Source: Spirulina sp. (GTDB lineage Bacteria; Cyanobacteriota; Cyanobacteriia; Phormidesmidales; Phormidesmidaceae). Taken from it: a DNA stretch of 39,977 nt. The notes beneath the pieces were generated by a model. The model was not told the DNA's origin. It did not search any database and worked only from the letters and a program-made list of their open reading frames with translations. Each line of letters begins with the position of its first letter. Positions within the stretch are counted from its first letter, which is position 1. The DNA is taken from the NCBI GenBank assembly GCA_044070495.1, contig JBIPSI010000041.1, positions 1 to 39,977 of the forward strand. Reading direction: 5' to 3'. A program made the position numbers and the translations under genes. This document shows positions 1 to 39,977 of the stretch, piece after piece.

Positions 1-127
1 TACCAATACCGCGCCCCTTTCTCTTCAGGGTCGATCTCAGGGAGGTTCAGGTCTGAGGGGGGCTTACTCGTCATGCCCCTTACTCTAACGATTTTTGTCC
101 CATTCGCAATAGCCCCATCTTGTTGCG

Positions 128-511
128 GTGACTAATTACCCAACCCATAGGCAAGCAGCACAGATTTTGACCGCAGCTTACCGAGATCAAAATACTGTTG
201 TTACAAGTAACTACGTCCTTGCAGAGCTGGTTTCCCTTTTGCACAGTCCTCTGCGAATTCCCCGTTCTAAAATCTTCGCTATCGTCGATACTATCAAAGC
301 AACCTCCTACATAGACATTGTGCATATCGACCTTGCTACAGATACCGATGCCTGGAATTTATGTAAATCTCGTCTTGATAAGGCCTGGTCGCTTGTTGAC
401 TGTAGTTCCTTTATCATCATGCAACAACATAACATCCAGAAAGCCCTCACCACTGATCACCATTTTGAACAAGCAGGTTTTGTCCGTTTACTCAATTCAT
501 CTAACCCCTGA
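128..511 (+). pseudogene. VapC/PIN-domain toxin, probably 5'-truncated
   Basis: Has PIN motifs TSNYVLAE, WSLVDCSSF and ALTTDHHFEQAGF. The N-terminal hhhDT motif is missing, and an in-frame TAG at 110-112 blocks upstream extension. Confidence 0.7.
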
Positions 512-518
512 GCTACCC

Positions 519-920
519 ATGACCGATCAACTCAAGGTTCAACAAATTTTCTACGCACCTGTAACTTACGTTATGGGCAACATCGAGGCATAGCATAACT
601 ACGCTACCGATCTATCGGTGCAAGCGGCCATCATGGATCTAAAAGCTCTGATTACTCATCTCCAAAGCCAGCACCCCACCGTCGCTAGCGAATCCGAAGC
701 CCTCGCAATTATTGATGCAGAATTTACCAAAATCCAGCACAGCAGTTCCTCCAAGTGGGCCAATCTTCGCCAACAAATTCTCAATCCCGAACGTCACCTC
801 CAAGCCACCAAAGCTACCCTCATCGAAATTGCCCAGCACTACCTAGAGGAAAGCATCTGGGGCAAAGCCACCATCACCTACCTTGACGCCCTCAGCCAAC
901 CCCCTGAAAAAGGAGCCTAA
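519..920 (+). pseudogene. Cyanobacterial hypothetical protein interrupted by an in-frame TAG at 591-593
   Basis: The frame from ATG 519 reads MTDQLKVQQIFYAPVTYVMGNIEA*HNYATDLSVQAAIMDLK... and continues directly into the 618..920 ORF. Confidence 0.6.
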
Positions 921-1016
921 ACCATGCAAATCACCATCGGCAGAACCTAACCCTTGGGCTGAGGGCGCTATGGCGTAGACTACAGGCAAGGGTTGCCGCG
1001 TATTGAGGCAGGAAAG

Positions 1017-1784
1017 ATGGAACAGGTGTGGCAGAAAATCTTGCGGTCGAAGCGGTTGCTGTGGTTTTGCTTGGGGATAGTGCTGGTGGGGATGGTGGTG
1101 CCGCTGCTGGCCTTGGTGCCCTGGCAGGGGCTATTTGGCATGGATGAACCGGCTCCCTCTGGCCCCAAGCAGGCGGTGGTAACGGAGGTGATTACCAGCT
1201 TGGATCGGGCGGAATTGCTGGCAACTTCAGCCACCCAGGGCAACCCCAATGCGGCCATTGTGCTGTTTAAGTTTTCCGATTTTCAGTGCCCCTACTGTGC
1301 GGTTTCGGCGGCCCAGTTGAAGGATTTTATTGGCCGCCATAACGAGGATATGCTGTTTGTCTACAAGCATTTTCCGTTGGATGCCATTCACCCGGAGGCG
1401 ACCCCAGCGGCCAAGGCGGCTTGGGCGGCGGGGCGGCAGGATCAATTTTGGCTGTACCACGATGGCCTGTTTGCCAATCAGGAGCGTCTAGGGGAAGACC
1501 TCTATGTTGAACTGGCGACCTCGATGGGGCTGGATGTGGCGCAATTTAACCGCGACCGCACCAGTCCCGAAGCCGCCGCCGCTGTAGCGCGGGATTTGGA
1601 ATTAGCCCAGCGCCTAGAGCTAGAAAGCACCCCCACCTTTTTGTTGAACGATTTGCTGATTCCGGGCGGCGTGACGCCAGAATTGATGGAAACGATTTTT
1701 CAGGACATTAAGGGCCGGATTAAGCTGAATTCCTCACAAATGAATTCCCAGCCCATGAATTCCCCACCCAATGCCGCGCCCTAA
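1017..1784 (+). CDS. Membrane-anchored DsbA-family thioredoxin-fold protein
   Basis: N-terminal TM helix, FSDFQCPYC active site, YKHFPL and STPTF cis-Pro motifs. ATG 1017 preferred over TTG 993. Confidence 0.9.
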   Translation: MEQVWQKILRSKRLLWFCLGIVLVGMVVPLLALVPWQGLFGMDEPAPSGPKQAVVTEVITSLDRAELLATSATQGNPNAAIVLFKFSDFQCPYCAVSAAQLKDFIGRHNEDMLFVYKHFPLDAIHPEATPAAKAAWAAGRQDQFWLYHDGLFANQERLGEDLYVELATSMGLDVAQFNRDRTSPEAAAAVARDLELAQRLELESTPTFLLNDLLIPGGVTPELMETIFQDIKGRIKLNSSQMNSQPMNSPPNAAP

Positions 1785-1975
1785 AGCTTGGTTGGCGCAA
1801 TCGGGTCAGGCAATAGATCTGGGTCATGGGACGGATCAAAGGCTTTGGACTTGGTTGAAGTCGGAATCGTTAACGTTGGGTGGGATGCTTGTCCATGCCG
1901 ACTCATACCAATCGTCTATGCCGCTGGCGCGACATCCCCAAGGGATAAACATCTATCAAGACCTTGGATGCTCCA

Positions 1976-2746
1976 TCAATGCTCCAAAACCAGGATTTCA
2001 GCGGCAATTTGCTGGAGAAAGGCGGCATCCTCCGCCGAAATGGCAGGATCGCGATAGACCAGGCCAACAGGGCTGAGGTGCATCAGAAATCCGTAGAGCA
2101 CGCAGGCGGCGAGGTAGGTGCCGTAGATCGTGGGGTGGGCATCATCGGCATCTAGGATGAGGTCGGGGCGGGTACGGTAAGCCTGTTCAAAGGCTAAGCC
2201 GACGGGAATGACAAGGGCGTTGATGGTCTCCCCTAGGGCATTGTAAGCATTGGCTAGGTTGCGGGTGTTCACGCCCTGGTCGAGGCTGTCGCGGCGTTCC
2301 CAGGTCATCATCAACATGGGTTCCGATCCACTGTCTCGAACCACCTGGGCTAGGGCCTTGGCGTAGTATTCCGAAAAGCTGGGGTTGATTACTGGGAGCT
2401 GGCTTTGGTCTTGCAGAATCACGTAGTTCCATGGCCCGTTGCGAATGGCCTGGAGAGTGTCCTCATCCTGCGAGTGGTCTTTAAAGGAATAGTTGGGCTG
2501 ACTGACGCTGCCCGCCTGGAGGGTGCGGGTAAAGCCACTGAGGTGATAGTTGATGCCATTGTTGTAGAAGGTGAGGCTGTTGCCCACAAACAATACTTGT
2601 ATGGGGCCTTGGGGCGGTGGTGGCAGGGTCACGGTGGGCTCTTTCTGGGTAAACGAAAACTGGCAGGCCACGGCAACCAGGGCCACCATAATCGCCAAAA
2701 TACAAAACTGGGCTACTGCCCTACCGTGGTGATGTCGGTTAGCCAT
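1976..2746 (-). CDS. SGNH/GDSL hydrolase-family lipoprotein (DUF4886-like)
   Basis: VLFVGNSLT block I, WNYVILQDQS, DDAHP block V and lipobox-like VAVAC. Start uncertain. Confidence 0.8.
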   Translation of the reverse strand: MANRHHHGRAVAQFCILAIMVALVAVACQFSFTQKEPTVTLPPPPQGPIQVLFVGNSLTFYNNGINYHLSGFTRTLQAGSVSQPNYSFKDHSQDEDTLQAIRNGPWNYVILQDQSQLPVINPSFSEYYAKALAQVVRDSGSEPMLMMTWERRDSLDQGVNTRNLANAYNALGETINALVIPVGLAFEQAYRTRPDLILDADDAHPTIYGTYLAACVLYGFLMHLSPVGLVYRDPAISAEDAAFLQQIAAEILVLEH

Positions 2747-2772
2747 AGCCCAGTCCTGATTTATAGAGAGCC

Positions 2773-2793
2773 GTAGGGTGGGCACTGCCCACC
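2773..2793 (+). repeat. GTAG-type REP-like palindrome
   Basis: GTAG-GGTGGGCA-C-TGCCCACC, just 3' of pnp. Confidence 0.7.
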
Positions 2794-2825
2794 GATTAAA
2801 CTCCTTGCCTGTCGCAATCGCTCGC

Positions 2826-4976
2826 CTAACGAGCCGCCGCCGCCGCCCGTGCCGCCGCCGCTTCGTCGGGATGGATGTTCAGACGAGTGAGGTTGACGCG
2901 GCCCCGACCGTCGATTTCGCGGACTTTGACGATCACCTCGTCGCCCACGTTCACCTCATCTTCCACCTTGGCGACACGATAGTCCGCCAGTTGGGAGATG
3001 TGGATCATGCCCTCTTGACCGGGCATAAATTCGACGAACGCGCCGATGGGGATCACCCGCATCACCGTGCCCACAAACACATCCCCAGCGGAGGGCTTGA
3101 AGACAATGGCTTCGATCATGGCCTTGGCCTGCTTGGCCTTTTCCCCTTCCAGGCAGGACACGGTGACGGTACCGTCGTCGTTGATGTCCACCTTGGCTCC
3201 GGTTTGCTCGGTGATGGCCTTGATCTTCTTGCCGCCGGGGCCGATCACCATCCCGATCATTTCGGGGTCGATCTTGAAGGTGATCAACTGCGGCGCATAC
3301 TTCGACATCTCCGTGCGGGGGGTGTCGATGGTGGCCAGCATTTTCTCCAGGATATGCAGACGGGCGGGCTTGGCCTGGTTGATGGCTTCGGCGATCACCT
3401 TAATGGGTAGTCCGGTAATTTTCATGTCCATTTGTAGGGCGGTGATGCCGCTGTCGGTGCCTGCCACCTTAAAGTCCATGTCGCCCAGGAAGTCTTCGAT
3501 GCCCTGGATGTCGGTGAGGATGCGGACTTCGTCGCCCTCCTTAATCAGGCCCATGGCCGCACCGCTGACGGGCTTGGTGATCGGTACCCCGGCATCCATC
3601 AGGGAGAGGGTAGACCCACAGACGGAACCCATGGAGGTGGAACCGTTGGAGGACAGCACCTCAGACACGACGCGAATCACGTAGGGGAACTCTTCCTGGG
3701 GCGGCAGCACGGGTACCAGGGCGCGTTCGGCCAGAGCACCGTGGCCAATTTCCCGCCGACCGGGGGAGCGCATGGGCCGAGTTTCGCCCACGGAGTAGGG
3801 GGGGAAGTTGTAGTGGTGCAGGTAGCGTTTTTCTTCGTCGGGGTGGAGGTCGTCCATCATCTGGGCATCACCGGGGGTGCCGAGGGTAACAACGGACATT
3901 ACCTGGGTCAGCCCCCGCTGGAACAGCCCCGTACCGTGGACGCGCTCCGGCAGCAGGCCCACCTGGCAGTAGATGGGGCGCACTTCGTCCAGCTTGCGGC
4001 CATCGACGCGAACTTTCTCGTCGATAATTTGCTGACGCATCAGCTTTTTGGTGACGGATTTGTAGGTGTTGCCCAGGGCTTTGCCGTTGGCCGCCACTGC
4101 GGCTTTTACGGGATGATCCTCTTCCAGCCCGTCGATGGTGGTGACGAGTTCGGCCTTGATGGCATCCAGCTTTTCATCCCGCTCTGGTTTGGTGAGGCTG
4201 AACTGTTTCAGCACTTCCTTGATGGCGGCGCTGGTCTTTTCTTCGATGAAGGTGGCCAGGGTGGGGTCGGTTTCCGGCGCGGGTTCTTTGACGATCTCGA
4301 TACCCAGTTCCTTAATCAGTTCAAGCTGGGCTTTGATTAGGTCTTGCACTACCTCATAGCCAAAGTCGATGGCTTCAATCATGTCAGCTTCGGGCAGTTG
4401 GTTGGCCCCGGCTTCCACCATGATCACGCCGTCGGGGGAACCCGCCACGACCAGATCCAGGTCGCCACTTTCCACTTCTTTGTAGGTGGGGTTAATGACA
4501 AAATCGTCGCCCACGAGGCCCACGCGCACCGCTGCCATCGGCCCATTGAAGGGAATTTTGGCCAGCAGCACCGCCACGGAAGCGCCCGTTGCCGCCAGCA
4601 CATCGGGGGGCACCTGCTCATCCATGGAGAGCGTGGTGGCCACAATTTGAATGTCGTCGCGCAGCCATTGGGGGAACAGGGGCCGCATGGGGCGGTCGAT
4701 CAAACGGCTAATCAGCGTGGCCCGTTCGGGGGGCCGACCCTCTCGGCGCAAAAAGCCACCGGGGATGCGTCCGGCGGCGTAGAGGCGTTCTTCGTAATCC
4801 ACCAACAGGGGCAAAAAGTCGATTCCTTCGCGGCCCGTGGAGCGGGTGGCCGTCACCAAAACGGCGGTTTCCCCCGACTGCACCAGCACCGCACCCCCCG
4901 CTTGGGGAGCCAGCAGACCTACCCGCAGCTTAATGTCCCGGCCATCAAAGGATATTGATTTTTCAATTTCTTGCAT
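2826..4976 (-). CDS. pnp: Polyribonucleotide nucleotidyltransferase (PNPase)
   Basis: 716 aa; two RNase PH domains ([29 protein letters not shown]), KH (IGPGGK) and S1 domains. Confidence 0.99.
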
Positions 4977-5240
4977 TGACTTTCTTCGTCCTTCTCGCTA
5001 CTTTTAGCGCCTTTGTACTCTCTTTTGCCTGATCCTAGCATCGATGGCCGTTTTGGCTTCTGACGTGGCCCCCCGGAAGCCCAATTAAGAGAAAGACTTA
5101 AGGTTTACTCAACAGATCGAGGGGGGATAGGCGGAGTTTCCCCGTTATTTAGTTCTCGAAATGGACTGTTCCTTGGCACGATCTATCCTGCTAAACAACT
5201 CCATTCACCGGTCACCCCGTTCCTTATATCTAGGACGCTT

Positions 5241-6260
5241 ATGAAAAAACGACTCTGGATCGTGGCCCTCGCTATGGGTGTTCCCCTCGTCATGTTAGCG
5301 ACCACGTTTTTCTACATCAGTGGCCCCCGCTGGGCCGAGGCCGACTACGACAACACCATCACCTACGACTATCCCCCTGGCCCGGAGAATCCAGGCACCC
5401 TCACCGTTGCAACCTACAATGTGGGCTACCTGTCGGGCCTCACCAATCAGCAGGCAGTGGTGCGGGATCGGGCCTTGCTGGAGGCGAACCAGGCGGCGGC
5501 GATCTCAGCCTTGCAACCTCTGAACCTGGATGTGCTGGCCCTGCAAGAGGTGGATTTTGATGCCCATCGATCCTTTAACCTAAACCAGCAGTACGCCCTG
5601 TCCGAGTCCCTGGCTCTGCCCTTTGCCGCCCTCGCCGTCAACTGGGATAAGCGCTATGTGCCCTTTCCCTACTGGCCGCCCCAGGTGCATTACAAAGCTG
5701 TTACCTCTGGGCAGGCGGTGCTAAGTCGTTACCCCATCCGCGAGAACCAGCGCCTAGTGCTGGAGCGAGTGCCCACCAATCCCTTCTACTACAACGCCCT
5801 TTACCTCGACCGGGTAGCCCAGGTGACGGAGATTGACCTATCGGGACAGCCGCTGATGGTGATGAACGTTCACCTCGAAGCCTTTGACGGCCCCACCCGC
5901 CGCCGCCAAACCACCTTCGTGCGGCAATTGGCCGAACAGTATGCCGAGACCATGCCCGTGCTGCTGCTGGGGGATTTTAACAGCGACCTTGATCGGGCGG
6001 AGGAGTCTGCCGATGGAGAAACGCCTTCAGTGCAAATTTTGCTAGATTCCCCGGTTTTGGCCAGTGCAGTGCCGATTCAGGCTCAATCAAGCACATTTCC
6101 TTCCGATCAGCCCCAGTACAGCCTAGACTACATCCTTTACACCCCCGCCACCCTGGCGGTGCGCGACTGGCAGGTGGTACAGTCCGCCGCCCAAGCCTCG
6201 GATCATTTGCCGGTGATGGCCATCCTAGAGCGGTTAGAGAACGCCACGCTTCCGGAATAG
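5241..6260 (+). CDS. Endonuclease/exonuclease/phosphatase family protein with N-terminal membrane anchor
   Basis: TYNV, LQEVD, NVHL, GDFN, LDYI and SDHLPV motifs. Confidence 0.92.
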   Translation: MKKRLWIVALAMGVPLVMLATTFFYISGPRWAEADYDNTITYDYPPGPENPGTLTVATYNVGYLSGLTNQQAVVRDRALLEANQAAAISALQPLNLDVLALQEVDFDAHRSFNLNQQYALSESLALPFAALAVNWDKRYVPFPYWPPQVHYKAVTSGQAVLSRYPIRENQRLVLERVPTNPFYYNALYLDRVAQVTEIDLSGQPLMVMNVHLEAFDGPTRRRQTTFVRQLAEQYAETMPVLLLGDFNSDLDRAEESADGETPSVQILLDSPVLASAVPIQAQSSTFPSDQPQYSLDYILYTPATLAVRDWQVVQSAAQASDHLPVMAILERLENATLPE

Positions 6261-6321
6261 CGGCCTAGGATCGTGAAGACTGCTCAAGTCCCCCTCTGAT
6301 CCCATCGGAGCGCCCTAGTCT

Positions 6322-7095
6322 ATGACCCATGCGTTTCTGCCCCGCATTCCCCTGCGACAGCCGTTTCGATGGGGGATTTGTTTCGGATTACTGGGGCTTG
6401 CTTTGGTCGGGTGTCGTGGCACGGTAGCACCCCAAAATCCTGACCCTACGCCCCAGCCCACCGAGACCCTAGAATCCTCTGCAACGGCGGAAGCCATTGC
6501 CACCATTCGCGACATCGTGGCCCAGCCCGTGTGGGTGCGACCTGCCCAGGGGGAAGAAATCGCTGCCCAGGTTGGTGCGCCCCTGCAATACGAAGACACC
6601 GTTCGCACGGAGGATCCGGCCCTAGTGGAGGTGGGCCTCGGTACCCTGGTGTTTCGTTTAGGGGGGAATGCCACCCTCACCCTGCGCCCCAATCAGCAGC
6701 TTCAGTTTGCGGCGGGCCGAATGCTGACCTGGGTGGAGGGACGCCCCCCAGGCTCGGTGACCATTCAAACCCCCGTCGGCGTGGCAGGTATTCGCGGCAC
6801 CACGGTGTTTGTCAACATTGAGGAGGATCCCCAGGCCCCCGTCGAATTTTTTGCCTGGGAGGGAGAGGTCACCTTTCAGCCCACCGGATCCGCTGATGTG
6901 GTGGTGATTCGCGATGGCGAACAGCTTTTGGTGCGTCCTGGGGAGGTGGATGTGGCCGATCTGCAACGACGGGTGAGACGCTTCGGGGCCGAGGAGTTTC
7001 GCCAGCGCCTAGAAAACAGCCCTCTGATGAACGACTTTAGCCAACCCCTGCCTACCTTGCCCCAAATTGAGGCTGTGGGGGAGGGGCTGGAGTGA
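6322..7095 (+). CDS. FecR-domain lipoprotein
   Basis: Lipobox LVGC; DTVRT, TPVGVAGIRGT and WEGEV motifs. Confidence 0.85.
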   Translation: MTHAFLPRIPLRQPFRWGICFGLLGLALVGCRGTVAPQNPDPTPQPTETLESSATAEAIATIRDIVAQPVWVRPAQGEEIAAQVGAPLQYEDTVRTEDPALVEVGLGTLVFRLGGNATLTLRPNQQLQFAAGRMLTWVEGRPPGSVTIQTPVGVAGIRGTTVFVNIEEDPQAPVEFFAWEGEVTFQPTGSADVVVIRDGEQLLVRPGEVDVADLQRRVRRFGAEEFRQRLENSPLMNDFSQPLPTLPQIEAVGEGLE

Positions 7096-7119
7096 AGGGT
7101 GAGGGGTGAAGGGTGAGGG
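7092..7119. repeat. Heptamer tandem repeat (GTGA(A/G)GG)x4, STRR-like
   Basis: gtgaagg gtgaggg gtgaagg gtgaggg read directly. Confidence 0.85.
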
Positions 7120-7191
7120 GGGCTTGGCCTTAGTCGCCTTTCTGGGGCAATCGCTATAGACTGCAAGGGTGCTTATTGCTGCGAGTGTGCC

Positions 7192-8025
7192 ATGGTGTCT
7201 TCCTTTGCAACGGAGGCGGGTCGTGCTGAGATTTTGTCGGCCCTAGAGCGGTTGGTGGCGGTGGTGGCCGATCTGCGCCATCCCGAAACGGGTTGCCCGT
7301 GGGATTTAGAGCAAACCGCCGAGAGCCTGATTCCCTACGTGATTGAAGAAGCCTACGAGGTGGTGGATGCTATCCACGGCGGCGAGTCTGCGGCGATTGC
7401 AGAGGAATTGGGAGACTTGCTGTTGCAGGTTGTCCTCCAGGCCCAGGTGGCCAGTGAAGCTGGGGATTTTGACCTCGCCACGGTGGCCAACGGCATTGCC
7501 GATAAGCTGATTCGCCGCCATCCCCATGTGTTTGGCGATGTGACGGTGGCCGATACCGATGAAGTGCATCGCAACTGGGATCGGATTAAATCTGAAGAAA
7601 AAGGCGTGCCCCACGAGCCGAATCGCCTCTCGCCCAAACTGGCCAAATATAACCGCACCCTGCCGCCGCTGATGGCCGCCAGCAAAATTTCCGCCAAGGC
7701 CGCCAAGGCCGGGTTTGAGTGGGACGATGTGGAGGGAGTCTGGGACAAGTTCCACGAAGAACTGGAGGAATTTCACCAGGCCGTAGCCCACGAACCCAAG
7801 GAAAATCAACAGGCGGAACTGGGCGATCTGTTGTTTACCCTGGTCAACATTGCCCGCTGGCATGGGCTGGATCCCTCTGAGGCCCTGCACGGCACGAATC
7901 AGCGCTTTATTCGCCGCTTTGAACAGGTGGAAGCCGCCGCCGATAAACCCCTCACCGACTGTAGCCCGCAGGAACTGGACGCCTTTTGGCAGCGGGCCAA
8001 GGCCAACCTGGCGCAGGGGGGTTAG
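7192..8025 (+). CDS. mazG: Nucleoside triphosphate pyrophosphohydrolase MazG
   Basis: GCPWD, EEAYE, EELGDLL, KLIRRHPHVF and a second ELGDLLF domain. Confidence 0.97.
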   Translation: MVSSFATEAGRAEILSALERLVAVVADLRHPETGCPWDLEQTAESLIPYVIEEAYEVVDAIHGGESAAIAEELGDLLLQVVLQAQVASEAGDFDLATVANGIADKLIRRHPHVFGDVTVADTDEVHRNWDRIKSEEKGVPHEPNRLSPKLAKYNRTLPPLMAASKISAKAAKAGFEWDDVEGVWDKFHEELEEFHQAVAHEPKENQQAELGDLLFTLVNIARWHGLDPSEALHGTNQRFIRRFEQVEAAADKPLTDCSPQELDAFWQRAKANLAQGG

Positions 8026-8172
8026 GGTTGGGTGCGGTCTTGGATGCTAGGAGCTAAATGGGTTGGATGGTTGCGACCCTGGGCGGATGATGGGGAGCGG
8101 CTAATGGGCGTATCCTAGGGCTAGGATTAGCGGTCTACCCGTCTCGCCTACAGTCCTTTTTTCTGTTCCCCC

Positions 8173-9087
8173 ATGAGCGTTATCTACGATCTCGAGCATG
8201 TCACCACCTACCGCTATGCCAAGCCGGTAACTTTTGGCCCCCATCGGGCCATTTTTTTGCCCAGGGGCAGCTACGGCGGGCGGCTGCTGAGCTATGGCCT
8301 AGAAACCAACCTGCCTTCCCAGGTGCGCTGGATGATGGATACCCTCTCCAACAACGTGGCGGTGATTGAGGTGCAAACTCCGGGCGAGGAACTGACCGTC
8401 ACCTATCGGGTGCAGGGGGAACATTTTGGCTATCGAGCCGTGCAGGACTTTCCCCTCGACCCTAGGGCGGAGGAACTTCCCGTGCAGTACACGCCGGATG
8501 AATGGACGGATTTATCGGTGTTTATGCGGCCCCACTCCGAGGATTTTGACGGCAGCTTGGCGGTCTGGACAAAGCAATTTGTGGCGGGGGATCAGGACAC
8601 CACCCTAGACGCGATCAACCGCATGATGGACACCATCCACAGCACCCTAACCTACCAATCCCGCGAGGCGGAGGGTACCCAATCCCCCGGCGAAACCCTG
8701 CGTACGGGCATGGGCACCTGTCGCGACTATGCTTGGCTGATGATCGAGGCCCTGCGGCGACTGGGGCTGGCCTGTCGGTTCGTCAGCGGCTATTTGTACG
8801 ATGCGGCCCTAGATGGAGGCGAGGTGGGTATGACCGGATCCGGAGCCACCCACGCTTGGCTTCAGGTCTACCTCCCCGGTGCGGGCTGGCGCAACTACGA
8901 CCCCACCAACCGCATCACCGCTGGGTTCGACCTAGTGCCCGTGGCTATCGCCCGCCATCCCGGCCAAGTCATGCCCCTATCGGGTTCCTGGATGGGAGAT
9001 GCCTCGGATTACCTAGGGATGTCGGTGCAGGTCTCGATCCGTAAACTGGCCGACCTATCCGAATATGCGTCCCCCAGCGGGGAATAG
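8173..9087 (+). CDS. Transglutaminase-like family protein
   Basis: N-terminal HVTTYRY domain; GTCRDYA, HAWLQVYLPGAGW and DPTN supply the Cys-His-Asp triad. Confidence 0.93.
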   Translation: MSVIYDLEHVTTYRYAKPVTFGPHRAIFLPRGSYGGRLLSYGLETNLPSQVRWMMDTLSNNVAVIEVQTPGEELTVTYRVQGEHFGYRAVQDFPLDPRAEELPVQYTPDEWTDLSVFMRPHSEDFDGSLAVWTKQFVAGDQDTTLDAINRMMDTIHSTLTYQSREAEGTQSPGETLRTGMGTCRDYAWLMIEALRRLGLACRFVSGYLYDAALDGGEVGMTGSGATHAWLQVYLPGAGWRNYDPTNRITAGFDLVPVAIARHPGQVMPLSGSWMGDASDYLGMSVQVSIRKLADLSEYASPSGE

Positions 9088-9258
9088 GGTGACCGGACAG
9101 AATCTGGGGTGGCCCTAGGCGAAGACCTATCCGACTTAGGATAATCTGAATAATCTAAGCAATTGGAGCCTACCCCCACGATTTTACGCTTCATCGGGGC
9201 AGGCCGGTTCTATCCCCTTGTGCGGGTAGGACAATACCTCTATCGGGCAGGATAAGCA

Positions 9259-11037
9259 ATGCACAGCGGTAAGTACAGTCCCAAGCGATTGGGGCTACGA
9301 CGGTGGGGGCGATGGATGCGGCGGCGATTCGTTCTAGCGGCATTGCTGGTATCCCTCACGCTGACGGGGTTAGGAACCCTGGCCTGGGCCGAGGCGGACG
9401 TTGATCCGCCCGCCGTTGGCCAAGATCCGGCCAGGGTAGAGACGGTAAATGCAGACTCGATGGGACGTGCCCTGCCGGAAACCGTGGTGGGCAACAAGGT
9501 GGACGGCTATCCGGTGCTGCTGGATGGCCAGGAACTGTTCCGGGTGCGGGTGGGGGTGGAGGGGGTGGCCACGGCGGAGGAGCGGGCCGCCATCCTCACC
9601 CAGCGCATTCAGGCCGTCGTCGCCGACTCCAGCATTACCCCTGACCAAATTCGGGCGGAAGCGGGCGAAACCCAGAGTATGGTTTGGGCGGGGGATAAGC
9701 TCCTGTTTACCGTGCTGCCAGCGGATGAGGAGGTTTACGGTCGGCCCCACCCAGAACTAGCGGTCATGGCGGCGGACTGGATCCAACAGGCGCTTATCAC
9801 CTATCGGGAAGCCCGTACCCTCAAACGGCTGGCCACCAACTTAGCCGCCATTGTGGTCAGTACGTTGCTGCTGATTCTGTTTTTGCGGGGTCTGTTTTTC
9901 CTATGCTCTCAGCTACTCAGCCGCATTCAGAGGCAGCGGGAAAACGGTACCCTGGCGCTGCGGTTCCAGTCAATCCAGATCCTTGGGGCTGGAGCCACGA
10001 GCTACCTACTTCACAGTCTCATCCAACTGCTGCGGATGGGGCTGCTGCTGTTTGCCCTCTACCTCTATGTGCCCTTTGTGCTGAGCCAGTTTCCGGCCAC
10101 CCAAGCCCTAGGGGATAGCTTGCTGCGGGATCTGGCGGATCGTCTGAATGGCCTAGCCCAGGCGTTTGTGGCCTATCTGCCCAACCTGATGATGCTGGGC
10201 ATTTTAGCCCTCGTTACCTACTACGTGATCGAATTTGCCAAGCAGGTGATTATTGAACTGGGGCGGCAGGATGTGTACCCCTGGTTTTATTCCGAATGGG
10301 TGAAGCCCACCATTCGCCTCGCCACCTTTTTGATCATCGCCATGGCCTTCGTGTTTGCGGCCCCCTTCATGCCGGGGTTTGGGTCGCCCGCCTTCCAGGG
10401 GGTATCGCTGTTTCTGGGGGCCTTGCTGACCCTCGGATCCTCCTCCGCCGTCGCCAATGCCCTGGCGGGAGTTATCCTGATCTACACCCGCGCCTTTCGG
10501 ATCGGCGACCTGATCCGCATCGACAACATCATTGGCGACGTGCAGGACAAATCCCTGTTTGTCACCCGCGTCCTCACCCCCAGGCAGGAAACCGTCACCA
10601 TCCCCAACGCCTCGGTACTCAACAGCAACGTCACCAATTTCAGCGCCATTTGCCGCGAAGCCGGGGGCTATCTGGTACTCCAAACCACCATTACCCTCGG
10701 CTATGATGTGCCCTGGCGCAAAATCCACGAGGTGCTGATCGAAGCCGCCCTAGCTACCCCCAACATCCAAGCCACCCCCGCCCCCTTCGTTCTGCAAACG
10801 GCCCTGAACGACTTCAACGTCAGCTACACCCTCAGCGCCTACACCGCCGTCCCCAACAAAATGCCCCTGATCTACTCGGCCCTGCACCAAAACATCCAAG
10901 ACTACTGCAACGCCGCCGATATCGAAATTCTCTCACCGGGCTACACCGCCCTGCGCGACGGCAACCATTCCACCATCCCCGCCGACTACCTGCCAGAGGG
11001 CTACATCGCTCCCGCCTTCGGGGTGAAACAGCGCTAG
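9259..11037 (+). CDS. MscS-family mechanosensitive channel with periplasmic N-terminal domain
   Basis: Multiple TM helices; RAFRIGD, TIPNA..LNSNVTNFS and LGYDVPWRKIHE. Start could be ATG 9316. Confidence 0.93.
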   Translation: MHSGKYSPKRLGLRRWGRWMRRRFVLAALLVSLTLTGLGTLAWAEADVDPPAVGQDPARVETVNADSMGRALPETVVGNKVDGYPVLLDGQELFRVRVGVEGVATAEERAAILTQRIQAVVADSSITPDQIRAEAGETQSMVWAGDKLLFTVLPADEEVYGRPHPELAVMAADWIQQALITYREARTLKRLATNLAAIVVSTLLLILFLRGLFFLCSQLLSRIQRQRENGTLALRFQSIQILGAGATSYLLHSLIQLLRMGLLLFALYLYVPFVLSQFPATQALGDSLLRDLADRLNGLAQAFVAYLPNLMMLGILALVTYYVIEFAKQVIIELGRQDVYPWFYSEWVKPTIRLATFLIIAMAFVFAAPFMPGFGSPAFQGVSLFLGALLTLGSSSAVANALAGVILIYTRAFRIGDLIRIDNIIGDVQDKSLFVTRVLTPRQETVTIPNASVLNSNVTNFSAICREAGGYLVLQTTITLGYDVPWRKIHEVLIEAALATPNIQATPAPFVLQTALNDFNVSYTLSAYTAVPNKMPLIYSALHQNIQDYCNAADIEILSPGYTALRDGNHSTIPADYLPEGYIAPAFGVKQR

Positions 11038-11138
11038 GTTGTCTTGAACCATCATCGTTGGTTTGCTGACAGGCTAGGACAAGGGCTGCGGCTAGGGCTA
11101 CCATGGGCCAAGGTTGCCGTTCGCTAGGAGATGCCAGG

Positions 11139-12437
11139 GTGAACACCCCTCCCATACTCAACTCGAACCTGTCTCACCCGAACCCCTCAGGGCTACAGGA
11201 TAGAAAACCCCTGTCGCGGCTAGATTTGGGCCTCATGCTGGGGCTGCTGCTGCTGGGCAGTGGGCTGCGGCTGCTGTGGGCCGCCGATATGGAATGGAAA
11301 GCCGACGAAATTTGGATGTACGACACCGCCCGCCAAGTGGCCGATGGCGATCTGCCTTGGCCCTGGCTAGGCATGACCAGCAGCACCGGGCTACAAAATC
11401 CGGGCCTGAGCGTGTGGCTGTTTATTCTGCTGGCCTACGTGGCCGAAACCCCCGTGGCCATGGTGCGCTGGGTGCAGGGCATTAACATTGCCGTGCTGTG
11501 GGGGCTGTTTGGCTTTTTCTACTGGCAATGGCCCCAGGAACGCCGAAGCTGGCTGTGGGGCATTGCCCTAGCGGCGGTGTCTCCCCTGGCGATTTTGTTT
11601 TCCCGCAAGCTGTGGACGATTGATCTGCTGCCGCTGTTTTGCGCCGCTATCCTGATTACCCATACCTACCGCCATCGTCGTTGGGGTGCCCTGGGCTGGG
11701 GACTATTGGGGGCGTTGGTGGGGCAACTGCACATGAGCGGCTTTTTCCTAGCCACCGCCCTGTTTCTATGGACGGTCTACCACGACCATCGACAACACAT
11801 CCTGGCCCAAACCCGATGGCTCAGTTGGGCGGCGGGGACAGTTTTGGGGTTAATTCCCTTCGTGCCCTGGTTGATCTATGCCGCCAGTGCCGACAACCAA
11901 GCCGCCCGATCCTGGGTGGGGCTGCTGGTGCCCAAGTATTTCGCCCACTGGTTCACCACCGCCCTAGGGGTAAACATGAGCTACTCCCTGGGCCGCTACT
12001 TCTGGTCAGACTTTCTTCCCCAGCCCATCCTCGGTGGCCATCCCACCTATCTGATCGCGCTGGTGCATGGTGTCTTGATTCTGCTAGGTCTGTGGTATGG
12101 CCTGAGCTGGGTTCGATCCATGCCCCGCCCGATCCACACCCTGCGTACCCCCATCCCCCATCCCCTCGGCTTCTACGGTCAATCCTTTGGCTGGATAACG
12201 GGCCTGATCTTCACCCTCTTTGCCCTGAATATCCCCGTCCACTACGTCTTCATTGGCTTTCCCATGATGTACGTGTGGCTAGCCTCGGTGTTGGCTCCGT
12301 ACCGACGACCCTGGTTCCTGCTGCTGGCGGGGCAGGTGGTGATTTCCGTGGCGTTTTTGGCCTTCATCCACACCACCGGAGGCTTTGCCGATGCCGACTA
12401 TGGCGTTGTCTATCGTCTGCAAATGCCTAACCCGTAG
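11139..12437 (+). CDS. GT-C fold (ArnT/PMT-like) polytopic membrane glycosyltransferase, putative
   Basis: WKADE after the first TM, VSPLAILFSRKLW and many TM segments. GTG 11139 has AGGAG 8 nt upstream. Confidence 0.7.
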   Translation: MNTPPILNSNLSHPNPSGLQDRKPLSRLDLGLMLGLLLLGSGLRLLWAADMEWKADEIWMYDTARQVADGDLPWPWLGMTSSTGLQNPGLSVWLFILLAYVAETPVAMVRWVQGINIAVLWGLFGFFYWQWPQERRSWLWGIALAAVSPLAILFSRKLWTIDLLPLFCAAILITHTYRHRRWGALGWGLLGALVGQLHMSGFFLATALFLWTVYHDHRQHILAQTRWLSWAAGTVLGLIPFVPWLIYAASADNQAARSWVGLLVPKYFAHWFTTALGVNMSYSLGRYFWSDFLPQPILGGHPTYLIALVHGVLILLGLWYGLSWVRSMPRPIHTLRTPIPHPLGFYGQSFGWITGLIFTLFALNIPVHYVFIGFPMMYVWLASVLAPYRRPWFLLLAGQVVISVAFLAFIHTTGGFADADYGVVYRLQMPNP

Positions 12438-12470
12438 GGTTCATTCGCAAAGCGACGTACCCCACGGGTT
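12429..12470. repeat. REP-like palindrome / possible bidirectional terminator between convergent genes
   Basis: AACCCGTAGGGT...ACCCCACGGGTT arms (1 mismatch) with an internal CGCAAAGCG mini-hairpin. Confidence 0.65.
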
Positions 12471-12499
12471 GGAGATTGGCATTGGAGTGGTGGTGTGTC

Positions 12500-13387
12500 T
12501 TAATGGCGCTTGAACCGGATGCCGAGGAAGAGGTCGTAGAGGAAGCTGAAGAAGTCCTTCACTTGCAGTAACCCCAGGGATTGGGGAGAACCTTTTTCAT
12601 CCAGCAGGGGCCGCATCACTTCGTAGGTGGGTTTGTATTTGTACCAGGGCACCGAGGGCCAGAGATGATGCACCAGGTGGTAGTTCTGGCCCATGATCAA
12701 AATATTCAGCACCGCACCGGGGTAGACGCGGGCGTTTTTCCAGCGATCCCGTTCCTCGAAGGGGCGGTGGGGCAAATAGTCAAAAAATAACCCTAGGGCA
12801 ATGCCAACGACCAGGGCGGGGGAAAACCAGAAGTTGAAGATGTAGCCGAGGAAATCAAACTTCCAGGCGGCAAACACCAGCAGCGCTACGGCCAAACGAC
12901 CCAGGAACCACTCCAACAGTTCCCAGTTGCGCCAGAGTTGGCGCTTGAAGAAATAGATCTCGTGGTAAAAGAAGCGGGCCGCAATCAGCCACAGCGGCCC
13001 CCCGGTGGAGACAAAGTGATCGGGGTCGTTTTCGGGATCATTCACATGGGCGTGGTGTTGCAGATGAACACGAGTGAACACCGGAAAGGAAAATCCCAAA
13101 ATCAGGGCGCTGCCGTGGCCCAGCACCGCATTAACCGTACGATTGCGGTGGGCAGAATTATGAGAGGCATCGTGGATCACCGTCCCCGCTAGGTGCAAGG
13201 ACAGCACATTCATCAAAAACACGCACCAACCGGGCCAGCCCCAGAGAAAATAGCCCACGGTGGAGATGGTAATTAAGCCTACGGAGGCTAAAAACATCAG
13301 GGCATTGGGACTTAGGCCACCCTCGGTTTTCAGTAACTCAGGGGGCACTGTTTTACGTATCGTCAGGGGCTCTGCTGCCGCCGACAT
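12500..13387 (-). CDS. crtR: Beta-carotene hydroxylase CrtR
   Basis: Desaturase His boxes HDASH, HLQHH and HLVHH, plus DPENDPDHFVSTGGPLW typical of cyanobacterial CrtR. Confidence 0.95.
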   Translation of the reverse strand: MSAAAEPLTIRKTVPPELLKTEGGLSPNALMFLASVGLITISTVGYFLWGWPGWCVFLMNVLSLHLAGTVIHDASHNSAHRNRTVNAVLGHGSALILGFSFPVFTRVHLQHHAHVNDPENDPDHFVSTGGPLWLIAARFFYHEIYFFKRQLWRNWELLEWFLGRLAVALLVFAAWKFDFLGYIFNFWFSPALVVGIALGLFFDYLPHRPFEERDRWKNARVYPGAVLNILIMGQNYHLVHHLWPSVPWYKYKPTYEVMRPLLDEKGSPQSLGLLQVKDFFSFLYDLFLGIRFKRH

Positions 13388-13752
13388 GTCGTCTCGCTCC
13401 TACACCAGTATCCTCGGTAGTATACGTTACGATGCCGCGTTAATAAAGTTTTGTGACGGATTCCTGAGTCAACGGGTCAGCGTCTTGGGGTGAGGGCCTG
13501 GGGGCGGTGGTCTGTCCCCAGGCCATTCGTCTCGGAAAAACTAGCGATGCAGGCCATCGCCCCCTTGATGAAAAAGTCGTGCTATGGCCTCGGTGTTTGC
13601 GCTCAGATTTGCTTTAGAGTGACAAAATCCCGACTTTTGTGTAGAGGTTGTCTGCTGGGCATCTGAACAGGGCTTGGCCCTGCGTTAGCCGATTGGCCCT
13701 GGCTTCTGGTTCCCTCTGGGTTGTCGTTCAAGTCATGTTAGAGAGTTCACCT

Positions 13753-15540
13753 ATGTCGCTGAGTACCAATCGCCGTCGTACCAAAATTGTTGCGACCATC
13801 GGCCCCGCAACCCAGAATGCTGACGTGCTCCGTGCCCTCATCGAAGCGGGGGCAACCACCCTGCGGCTCAATTTCTCCCATGGCAGCCATGAGGATCACC
13901 AGCGCAGTATCCGCCTAATTCGCCAGATTTCCTTTGAGCTAAACCAGCCCGTGGGCATTTTGCAGGATTTGCAAGGCCCTAAAATTCGCCTGGGCAAGTT
14001 CGAGCAGGGGGCAATTCAGTTGGCCAAGGGGGATCCCTTTGTGTTGACGAGTGAGCGGATTTTGGGCACCCAGGAACGGGCCTGTGTCACCTACGACAAG
14101 CTGGCCGAGGAAGTTCCGGTGGGTTCCACCATTCTGCTGGATGACGGCAAGGTGGAAATGAAGGTGGAGGGCGTGGATATCGATGCCCAGGAACTCCATT
14201 GTCGGGTGGTGGTTGGGGGGCTACTGACCAACAACAAAGGGGTGAATTTTCCCGGCGTTTATCTCTCCATTAAGGCGCTGACCGACAAGGATCGCGAAGA
14301 CCTGATGTTTGGTCTCAACCAGGGGGTGGATTGGGTGGCCCTCAGCTTTGTGCGTAACCCTCAGGATGTGCTGGAAATTAAGGAAATTATCGCCAAGGCC
14401 GGAAAACCCGTGCCTGTGATCGTCAAGATTGAGAAGCACGAAGCCATCGAGCAGATGGAGGCGATTCTGTCTCTATCCGATGGGGTAATGGTGGCGCGGG
14501 GCGACCTAGGGGTAGAACTGCCCGCTGAGGAGGTGCCGATTCTGCAAAAGCGCCTGATCTTAACCGCCAACGCCCTCGGCATTCCGGTGATTACCGCCAC
14601 CCAAATGCTAGATAGCATGGTTTCCAACCCGCGCCCCACCCGCGCCGAGGTCTCCGACGTGGCCAACGCCATTTTGGATGGCACCGATGCGGTGATGCTC
14701 TCCAACGAAACGGCGGTGGGTAAATTCCCAGTCGAAGCGGTGGCCACCATGGCACGGGTGGCGGTGCGTACCGAGCAGGAGGGCTTGGGTACCCGAGATC
14801 TAGAGAACACCGGAGCCTGGTCGATTCCCAATGCCATCAGTCAGGCCGTGGGGCGGATTGCCTCCCAGCTCAACGCGGCGGCGATTATGACCCTGACCAA
14901 AAGCGGGGCCACGGCCCGTAATGTGTCGAAATATCGGCCCCAAACGCCGATTTTGGCCATCACGCCCCATGTGAACGTGGCCCGTCAACTGCAACTGGTT
15001 TGGGGGGTGCGGCCTCTGCTGGTGCTGGATTTGCCCTCCACCACCCAAACCTTCCAAGCCGCCATGGGGGTAGCCCAGGAAAAGCACCTGCTGAAGGATG
15101 GCGATCTGGTGGTGCTCACCGCTGGCACCCTGCAAGGGGTATCTGGATCCACGGACTTGATTAAGGTGGACGTGGTAACGGCGGTGCTGGGCCGGGGCGT
15201 GGGCATCGGTGAGGCCTCCGTCAGCGGTCGGGCACGGGTGGCCCACAGCAGTCTGGATATCAACGACTTTAACGAGGGCGAAATCCTGATTGTGCCCCGC
15301 ACCAGTGCCGATTTTGTGGAAGCGATTCGGCGTTCTGGGGGCATCATTACCGAAGACGACAGCCTGACCGGCCATGCGGCGGTGATTGGTCTGCGCCTGG
15401 GTGTTCCGGTGATTGTGGGGGTTAAAAATGCCACAGAAATCATTCGCGACGGCACTATCCTCACCCTCGATACCCGGCGAGGATTGGTCTATTCTGGGGC
15501 ACTCAGCACCGCGAAAACGGATCCTGGCCTGGGGCTTTAG
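13753..15540 (+). CDS. pyk: Pyruvate kinase with C-terminal PEP-utiliser (swivel) domain
   Basis: RRTKIVATIGPA, MVARGDLGVE and TATQMLDSM; C-terminal LTGHAAVIGLRLGVPVIVG. ATG 13753 chosen as start. Confidence 0.98.
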   Translation: MSLSTNRRRTKIVATIGPATQNADVLRALIEAGATTLRLNFSHGSHEDHQRSIRLIRQISFELNQPVGILQDLQGPKIRLGKFEQGAIQLAKGDPFVLTSERILGTQERACVTYDKLAEEVPVGSTILLDDGKVEMKVEGVDIDAQELHCRVVVGGLLTNNKGVNFPGVYLSIKALTDKDREDLMFGLNQGVDWVALSFVRNPQDVLEIKEIIAKAGKPVPVIVKIEKHEAIEQMEAILSLSDGVMVARGDLGVELPAEEVPILQKRLILTANALGIPVITATQMLDSMVSNPRPTRAEVSDVANAILDGTDAVMLSNETAVGKFPVEAVATMARVAVRTEQEGLGTRDLENTGAWSIPNAISQAVGRIASQLNAAAIMTLTKSGATARNVSKYRPQTPILAITPHVNVARQLQLVWGVRPLLVLDLPSTTQTFQAAMGVAQEKHLLKDGDLVVLTAGTLQGVSGSTDLIKVDVVTAVLGRGVGIGEASVSGRARVAHSSLDINDFNEGEILIVPRTSADFVEAIRRSGGIITEDDSLTGHAAVIGLRLGVPVIVGVKNATEIIRDGTILTLDTRRGLVYSGALSTAKTDPGLGL

Positions 15541-15548
15541 GTCTCCCC

Positions 15549-15584
15549 TATTAAAGAAGCCCCTAGCCTGATGGACTAGGGGCT
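15549..15584 (-). terminator. Intrinsic terminator between convergent pyk and psaM
   Basis: AGCCCCTAG-N9-CTAGGGGCT stem (15558-15584), followed by TCTTTAAT on the minus strand. Confidence 0.7.
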
Positions 15585-15626
15585 CCGCCATTGAATCAAG
15601 CTCAGTAGCCAGCGATCCAAGGGGGA

Positions 15627-15716
15627 TTATTTGTACAGTTCAGTGGACAGACGGAAGGCCAGTATGCCGGGAATTAGAGCCAGGGCCAAGGCGATGTATA
15701 CCTGAGTATCTGACAT
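15627..15716 (-). CDS. psaM: Photosystem I reaction centre subunit XII
   Basis: Hand translation MSDTQVYIALALALIPGILAFRLSTELYK (29 aa), with SD GAGAGGA upstream. Not in the ORF track. Confidence 0.97.
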   Translation of the reverse strand: MSDTQVYIALALALIPGILAFRLSTELYK

Positions 15717-15996
15717 AGAATAGTTCCTCTCAAACGGGGTGAACGATGGATGACAGACTTGTCTAGACCTGATTGTTAACTAAGACGACCTTTTCTATAC
15801 GCAGGGTCGGGGGAACTGTTACACAGCTTAATGCGCTGATAAACCGTTGGGGCGGCCATTTTGGGTTGCCCTAAAGTCTATCTATACTCTGGATGCTTTA
15901 AGGGACTTGTATGACTCGTAAACCGAGGGAATTTAGCGCTAAGCTAGCTAGCGACCTGGTAAGACCAAGGGCAAGGATGGCCGCAGGGAGAGAACA

Positions 15997-16695
15997 TTGG
16001 TGCAGGATGCTGACCCGTGGTTGACACCGTCGATGGCTGTGGACAAAGCGCCGCCGATTCGTAGTGAGTTTGAACGCCAGTTGCTTCGGGTGCAACGGGA
16101 TCTGCTTCGCATGGGTGCCCTCGTGGAAAATTCCTGCGTCCTTGCTCGCGATGCCCTCTGTGATCGCAACCTAGAGGCGGCCCAGCGATTGCGCAGCCAG
16201 GATAAGCAGGTAGATCAGTTCTATCGCCAGATTGAGCTGGACTGTATGCATCTCTTTACCCTGCCCGCCTCCGCCGATATGGATCTGCGCCGGGTGGGGG
16301 CCTTCATTCAAATGGTGCGCGACCTCGAACGCATCGGCGACTATGCTAAGGATCTAGGGGATGTGGCGATCAAGCTATTCCCCTATCCAGTGCACCCTCT
16401 GATGGGGCGGGTGCAAACCATGTTAGATCGCTGTCGGTCCATGGTGGCCATGAGCTTGCTGGCCCTCTCCGACCTCGATGCCACCGCTGGCCTAGAAATT
16501 AAGCAAAAGGACGACGCCGTAGACAGCGACTACGACGAACTCTACGATCTCCTGGCCCACCAAACCAATCTGGTCGGATCCATCGAACCCACGGTACTGC
16601 TGGTGCTGGCCATTCGCTACATGGAACGGATTGCGGATCATGCCACCAACGTCGGCAAGCGGGTGGCCTACATCATCACCGGAGAGCGAGCCTAA
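15997..16695 (+). CDS. phoU: Phosphate signalling complex protein PhoU
   Basis: RDLERIGDYA and RYMERIADHATN repeats. Start uncertain (16000 or 16033 possible). Confidence 0.95.
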   Translation: MVQDADPWLTPSMAVDKAPPIRSEFERQLLRVQRDLLRMGALVENSCVLARDALCDRNLEAAQRLRSQDKQVDQFYRQIELDCMHLFTLPASADMDLRRVGAFIQMVRDLERIGDYAKDLGDVAIKLFPYPVHPLMGRVQTMLDRCRSMVAMSLLALSDLDATAGLEIKQKDDAVDSDYDELYDLLAHQTNLVGSIEPTVLLVLAIRYMERIADHATNVGKRVAYIITGERA

Positions 16696-17031
16696 CCTTG
16701 TCGCTAGTGTTGCAAAATGTAACGCAGCATTGACAAGAAAATTTGACAGTGTCCCATTTCTTGAGACACTGTAAAGGGTGTGCCTTGCTGATTCCATTGA
16801 CGGATTCGGCAGGCCCTAGGGTTTGGCCGTTCCGACGCCATTCTGGTCACGGTCAAACGGTTGAGTTCATGGCTGGCGGTGGGCCTCCCATCCAGTTTTG
16901 CCCCCGGTCAGGCCTTGAATCGATCTCCCTTGCGATGGCTAGGTCACAACACCCACGCGTTACGACCCTATCCCGCAACGGACGCCCCGGCACAAGTCAG
17001 GCACGAATAATCCTTAGGAATGAGTCGCTAC

Positions 17032-19413
17032 ATGGAATTTTCGATTGCGGCATTATTAGCGAGTTTTGCAAAAGACAAAACTCTCACCCTGAAAAACCTC
17101 GAGAAGAAGCTACACTGCACCACCGATACCAGCCAGCGAGATTTGCAGATTGCCGTTGATGCCCTAGAGCGCATTGGCGTGTTAGTGAAGGAGCGGGGCA
17201 AATATCGGCGCAACGCCGAAGAAGGCGTAGTGGAGGGTAAACTCCGCTGCTCTAGCAAGGGTTTCTGTTTTGCCATCCAAGACGAAGAGGGAGCGGAAGA
17301 CATCTACGTGCGCGAAAGCCACCTGAATACCGCCTGGAACGGCGACCGGGTGCTGGTGCGCGTCACCAAGGAAGGTAGCGGACGACGCAGCCCCGAAGGC
17401 GAAGTGCGCCTGATTTTGGAACGGGCCAATGCCTCGGTTCTGGCCCGCGTTAAGCAGGAAGAGAACGATTACCGGGCCGTTCCCCTGGATGATCGGCTGC
17501 TGTTTGAGTTGTCCCTGCTGGCCAACGGCACCGACCTGCAAGAGGCCGTCGATCAACTGGCCCATGTGGAAATTGTCCGCTATCCCCTCGGTCAAAATCC
17601 CCCCCAGGGGCGGGTGGCGCAAATTTTGGGCAGCGATGCCGAGGCCGCCTCTGATCTGGATATCGTCCACTGCAAGCACGACCTGCCCCGCAAATTTTCC
17701 GACCGGGCGCTGGCCGAAGCCGAGGCCCTGCCCACCCGCCTGGGCAAGACAGATCTCAAAGATCGCCTGGATCTGCGCGAGGTGCTCACCCTCACCATTG
17801 ACGGCCCCAATGCCTCCGTGGTTGATGACGCCCTCACCCTAGAAAGAACCGAGGCGGGCCATTGGCGACTGGGGGTTCACATCTCCGACATTGCCCACTA
17901 CGTTCCGGCCCATTCCGCCGTTGATCAGGAAGCGGCTAAACGGGGCACCTCGGTATATTTGGGAGACACCGTGATTCCCATGCTGCCACCGCCGCTGTCG
18001 GGGCCGTTGGGTTCCCTGGAGGTGGGTAAGGATCGGCTGGCCCTATCGGTGTTGGTCACCCTCAACGACACGGGCAACGTGGTGGAATATGAAGTTCGGC
18101 CCGCCGTGGTCAGCGTCAACCACCACATCACCTACCAAGAGGCCCAAGCCATTCTGGAGCGGGACAATCCCGACATGCTCAGCAGCCTGGGGATCGAGGC
18201 TAAGGCGCTGAAGAAGCTCGCCCCCATCTACGACCTGCTGGACAATCTGCTTTACCTCAGTCAGGCCATCAAGCGCCAGCGGCTCCATCGTGGATCCTTC
18301 GAGCTAAACCTGCCCGAATACGACTTTCCGGCGGACGCCGAAGAACCCCTGGCCCACTATCGCTCCCCCAAATTCCAGTACGACGACGAGGGTTTGCTGG
18401 GGGTGATGGTGGTGTCGGCGGGCGGCTCCGCTCGACAAATTGTCACGGAATGTATGCTGCTGACCAATCAACTGGTGGCCCAGCATTTGGTTGCCTTGGG
18501 CGTACCCGCCATCTACCGTCTGCACCGCGCCCCTGAACCCAGCGATGTGCAAGAACTGACCAAACTGGCGGAAAACATGGATATCCAGCTTACCCTGGAA
18601 ACCGAAGACGCGCCCCAGCCCAAGGATTACCAGCGGTTTGTGGAACAGTTTGCAGCCTCCAGCGCCGAGAAAATCCTCACCTACCTACTGCTCGAAACCA
18701 TTCAGCCCGCCTTCTACAGCACCCATCCTTCCCAGCACTTTGGCCTGGGGTTGGCCGAGGGCTACACCCACTTCACCTCCCCTTCCCGCCGCTATGCCGA
18801 TTTGATGGTGCATCGCATTCTCCATGCGGTGTTCGAGTCGGGTCGAGACCGCCGCTCCACCCGTTCCAAGGATGGGGTGAATTTGCACCATAGTTCCTGC
18901 CACGGACAGATTAACTGGAACGTGCTACCCCCTGAAATTCAGCACGAGCTAGAGGACGACCTACCCCGCCTCGCCATTCACCTGACCGAGCGGGAACGAC
19001 TGGCCCAGGAGGCCGAATCTGACCTAGAGGGGCTAAAAAAGGCCGAATTTATGCGCTCCCACACTGGGGAAGTGTTCCACGGGTTGATTACGGGGGTGCA
19101 GTCCTACGGCTTCTTTGTGGAAATCGAAGAACTGCTGGTGGAAGGGCTGGTGCATGTCAGTTCCCTCAAAGACGACTGGTACGAGTACCGTGCCCGTCAA
19201 CAAAAACTGGTGGGTCGCAAAAATCGCCAGCAATACCGCCTCGGCGACAAAGTTGATGTGCAGGTGAAGAGCGTCGATTACTATCGTCAGCAGATCGACC
19301 TCGTGGCCGTCGGCGGCGGTAGCCAAGTACCCGACGACGAGGAAAATTCCACCTACGACGACGACCCCTCAGAAGTCGCTGGAACCGACCTCAACACCGA
19401 CGAGAGCGAATAG
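17032..19413 (+). CDS. zam: RNase R/II family protein of the cyanobacterial Zam type
   Basis: MEFSIAALL N-terminus, cold-shock OB region (SSKGFCF), RNB domain (HFGL..YTHFTSPSRRYADL) and C-terminal S1. Confidence 0.85.
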   Translation: MEFSIAALLASFAKDKTLTLKNLEKKLHCTTDTSQRDLQIAVDALERIGVLVKERGKYRRNAEEGVVEGKLRCSSKGFCFAIQDEEGAEDIYVRESHLNTAWNGDRVLVRVTKEGSGRRSPEGEVRLILERANASVLARVKQEENDYRAVPLDDRLLFELSLLANGTDLQEAVDQLAHVEIVRYPLGQNPPQGRVAQILGSDAEAASDLDIVHCKHDLPRKFSDRALAEAEALPTRLGKTDLKDRLDLREVLTLTIDGPNASVVDDALTLERTEAGHWRLGVHISDIAHYVPAHSAVDQEAAKRGTSVYLGDTVIPMLPPPLSGPLGSLEVGKDRLALSVLVTLNDTGNVVEYEVRPAVVSVNHHITYQEAQAILERDNPDMLSSLGIEAKALKKLAPIYDLLDNLLYLSQAIKRQRLHRGSFELNLPEYDFPADAEEPLAHYRSPKFQYDDEGLLGVMVVSAGGSARQIVTECMLLTNQLVAQHLVALGVPAIYRLHRAPEPSDVQELTKLAENMDIQLTLETEDAPQPKDYQRFVEQFAASSAEKILTYLLLETIQPAFYSTHPSQHFGLGLAEGYTHFTSPSRRYADLMVHRILHAVFESGRDRRSTRSKDGVNLHHSSCHGQINWNVLPPEIQHELEDDLPRLAIHLTERERLAQEAESDLEGLKKAEFMRSHTGEVFHGLITGVQSYGFFVEIEELLVEGLVHVSSLKDDWYEYRARQQKLVGRKNRQQYRLGDKVDVQVKSVDYYRQQIDLVAVGGGSQVPDDEENSTYDDDPSEVAGTDLNTDESE

Positions 19414-19416
19414 GTC

Positions 19417-20085
19417 GTGACCATGCAATCTGCGCCCCAGCCCCCGGCCCGACCGCTGATCGTCGGCATTACCGGGGCCTCCGGGCTGATCTATGCCGTG
19501 CGTACCCTTAAGCACGTCTTGGCGGCGGGGGGCGTGGTGGATGTGGTGGCCTCCAAGGCCTGCCAGATGGTATGGCAGGCCGAAGAGGGGATTGCCATGC
19601 CCCTTGATCCAGAACGACAGGCCCAGTTTTGGCGACAGCAGGCCGGGGTAGACACAGCGGGCACCCTGCGCTGTCATCCCTGGGGCGACGTGGGGGCTTC
19701 CATCGCCAGCGGATCCTTTCGAGCGGCGGGCATGGTGGTGATTCCGTGCAGCATGAGTACCGTGGCGCGGCTGGCGGCAGGGATGAGTTCCGACCTGCTG
19801 GAACGGGCTGCCGACGTTCAATTGAAGGAGGGGCGCAAGCTGGTAATCGTGCCCCGCGAAACCCCCTTCAGCCTGATCCATCTGCGCAACCTCACCACCC
19901 TAGCCGAGGCCGGAGCCCGCATTGTGCCCGCCATTCCCGCCTGGTATCACCGTCCCCAGAGCATTGAGGATCTGGTGGATTTTGTGGTGGCTCGTGCCCT
20001 CGATCAGCTCGATATCGACTGCGTGCCCCTAACCCGTTGGCAGGGCCATCTGCCCCACGAAACGGATTCACAGGGGGCTCCCTAG
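19417..20085 (+). CDS. ubiX: Flavin prenyltransferase UbiX
   Basis: GITGASG, IASGS, PCSMST, RAADV.LKE and PRETP motifs. Confidence 0.97.
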   Translation: MTMQSAPQPPARPLIVGITGASGLIYAVRTLKHVLAAGGVVDVVASKACQMVWQAEEGIAMPLDPERQAQFWRQQAGVDTAGTLRCHPWGDVGASIASGSFRAAGMVVIPCSMSTVARLAAGMSSDLLERAADVQLKEGRKLVIVPRETPFSLIHLRNLTTLAEAGARIVPAIPAWYHRPQSIEDLVDFVVARALDQLDIDCVPLTRWQGHLPHETDSQGAP

Positions 20086-20105
20086 CATCCAGAACCCTAG
20101 GGTCA

Positions 20106-20194
20106 AGAACCCCGGTTTCTAGCCCGCCGCTGACGATCACTCGCTGGTTAGATCAGAAACCGGGGTTCTGAACCGTCAGAAACCGGGGTTCTGA
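20106..20194. repeat. Three copies of a 15-bp near-palindromic dispersed repeat AGAAACCGGGGTTCT
   Basis: One inverted copy at 20106-20120; direct copies at 20155-20169 and 20178-20192. Confidence 0.9.
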
Positions 20195-20264
20195 GGTGGC
20201 TGCCCTAGGCAAGCCACCCAACACGATAGGATAGGCAAAACCGCTGACCGAGAGGATTTAGGCC

Positions 20265-21299
20265 ATGGCAACAACTCGTTTGGTTGTGGGACTGTTGGCG
20301 CTGGGCACCATGCTGCTTCTGGGTTTCCAAAATTTGTCCCCCAGCTTACCCCTGGTCTTTCTCGGTGGGCGCACCCTGGCCCTGCCCGTGGGCATTTGGC
20401 TGGTACTGGCTATCCTTCTCGGCGCATTGACCACCCTTGCCCTCAACGCCATGGTGGGGCCACCGAATCGGGGTAAGCCCTCGCGAAATCGCTACAAGTA
20501 CGAACCCCAACCCTTCTACGAGCCTGCTAACCCAAGCGAGCCGTCCCATCCCAGTGAATTTGACCGTCGCCAAGAAGTGCGTTCCTCGGCGGATGCCGCT
20601 GCCCGAACCGCCGTCCCCGATGGCTCCTGGCGCGATTGGACGAATCTGCAATCCCCCACCGAGTGGAACAGTTGGGACGATCACCGTCGCCCAGAACCAG
20701 AACCCCAGCGACCGCCAGCGGGGGCAGCGCCACGATCCCCCTATCCATCGCCACCCGCCGCCGCCGCCCGATCCCCGTTAAGCTGGTTCAGCCGCCGCCC
20801 AGACAATGGCCCAGACAATGGCCCAGACCCACGGGTGCAGGAATCCCTGCGGGAAATCACCGACGACTGGGACGACATTGACCCGCGCCCCTACCGTTCC
20901 TCTGGCGTTAGCCCCGTGGAGGAAAGTCTGGAGGAAATCACCGAAGGCTGGGACGACATTGATCCCCAGGCCAGCGCTACCTACGACTCGCCCCAACCAC
21001 CTAGGGATTACGAAGCCCCCAAGCCCCCCACCCAGGTCTATCGGGATGGGTCGATCTATTCCTACAGCTATCGGGAACAGGCGGGATCTGGGCAGACCGA
21101 CCGCATTTACGCCCCCCCCGATCAAGGCTATGACGAGGGCTATGGCGAGGGCTACGGCCCTGACCGCTACGAGGACGATACCTACAAGGACGATGCCTAC
21201 GAAGGCCGGGATCCCGATTCCCCCGATTTGGAGGAAGAGGACGTAGTGGATGCCGATTTTCGGGTGATTATTCCCCCGCCCCCTGCGGACCCAGCCTAG
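20265..21299 (+). CDS. Cyanobacterial membrane protein (LapA-like N-terminus, long disordered acidic/Pro-rich tail)
   Basis: Two TM helices around QNLSPSLPLVFLG; low-complexity tail ending VVDADFRVIIPP. Confidence 0.8.
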   Translation: MATTRLVVGLLALGTMLLLGFQNLSPSLPLVFLGGRTLALPVGIWLVLAILLGALTTLALNAMVGPPNRGKPSRNRYKYEPQPFYEPANPSEPSHPSEFDRRQEVRSSADAAARTAVPDGSWRDWTNLQSPTEWNSWDDHRRPEPEPQRPPAGAAPRSPYPSPPAAAARSPLSWFSRRPDNGPDNGPDPRVQESLREITDDWDDIDPRPYRSSGVSPVEESLEEITEGWDDIDPQASATYDSPQPPRDYEAPKPPTQVYRDGSIYSYSYREQAGSGQTDRIYAPPDQGYDEGYGEGYGPDRYEDDTYKDDAYEGRDPDSPDLEEEDVVDADFRVIIPPPPADPA

Positions 21300-21387
21300 G
21301 TAAACGATTCGATGGAATCCTGTTGGATCCTGTGCCCAACCCCCATGGACAATCAGGGGTAGGGCATGGGTATTCAGGTTTCACGCC

Positions 21388-21425
21388 AAAAAACAAGGGA
21401 TGCATTTATCCAGGAATGCATCCCT
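21388..21425 (-). terminator. Intrinsic terminator downstream of the NCS2 permease
   Basis: AGGGATGCATT-N8-AATGCATCCCT perfect 11-bp stem, followed by TGTTTTTT on the minus strand. Confidence 0.8.
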
Positions 21426-21481
21426 ACTAAGCCCTAGCTAACCCATCCTACGGGGGCTTACCTTTAGTCTGTCCCACCGAC

Positions 21482-22894
21482 CTACTCGGCGATGAAGACG
21501 TAGCGCATCACGAAGATGGCCGCCAAAATCCACATGCCAATGGAGGTTTCGCTGGCTTTGCCCTGGAAGGCTTTGACCACAGGATAGGCGATCAAACCCA
21601 TGGCCAACCCTTCGGCGATGGAGAAGGACAGGGGCATCACCACAATGGTGAGGAAGGCGGCGATGGCGGCAGCGGGATCGTCCCAGTCAATCATGCGGGC
21701 GGCGGACATCATCATCACCCCCACCAGGATCAGGGCAGGGGAGGTAGCGAAGGCCGGAATACCCGCAAATAAGGGAATAAACAGCATCGCCACCAGAAAG
21801 AGTAGGGCGGCGACGACGGCGGTAAATCCGGTGCGCCCACCTTCGTAGATTCCCGAAGCGGATTCGATGTAGGTGGTGACGGTGGAGGTCCCCAAAACGG
21901 CCCCGGCGGTGGTGCCCACAGCATCGGCCATGAAGGCTTTTTCGACGCCAGGGAATTTGCCCTCGGCATCGATATACCCAGCCTTGGAGCCTAGCCCGGT
22001 GAGGGTGCCGATGGTGTCGAACAAGTCTACAAACAGGAACACGAAGATGATGCTGATCATCTCCCAGAAGTTGATCCTGAACAGCTCACCCAGGCCCACA
22101 AAGGCTTGGCCAAACAGATCCACCGGAGCCTGGGGAATGCCGACAATGCCCGTGGGCCACGGGGCTACCCTAAACACCCAGGAAAAAATAGCGGTGCCCA
22201 AAATGCCCCACAGCAGCGCCCCGGTGACGCGACGGGCAAACAGCGCCGAGGTCACCAGCAGCCCCAGAATCGCCACAGCGGTAGAGGGGGTTTTGAGGGC
22301 ACCTAGGGTGGTAAAGGTGGCTTCAGAGGAGACAATGATCCCGGCGTTTTTAAGGCCAATGTAGGCAATGAAAATGCCAATCCCGGCGGTGGTGGCGTGC
22401 TTGATCGCTTCGGGGATGGCCTCCACAATTTTGCTGCGAACGTTGGTGACGGTCAGCAGAATGAAGATAATTCCTTCGATGAACACCGCCGCTAGGGCCA
22501 CCCGCCAGTCGATGCCCAGACCTAGCACCACGGTGAAGGCAAAGTAAGCATTAATGCCCATGCCGGGGGCCAGCACGAAGGGAAACTTGGCATAAAGCCC
22601 CATGATCAATGTGGCAATGGCGGCGGAAATTCCCGTGGCCATCACCAGTTCACTATAGAGATCCCCGGATTCATTCAGGAAAACGGCCTCCGACAAAATG
22701 CCGGGGTTCACGATCAAAATGTAGGCCATGGTGACGAAGCTGGTGGCCCCAGCAATCACCTCGGTACGCAGATTGGTGCGATGGCCCTCAAAATCAAAAA
22801 AGTTGGCGATTTGGCCAGTAATGCCGCCCCCGCCGGGAGAAGGTTGTAGCCCTCCCCCCGGTGGGGTTTTTAGGTCTTCAGACGGCTGGGTCAC
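21482..22894 (-). CDS. NCS2/AzgA-family purine (guanine/hypoxanthine/adenine) permease
   Basis: TMAYILIVNP, LAPGMGINAYF, DLFDTIGT and YIESASG..EGGRTG. GTG 22894 has GAGGAG upstream. Confidence 0.95.
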   Translation of the reverse strand: MTQPSEDLKTPPGGGLQPSPGGGGITGQIANFFDFEGHRTNLRTEVIAGATSFVTMAYILIVNPGILSEAVFLNESGDLYSELVMATGISAAIATLIMGLYAKFPFVLAPGMGINAYFAFTVVLGLGIDWRVALAAVFIEGIIFILLTVTNVRSKIVEAIPEAIKHATTAGIGIFIAYIGLKNAGIIVSSEATFTTLGALKTPSTAVAILGLLVTSALFARRVTGALLWGILGTAIFSWVFRVAPWPTGIVGIPQAPVDLFGQAFVGLGELFRINFWEMISIIFVFLFVDLFDTIGTLTGLGSKAGYIDAEGKFPGVEKAFMADAVGTTAGAVLGTSTVTTYIESASGIYEGGRTGFTAVVAALLFLVAMLFIPLFAGIPAFATSPALILVGVMMMSAARMIDWDDPAAAIAAFLTIVVMPLSFSIAEGLAMGLIAYPVVKAFQGKASETSIGMWILAAIFVMRYVFIAE

Positions 22895-23020
22895 GGCGCA
22901 ACTCCTCACAAAAGACTAAAACGACTCAGCCCTTACTAATCGCCGGGAAACCAGGGTAAATCTGTTGTTTGAGATACAACTTAGCGGTTATTAACCTGTT
23001 TTGTCAGGCTTTCTATAGGT

Positions 23021-24022
23021 TCAGCCCTTCGTCGCTGGGTCGGTGTCGCTCAGTAGGCCGATGGTGGATGGGGATGGCTGGGTCGTCCATTGCATCACCC
23101 ACTGGTTAAAGGTTTCAGGGTCTTCGTCGTAGAGGCAGTGGCCCACATCGGGCAAAAACTGAAGCTGAAGGTGGGGATTGAGATCCGCCAAGCCGTCCGC
23201 CAATCTGGGGGGAATCACCCGATCCCGCTGACCCCACAAAATCAAGGTGGGTTGGGTCAGTTCCGTTAGCATTCCCGTCACGGAAGGGCTGAAGTTAGGG
23301 TCGCTGCGGGCGTTCACTAAATAACACAGGGTACGGGCGGCTCCTCGCTGTTGGGGCGGCAGGGCAAAGGTGTCGATCAGGTCCTCATCCACCGCCTCAG
23401 ATCGGACGTAAATGCCGCGCAAAGCCCGTGCCAAAAATTTCCGTTGCCGCACCACCCGAAACAAAGGCCGCAACAATAGGGGCGAGGCCACCAGGCTCTC
23501 CACCGTGCGGGCCAGATCTGCCACCCAGTCCGCTACCACATCTTCGCGGGAGGCCGCAGTAGGCACCGTGATCAACAACAACTGCCGGACCCAATCGGGA
23601 TGACGGTGGGCTATGGTCATCGCCACCAACGCCCCCAGGGAATGCCCCACCAAATTCACGGGCTGGCCGATGATCTGCCGAATGAAATCCGCCCCCTGCT
23701 CGGCCCATAGGGTTGCCCCATAGGAGGCCGCCGCCTTTTCCGCATCGCCAAAACCCAGGAGGTCAATGGCATAGACCGGAGCCATCGCACTCAACGCGGG
23801 CAAATTGTGTCGCCACTGGTTCAGGTTGGCCCCAAAACCGTGAATTAAAAGGATCGGCGGCTGTGAGCAATTCCCCGAATCCCCCAACGGGCCTGGATGA
23901 AACCAGTAGCGCACCCGCCAGCCCCGCCAGTGCCAAATCCGCTGATGACCCGCCTCCGCCAACGCCCCCGGACGCGCTCCCAAAAACACCGATTCCGTCA
24001 TGGATGGCTTTACCACGTTCAC
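23021..24022 (-). CDS. Alpha/beta-fold hydrolase
   Basis: HGFG, DLLGFG, GHSLG, WGQRD and VGHC give a complete triad. Confidence 0.93.
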   Translation of the reverse strand: MNVVKPSMTESVFLGARPGALAEAGHQRIWHWRGWRVRYWFHPGPLGDSGNCSQPPILLIHGFGANLNQWRHNLPALSAMAPVYAIDLLGFGDAEKAAASYGATLWAEQGADFIRQIIGQPVNLVGHSLGALVAMTIAHRHPDWVRQLLLITVPTAASREDVVADWVADLARTVESLVASPLLLRPLFRVVRQRKFLARALRGIYVRSEAVDEDLIDTFALPPQQRGAARTLCYLVNARSDPNFSPSVTGMLTELTQPTLILWGQRDRVIPPRLADGLADLNPHLQLQFLPDVGHCLYDEDPETFNQWVMQWTTQPSPSTIGLLSDTDPATKG

Positions 24023-24193
24023 CCCGTTTCCCTTGTCACACCATATCCGAATTAAGAAAAGTCGATTCTCAACCCGTCAACCTGTAGGGGCAAGATTGCC
24101 TTGCCTGCCCAGGTATCATGACCCACCCTTGCCCTAAATGGCGCGTTCAGGATTCATGTTGTCTCCTTCACCGGGAACCCACCAACGCTTAAA

Positions 24194-24234
24194 GCCCCTC
24201 TCCTAAACTTGGGAGAGGGGTTTGGGGAGAGGGC
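24194..24234 (+). repeat. CCCCTCTCC..GGGAGAGGGG..GGGG.GAGGG dispersed hairpin repeat, copy 1
   Basis: Similar copy at 33409-33449. Confidence 0.8.
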
Positions 24235-24315
24235 TACCCCGAAGGCTATGCAGAGAACCCGGTTTAGGTCATGCTAGATACCGACATACGGTAACTGATC
24301 GAAGGAGAGACCCCC

Positions 24316-25026
24316 ATGGCAGCAGAAATGGATCCTGTGAAGTTGATGAAGCAGGAAGTGGGACGGCAGGCGGCGGCGCGGGTGCAGTCCAACACTGTGG
24401 TGGGGCTGGGCACGGGTTCTACCACAGCCTTCGCGATTCAGTTCATTGGCGAGCGGCTGGCCAAGGGCGAAATCAGCAACATTAAGGGTGTGCCCACCTC
24501 CTTCCAGGCTTCCGTTTTGGCCAAAAAGCACGGCATTCCCCTCACCACCCTGGACGAAATCGACGGCATCGACATCGCCATTGATGGGGCCGACGAAGTT
24601 GATCCGACCATGAACCTCGTCAAGGGCGGCGGCGCAGCCCACACCCGCGAAAAAATTGTCGATGGCCTCGCCAAGGAATTCATCGTCGTGGTGGATAGCT
24701 CGAAGCTGGTGGACAAACTCGGTACCACCTTTGCCCTGCCCGTGGAAGTGCTGCCCCTGGCCGTTACCCCCGTCAGCAAAGCCCTGGAAGCCCTGGGTGG
24801 CCAGCCCGACCTGCGCATGGGCATCAAAAAAGACGGCCCCGTCATCACCGACCAAGGCAACATGATTTTGGATGTGAAATTCGAGGCCATCGACGACCCC
24901 GCTGGCCTGGAAAAAACTATCAACAACATCCCTGGCGTGTTGGATAATGGCCTGTTTGTGGGCCTTGCCACCGAAGTGTTGATCGGTGAAGTCAAAGACG
25001 GCCAAGCTAGCGTCCGCAAGCTGTAG
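24316..25026 (+). CDS. rpiA: Ribose-5-phosphate isomerase A
   Basis: GLGTGST, DGADEVD and [11 protein letters not shown] motifs. Confidence 0.99.
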
Positions 25027-25055
25027 TTTCTCAAGCCATCACCCAGGTCAACGCC

Positions 25056-25643
25056 ATGTGGGACGACCGCTACAACCAAGCCGACTACGTTTACGGCAAA
25101 CAGCCCAACGACTTCGTGCGTCAGGTCTGCCATCAAATTCCCAAGGGCAAAATCCTTTGCTTGGCCGAAGGGGAGGGTCGCAATGCGGTGTATCTGGCCC
25201 AGCAGGGCTATCGGGTCACGGCGGTGGATGCCTCGGAAGTGGGCATGGCCAAGGCCCAACGGCTGGCGGCGGAGCACGGTGTCCCGATTCAAACCATCGT
25301 GGCGGACTTGGCGGAGTTTGAGATTCAACCCCAAAGCTGGGATGGCATTATTGCCATCTTTTGCCATCTGCCCCCGCCCCTCCGCGCCCAGGTGCATCGC
25401 CAGGTGGTGGAGGGACTACGCCCTGGTGGGGTGTTTGTCCTAGAAGCCTACACCCCCGCCCAGCTTGAGTTCAAAACCGGGGGGCCACCCGTGGCGGATC
25501 TGATGATGGACTGGCCCACCCTTCAACAGGAACTTACGGGGCTAACCTTCAAAATTGGGGAAGAACTGGAGCGAGACATCCACGAAGGCATTGGCCACCG
25601 GGGGCGCAGTGCGGTGGTGCAGGTCTTAGCCGTGAAGCCCTAG
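25056..25643 (+). CDS. Class I SAM-dependent methyltransferase (TehB-like)
   Basis: MWDDRY...YGKQPN and LCLAEGEGRNAVYLA SAM-binding motif. Confidence 0.9.
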   Translation: MWDDRYNQADYVYGKQPNDFVRQVCHQIPKGKILCLAEGEGRNAVYLAQQGYRVTAVDASEVGMAKAQRLAAEHGVPIQTIVADLAEFEIQPQSWDGIIAIFCHLPPPLRAQVHRQVVEGLRPGGVFVLEAYTPAQLEFKTGGPPVADLMMDWPTLQQELTGLTFKIGEELERDIHEGIGHRGRSAVVQVLAVKP

Positions 25644-25678
25644 GTCATCTTGGCCCAGCGCTATCGTTGGCGGCGACG

Positions 25679-25710
25679 ATTTAGATCAGACGTTATTTAG
25701 ATCAGACGTT
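25679..25710. repeat. Perfect 16-bp tandem duplication ATTTAGATCAGACGTT x2
   Basis: Read directly. Confidence 0.9.
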
Positions 25711-25778
25711 ATCTTTGGCAGAGGTGATCTTTGCCCAACCTGATGGTTGCCCAGCGTTTTCTTGCCCCATAGACAGCC

Positions 25779-26732
25779 ATGGATATTGAGTCTGGTGCTC
25801 GTGATTCGACAGCAACGCCTGGGACGGAGACGCTACCCGTAGACCTGACGCCAGCGGTGATTCAGCGGGTGCGAGAGGGGGTAGCCATGTCCACCGATCC
25901 CGCCGTGCGACAACACATTGCCAAGGATTTGGAGGAACTCAGCGCCATGGCCTCTGGGCAGGCCGATGGCCGAGTGAGCGGTCGGTTTCGGCGGTGGCTA
26001 TTGCGGCGATTCATCAAAGCGTTTTTTCGGGTGCGGATCGAAAATCCCCAGTACATCCCGACCGACCCCAATGTGCTGACGGCCAACCACCTCAGCCACC
26101 TAGACCCGTTCTTGATTCTGGCCTTTGTGCCGCCCCATCCCTACTACTACATCCTGGGGGATGCCCGCACCCTCTACAACAAACACTGGAAACGCTGGCT
26201 GCTGGGCTGGGCCGGGGGCGTGATTCCCCTAGAGCGCTGGTGGAAAGAAGAGATGGCGGTGATGGCCGCCGCCCAGGCCGACCGTCCTGACCTGAAGGAT
26301 TTGGCGGAAACGATTCAGCGGGATGTGCCCAACGGCAGTTCTATCCAGCAAATGCGCCAAATTGACCAGGCCGTTCAAGCCCTGCTGCGCCGGGGAGATG
26401 GCCTCTTGATCTTCCCTGAAGGTCGCCTGGGGGAACGGGAGGGCCAGATGCATCCCCTGAAGCGGGGCACGGTGCTCTATGCCATGCGATCTGGGGTGCC
26501 CGTCGTGCCCATCGCCATCACCGGCACCCAGGATCTCTACTTTCGCAAACGACTAACGCTGCGCTTTGGCCCCCCGGTGTCGGTGCCCCACCAGGCTCGC
26601 CCCAAACGCCAGGACATTGATGCCGCCCTGGCCCAGCTTGAGCAAGCCTTTGCCGCCCTGCTGCCCACGGATTATCCCGACCCCCCTGGCCCCAAGCTCC
26701 TCAGCCATTGGCTCAATCATCTCTTTTGGTAA
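25779..26732 (+). CDS. Lysophospholipid acyltransferase (PlsC family)
   Basis: NHLSHLD (HX4D), FPEG and VPVVPIAI motifs. Confidence 0.9.
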   Translation: MDIESGARDSTATPGTETLPVDLTPAVIQRVREGVAMSTDPAVRQHIAKDLEELSAMASGQADGRVSGRFRRWLLRRFIKAFFRVRIENPQYIPTDPNVLTANHLSHLDPFLILAFVPPHPYYYILGDARTLYNKHWKRWLLGWAGGVIPLERWWKEEMAVMAAAQADRPDLKDLAETIQRDVPNGSSIQQMRQIDQAVQALLRRGDGLLIFPEGRLGEREGQMHPLKRGTVLYAMRSGVPVVPIAITGTQDLYFRKRLTLRFGPPVSVPHQARPKRQDIDAALAQLEQAFAALLPTDYPDPPGPKLLSHWLNHLFW

Positions 26733-26843
26733 TCATTGTCCATGGCCGTTGGATTTCACCGCGAGACTGATCTCACGCCACGGATACCAGCCTCGGCGAT
26801 AAAATAAACCACAGTTGTCTAGCCGACCTTCTTTGTAACCCCT

Positions 26844-27305
26844 ATGCCCCTTGCCGTTGGTGATCCTGCCCCCGATTTTGCCCTGCCCGATGCAGAGGGC
26901 AACCTCTACAGCCTCGAAACCCTCAAGGGTCAGCGGGTGGTGCTCTATTTCTACCCCCGCGACAACACCCCCGGATGCACCAAGGAAGCCTGTGGCTTTC
27001 GCGATGCCTATGCCGCCTACCAAGACAAGGGTGTGACGGTGCTGGGGGTGAGTGCCGACGATGCTAAATCCCACGCCAAATTCACCGCCAAATTCAACCT
27101 ACCCTTTCCGCTGTTGATTGACGAAGGCGGCGAAGTGGCCAGCCGCTTTGGCGTTTATGGCCTGAAAAAGTTCATGGGCAAAGAATATATGGGTATCACC
27201 CGGAGCACGTTCATCATTGGCCCCGATGGCACCCTAGAAAAAATCTACCTCAAGGTAAAGGCCGAAACCCACGCGGAAACGGTGCTGGCGGATTTGACGG
27301 ATTAA
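26844..27305 (+). CDS. bcp: Thioredoxin-dependent peroxiredoxin Q (BCP)
   Basis: YFYPRDNTPGCTKEAC motif. Confidence 0.97.
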   Translation: MPLAVGDPAPDFALPDAEGNLYSLETLKGQRVVLYFYPRDNTPGCTKEACGFRDAYAAYQDKGVTVLGVSADDAKSHAKFTAKFNLPFPLLIDEGGEVASRFGVYGLKKFMGKEYMGITRSTFIIGPDGTLEKIYLKVKAETHAETVLADLTD

Positions 27306-27546
27306 TGAGGCCGATGCGTTGGGCCTATGGATGATCTCGACCTTTGCCTAGATGGGTCACTAGTCTATCCCTAAGCTTGGATCAAGACGGCATTTCGCCA
27401 AGGTTAGACCAGGACAACTTGGCTTCACCCTGGGTCGCATATTCCTGGGCTGCATATTTATAGCGCCAACCACTTAATGGGTCGTATCGCGATGGGTCGT
27501 ATTACTGTTCTTGGCTGGCCTCAACCCAGCCCGTTGAGGAAATTCC

Positions 27547-28002
27547 ATGTCCTACTTTGCCCATATCTTGCGTACCCTGGCGGGGGTGTTGTTTCGTCGG
27601 CCCATCCTCGGCACCTGCGTGATTCCGGTGCGGCCCGATGGCACCATTGTGTTAATTTTGCGCCGCGATAACCGCCGCTGGAGTCTGCCCGGCGGCCTAG
27701 TGGATTGGGGGGAGGATGTGATCACCGCCGCCCGTCGAGAACTGAGGGAGGAGGCGGGCCTTGAACAGGCTGAGTTGGATCGACTGGTGGGGGTATATTC
27801 CAAACCAAAGCGGGATCCGCGTTTTCATTCCGTCTGTGTGGCGGTGGCGGTGCGGGTGCAGGGCACGCCCTCCATTGGCGACCCCCGCGAAGTGCTGGAG
27901 GTGCGATCCTTTGCCCCCGATGCCCTGCCCTGGGACAACCTCGCCCACGACCATCGCCAGCATCTAGAGGACTTTTTCCAGGGCAAGACGGTTTTAGCCT
28001 AG
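27547..28002 (+). CDS. NUDIX hydrolase
   Basis: Nudix box GGLVDWGEDVITAARRELREEAG and RDPRFHS. Confidence 0.95.
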   Translation: MSYFAHILRTLAGVLFRRPILGTCVIPVRPDGTIVLILRRDNRRWSLPGGLVDWGEDVITAARRELREEAGLEQAELDRLVGVYSKPKRDPRFHSVCVAVAVRVQGTPSIGDPREVLEVRSFAPDALPWDNLAHDHRQHLEDFFQGKTVLA

Positions 28003-28105
28003 GTGGGGTTTTAGCCTAAGCTGAAATGAGGGGTCTGGCCCATGGGTCGGGGATGCACTCGCCCAATCGCCACCCTGCAATGGTTGTATCTCCTCAGTCT
28101 GGGCC

Positions 28106-28915
28106 ATGAAATCCTCCCACGATGTCGTCATGCGTACGGGTCGCCTCAAGGTGCCCAGCGGTACCCTGTTTTGGCACGAGGCCGGACGGGGGGAAACCCT
28201 CGTTTTTCTCCATGGTTCCTGGCACGACAGCGGCCAATGGCTTCCGGTAATGCAAACCCTAGCTACGGACTACCACGGTCTAGTCCCCGACCTGATTGGT
28301 TTTGGCGAATCGGTTAGCACCGCGACGGTTCACTCAGTAGATTTAGAAGTCGAAGCCCTACACACGTTGCTTCAGGCACTACGGATTTCCCGCTGTGTGC
28401 TGGTGGGGCATTCCCTGGGGGCTTGGGTGGCCCTGCGCTATGCCCAGCGTTACCCCGACCAAGTGCGTGGGGTGGCAGTGGTGGAACCAGAGGGATTGGT
28501 GGGTTCCCAGGGGTCTCGCTGGCGGTTGGATCGTTGGTTGGTGAATCCCCTATCGCCCTTGGTGCCCTTGATGACGGTGGCTTCCTGGTTGGGCGGTAAA
28601 GGGAAATTTCGGGCCTTGAAACGGCGGCGGCGCACCCTGCGTCAGGCTCCGGCAGCGTGCCAAATCCTGTTTCGGCGGCGTCCAGCCGACATTGCCGCAG
28701 AACAGATTGATCCCAACACCTTGCCGATTCAAGCCGTGGTGCAATTTTTGGCCAACCCAGCCGCCCCAGCCGAGGATGCCTCTCGATCCTCAGGCATGAT
28801 GTTGGGCCTAGTGCAGCCCATACCTGCCGCCGACACCCCCCTAGGCTTGGATGAAGCCGCCACCGCCGCCGCCCTCCGTCAGTTTTTGGCCACTATGCTA
28901 GTGACTCCAACCTGA
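28106..28915 (+). CDS. Alpha/beta-fold hydrolase-like protein lacking the catalytic His
   Basis: FLHGS, PDLIGFG and GHSLG present; no His anywhere after the nucleophile. Confidence 0.8.
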   Translation: MKSSHDVVMRTGRLKVPSGTLFWHEAGRGETLVFLHGSWHDSGQWLPVMQTLATDYHGLVPDLIGFGESVSTATVHSVDLEVEALHTLLQALRISRCVLVGHSLGAWVALRYAQRYPDQVRGVAVVEPEGLVGSQGSRWRLDRWLVNPLSPLVPLMTVASWLGGKGKFRALKRRRRTLRQAPAACQILFRRRPADIAAEQIDPNTLPIQAVVQFLANPAAPAEDASRSSGMMLGLVQPIPAADTPLGLDEAATAAALRQFLATMLVTPT

Positions 28916-28932
28916 TTGCCTGCCCCATCAAC

Positions 28933-28971
28933 CCTGGAGGATGGGCCTGGAGGATGGGCCTGGAGGATGGA
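28933..28971. repeat. 13-bp tandem repeat CCTGGAGGATGG(G/A) x3
   Basis: Read directly. Confidence 0.9.
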
Positions 28972-29117
28972 CGTTAGCAAAGTTTTGTGTGAATGGTCAG
29001 CAATGTTAACAATTAGGGGTGAATAAATCGGCAAAGTCCGGTACCCTAGGGGGTCAAGTCACCCTGTTCATCTTCGGGGATGCAATGTGAGACCATGAGA
29101 TCAGGATCAGGCCCGCC

Positions 29118-30473
29118 ATGACTGACAACACTGCCTCCAATCCGGCCCCAGCGCCCCAAGATCAGCCTCGCTCCAACCGCAACCCGACGGCCTCCCCTAG
29201 GGCGTCTGGCCCAAGCCCAACGGGGCCAAGCCAAAACTGGGAAGTGGTGAACTTTCCTGGCCAGATGGCGATAACGGACGTTCAAGAAACAGCTCCGGCG
29301 GCGGCCTCAGCCCCCACCTCGCCCCCCCTCCATCGCACCGAGGAACTGATCCAACTCATCCAAGACTTGAACCAATGCAACGATGCCCTACTGATTCGGG
29401 TATCAGACCTAGAAGAATCCCTAGAGCGATCCCAGGCCGCTCTCCAGGCAGAAGTTGAACGCAATCAGATCCAGGGCGTTGTCACCTCCACCAGAACCCC
29501 CGCCCCTGCCCAGGTAGCACAACTGCTAAGCGAACTAGAGGCGACTAACGACGGCCTGCGGCGGGCCACTATCCACAACGAAACTCTGCAAACCGAGCTA
29601 GAGGCCAGCCAGCAGCGGGTAGCCCAGCTAGAGCGGGAATGCACCCTGCTGCAACAGCGTTTTAGCGAAAAGAACACCGCCCTGCAACAGGCCGAGGATA
29701 GCTGTCGCGATCTCAAGGCTCGCCTCCATCGCCAGCAGCGCTACACCCTCCAATTCAAGACGGCCCTAGAAAAGTGCCTAAACATGGCCAACGATGCCCA
29801 GCCCCCAGCGGCAGCGGCCCCGACCATGGTGGGCCTAGGCACGGAGGATAGTCAGCCTGTGGCGATGCCCAAGGCCCAAGAAATTCAGCCTTGGAGTGCG
29901 CCTAGCGTAGCGGCGACTCATCAGGCCGATGCCCTGTCTAACTTGATCCATAGCTTCAAGCCCACGGTGGCCCCTGCACCATCGGCCCCTGTCGTGGCTT
30001 CAACCCCAACTCCAACAACCTCAGAACCCGCCGCCCCAGACACCTGGGCCAAGCCTGCCGCTGAGGTTCCTGCCCCTGCCCCAGAAGCCCCAGCCATTGT
30101 TGACCCCTGGATTGCTCCCGCCGCTGAGGCCGAGCCATCTCCCGGCTTTACAGAACCCTCTCCCTGGGGTGCGCCGTTGACCGCAAAGTCTGACCCTGAA
30201 TCTGTGGAAACGGCAGCGCCATCTCAAATCACAACGCCACCCCAAACCCCAGAACCCGTGGCAGACTTTCCCGAACCCTTCCAGACTAGACCCGTGGTTA
30301 AACCCGCGCTGGCCAAGGCTGAACCCGCCCTTGCGGCCCCCGTTAGCCCCCAGCCAGCGCCCCCTCCACCAGTGACCACTCCGGCGGCTTATCCCCAGCG
30401 TTCCCAGCGCAAAATTGCCTCCCTGGCGGCGGTGCAGCTTCCCAGCTTTGGCCGTCCTCCCCGCCGATCCTAG
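29118..30473 (+). CDS. Coiled-coil protein with Pro/Ala-rich disordered tail
   Basis: Long Q/E/L heptad region (about aa 75-220); C-terminal KIASLAAVQLPSF motif. Confidence 0.85.
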   Translation: MTDNTASNPAPAPQDQPRSNRNPTASPRASGPSPTGPSQNWEVVNFPGQMAITDVQETAPAAASAPTSPPLHRTEELIQLIQDLNQCNDALLIRVSDLEESLERSQAALQAEVERNQIQGVVTSTRTPAPAQVAQLLSELEATNDGLRRATIHNETLQTELEASQQRVAQLERECTLLQQRFSEKNTALQQAEDSCRDLKARLHRQQRYTLQFKTALEKCLNMANDAQPPAAAAPTMVGLGTEDSQPVAMPKAQEIQPWSAPSVAATHQADALSNLIHSFKPTVAPAPSAPVVASTPTPTTSEPAAPDTWAKPAAEVPAPAPEAPAIVDPWIAPAAEAEPSPGFTEPSPWGAPLTAKSDPESVETAAPSQITTPPQTPEPVADFPEPFQTRPVVKPALAKAEPALAAPVSPQPAPPPPVTTPAAYPQRSQRKIASLAAVQLPSFGRPPRRS

Positions 30474-31342
30474 GCTGGAAAGTATAGGACTGGGTGCCAA
30501 CTGCGACGCAGAATGTCGCGGGTGAGGCTGGGGGTAGACCATTTGAGGAACCCACCTAGGCCACTGGCACAGGTGGCAATGGCCCCAATATCGTACTGTT
30601 CAGCCGTTAGCATAATTTGCTGGATGGGGTCACCCTCAACCACCGTGGTATTAACCACGAGGCCGAGGCTGGCCAGTTCTGACTGGATCTTCTCGCATTC
30701 GGCCTGGGCCTGTTCCACGGGATGATCGCCGTGGAATTCGCGGCGGATATTGTCATCGATCACCCACAGCAGCCGAACCCGCTCTAGCACCGAGTGGGGG
30801 TTGCTCTGTACCTGCTTTTTCACTTTTTCAATCAGGATTTTGCCCGTTTCTTGGCCATCGTAGGGCAGCAACAGGTAGCGGAAGAGGTGGCTGGTGCGTA
30901 GCTCTAGCTCGGCAGTGGTGTAGGTGGAGATGAGCTGAGGCCGCAAAATCATCAGGGGGACGGGGGTTTTTTCCGCCAACTGCATGGTGGTGCTGCCAAA
31001 GAGTTTTTCTTCTAGCATGGTGCGGGTGGGGGTGCCCAGAAAAATCACATCGGCATGGCACTGCTTGGCAAGGCGCAAAATGTTATCGCCCACTCGCCCC
31101 ATCTGCACTTCAACGTTCACCTCCACTGAGTCGGGCACATCGCGCAGCAAGTTGGCGATCTGTTGTTTGGGCTGAGCCAAAATTTCCGGATCGTTGCTAG
31201 GAATTTCGCGCTCGGCGTCAATGGCGACATTGTGAAAAAAGGTCAGACTTTGGAACCCCCCTGCCGCTAGACTTGGCACAAACTGCGCCAAGCGATGCAT
31301 GCCATCGGTGAAGTCGGTACAAATCAGCGCGCGTTGAAACAT
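30470..31342 (-). CDS. Universal stress protein (tandem USP domains)
   Basis: MFQRALICTDF, LFGSTT..LAEKTPVPLMIL and second domain LLLPYDG...EGDP...ILRRSWHPVLYFP. Confidence 0.93.
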   Translation of the reverse strand: MFQRALICTDFTDGMHRLAQFVPSLAAGGFQSLTFFHNVAIDAEREIPSNDPEILAQPKQQIANLLRDVPDSVEVNVEVQMGRVGDNILRLAKQCHADVIFLGTPTRTMLEEKLFGSTTMQLAEKTPVPLMILRPQLISTYTTAELELRTSHLFRYLLLPYDGQETGKILIEKVKKQVQSNPHSVLERVRLLWVIDDNIRREFHGDHPVEQAQAECEKIQSELASLGLVVNTTVVEGDPIQQIMLTAEQYDIGAIATCASGLGGFLKWSTPSLTRDILRRSWHPVLYFPA

Positions 31343-31620
31343 AGTTGCCTCGTCGTTGCGTCGTCTCGGTGCAAAGTCGTCTCAGTACAAAGGGGCAGGC
31401 CGAGCTATGGCCCGTCTGGGCGACCCTGACGAGGCTTACGGTAAGTTATACCCCGCCATAACTACGATAACGTCTGGCTGCTCTGTTTTGCCGCAGGCTT
31501 TGGGGGAAGGTGCCGTTGGTGCTGAACAAGCGCTTGCTTAGGAGGACGGGGGCACTGGATGGCGAAAATCTGTAGGTTAGACGACGTGGCTGAGGCGATG
31601 AGGGGTGAGCGTCTAAGGCT

Positions 31621-31807
31621 TTAGGGGTGTGGTGTAGATTGGCGGCGATGGCCATGGCGATGGCGATGTAACATTGGCGGCACTGTCGAGAAGGAGACGC
31701 CCCGACATCCCTGGCCTGATTCTTCAGAACCCTGCAAGAGAGGGAGGTCGCCATCTTCAAGACGGTCAAGACTGGTCTGGACGACCAGCAAAGGCGCGAA
31801 GCCCTGG
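31621..31807 (+). ncRNA. ssrS: 6S RNA (cyanobacterial SsaA/6Sa type)
   Basis: About 187-nt rod-like fold. Inner stem AGACG..CGACATCCCT pairs with AGGGAGGTCGCCATCT; ends TTAGGG/CCCTGG and GGCC/GGTC close with G:U pairs on the + strand only. The core GATGTAAC...GGCACTGTCGAGAAGGAGAC.CCCGACAT matches my recollection of cyanobacterial 6S RNAs. Ends approximate. Confidence 0.78.
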
Positions 31808-31819
31808 CTAACGGGACGC

Positions 31820-32014
31820 TTAAACCTGGGGATTTGGCCCAATGCCCCACTCGTGCTTAAGAAACTGCTTGTACATGGTTTCGCGCATCATCATCTGTTC
31901 GTAGAGCTTGACCAGAAATTGCTGGGCTTGCTCACGGCTCATTTGATTAACCTGGGTCTCGAAGGAGCGCAGGTTAAACTGCTGCTCAAGGGAGAGTTGC
32001 ATCGGGTCGTTCAT
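31820..32014 (-). CDS. nblA: Phycobilisome degradation protein NblA
   Basis: 64 aa MNDPMQLSLEQQFNLRSFETQVNQMSREQAQQFLVKLYEQMMMRETMYKQFLKHEWG; AGGAG upstream of ATG 32014. The ORF-track extension to 32461 is spurious. Confidence 0.96.
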   Translation of the reverse strand: MNDPMQLSLEQQFNLRSFETQVNQMSREQAQQFLVKLYEQMMMRETMYKQFLKHEWGIGPNPQV

Positions 32015-32160
32015 GGATGGACTCCTGAGAGAGAACAACATGGGGCACACCAAAACGGAATTCCCCACGGAACATCGAATACCCACTAAGGCCCAGGGTG
32101 TGAGAGCAACCGCAGATAGCCTTAGGGAGGTCATCGTGGTCAAGGTAAATCCTCGAACAA

Positions 32161-32192
32161 TTGTTTTACAAATTATAACGATTGTTTGACAA
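32161..32192 (-). promoter_or_regulatory. Candidate nblA promoter (-10 TATAAT) with overlapping HLR1-like repeat
   Basis: TATAAT on the minus strand at 32172-32177 in an AT-rich patch; TTTACAAA-TT-ATAACGAT on the plus strand. Confidence 0.45.
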
Positions 32193-32320
32193 AGATCCAC
32201 TCTTGACAGGTTTGAGATATAGCTAGTAAGCCCTAAAAGGACAAACTCGGCCTCAAACTTCACAATTTTTATCAATATCCTTTGAGTAAAAATGCTCAGT
32301 GCGAACGGTTCGGGGAAGGG

Positions 32321-32362
32321 GGTTGTTGGTTGTTGGTTATTGGTTAATGGTTGTTGGTTGTT
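32321..32362. repeat. Heptamer tandem repeat (GGTTGTT-like) x6, STRR-like
   Basis: ggttgtt ggttgtt ggttatt ggttaat ggttgtt ggttgtt. Confidence 0.9.
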
Positions 32363-32427
32363 GGGGGCGTAGTCGTGGGACTGATGGCCTGACACATCGC
32401 CAAAGTAGTAGCGCGTCCAGTCCGATT

Positions 32428-32456
32428 TGTAGGGTGCAGCGAAGCGGAACCCTACA
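32428..32456. repeat. GTAG-type REP-like palindrome
   Basis: TGTAGGGT...ACCCTACA arms with an internal GCGAAGC mini-hairpin. Confidence 0.7.
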
Positions 32457-32544
32457 CTCACCGAGGATTACGGACTTGTTGGGTGCTGCTATCGCGCCCC
32501 TCAACCCGCGAAAAATCAGGGCTTTTGGAGGTTGTGCCAGCCAG

Positions 32545-33366
32545 CTAGGGATTAGGGGCACAGTGGGGGCAGGTTTGGCCCGGTTGATAGTGGGGAGAAG
32601 CCTGATCCTGGGGGCTGAGGGGATAGCCGCAACCGCCGCAGAGGACGTAATTTTGGGGCTGGAGGGCGTGATCCACCGCTACCCGTTCGTCAAACACAAA
32701 GCAATTTCCTCGCCACAGGCTTTCGTTGGGGGGAACCTGTTTGAGATAGTTCAAAATGCCGCCCTTGAGGTGGTAGACCTGGTCAAATCCCTGTTCTCGG
32801 AGGTAGGCGGTGGCCTTTTCGCAGCGGATGCCCCCGGTGCAGAACATGGCAACCTTGCGGTGTTGGGCGGGGTCGAGGTGCTGCTCGATGTAATTGGGCA
32901 GTTCACGGAAGGCGTGGGTGTGGGGGTTGATCGCGCCTTGGAACGTGCCCAGGTCTACCTCAAAGTCGTTACGGGCGTCGATTAGCACCACCTCAGGATC
33001 TTGGATCAGCGGGTTCCAGTCCTGGGGGTCTACATAGGTGCCCACCTGCTGGTTGGGATTAAGGTCGGGGCGACCTAGGGTGACGATTTCCGGCTTGATC
33101 TTCACCTTCATGCGTCCAAAGGGAGCCGCTTCCGTGGTCGATTCCTGCACCGTCAGCGGGCCGATGGCGGGATGGGCTTGCAGCCAAGCCAACAGGTGAT
33201 CCACGCCTTCCCGAAAGCCCGCAAGGGTGGCATTCAGCCCTTCCTCAGCCAGCAAAATCGTGCCGCACAACCCCCAGCGCTGGCTTTCGGCCAAGAGATC
33301 CTCCCGCAGTTGGGACAGATCATGAAGGTCAACGAATTTGTAAAAGGTGGCAACAATCCAGGTCAT
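32545..33366 (-). CDS. trhO: Rhodanese-related tRNA uridine(34) hydroxylase TrhO (YceA/UPF0176)
   Basis: FYKF, EEGLNAT, EIVTLG, CTGGIRCEKA and CFVFDERV motifs. Confidence 0.92.
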   Translation of the reverse strand: MTWIVATFYKFVDLHDLSQLREDLLAESQRWGLCGTILLAEEGLNATLAGFREGVDHLLAWLQAHPAIGPLTVQESTTEAAPFGRMKVKIKPEIVTLGRPDLNPNQQVGTYVDPQDWNPLIQDPEVVLIDARNDFEVDLGTFQGAINPHTHAFRELPNYIEQHLDPAQHRKVAMFCTGGIRCEKATAYLREQGFDQVYHLKGGILNYLKQVPPNESLWRGNCFVFDERVAVDHALQPQNYVLCGGCGYPLSPQDQASPHYQPGQTCPHCAPNP

Positions 33367-33408
33367 GGGGACGGGACGGTGTGAGAGGAACTTTGAAGGC
33401 CGCTTCCG

Positions 33409-33449
33409 GCCCCCCTCTCCTTCCTGGGAGAGGGGCTGGGGGTGAGGGC
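33409..33449 (+). repeat. CCCCTCTCC..GGGAGAGGGG..GGGG.GAGGG dispersed hairpin repeat, copy 2
   Basis: Similar to 24194-24234. Confidence 0.8.
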
Positions 33450-33500
33450 AAACTCCCCAACCGACAAGAATTTCTATTTTAGGATTGAGAACGCCCTAGT

Positions 33501-33938
33501 TTACTGAGGATTCGGGGCTCCTGGTGAATTTCCCTCAGGGGGTGGCTGGGTGGCAATGGCGAGCTGCACGCCCTCCAGGGTTCTGAGTTGATCCATCACC
33601 GCCACCACCCGCCCGTGGGGCACGGCTTGATCGGCTTGGATAATCACCACGTTGCCCACGGTCATGGGCAGTTGATCCTGCACGACCCCAAGCAGTTGGT
33701 CATCGCTGACGGCTTGGCCCCCCACTGCCAAGGCTCCGCTGGCCTCCACCGTTACCACAATGGAAAGCTGGGGTTGAACGATGCCCGTTTGTGCCTCCGG
33801 CAGCGCCACCGTTAGCCCCTCGTTGCGGCTGAGGTAGAGGCTGGAAATTAGGAAAAACACCAGCACCGCAAACACCATATCAATCATGGGCACGATGTTG
33901 ATCTGGGGGGAAGACTCTGGTTCGTCGGGCAGGCGCAT
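33501..33938 (-). CDS. exbD: Biopolymer transporter ExbD/TolR
   Basis: INIVPMIDMVFAVLVFF TM with conserved Asp; ADQAVPHGRVVAVMD. ATG 33938. Confidence 0.92.
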   Translation of the reverse strand: MRLPDEPESSPQINIVPMIDMVFAVLVFFLISSLYLSRNEGLTVALPEAQTGIVQPQLSIVVTVEASGALAVGGQAVSDDQLLGVVQDQLPMTVGNVVIIQADQAVPHGRVVAVMDQLRTLEGVQLAIATQPPPEGNSPGAPNPQ

Positions 33939-34080
33939 GGTAAGGGACACGGAAAAGCTTGGCGCGCCCCAGCCTTGACCCCTCAACGACCAAGCTGGGC
34001 AGCACACCCTAGCTTATCCCAACCCTTGGGGCCGATGAGCCTGGACGCTGAATTCGCTGCTCACGGCTGAATGGAGATTC

Positions 34081-34365
34081 CTAGGTGCTGTGGCCGGGAT
34101 GAACGGTTTGGGTTGGGGGGGCGCATTTAAGGGCCGGTTCCCCAGCAGGATCGGGGGCTGATGCGGGCAAAATCTCTTCTTGGCTGATGGCGTCGTTAAG
34201 GATGTTGAGGAGGCGCTGCTCGTCGGCGGAAAGATCGGATCGCTGGCTGAGGGCATAAATAGCGTCGGCCACCTCCGCCAACAATGCCTTGGACTGAAGC
34301 GCTTGGCGCACGATGGCTTCTAAATAGGTAACGCGATCTGCCTGGGATAAATTAGCCCACATCAT
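34081..34365 (-). CDS. Small hypothetical protein
   Basis: 94-aa helical ORF (LEAIVRQALQ...LSADEQRLLNILNDAI) with a GAGG upstream. Confidence 0.7.
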   Translation of the reverse strand: MMWANLSQADRVTYLEAIVRQALQSKALLAEVADAIYALSQRSDLSADEQRLLNILNDAISQEEILPASAPDPAGEPALKCAPPTQTVHPGHST

Positions 34366-34428
34366 GCTGGGAGCCTCGATATAGCCCTAGATCTAACGCC
34401 GTTGTGTGAGGGCGCTGTCCGTGGATGA

Positions 34429-34444
34429 TGTGATCAATATCACA
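34429..34444. promoter_or_regulatory. CRP (SyCrp1-type) binding site
   Basis: Perfect TGTGA-TCAATA-TCACA, intergenic, 64 nt upstream of the 94-aa ORF. Confidence 0.75.
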
Positions 34445-34684
34445 CAAACTGCCTTTTAAAACAATTCTAGCTAGAGACTTTGCTTGAGGTTAGAAAGGTT
34501 AGACCTGAGAGCCAAGAAACAAGCTAAATGCCTTATCTTATGGGGCCGAACAAGACAGGCTAGCCATCCCACAGAGGGGGAAGGCCACGGAAGTCCTTAG
34601 CATGCTTTAACGATTGATTCTGTCCATGTCCACCATAGAGTAGGCAAAGGCGCGACTGGAGAGTCTGTTGGTGAACGATTGAGG

Positions 34685-35143
34685 CTAGGCAGATCGCGCC
34701 ATGGCGAGAATCCGCTCCGCCACCGCATCGGCCACGGGCATCACCGACAGCCGATTGCCCCGCCGTACCACCCACAGGTCTTCGGGGGTAAAGGTGTCTT
34801 TTAGTTGGTCAAGGGTGATCCCAGTCGAAAAGGTCTCCACGTACCCCACGACCACCGTGTGCCAGCGGGGCTTGTCGGGCGAAGATTTGGGGTCATAGTA
34901 CTTGTGGGCCGGGTCGAACTGGGTGGGATCGACCACGTTGGCCTCGACAATTTTGGCCAGCCCCACAATGCCCGGTGGCTTGGTGTTGGAGTGGTAGAAA
35001 AAGGCCAGATCCCCCACCGCCATGCTGGTCAGGAAATTGCGGGCCTGGTAGTTGCGTACGCCATCCCACAGTTCCGTCTGGTCGCGGGCCAGATCGTGGA
35101 TGCCGTAGACATCGGGTTCAGACTTCATCAACCAGTAGGCCAT
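34685..35143 (-). CDS. EVE domain protein
   Basis: YWLMKSEP, WDGVRNYQARN, FFYHS and RGNRLSVMPV motifs. Confidence 0.96.
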   Translation of the reverse strand: MAYWLMKSEPDVYGIHDLARDQTELWDGVRNYQARNFLTSMAVGDLAFFYHSNTKPPGIVGLAKIVEANVVDPTQFDPAHKYYDPKSSPDKPRWHTVVVGYVETFSTGITLDQLKDTFTPEDLWVVRRGNRLSVMPVADAVAERILAMARSA

Positions 35144-35603
35144 GGCTTAGCAGCTTCTCCAACAGATCACGATGGGCAGAATTTTGGGTCGATAGGGTGA
35201 CTTTACGGCCACTGTTGTCGGCATAGGCAAGGGCAAGCCGAATCGCCTGGTCGGGAACCTTGGCCAGACGCTCGGCCCATTCAATCGCCACGATGCCGGG
35301 GGCGGTTTCCTGCTCGTCCCAATAGGCCTCTAGGTAAAGATCCATCACCTCTTCACCATCGAGCCGATATAGGTCAATATGGTACAAGGGTACTCTACCC
35401 TCCAGGTACTCATTCACCAGGGTAAAGGTCGGGCTGCTGATTGGATCAACGATCCCCAAGCCCAGCCCCAATCCCTGAATCAGCGTCGTTTTGCCACTGC
35501 CCAAATCCCCCGACAGCAGCAGAATCGTCCCCGCCGGAAGCACCCGCCCCAGCCCTTCCCCCAGCCGTTGGGTCGCCGCCGCATCGGGCAACTCAAGTTC
35601 CAT
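35118..35603 (-). CDS. tsaE: tRNA t6A biosynthesis ATPase TsaE
   Basis: GDLGSGKTT, SSPTFTLVNEY, YHIDLYRL and IEWAE. Start 35603-35627 uncertain. Confidence 0.96.
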   Translation of the reverse strand: MELELPDAAATQRLGEGLGRVLPAGTILLLSGDLGSGKTTLIQGLGLGLGIVDPISSPTFTLVNEYLEGRVPLYHIDLYRLDGEEVMDLYLEAYWDEQETAPGIVAIEWAERLAKVPDQAIRLALAYADNSGRKVTLSTQNSAHRDLLEKLLSHGLLVDEV

Positions 35604-35787
35604 CACCGCATCATCCATCCCGTTCAACCATCCATCCCCTAGGACTTTATCAGCGATACCAATAGCGATCTCGATTTATATTCTCGATTCATATCCAGAA
35701 CGCTCCAAATCCACAACCACGATCTACAACAGACAGAATAATCCCCACCGTCCCCTGATCACTGCCTGCCAACCCCCACTCCCGACG

Positions 35788-35836
35788 AATAACCAATAAC
35801 GAATAGCCAACAACTAATAACCAGTAACCAACAACC
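35788..35836. repeat. Heptamer tandem repeat (AATAACC-like) x7, STRR-like
   Basis: aataacc aataacg aatagcc aacaact aataacc agtaacc aacaacc; same family as 32321-32362 in the opposite orientation. Confidence 0.88.
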
Positions 35837-35851
35837 CCAATCCCCTTCCCC

Positions 35852-36454
35852 ATGATCATCACCGTAGCCAGCTTCAAAGGCGGTGTCGGCAAAACCACCA
35901 CAGCCATTCACCTCGCGGCCTTTTTGCAAAATCATGCCGAAACCCTGCTGATCGATGCCGACCCCAACCGTTCGGCCCTGGCCTGGGCCAATCGGGGAGT
36001 GCTACCCTTTGCGGTAACGGACGAGTGGCAGGCGGGGGGCTATCTACCCGATGAGGGCCATGTGGTGATTGACACCCCAGCCCGACCCGACCCGGAGGAC
36101 TTGGCCATGCTGGCGGAGGCGTGTGATTTGCTGGTGCTGCCCACTACGCCGGACGTGCTGTCGTTGGATGTGCTGGCCCTGATGGTGGCCTACCTGGAGC
36201 CGTTGGCGATCCAAAACTATCGCGTACTGCTGACTATGATGCCCCCCAGCCGTCGCATTGCCGCCGCCCTACAGCCCCTGCTAGAGTCGATTCAGCCCCG
36301 CATGTTTGACCACAGCATTCGACGCTATGCGGCCTACCAAAAGGCGGCGCAACAGGGGCAGGTGGTCTCTGTGGTGAAGGCGGCCAAGGCGGCGGACGCT
36401 TGGCAAGATTACGCCACCATCGGCCAGGAATTGCTGCTGAAGGTTGGGGTTTAA
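35852..36454 (+). CDS. parA: Short ParA-family ATPase (no N-terminal HTH)
   Basis: Deviant Walker A KGGVGKTT, IDADPN and VIDTP. Confidence 0.92.
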   Translation: MIITVASFKGGVGKTTTAIHLAAFLQNHAETLLIDADPNRSALAWANRGVLPFAVTDEWQAGGYLPDEGHVVIDTPARPDPEDLAMLAEACDLLVLPTTPDVLSLDVLALMVAYLEPLAIQNYRVLLTMMPPSRRIAAALQPLLESIQPRMFDHSIRRYAAYQKAAQQGQVVSVVKAAKAADAWQDYATIGQELLLKVGV

Positions 36455-36537
36455 CCTCAGTTCGGGGTAGCCCCAGTGACCAGATCCCCGGTTAGCCCTC
36501 CCTTACCGGAAGCAAGAAGACCTGTACCCTGCTACCT

Positions 36538-36653
36538 AATCCCCTTTAGAGGATTTCTGCTTTGAGCCTTGGACATTGAGTCCTTGGCTTCCTATCCACA
36601 ACCACCAGGGAGTGAACTCCCTGGCTCATCGCGAAAGTCTGCTGAAGCAGCCT
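36538..36653. repeat. Inverted pair of double-hairpin units (REPIN/BIME-like)
   Basis: 36538-36588 and the reverse complement of 36605-36653 share the layout hairpin(TTYA loop)-linker ending TGAGCC-hairpin. Confidence 0.7.
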
Positions 36654-36831
36654 CAAGATCGTTGCTGCTGAGGGTGGCCGGGGATCCGGTGCTGCCCGGT
36701 TTTGTGTTGAATCTGGCTTGGCTATGGAAGTCATCGGCCCCTGACAACCGCTAAGATTGATCCTCGGTTCGTTGTGATCCTGGGTTTTTGCTGAATCAGG
36801 ATTGAATTCGGTGTAAGGAGTCGGGTAAGCC

Positions 36832-37473
36832 ATGAAACTGAAACGCGGGACGGTGGTGTTGGTAGGGGTGGCCCTGTTGTTGGGGGCCGGAGTGTTGATG
36901 GGCGAATTGCGCCAGAGCCGTGCCCCAGAAAGCGCCACGGTGAGCGATGGGGTGGGGCCAGTGTTTACCTTTGCCGAAACCGATGTAGCCACGGTGACGG
37001 TAGAACGCGATGACGAAACGCTAACTTTTGAGGGCGATGGCGAGGGCAATTGGCAAATGACGGCCCCAGAAAATCTGGTGGCGGAACCGGGGGCGGTGGC
37101 CTTTTTGCTGAGCCGATTGAATACCGATTCCCCGCAGCAACGGGTGACCATGGCGGCGGATCAAATTCAGGACTTTGGCCTAGACCAGCCCCAGGGGAAA
37201 GTGACCGTGACCTTGCAGGACGGCACCGAGCACGTTCTGATTCTGGGTGGGCCAGACTTTAGCGGCAACGCCAACTACGCCATTGTCGATCCCGATGGCG
37301 CTTGGCCCCCAGAAAACCCCGCCGACGAATACGAGGTGCTGGTGGTAACCCGCGATGTGGCTAACGGCATCAATCGGCCCCTAGAGGAATGGAAAATGCC
37401 CGTGGACGCAGGTGAAGCCGAAGGGGAGGCTTCAGAGGCGGAGTCCCCAGAGGCGGAGTCCCCAGAACAGTAG
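36832..37473 (+). CDS. DUF4340-like membrane-anchored protein
   Basis: N-terminal TM, WQMTAPE, FGLDQPQ..VTVTL and LILGGPDF; SD AAGGAG; 15-bp EAESP repeats at the C-terminus. Confidence 0.8.
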   Translation: MKLKRGTVVLVGVALLLGAGVLMGELRQSRAPESATVSDGVGPVFTFAETDVATVTVERDDETLTFEGDGEGNWQMTAPENLVAEPGAVAFLLSRLNTDSPQQRVTMAADQIQDFGLDQPQGKVTVTLQDGTEHVLILGGPDFSGNANYAIVDPDGAWPPENPADEYEVLVVTRDVANGINRPLEEWKMPVDAGEAEGEASEAESPEAESPEQ

Positions 37474-37530
37474 CCCCGTAGGACACAGCCCACCATCCCG
37501 GCATTTCGCAGCACAGATAGCCGTCTCGAC

Positions 37531-38058
37531 CTATAGCTTTGTGGGACGGACAAAGCAGCGATCTCCCAAATCGTAGGACTGAAGTTCTGGACACTGGCTC
37601 GCCTTCACTTCCCGATATCCAAGGCGTTTCAAGAGACGAAGGCTCCGCTGATTCCTAGGATGCACAGTGGCCCACCAGTCGGTTCCCGGTGCGACGGTTG
37701 CTAGGTAATCGTGCCGCCAGAGCATCGCCTCGAAGGCTAACCCCTTTCCCCACCAAGCCTCGCCCAATAAATACGCTACTTCGCCCCAATCTCCGTATCC
37801 TGTCGCCTCAAGCCGACCAATCACTGGGGCAGGAGGGCTTTTTAGCCGTATGGCCATGTTGAACCATTGCTCGGTGGCGGCAACTAACCCTACAGGCCCT
37901 TGGGAGCGAGCGGCGTACTCTGCCCTCAATTCCTCGATAGTCGGTGGCCTGCCATCGGGGTCGATAAAGGCAATGACAGAGGGTGTAGTCAGAATAGTAA
38001 AGAGATCGTTGGCATGGGTGTCCGTGAGTGGTTCAAAATATAGGTTCTCACTCTGCAT
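37531..38058 (-). CDS. GNAT family N-acetyltransferase (RimJ/RimL-like)
   Basis: EVAYLLGEAWWGKGLAFEA (motif A) and VHPRNQRSLRLLKRLGY (motif B). Confidence 0.92.
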   Translation of the reverse strand: MQSENLYFEPLTDTHANDLFTILTTPSVIAFIDPDGRPPTIEELRAEYAARSQGPVGLVAATEQWFNMAIRLKSPPAPVIGRLEATGYGDWGEVAYLLGEAWWGKGLAFEAMLWRHDYLATVAPGTDWWATVHPRNQRSLRLLKRLGYREVKASQCPELQSYDLGDRCFVRPTKL

Positions 38059-38120
38059 AGGCTATTCTTTAGGCTATGGTGGCTGGCGCTTCTCGCCCCA
38101 TTGCACATAAGGATAGCCCC

Positions 38121-39293
38121 GTGGAGCCTCCCCGCTCGGCCAGATCACTCCCCCAGTTCAGCGCCCCCCCCGGCTATCGACCCCAAGCCGACGACACCAG
38201 CCTGGAAACGGATTTGCTGTGTTTTTATCTACTACGGCAAAAAACGGTAGCGGAACGGCTGGCTATGGGGGCACAGCTAATGCGTAGTGCTCGACAATTC
38301 TCACTCAACTGTTTTCATCAGCGCTTTGCCCATTTAAGCCCCCCCCAGTTTGCCCGTAAGATGGCCGAGGTTTGGCTGCAAGAGCATTGTCCAAAGCACT
38401 ATGTGCCTCAGGGTTCAGAAATGACGTGGATTCAAGACTCTATTCAATTAGCCGTAGACCTCCATAACATTCTTGAACAAGAGGGGATTCCTTACTATGT
38501 GACGGGTGGCGTCGCGGCCATTGCCTATGGCGAGACCCGCACCACGCAAGACTTAGACATTGTGCTGTCCATTCCTAGGGAGACTATACCAGCACTGGCT
38601 GAGGCTCTAGAACAGGCTGGTTTCTATGTGCCTGGGGTGGAGGATGTCGTCTCAAATCGTATGCGGACGCTACAAATTACCCAAGTGGCCACCATTTCAC
38701 GGGCTGATTTGGTGATTGCTGAGATGACCCCCTACGAAGCCCTCAAGTTTGAACGCCGTCAGGCCTACCAACTCATCCAGGGCCAATTCATTTACCTCGC
38801 CTCGCCTGAAGATGTGGTGGTCAATAAATTGCGCTGGGGCCAGCAAAGTCAATCCGAAAAACAGTGGCGTGATGTGTTGGGTGTGTTGAAAGCCCAGCAG
38901 GATGGATTGGACTACAACTACATGCACCAATGGGCAGCGGCGTTTGATTTATCGGAACAATTAGACCAGGTAACGCGGGAAGCCGGAGTAAGAACCATTG
39001 CCGACCACCAATGGGCCACGGCCCTCTACCCCACCATGCAACGAGCCTTTGAAATCGCCCAAAGCCGCCGCCGCACCCACCAACCCAACCCTGATACAGA
39101 AGTTGCGGAGGGCAGGCAATACACCCTAGTTCACCATCGTCGCGATCAGACCCTAACGGTCATCGGAAACATCGATGATCGCACCGTCTCCCAATTTGAT
39201 TCCCAAGGCCAAGTTATCCACGCCAGCCCCTCCCGCTATGACCGCCAACAATGGGCCATCATTGCCGGAAGGATTTTGCCTAAAACAGGCTAA
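38121..39293 (+). CDS. Nucleotidyltransferase (AbiEii/MenT-like Pol-beta fold) with fused N-terminal helical module and C-terminal extension
   Basis: YYVTGGVAAIAYGETRTTQDLDIV, ASPEDVVVNKLRW and SEKQWRDV. GTG 38121 has AAGGA upstream; ATG 38076 also possible. Confidence 0.85.
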   Translation: MEPPRSARSLPQFSAPPGYRPQADDTSLETDLLCFYLLRQKTVAERLAMGAQLMRSARQFSLNCFHQRFAHLSPPQFARKMAEVWLQEHCPKHYVPQGSEMTWIQDSIQLAVDLHNILEQEGIPYYVTGGVAAIAYGETRTTQDLDIVLSIPRETIPALAEALEQAGFYVPGVEDVVSNRMRTLQITQVATISRADLVIAEMTPYEALKFERRQAYQLIQGQFIYLASPEDVVVNKLRWGQQSQSEKQWRDVLGVLKAQQDGLDYNYMHQWAAAFDLSEQLDQVTREAGVRTIADHQWATALYPTMQRAFEIAQSRRRTHQPNPDTEVAEGRQYTLVHHRRDQTLTVIGNIDDRTVSQFDSQGQVIHASPSRYDRQQWAIIAGRILPKTG

Positions 39294-39394
39294 GTAGAAA
39301 AACGAACAAAATCCGTATAAGTTCTGTATAGCAAAAGCTCGTAGTGTACTAATTTCATAGCAGTCTCCCAAAATCATGCTTACCCAAACAATCC

Positions 39395-39835
39395 ATGAGT
39401 GAAGATAATCAGAGTAGCCAGGAAAATATTAGTGCTGAGAAAATATTGCTGATAGATCTAGAAAACTGCCCCGATCAGATTCATCAACTACAAAAAAGTT
39501 TGGAAGAGTTCTCCCAAGTCATCATTTGCTATGCCAGAACTGGGGCCAAAATACCCCTTGACTGGCTAGTTCCCCTTAGCGGAACCGTTAGCGCCAACAA
39601 ATTAAAAATATTCAAAATGGCCAATGGGGGCAAGAATGCGGCTGACTTTGGCCTTTGCTTTTTTGCAGGGGCTTTAATGCAGCAATTGTCTCCTGAAACC
39701 CATTTCGTCATCATCTCAAATGACACTGACCTCGACCACGTTGTTAGCTTGCTCCAAAGTCAGGGCCGCACAGCAGAGCGCGTAGGTAGTCAAAAAACTC
39801 AAACTCAGACAGTAATTAGTCACAGCGATAAGTGA
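39395..39835 (+). CDS. PIN/NYN (LabA-like, PIN7-type) domain protein, possibly C-terminally truncated
   Basis: LLIDLEN, GKNAADFGL and ISNDTDL acidic motifs. Confidence 0.85.
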   Translation: MSEDNQSSQENISAEKILLIDLENCPDQIHQLQKSLEEFSQVIICYARTGAKIPLDWLVPLSGTVSANKLKIFKMANGGKNAADFGLCFFAGALMQQLSPETHFVIISNDTDLDHVVSLLQSQGRTAERVGSQKTQTQTVISHSDK

Positions 39836-39906
39836 GGCTTAATGAGAAAGCCTCCAGAGCCGTAGGATTATCTAGGCAGAAGGGGAGGGGGCGAGCACCC
39901 TGAAGA

Positions 39907-39942
39907 GTCGATGAGCCCAAAGAGCTCATCGACGGCATTTTT
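39907..39942 (+). terminator. Strong hairpin: terminator or mobile-element subterminal palindrome
   Basis: GTCGATGAGC-N7-GCTCATCGAC perfect 10-bp stem, then GGCATTTTT. Confidence 0.5.
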
Positions 39943-39977
39943 ACCCTGACGGCGCATCGATTCGAGAAAACTGAACA

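Follow-up and report, generated by a model that had tools for sequence, protein, structure and literature searches.

Loss of HIP1 and avoidance of CGATCG among some twenty short words in a Nodosilinea-group subclade of cyanobacteria

The function of HIP1, the octamer GCGATCGC, has been debated for three decades; the repeat was recently proposed to be a transformation-enhancing tag, with competence, pilus, and RadC genes as its proposed companions. Gelfand and Koonin in 1997 and Rocha et al. in 2001 reportedly described how the genomes of prokaryotes avoid the sites of type II restriction enzymes. AvaI recognizes CYCGRG, and AvaII recognizes GGWCC. According to Elhai et al. (1997, cited in PMC3265524), both enzymes restrict DNA in Anabaena PCC 7120. 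According to Rusinov et al. (2015, PMC4687349), short palindromes that are targets of orthodox type II systems are under-represented in prokaryotes, avoidance may outlast the system, and where no system is resident, it is taken as a sign that one has been lost. In Calothrix PCC 7103, loss of HIP1 has been attributed to infection by a CGATCG-specific restriction system (PMC4390886). Rodriguez-Cruz et al. (2026, PMC13756078) list Leptolyngbya sp. BL0902 among seven cases in which HIP1 enrichment was lost independently. For this strain, the available text of one study states that homologues of type II endonucleases in REBASE are absent (PMC11298460), and in another, conjugation was efficient and protective methylases had only a two-fold effect (PMC3265524).

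Here, we analyzed a stretch of 39,977 nt (the window), which is all of one contig in a genome of 5,313,730 bp in 74 contigs. The organism is a Nodosilinea-group filamentous cyanobacterium within a seven-species subclade of HIP1-rich ancestry. An initial annotation had claimed that CGATCG is absent from the window and that some 60 CGATC words on the + strand are never followed by G, and exact counts confirmed both statements. CGATCG occurs 0 times on both strands, compared with 7.9 ± 2.7 times in 100 dinucleotide shuffles and an expectation of 13.0 under a maximal-order Markov model (Poisson P for zero, 2.3e-6), while the base following the 62 + strand CGATC words is T in 22 cases, A in 21, C in 19, and G in none. 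On both strands together, CGATC was found 112 times versus 71 ± 9.5 times in shuffles (shuffle maximum, 95). GGCGCC, CGGCCG, CCGCGG, GTCGAC, GGGCCC, GCCGGC, CTGCAG, TTCGAA, CAGCTG, and CCCGGG also have 0 copies in the window (features in Table 1).

Table 1. Features of the window and former CGATCG sites in the gene for polynucleotide phosphorylase
Feature	Position	Strand	Observation
Whole window (contig C41, core chromosome)	1..39977		0 CGATCG, 0 GCGATCGC, 112 CGATC half-words
Polynucleotide phosphorylase gene	2826..4976	-	Relatedness marker
Former CGATCG site	3149..3154		CGATCG in 10/26 relatives; here CCAGGC
Former HIP1 site	3765..3770		GCGATCGC in 18/26 relatives; here GGAGCG (two changes)
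Former CGATCG site	4367..4372		CGATCG in 6/26 relatives; here CGATGG, single C-to-G
Former CGATCG site	4574..4579		CGATCG in 13/26 relatives; here CCACGG
Former CGATCG site	4693..4698		CGATCG in 6/26 relatives; here CGGTCG, single central A-to-G, not a deamination product

The deficit extends to the whole genome, in which 208 CGATCG were observed versus 1,785.6 expected under the maximal-order Markov model (O/E 0.116). HIP1 itself is present in 104 copies versus 129.5 expected from base composition, and its hyperabundance (roughly one copy per 1 to 2 kb, far above expectation) is not seen in this genome; 17 of the 18 same-genus genomes included in the HIP1 count have 1,704 to 8,331 copies each. 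No alternate highly iterated palindrome has taken the place of HIP1, and we rejected such a substitute since the commonest 8-mer palindromes are merely at their Markov expectation. We note that 126 of the 208 CGATCG sites fall in 15 clusters that together make up 82 kb, or 1.5% of the genome. The initial annotation had named HIP1 at its usual density in other parts of the genome as an outcome that would refute its reading; this outcome applies only locally, in these clusters, and not in the remaining 98.5%, which contains 82 CGATCG sites (O/E about 0.05, by arithmetic).

Among 53 genomes of the genus, 7 are poor in CGATCG, i.e., the genome under study (208) and its six closest relatives (67 to 868), whereas the other 46 have 2,767 to 14,912 copies each. 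The polynucleotide phosphorylase (PNPase) of the six CGATCG-poor relatives is 97 to 98% identical to that of our genome, and that of all others is at most 92% identical. Depletion of CGATCG is clade-wide, with a boundary that matches a PNPase identity of at least 97%, and HIP1 has been purged from this genome and its six sister species. These data support the suggestion that the lineage has gone from over-representation to depletion of HIP1.

The initial annotation lacked the context that some 20 avoided words exist, with CGATCG ranking only 13th among the most depleted hexamers of the genome. When 6-mers are ranked by depletion, palindromes take 27 of the first 30 places, and twenty palindromic hexamers have an O/E below 0.26. 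The three non-palindromes in the top 30 (CCCGAG/CTCGGG, 0.14; GAGCCC/GGGCTC, 0.27; and ACCGGC/GCCGGT, 0.43) complete CYCGRG, GRGCYC, and RCCGGY, respectively. GGWCC is similarly rare (526 versus 7,210 expected; O/E 0.073), the most avoided word is GGCGCC (8 versus 2,002 expected), and sixteen avoided hexamers sum to 1,173 versus 20,219 expected. CGRYCG, RGATCY, and GATC (O/E 0.88) are not avoided, and thus, the target is exactly CGATCG. The avoided words are targets of classical type II enzymes, CGATCG being a PvuI-type target. Because the list consists mostly of palindromes and includes all members of degenerate specificities, it has the signature of restriction avoidance, and the genome is an extreme case of this known phenomenon. 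The same profile is present in two sister genomes, G047 (280-kb sample) and G005 (214 kb), and in 100 kb of the BL0902 plasmid NZ_CP046156, where the avoided set has 29 copies versus 360 expected.

Avoidance is actively maintained. In 155.7 kb of G047 aligned to our genome at 85.4% identity, 360 of the 978 non-avoided palindromes of our genome are common to both, i.e., ordinary palindromes have turned over heavily. The 16 avoided words have 28 and 23 copies in the two genomes, of which 3 are shared, compared with about 590 expected by scaling from genome-wide counts; they are thus about 20-fold rare and largely unshared. A small test of conservation gave 0 of 22 for CGATCG and 0 of 8 for CAGCTG, with non-avoided ATCGAT (0 of 7) and GCTAGC (0 of 5) likewise at zero.

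Based on these findings, we consider it probable, with considerable room for doubt, that the missing CGATCG reflects restriction-site avoidance in a subclade of HIP1-rich descent. The seven species would descend from HIP1-rich ancestors and would have purged CGATCG together with some twenty short words that are classical targets of type II restriction. Old CGATCG sites have given way to ordinary substitutions at all positions, and new copies of the avoided words that arise by mutation are still removed by selection. The agent may have been a CGATCG-cutting enzyme, either a past resident or one circulating in the gene pool of the clade, and this enzyme would have overridden the process that keeps HIP1 abundant in the relatives.

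The gene inventory speaks against this explanation, in that neither an endonuclease nor a methylase specific for CGATCG was identified in our genome or its sisters. A phmmer sweep with 15 C5-methylase loci over the complete set of 37,505 stop-to-stop ORFs of the assembly found a single C5 methylase. Apart from this, the assembly encodes only a conserved beta-class methylase with a DPPY motif, which HIP1-rich congeners also have, one Dam methylase, and two enzymes resembling type IIG. The Dam-family methylase is of DmtA type (PF02086 match at C13:150838-151569; TIGR00571, 1.2e-85), and its GATC specificity is predicted from the family only. An Eco29kI-family endonuclease (PF09517; E 5.6e-70) accompanies the C5 methylase on contig C51; this system is also found at the same hox locus in G005 and as a pseudogene in G031. 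A second system of G005 combines a C5 methylase with an enzyme of the BbrUII/HgiDII family, whose score of 220 bits falls short of the curated threshold of 550; it is the only candidate endonuclease on which NCBIfam put a name. Judged by family membership, the assignable systems of the clade are probably of the CCGCGG type (our genome and G005) and the GTCGAC type (G005) only. They fit the avoidance profile because CCGCGG (7 versus 998 expected) and GTCGAC (11 versus 850 expected) are among the rarest words of our genome. For CGATCG and the other avoided words, no cognate system was found in our genome or its sisters, and searches with C5, N4/N6, and Dam methylase and Vsr families revealed no CGATCG agent in them. 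The idea of a PvuI-like enzyme is consistent with the restriction-like signature of the wider word list but finds no counterpart in this inventory, and such an enzyme as the selecting agent is plausible but unproven.

Other approaches gave similar results. From the 349 ORFs under 50% GC, 134 were scanned with PADLOC (those with GC below 45.5% and 150 to 1,300 aa, C51 excluded), and no additional clear type II enzyme emerged. Four candidate endonucleases had no match below E 0.5 when their sequences were searched against solved structures, and none of the models returned by the family searches bears the name of a CGATCG enzyme. The 6,466 homologues of an endonuclease of G047 and G049 had no informative names. 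Using "guilt by avoidance" on 48 of 80 metagenome loci with homologues of this enzyme (those of at least 5 kb), we found that the lowest word in the flanks is CTCGAG (0.44), while CGATCG is at 0.61 overall and, beside close homologues, at 29 versus 35.7 expected. Because flank avoidance points to CTCGAG, this endonuclease is probably not the CGATCG agent. A methylase-endonuclease pair of G047, in which the SPPY motif of the methylase is presumably of the m4C type, also has no support as the agent; a 91%-identical copy is present in G025, which has 1,367 HIP1 copies. Orthodox type II systems number only one to three per clade genome, in sets that differ between species (Eco29kI type in our genome, Eco29kI and HgiDII types in G005, and three others in G047), and at least some of the absences are genuine rather than assembly gaps. 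With at least 14 avoided specificities, 8 of them of G and C only, the inventory of our assembly is far too small, and the differing sets make it probable that the agents come and go within the clade rather than all being resident simultaneously.

Alternatively, words could be kept out by restriction in recipient cells rather than by resident enzymes. If chromosomal DNA is frequently transferred between strains that each have few circulating systems, then site-free alleles would spread better. In agreement with this possibility, the avoidance of some 20 words is identical across genomes and actively maintained despite their one to three differing systems, and the competence and pilus genes ComEC, ComFB, and PilM are retained. 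RadC is retained as well, and we rejected the idea that HIP1 loss goes along with a loss of genes for competence or RadC. The accessory islands, in which the residual CGATCG and HIP1 sites concentrate, are also suggestive: they contain 0 GGCGCC, CGGCCG, or CCGCGG, one GTCGAC, and few other avoided words. However, the islands are rich in CGATCG, some with 20 to 30 sites, which argues that this word is not filtered on entry. We know of no demonstration of such a filter for chromosomes, and overall we regard it as unlikely. The tolerance of these islands also argues that a CGATCG cutter without a matching methylase cannot be active now.

Besides a PvuI-like enzyme, the initial annotation had named as a possible cause deamination of methylated cytosine without the repair thought to regenerate HIP1. 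According to this explanation, methylated CGATCG decays to TGATCG/CGATCA or CGATTG/CAATCG, and the T:G-to-C:G repair is absent. The PNPase gene has 13 positions at which CGATCG is present in one or more HIP1-rich relatives but not in our genome. Among 60 single changes at positions aligned to CGATCG of relatives, 8 are of the deamination type, and among the 14 for which at least two relatives agree on CGATCG, none is. Core sites were not replaced mainly by C-to-T (G-to-A); rather, all three half-site positions changed (C1>G, 13; G2>C, 16; and A3>G, 17 of 60), mostly toward G or C. Moreover, TGATCG/CGATCA is not in excess over other one-off words, and CAATCG/CGATTG is below expectation. Deamination is thus not supported as the main route. 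The one island whose origin was tested, on contig C16, came from HIP1-rich congeners, and this recently imported island shows a different pattern. Of 16 positions at which two or more relatives agree on CGATCG, 6 are kept (versus 56% for other words; p 0.21), and 9 of the 10 losses differ by C-to-T (3 at C1 and 6 at C5; binomial p 0.004 versus the island's own spectrum), at a rate of 9/64 for CGATCG versus 67/1,040 at other CpG (Fisher p 0.036). The polarity of these differences is unrooted, and they may therefore be gains in HIP1-rich lineages; the import time is unreadable from the 8.6% divergence because the donor is unsampled. Our genome gave no Vsr match, as decay without repair would have it, but Vsr is equally absent from HIP1-rich G016, G018, and G036. 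Furthermore, no candidate CGATCG methylase was found in the assembly, its sole C5 methyltransferase being the partner of the Eco29kI-family (CCGCGG) endonuclease, and the presumed link between HIP1 and a CGATCG m5C methylase is not strict in the genus: 15 of 26 searched genomes, including complete HIP1-rich ones, have no PF00145 match. Finally, decay alone cannot give a 10- to 20-fold deficit below Markov expectation, nor the avoidance of 20 other words. We therefore consider mutational decay improbable.

Drift of CGATCG sites after loss of the process that raises HIP1 is more doubtful still. A HIP1 count close to that expected from base composition (104 versus 129) and core replacements that resemble ordinary substitutions are what neutral loss would leave behind, but the CGATCG count falls short of its Markov expectation by a factor of 8.6, and by a factor of about 20 when the islands are left out. 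With 63% of the ordinary palindromes of our genome unshared with G047, a neutral word would have regained much of its expectation, and the O/E values already contradict neutral loss. An assembly or binning artifact has a negligible chance of explaining the data: none of the 74 contigs is under 3.1 kb, so small mobile contigs may be missing, which is relevant only to the gene inventory, whereas for the depletion an artifact is refuted by the same depletion in six other genomes (one of 6 contigs) and a named complete plasmid, and the C16 island is embedded in a contig of 138 kb and has a clade-specific repeat.

Returning to restriction-site avoidance, we tentatively propose, as a possibility that we hold more doubtful than not, that the roughly 20 words are at mutation-selection balance, with selection operating by way of restriction systems that rotate in a pool common to the clade, or on DNA passing between cells, rather than through resident enzymes, and that HIP1 was sacrificed once a CGATCG cutter joined the pool. 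If so, the HIP1-free and HIP1-rich congeners would be a natural pair for studying HIP1 function, and HIP1 would serve as a watermark for dating and sourcing imported islands. The genus offers 46 HIP1-rich and 7 HIP1-purged species, and BL0902, which has the same profile, is genetically tractable and already in laboratory use. Their close comparison bears on the purpose of HIP1, on how restriction shapes chromosomes, and on avoidance without resident enzymes. The list of avoided words predicts the sites to remove from vectors for the clade, and HIP1 density marks recently imported islands.

Among described systems, Calothrix PCC 7103 resembles our genome in its HIP1-rich stock, its loss of HIP1, and a CGATCG count well below expectation (PMC4390886). 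It differs in that GATC is strongly depleted, whereas GATC is near normal here; in that GGCGCC is an alternate HIP in Calothrix and the most avoided word in our genome; and in that Calothrix keeps remnants of a CGATCG endonuclease and an m4C methylase, of which we found none (PMC4390886). All members of CYCGRG and GGWCC, the targets of AvaI and AvaII of Anabaena PCC 7120, are depleted in our genome, but we identified no gene pair of the AvaI or AvaII type. In BL0902, the protective methylases corresponding to these two enzymes increased conjugation only two-fold (PMC3265524). BL0902 belongs to the same order (Nodosilineales), has no HIP1 enrichment, avoids the same word set on its plasmid, and has 69 to 88% DNA identity to our genome in shared genes. 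The available text of the study on its HIP1 loss covers non-enrichment of the octamer only and contains neither "restriction" nor "CGATCG" (PMC13756078); the clade limits, the hexamer depletion, the 20-word profile, and the HIP1-bearing islands go beyond that text. Compared with the avoidance generally seen in prokaryotes (PMC4687349), the breadth and depth found here are unusual, with the sixteen-hexamer deficit set against only one clear type II system in the assembly, and the avoided words include the core of what was once the signature repeat of this lineage.

Exact k-mer counting on both strands identified no CGATCG in the window, compared to 7.9 ± 2.7 in shuffled sequences and 13.0 expected from a maximal-order Markov model (P(0) = 2.3e-6). 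The initial annotation had counted by eye roughly 60 CGATC on the + strand, none followed by G; the exact number is 62, with T, A, C, and G as the next base in 22, 21, 19, and 0 cases, respectively. On both strands, CGATC occurs 112 times (71 ± 9.5 in shuffles). Genome-wide in this Spirulina sp. (G000; 5.31 Mb, 74 contigs, G+C 56.7%), CGATCG occurs 208 times versus 1,786 expected (observed/expected ratio [O/E] 0.116), and the octamer HIP1 104 times, near the base-composition expectation of 129. For four ordinary core genes of the window (see the table), word avoidance is the sole peculiarity.

Using polynucleotide phosphorylase (PNPase), encoded in the window, as a marker of relatedness, we found 97-98% identity to Phormidium sp. 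FACHB-1136 and two Nodosilinea MAGs; further Nodosilinea, Leptolyngbya, and Phormidium records follow at 89-93%. In syntenic 6-22-kb loci, CGATCG is likewise missing from the three closest records, and the relatives at 89-93% have 9-49 CGATCG and 6-26 HIP1 per 8-22-kb locus. Among all 53 genomes of the genus, six contain 67-868 CGATCG, G000 contains 208, and the other 46 contain 2,767-14,912. The six CGATCG-poor genomes are exactly those with a PNPase 97-98% identical to that of G000; the remainder are at ≤92%. CGATCG poverty is thus confined to G000 and its six nearest PNPase relatives; the ancestor was HIP1-rich, and this seven-species subclade dropped HIP1 and depleted its core, in line with the initially proposed shift from over-representation to depletion. 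One clade member, G052, has 868 CGATCG in 3.7 Mb, several-fold more than its sisters; the surplus may represent extra imported islands or contamination (assembly 89% complete, 3% contaminated).

CGATCG ranks only 13th among the depleted palindromic hexamers of G000. GGCGCC (8 versus 2,002 expected), CGGCCG (8 versus 1,858), CCGCGG (7 versus 998; the third most avoided word), and GTCGAC (11 versus 850) are accompanied by sixteen palindromic hexamers, including CGATCG, with O/E <0.26; sixteen avoided words summed occur 1,173 times versus 20,219 expected. Palindromes make up 27 of the 30 most depleted 6-mers (of 2,080 strand-collapsed 6-mers), while the other three (CCCGAG/CTCGGG, GAGCCC/GGGCTC, and ACCGGC/GCCGGT) are non-palindromic members of CYCGRG, GRGCYC, and RCCGGY, the palindromic members of which are depleted too. 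The pentamer GGWCC occurs 526 times versus 7,210 expected. These four degenerate words are classical cyanobacterial type II specificities (AvaI, BanII-like, Cfr10I-like, and AvaII, respectively), and we know of no process other than restriction that selects exactly such word sets. Words related to CGATCG, i.e., GATC (O/E 0.88), CGRYCG minus its two palindromes (0.98), GGATCC, AGATCT, and TGATCA, escape avoidance, so the target is the PvuI-type hexamer as such. Samples of two other clade members, G047 (280 kb) and G005 (214 kb), have the same profile. In pooled HIP1-rich congeners, GGCGCC (O/E 0.05) and GGGCCC (0.12) are already avoided, CGATCG (1.30) and CAGCTG (0.82) are not, and avoidance of GTCGAC (0.46) is much weaker than in the clade. 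We note that G000 shows no depletion of CTAG (O/E 0.97) and an excess of TTAA (1.26), a pattern from which many bacteria differ, and that GGCC is very common (49,801 copies).

In 155.7 kb aligned between G000 and G047 (identity 85.4%), only 360 of 978 non-avoided palindromic hexamers of G000 are common to both genomes, and such words therefore turn over fast. In the same alignment, ~590 copies of 16 avoided words were expected; 28 are present in G000 and 23 in G047, with 3 shared. The corresponding numbers for G000 and G005 are 7, 5, and 0. The few avoided-word sites are hardly shared and thus young and lineage specific; selection against these words is acting in each lineage. We conclude that the depletion of CGATCG is real, clade-wide, and selected, and that it is part of a restriction-avoidance profile.

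Methylases are few in the G000 assembly, which is 97% complete, and Vsr had no match in G000, G005, or three HIP1-rich genomes. The C5 methylase of G000 adjoins an Eco29kI-family endonuclease (PF09517, 5.6e-70; PADLOC REase_II, 2.5e-91) in an island on contig C51 that also contains genes for a PIN toxin and a separate 292-aa GIY-YIG protein; the Eco29kI prototype cuts CCGCGG. In G005, the same locus beside the hox genes holds a methylase and an endonuclease 92-95% identical to these; the pair is a pseudogene in G031 and is also present in two HIP1-rich genomes. G005 additionally has a C5 methylase with an enzyme of the BbrUII/HgiDII family, whose prototype cuts GTCGAC. Three further pairs occur in G047, two of methylase and endonuclease and one of methylase and ORF; one of the three is 96% identical in G049. 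The systems lie at C51:4060-5851 in G000, on C251 in G005, and on C1 near 2.372, 3.702, and 4.022 Mb in G047. The many N6 methylases of G005 are, where examined, of type I, ISP, or IIG, classes that do not cause site avoidance according to PMC4687349. For at least one G005 system, the G000 sequence runs uninterrupted across the insertion site, so that system is truly absent from G000. Among the systems found in G000 and its sisters, no enzyme was tied to CGATCG, and resident systems are far fewer than avoided words. Most parsimoniously, orthodox systems gained and lost within the clade would have generated the wide profile; PMC4687349 documents traces of lost restriction systems in genomes. 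Gene-pool-level selection is a bolder alternative. Separately, an HNH protein of 323 aa has a below-cut-off match (7.1e-24) to the NCBIfam model for phosphorothioated-DNA-binding restriction endonucleases and may be a modification-dependent nuclease. Two variable defence hot spots have the same flanking genes in G000 and G005 and different cargo, i.e., PADLOC candidate systems in G000 and, in G005, a type IIG enzyme or a CcrM-like methylase with a MutH/Sau3AI-like nuclease.

Features of G000 considered in this analysis (C, contig; window, contig C41)
Feature	Location	Remark
MscS-like channel gene	window 9259-11037	core gene
Beta-carotene hydroxylase CrtR gene	window 12500-13387	core gene
Pyruvate kinase gene	window 13648-15540	core gene
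RNase R gene	window 17020-19413	core gene
C5 methylase		n = 1
Beta-class DPPY methylase		n = 1; conserved nadD-nudix context; common to HIP1-rich congeners
Dam-family enzyme		n = 1
Large type IIG-like enzymes		n = 2
Low-GC (35-47%) island	C51:2157-6841	outside window; between IS transposase and hox hydrogenase genes
HNH protein	C19:101345-102316
Defence hot spot	C4:179828-191972	compared with G005:C209
Defence hot spot	C12:109820-112806	compared with G005:C183
TPR-CHAT, CHASE2, DUF1822, two-partner-secretion genes	C16, C35, C74	CGATCG islands
Phage-tail-like injection system	C40	CGATCG island
PatG cyanobactin cluster	C12	CGATCG island
Helicase/DUF499/DUF1156 defence cluster	C5	CGATCG island
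~130-bp repeat	C16:99147-99281
~130-bp repeat	C16:52977-53108
~130-bp repeat	C40:497-629
~130-bp repeat	C14:119739-119873
~130-bp repeat	C11:104613-104742

The initial annotation had suggested m5C deamination as a cause of the depletion. When 22-kb loci of 26 HIP1-rich relatives were aligned to G000, at least one, two, and three relatives had CGATCG at 154, 38, and 25 positions, respectively, of which G000 retains 0. With DNA identity to these relatives of only ~78%, at which multiple hits blur the replacement spectrum, the 60 single-change replacements include C1>G (13), G2>C (16), A3>G (17), and the deamination-type changes C1>T (6) and G2>A (2); where at least two relatives have the site, deamination-type changes are 0 of 14. 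One-off k-mers of CGATCG had no C-to-T excess. Replacements at all positions indicate a purge via ordinary, G/C-preferring substitutions, as selection against the word would predict.

The residual CGATCG of G000 are clustered, with 126 of 208 sites in 15 clusters totaling 82 kb; full HIP1 is present at 90 of 146 clustered and 14 of 62 isolated sites. These clusters are accessory islands, in which the CGATCG density is up to donor-like, GGCGCC, CGGCCG, and CCGCGG are each absent, GTCGAC occurs once, and other avoided words are few. Seven HIP1-rich congeners have homologues (78-96% identity) of the 16-kb core of the C16 island, which in the six sister genomes has no match except one 130-bp clade-specific repeat inserted in the island; the island was, thus, imported from a HIP1-rich relative and is genuinely resident in G000. 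Two or more agreeing relatives have CGATCG at 16 positions of this island; G000 retains 6 of these, and 9 of its 10 losses differ by C/T (p 0.004 versus the island's own spectrum). This small, unrooted comparison is the sole result favouring deamination, and the differences could alternatively be gains in lineages actively building HIP1. The ~130-bp repeat is multi-copy in G000, present in all six sisters (84-93% identity), and without a match in HIP1-rich congeners, and resembles a miniature mobile element specific to the clade.

An alternate HIP as a replacement of HIP1 is ruled out, since no 8-mer palindrome exceeds its Markov expectation genome-wide in G000. The presumed link of HIP1 to a CGATCG m5C methyltransferase is not strict in the genus: 15 of 26 genomes searched have no PF00145 match, and a C5 methylase is absent from the HIP1-rich, 100%-complete genomes G036 (7 contigs) and G016 (20 contigs); HIP1 abundance, therefore, needs no DmtC-type enzyme here. 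ComFB, PilM, and RadC, proposed in 2026 as HIP1-correlated in passages of PMC13756078, are, together with ComEC, all kept in three clade genomes, and their presence is insufficient for keeping HIP1.

The same source names Leptolyngbya sp. BL0902 (Nodosilineales) among seven lineages lacking HIP1 enrichment, in passages that do not analyse it further; a term search of its text returned neither "restriction" nor "CGATCG." A 100-kb portion of the BL0902 plasmid NZ_CP046156 has no HIP1 and 4 CGATCG versus 16.5 expected, and its avoided word set matches that of G000. BL0902 is reported to lack homologues of REBASE type II endonucleases (PMC11298460), and its conjugation is reported not to be strongly impeded by restriction (PMC3265524); we found no comparable test for other clade members. 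Lack of HIP1 enrichment is, thus, already in print for one strain; the present analysis shows the trait to be a bounded clade character and part of an extreme, actively maintained avoidance of restriction sites.

Follow-up and report, generated by a model that had tools for sequence, protein, structure and literature searches.

One gene in the DNA analysed here (a stretch of 39,977 nucleotides from a cyanobacterium, hereafter the window) encodes what is probably a single-chain version of a known toxin-antitoxin (TA) system, MenAT1: an antitoxin-like module, a MenT1-like nucleotidyltransferase (NTase) and a C-terminal accessory domain succeed one another in a single polypeptide. The gene is probably the descendant of a two-gene TA pair of the MenAT1 type whose members were fused in their original order. 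Proteins of this family are annotated only as 'hypothetical protein', and no published description of the fused family was found in the literature. The features referred to below are as follows, with residues counted from the GTG codon at 38121 (15 is to be added to obtain the numbering of the 405-residue frame):

38121..39293, + strand: whole gene, probable start GTG 38121, stop codon 39291-39293, 390 aa
38157..38435, + strand: N-terminal antitoxin-like module, residues about 13-105, from profile matches to free-standing proteins
38172-38201, + strand: extended conserved stretch GYRPQAxDTS within the N-terminal module
38421..38423, + strand: internal Met, residue 101, read from the sequence
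38430..38981, + strand: MenT1-like nucleotidyltransferase core, residues 104-287, from fold and profile matches
38505-38558, + strand: motif I, G129-G130...R140-T141-T142-x-D144-x-D146, codons read
38826-38828, + strand: K236, invariant
38871-38873, + strand: D251, invariant
38985..39290, + strand: C-terminal accessory domain, residues 289-390, helix, six-stranded beta meander, helix

The open reading frame 38076..39293 (+) is open over 405 residues from ATG 38076, which a preliminary description of this DNA had taken as the start; that position probably lies 45 nt too far 5'. In L001, the nearest relative at 93 % protein identity, 1 nt is missing from the stretch that separates the counterparts of ATG 38076 and GTG 38121; the ATG counterpart is thereby out of frame, and the GTG and all that follows are conserved. 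Since an AAGGA sequence also stands 7 nt 5' of GTG 38121, translation most likely starts at this GTG and yields a protein of 390 aa; the homologue P0001, likewise of 390 aa, begins at the same position. The AlphaFold2 model of the full chain (mean pLDDT 92, pTM 0.88) consists of helices at residues 28-120, an alpha/beta NTase with a helical bundle at residues 125-288, and six strands framed by two helices at residues 291-385. To judge from this model, the three parts are genuine domains rather than a product of chance. The three-part protein proposed earlier is thus confirmed, and all the strings quoted in its support were found in frame: YRPQADDTSLETD...LRQKTVAERLAMG, GG..A..YG..R.T.DLD, SPEDVV..KL.W, SEKQWRD and AEGRQYTL...DRQQW. 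Homologues at E<=1e-3 comprise 577 proteins (8000 candidates scored).

Comparisons of the modelled structure identify the central part as a MenT1 (Rv0078A)-type minimal nucleotidyltransferase with a predicted bi-lobed Pol-beta fold. VIA aligned residues 104..287 of the model with MenT1 (8an4_A) at Z 15.3 and rmsd 3.4 over 179 of 195 residues. Foldseek also recovered MenT1 (E 2.6e-7, TM 0.69 on the target), and so did the sequence profile, with E 4.7e-6 in one run and 4.2e-4 in another, at 16 % identity. The VIA runners-up were 5uvd (Z 11.5), ANT(2'')-Ia (Z 11.2) and LnuA (Z 11.1), followed at lower values by TglT (Z 10.4), AbiEi (6y8q; Z 10.4) and MenT4 (Z 8.3). Hence, of the earlier assignment to AbiEii/MenT-like NTases, the MenT half is upheld, with MenT1 as the closest member. 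The AbiEii half is at best loose, because the Pfam model AbiEii (PF08843) scores 16.1 and 17.4 bits and does not reach its cutoff of 22.5. DUF6036 (PF19502; 19 and 22.1 bits, cutoff 23.6) and NTP_transf_5 also stayed below their Pfam cutoffs; PADLOC returned 0 families and NCBIfam no match.

The motif I residues of MenT1 are conserved in the core. The HMM alignment places the RTT-x-D-x-D of the family on RFTRDVD of MenT1, so that T142 corresponds to T39 and D144 to D41, which PMC10435456 names as the phospho-acceptor threonine and the catalytic aspartate. None of the 74 sequences compared departs from T141 or T142, and at least 90 % keep D144 and D146; GG...RTT-D-x-D as a whole, together with D196 (the third acidic residue), K236 and D251, is invariant or nearly so. 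The 15 residues between K236 and D251 equal the spacing of K137 and D152 in MenT1, an equivalence drawn from spacing only; the HMM envelope extends over this region, and the corresponding stretch aligns to 5uvd.

The N-terminal module is, on sequence evidence, antitoxin-like and homologous to free-standing proteins of 80-115 aa. Its profile (A3) matches 234 proteins, and many of these stand alone at that length. By hhalign it is related to a profile of the free-standing proteins (A4) at 99.65 % and E 3.7e-25, and in the reverse search the free-standing profile found the N-module of the window at E 8.2e-19. Seven short proteins that had been considered as close free-standing copies proved to be truncated or frameshifted fragments of the fused gene. 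In the AlphaFold2 model the module contains a short helix (residues 28-39) and two long ones (43-68 and 74-89; 38247-38387), and the long helices are the portion that matches the Pfam model of MenA1/Rv0078B. This model, PF18993 ('Rv0078B-related antitoxin', MenA1), is matched at E<=0.1 by 15 of 49 free-standing relatives, always on the same two helices; only one of the 15 reaches the cutoff (29.4 vs 27.1 bits) and 14 remain below it. The N-module of the window itself matches 0 Pfam families at E<=10, and neither profile A3 nor profile A4 matches MenA1 from the solved structure of the complex at E<=10, so the link to MenA1 proper runs through sub-threshold Pfam matches of intermediate proteins. 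Conservation is strong throughout the module, with an invariant Y, Q and D in its extended N-terminal stretch. Residues 11-30 are non-helical and yet have pLDDT 91-93 in the full-chain model, which suggests that they pack onto the body of the protein.

Both halves of the fusion have free-standing homologues which occur as an adjacent gene pair. In metagenomes searched for split loci with the single protein P0234 as seed, a small gene immediately precedes a stand-alone NTase of the same family in 57 of 80 loci; 12 of the 23 others have <600 nt of DNA downstream. These pairs answer in the affirmative the question, raised in the preliminary description, of whether homologues are split into two genes. 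Together with the A3/A4 relationship and the matches to PF18993, they also bear out its statement that the N-module resembles small proteins encoded upstream of such NTases. The split NTases are ~190 aa long and match the profile of the window family at about 1e-40 to 1e-50, and the commonest layout is an overlap of 11 nt between the two genes (17 loci). The fused gene keeps the order of the split pairs, with the small module first and the NTase second, and this is also the order of menA1-menT1; according to PMC10435456, menA1 is followed by a menT-like gene in 15 of 21 cases. The reversed order, NTase and then small gene, occurs in 3 split pairs from a non-photosynthetic class, in which a second genome search found no further loci; a tblastn search of plasmids with P0216 gave no match. 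In a quick tree the fused/split label changes only 2 times over 90 rows.

The C-terminal domain, described earlier as being of no known kind, has no recognisable family or fold. It is modelled alone with pLDDT 94, but the best VIA match has Z 4.9 (none at 5 or more), the best Foldseek match E 0.054, and there is no Pfam family and no Atlas hit. A polo-box-like fold was considered and set aside, its matches (Z 3.7-4.2, Foldseek E 0.3-0.5) lying within noise. The domain is missing from the ~285-aa homologues, which make up most of the family, and it therefore cannot be a general sensor of these proteins. Phylum-wide its profile occurs in 1 of 301 genomes, as against 31 of 151 in the window's own order; the domain is restricted to the cyanobacterial family to which the window belongs. 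It also forms the C-terminal part of TrwC relaxases and of a FolD-like protein. It is probably a later, lineage-restricted add-on shared with relaxases, and that it serves as a protein-protein contact or targeting module would be a guess.

The fused family as a whole has a patchy distribution: in a phylum-wide sample it is present in 49 of 301 genomes and in 34 of 134 genera. A collection with one genome per species contains 408 matching stretches, and 7 plasmid records contain the family. Several copies have internal stops, and one genome has a TnpB insertion at the junction between domains. Only one metatranscriptome, in the form of contigs, shares 5 % of words. The gene of the window is single-copy and flanked by housekeeping genes, and most neighbours of homologues are also housekeeping genes. 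Neighbours are not conserved, 147 neighbouring ORFs falling into 115 clusters; about 21 of 130 scanned neighbouring ORFs are of mobile or defence type, a raw count without a baseline. Two potential operon partners were rejected by tblastn against 80 homologue loci: the PIN7/NYN gene downstream (39395..39835) has a PIN7 counterpart in 0 of these loci, and the upstream GNAT gene is represented only by a 36-aa remnant in L001. A relaxase is likewise no regular neighbour, occurring only at L004 and L008; the upstream ORFs of L003 and L012 (431-aa and 470-aa) are unrelated to it.

By analogy with MenAT1, the fused protein would be toxic and self-inhibited; a role in defence would be conceivable, and so would a sensor role of the C-terminal domain where it is present. 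The NTase would add nucleotides to the 3' ends of tRNAs and so block their charging. The N-module would sit on the NTase in cis and hold it off, either by covering the substrate face or by steering T142, the putative equivalent of T39 in MenT1, to an inactivating auto-phosphorylation, or by both routes. Removal or displacement of the module, by proteolysis or by a trigger protein, would then release the activity. A bolder version, which we regard as a long shot, would see in the whole family a single-chain protein that serves immunity or addiction and is activated by a trigger. A covalently attached MenA1-like module would silence a tRNA 3'-end NTase, perhaps through auto-phosphorylation of T142 in cis, and the C-terminal domain of the long form, shared with TrwC-type relaxases, would link the switch to conjugative or mobilisable elements; that domain would then sense components of the relaxosome or coupling protein, or ride with them.

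The same data can be read as those of a domesticated enzyme, in which the former antitoxin has become a permanent structural or substrate-binding domain of an NTase that is under constitutive regulation and fills a housekeeping or niche role, for example RNA-end modification or small-molecule nucleotidylation as in ANT(2'') or Lnu, rather than a conditional toxin. The strong conservation of the entire N-module, including the invariant Y, Q and D, would suit such a role, as would the place of ANT(2'')-Ia and LnuA among the structural neighbours and the ordinary surroundings of the single-copy gene and of its homologues. However, the Z of 15.3 for MenT1 well exceeds the values of about 11 for the antibiotic NTases, and neither the predicted phospho-acceptor T142 nor the K/D pair characteristic of MenT toxins varies. 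Moreover, the patchy spread and the decayed copies are unexpected for a housekeeping function, and the gene overlap seen in the split relatives is the classical layout of two-gene TA systems. We consider domestication a serious though rather unlikely alternative. A catalytically dead relic, which like the AbiEi antitoxin in its C-terminal domain has an NTase-like fold and no enzyme activity, could be suggested by the presence of AbiEi (6y8q) among the neighbours; the near-invariance of the motif I residues, D196, K236 and D251 across the 74 sequences makes it extremely improbable.

A different alternative turns on the internal Met codon at 38421, which is present as stated earlier. In a by-eye comparison this Met lies <= about 3 residues from the N-termini of the NTases of split pairs (e.g. 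L151:2754-3329), and thus marks an old gene border. If translation also began here, the gene would give two products, the full chain and a free NTase, acting as a classical two-protein TA system. The position of the Met would agree with this, and 13 of 18 aligned homologues have a Met at this column or the next. Nevertheless, only 9 of 18 have it at the exact column and 5 of 18 at neither, so conserved internal initiation at 38421 appears unlikely. Furthermore, a simple scan of 37400-39977 found no promoter-like site, and an NTase-only product would come without excess antitoxin. The two-product reading is accordingly very unlikely, and descent from a fused MenAT1-type pair that acts as a single chain remains the reading we prefer.

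These results bear on several broader problems. MenT toxins are a studied model of the poisoning of tRNA ends, and the manner in which varied antitoxins silence them is an active question. A natural covalent antitoxin-toxin, together with its split relatives, constitutes a ready system for the study of cis-inhibition and its release, and the covalent form offers a stable complex for structural work. A sizeable group of cyanobacterial 'hypothetical proteins' would moreover receive a name, and the short list of single-chain toxin-antitoxins would gain an NTase; the C-terminal domain shared with relaxases is a separate small lead.

Among known systems the closest is MenAT1 (Rv0078B-Rv0078A) of Mycobacterium tuberculosis (PDB 8an4, 8an5, 8rr5; PMC10435456 and PMC11375011). 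The two share the toxin fold, the Thr and Asp of motif I, a spacing of 15 residues in a K...D pair, and a short helical partner that precedes the toxin and whose relatives touch PF18993. Unlike MenAT1, the present system has both halves in one polypeptide, resides in a cyanobacterium and, in the window's clade, carries the extra C-terminal domain. Its partner module is about 90 aa long, against 68 aa in MenA1, and includes the additional conserved N-terminal stretch GYRxQxxDT. A 1:1 covalent fusion also does not fit the 2:1 MenT1:MenA1 complex of PMC10435456, and antitoxin-induced auto-phosphorylation is the mechanism proposed for the silencing of MenT in PMC11375011.

The AbiEii/DUF1814 toxins (AbiE, MenT3/TglT, MenT4) are likewise NTases of the Pol-beta type with the same four-motif logic, but they are larger (about 290 aa) and are paired with COG5340/AbiEi-type antitoxins rather than with a small helical protein. 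The best profile match among solved structures is 5uvd (E 5.1e-7; Z 11.5), a nucleotidyltransferase-like protein of Paracoccidioides brasiliensis, which is eukaryotic and lacks an antitoxin-like module; the title of the entry gives no function. Intramolecular control is also found in the class II/III Fic proteins, which carry an inhibitory helix within the chain and belong to an enzyme family unrelated to this NTase. EzeT (PMC4826407) similarly unites toxin and inhibitor in one chain with the inhibitory part N-terminal, its enzyme family being unrelated. CapRel(SJ46) (PMC9712102) is again a single chain whose relatives are two genes and whose enzyme family is unrelated; the target of this toxSAS, the tRNA 3' end, is the one that we would propose, by analogy, for the present NTase.

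The protein encoded in the window at 38076..39293 (+) is a single-chain version, without a name so far, of the kind of system typified by MenAT1, the Mycobacterium tuberculosis pair of the antitoxin MenA1 (Rv0078B) and the nucleotidyltransferase (NTase) toxin MenT1 (Rv0078A). The window sequence is open in this frame for 405 codons, and every motif quoted in the preliminary description lies within it. That description placed the start at ATG 38076, which we replace with GTG 38121; judged from sequence, this is probably the start of the NTase-fusion gene (product of 390 aa), because a frame shift spoils the ATG in the nearest relative, AAGGA precedes the GTG by 7 nt, and aligned homologues mostly begin at its equivalent or shortly after. 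In that relative (locus L001, 93 % protein identity), the loss of 1 nt between the counterparts of the two codons puts the ATG out of frame, and the GTG and everything after it are conserved. With the start thus corrected, and residues counted from GTG 38121, the three-part architecture proposed earlier is upheld: a full-chain AlphaFold2 model built from 74 homologues (mean pLDDT 92, pTM 0.88) shows a three-domain chain.

N-terminal region (N-module): an extended stretch and helices 28-39, 43-68 and 74-89
NTase region, residues 104-288: an alpha/beta domain and a helical bundle
C-terminal domain, residues 291-385: a helix, a six-strand meander and a helix

At least 577 proteins match the window protein at E<=1e-3 (8000 candidates scored), and the named ones are all cyanobacterial, labelled 'hypothetical protein' and rarely 'nucleotidyltransferase'. 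The 120 matches listed comprise a short class of about 285 aa and a long class of about 380-400 aa; in alignment both have the N-module and the NTase, and the C-terminal 100 residues are confined to the latter. A relative is encoded in 408 of 434 candidate stretches from a one-genome-per-species collection, and the whole-protein profile (E<=1e-10) detects the family in 49 of 301 genomes, or 34 of 134 genera, sampled across the phylum, several copies in this sample having internal stops. The fused gene is single-copy in the window's own genome, and 7 plasmid records contain a relative, annotated as hypothetical in all. The fused family is widespread yet patchy in cyanobacteria.

Regarding the enzymatic core, the MenT half of the earlier designation 'AbiEii/MenT-like' stands, whereas the AbiEii half is matched only below threshold, as are the other Pfam NTase models (DUF6036, NTP_transf_5); PADLOC and NCBIfam searches of the protein gave no match. 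MenT1 (8an4) is the top Foldseek match (E 2.6e-7) and also leads in VIA, which is independent of Foldseek (Z 15.3, rmsd 3.4, 179/195 residues aligned, model 104..287), followed there by 5uvd (Z 11.5), ANT(2'') (11.2), LnuA (11.1), AbiEi (10.4) and TglT (10.4). Sequence profiles of the whole protein and of its NTase part reach the MenT1 chain with E 4.2e-4 and 4.7e-6, respectively, with the family R-T-T-x-D-x-D aligned onto R-F-T-R-D-V-D. The MenT1 residues named in PMC10435456 (F28, E35, F38, T39, R40, D41) fit the numbering of the structure chain once shifted by one, and reading the profile alignment in this register equates T142 with T39 and D144 with D41. T141, T142, K236 and D251 are invariant in 74 sequences, and D144 and D146 are conserved at 90 % or more; K236 and D251 lie 15 residues apart, as do K137 and D152 of MenT1, an equivalence drawn from spacing and not from a printed alignment. 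The core is of the MenT1 type and its catalytic motifs are preserved, the Lys/Asp pair as judged by spacing. MenT1 itself attaches CMP to tRNA 3' ends and loses toxicity on D41A, K137A or D152A substitution (PMC10435456).

The N-module of the window protein has no Pfam match of its own. The preliminary description likened it to small, separately encoded proteins, and profile searches bear this out. When 1.84 billion representatives were searched with a profile built from 32 N-modules, 234 proteins were recovered at E<=1e-3; many are complete at 80-115 aa and span profile positions about 10-85. These have in common with the window protein an opening G-Y-R-x-Q-x-x-D-T stretch and an L-R-x-x-x-P-x-E-(R/K)-L helix; the profiles of the two groups align at 99.65 % (hhalign, E 3.7e-25), and the profile made from free-standing proteins alone matches window 38172-38399 with E 8.2e-19. 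Close short relatives of the N-module that appear as free-standing genes were rejected, being broken pieces of the fused gene. The Pfam family of MenA1 (PF18993, 'Rv0078B-related antitoxin') is matched at E<=0.1 by 15 of 49 free-standing proteins, through the same two helices in all 15, one of which passes the curated cutoff (29.4 versus 27.1 bits). Because neither the N-module nor the free-standing profile finds the MenA1 chain among solved structures, the N-module is termed MenA1-like and is not placed in the MenA1 family itself.

The further claim that such proteins are encoded upstream of these NTases was examined with one free-standing protein, P0234 (84 aa), whose cluster has named members from Anaerolineales and Desulfomonilaceae. 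The 80 metagenome loci retrieved with it are distributed as follows.

57 loci: an ORF of ~190 aa on the same strand, right after or overlapping the end of the small gene
12 loci: less than 600 nt of DNA downstream of the small gene
10 loci: downstream space but no ORF of this kind
1 locus: small ORF not called

Where the two genes are paired (57 loci), the cyanobacterial NTase profile matches the downstream ORF over the full ORF length, typically at 1e-40 to 1e-50, and the pairs show the motifs of the window protein (YG..RTTQD.D, SPED..L.KL.W, S..QWRD.LGVLK); an 11-nt overlap is the commonest arrangement (17 loci). Window Met 101 (38421) falls within about 3 residues of the start of the stand-alone NTases. 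These pairs show that the free-standing relatives of the N-module are upstream partners of free-standing NTases. The small gene precedes the NTase in them, the fusion keeps the same order, and the antitoxin gene also comes first in menA1-menT1 (PMC10435456). In contrast, among 10 short frames examined in the phylum's non-photosynthetic class, three have a stand-alone NTase as partner with the NTase gene first (L115:1926-2721, L116:815-1616 and L117:2494-3265, all on the minus strand, in three genomes), two with 8-nt overlaps. Another belongs to a fused gene that an IS605-type OrfB/TnpB element interrupts precisely at the domain border, between N-module (profile 9-120) and NTase (120-291), at L082 (G029:C1:162725-165949); the remainder are orphans. 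On a quick maximum-likelihood tree of the NTase domain (90 rows, 66 fused and 24 split, left from 175 after near-duplicate removal), the fused/split label changes only twice, and 61 cyanobacterial fused rows cluster with SH-aLRT 99.

The C-terminal domain, previously termed unknown, folds confidently when modelled alone (pLDDT 94) and has no convincing structural neighbour: the best VIA score over 48,161 chains is Z 4.9, with none at Z 5 or more, the best Foldseek E is 0.054, and an Atlas search found nothing. Among the 301 genomes sampled phylum-wide, its profile occurs in a single one, the window's own; of 151 genomes from the window's order, 31 have it, and those 31 belong to one family. 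With three exceptions, in frames of 115-266 aa, the strong matches in the order lie within 380-430-aa frames of the NTase family. Weaker matches are C-terminal in TrwC-relaxase/helicase proteins of about 1150 aa (Pfam TrwC 1e-84; hhalign 92.4 %, E 5e-7, 63 columns) and in a FolD-like protein of 413 aa whose gene has ParA/ParB-like genes next to it (L137:915-2153; 96.5 %, E 9e-10, 89 columns). The domain is a portable module met in plasmid and conjugation contexts, lineage-specific and shared with relaxases, and cannot be a general sensor of the NTase family because the ~285-aa class lacks it. One such relaxase/helicase is encoded at L135:963-4403, and genomes of the window's genus have several copies each.

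The gene lies in ordinary chromosome, with TsaE, an EVE-domain protein, ExbD, NblA, a Usp protein, peroxiredoxin and NUDIX around it.

34685..35627 (-): EVE-domain protein (E 1.5e-52), on the same strand as tsaE, whose end it overlaps by about 26 nt
35852..36454 (+): orphan ParA/MinD-like ATPase (CbiA, E 3e-14)
36832..37473 (+): DUF4340 protein, after the ATPase
37531..38058 (-): divergent GNAT acetyltransferase (Acetyltransf_3, E 2.8e-17), 62 nt from the NTase start
39395..39835 (+): PIN7/NYN-domain protein, 146 aa (PF18475, E 4.9e-21), 100 nt downstream of the NTase gene

The PIN7/NYN gene is probably an independent small nuclease gene, since none of 80 homologue loci has it alongside the family member. 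The acetyltransferase is reduced to a 36-aa remnant in L001, no ParB was noticed near the ATPase, and the EVE-domain gene and tsaE may be a co-transcribed pair. Of 147 neighbour ORFs from the 80 homologue loci, 130 were scanned; most are housekeeping genes and about 21 are of mobile or defence type (Uma2 six times, IS605 OrfB and MobA/VirD2 relaxase twice each, and DDE transposase, NERD, Cas1, caspase, HipA, YhcG, HNH, TIR, PriCT and DUF29 once or twice each). As these counts stand without a baseline, they show variable surroundings, nothing more. At L004:3663-4952 and L008:3720-4940, two paralogous loci from contigs of the Nodosilinea nodulosa PCC 7104 genome, the gene immediately upstream of the long-form NTase gene, on the same strand, encodes a MobA/VirD2-type relaxase; this arrangement was not seen at other loci. 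At L028:5900-7183 (+) a CCA-adding-type tRNA nucleotidyltransferase (PolyA_pol + tRNA_NucTran2_2) directly follows the family member, a single case that may be chance.

The functional reading offered earlier, a self-inhibited toxin-antitoxin in one chain, is plausible by analogy. MenA1 inhibits MenT1 through a 2:1 complex (PMC10435456) and induces auto-phosphorylation of its T39 (PMC11375011). In the fused protein, the NTase would modify tRNA 3' ends, the N-module would silence it in cis, by occluding it or by driving auto-phosphorylation of T142 as with MenA1/MenT1, and some factor would release this brake. Residues 11-30 are non-helical yet modelled with high confidence, which fits a peptide packing on the enzyme. 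The main rival explanation is that, through the fusion, the former antitoxin would have become a permanent domain of an enzyme that is not toxic.

Literature searches on MenT1/MenA1, Rv0078B, fused NTase toxin-antitoxins and cyanobacterial MenT/AbiEii brought up no fused MenAT1-type protein, both matches among papers on Rv0078B and fused NTases using 'fused' for cloning only; the supplementary neighbourhood sheet of PMC10435456 might list fused homologues. A self-inhibited chain of the kind envisaged for the window protein would have analogues elsewhere. Among them are Fic proteins that carry an inhibitory helix in the same chain. Single-chain toxin-antitoxin analogues are also provided by EzeT (PMC4826407) and CapRel (PMC9712102).
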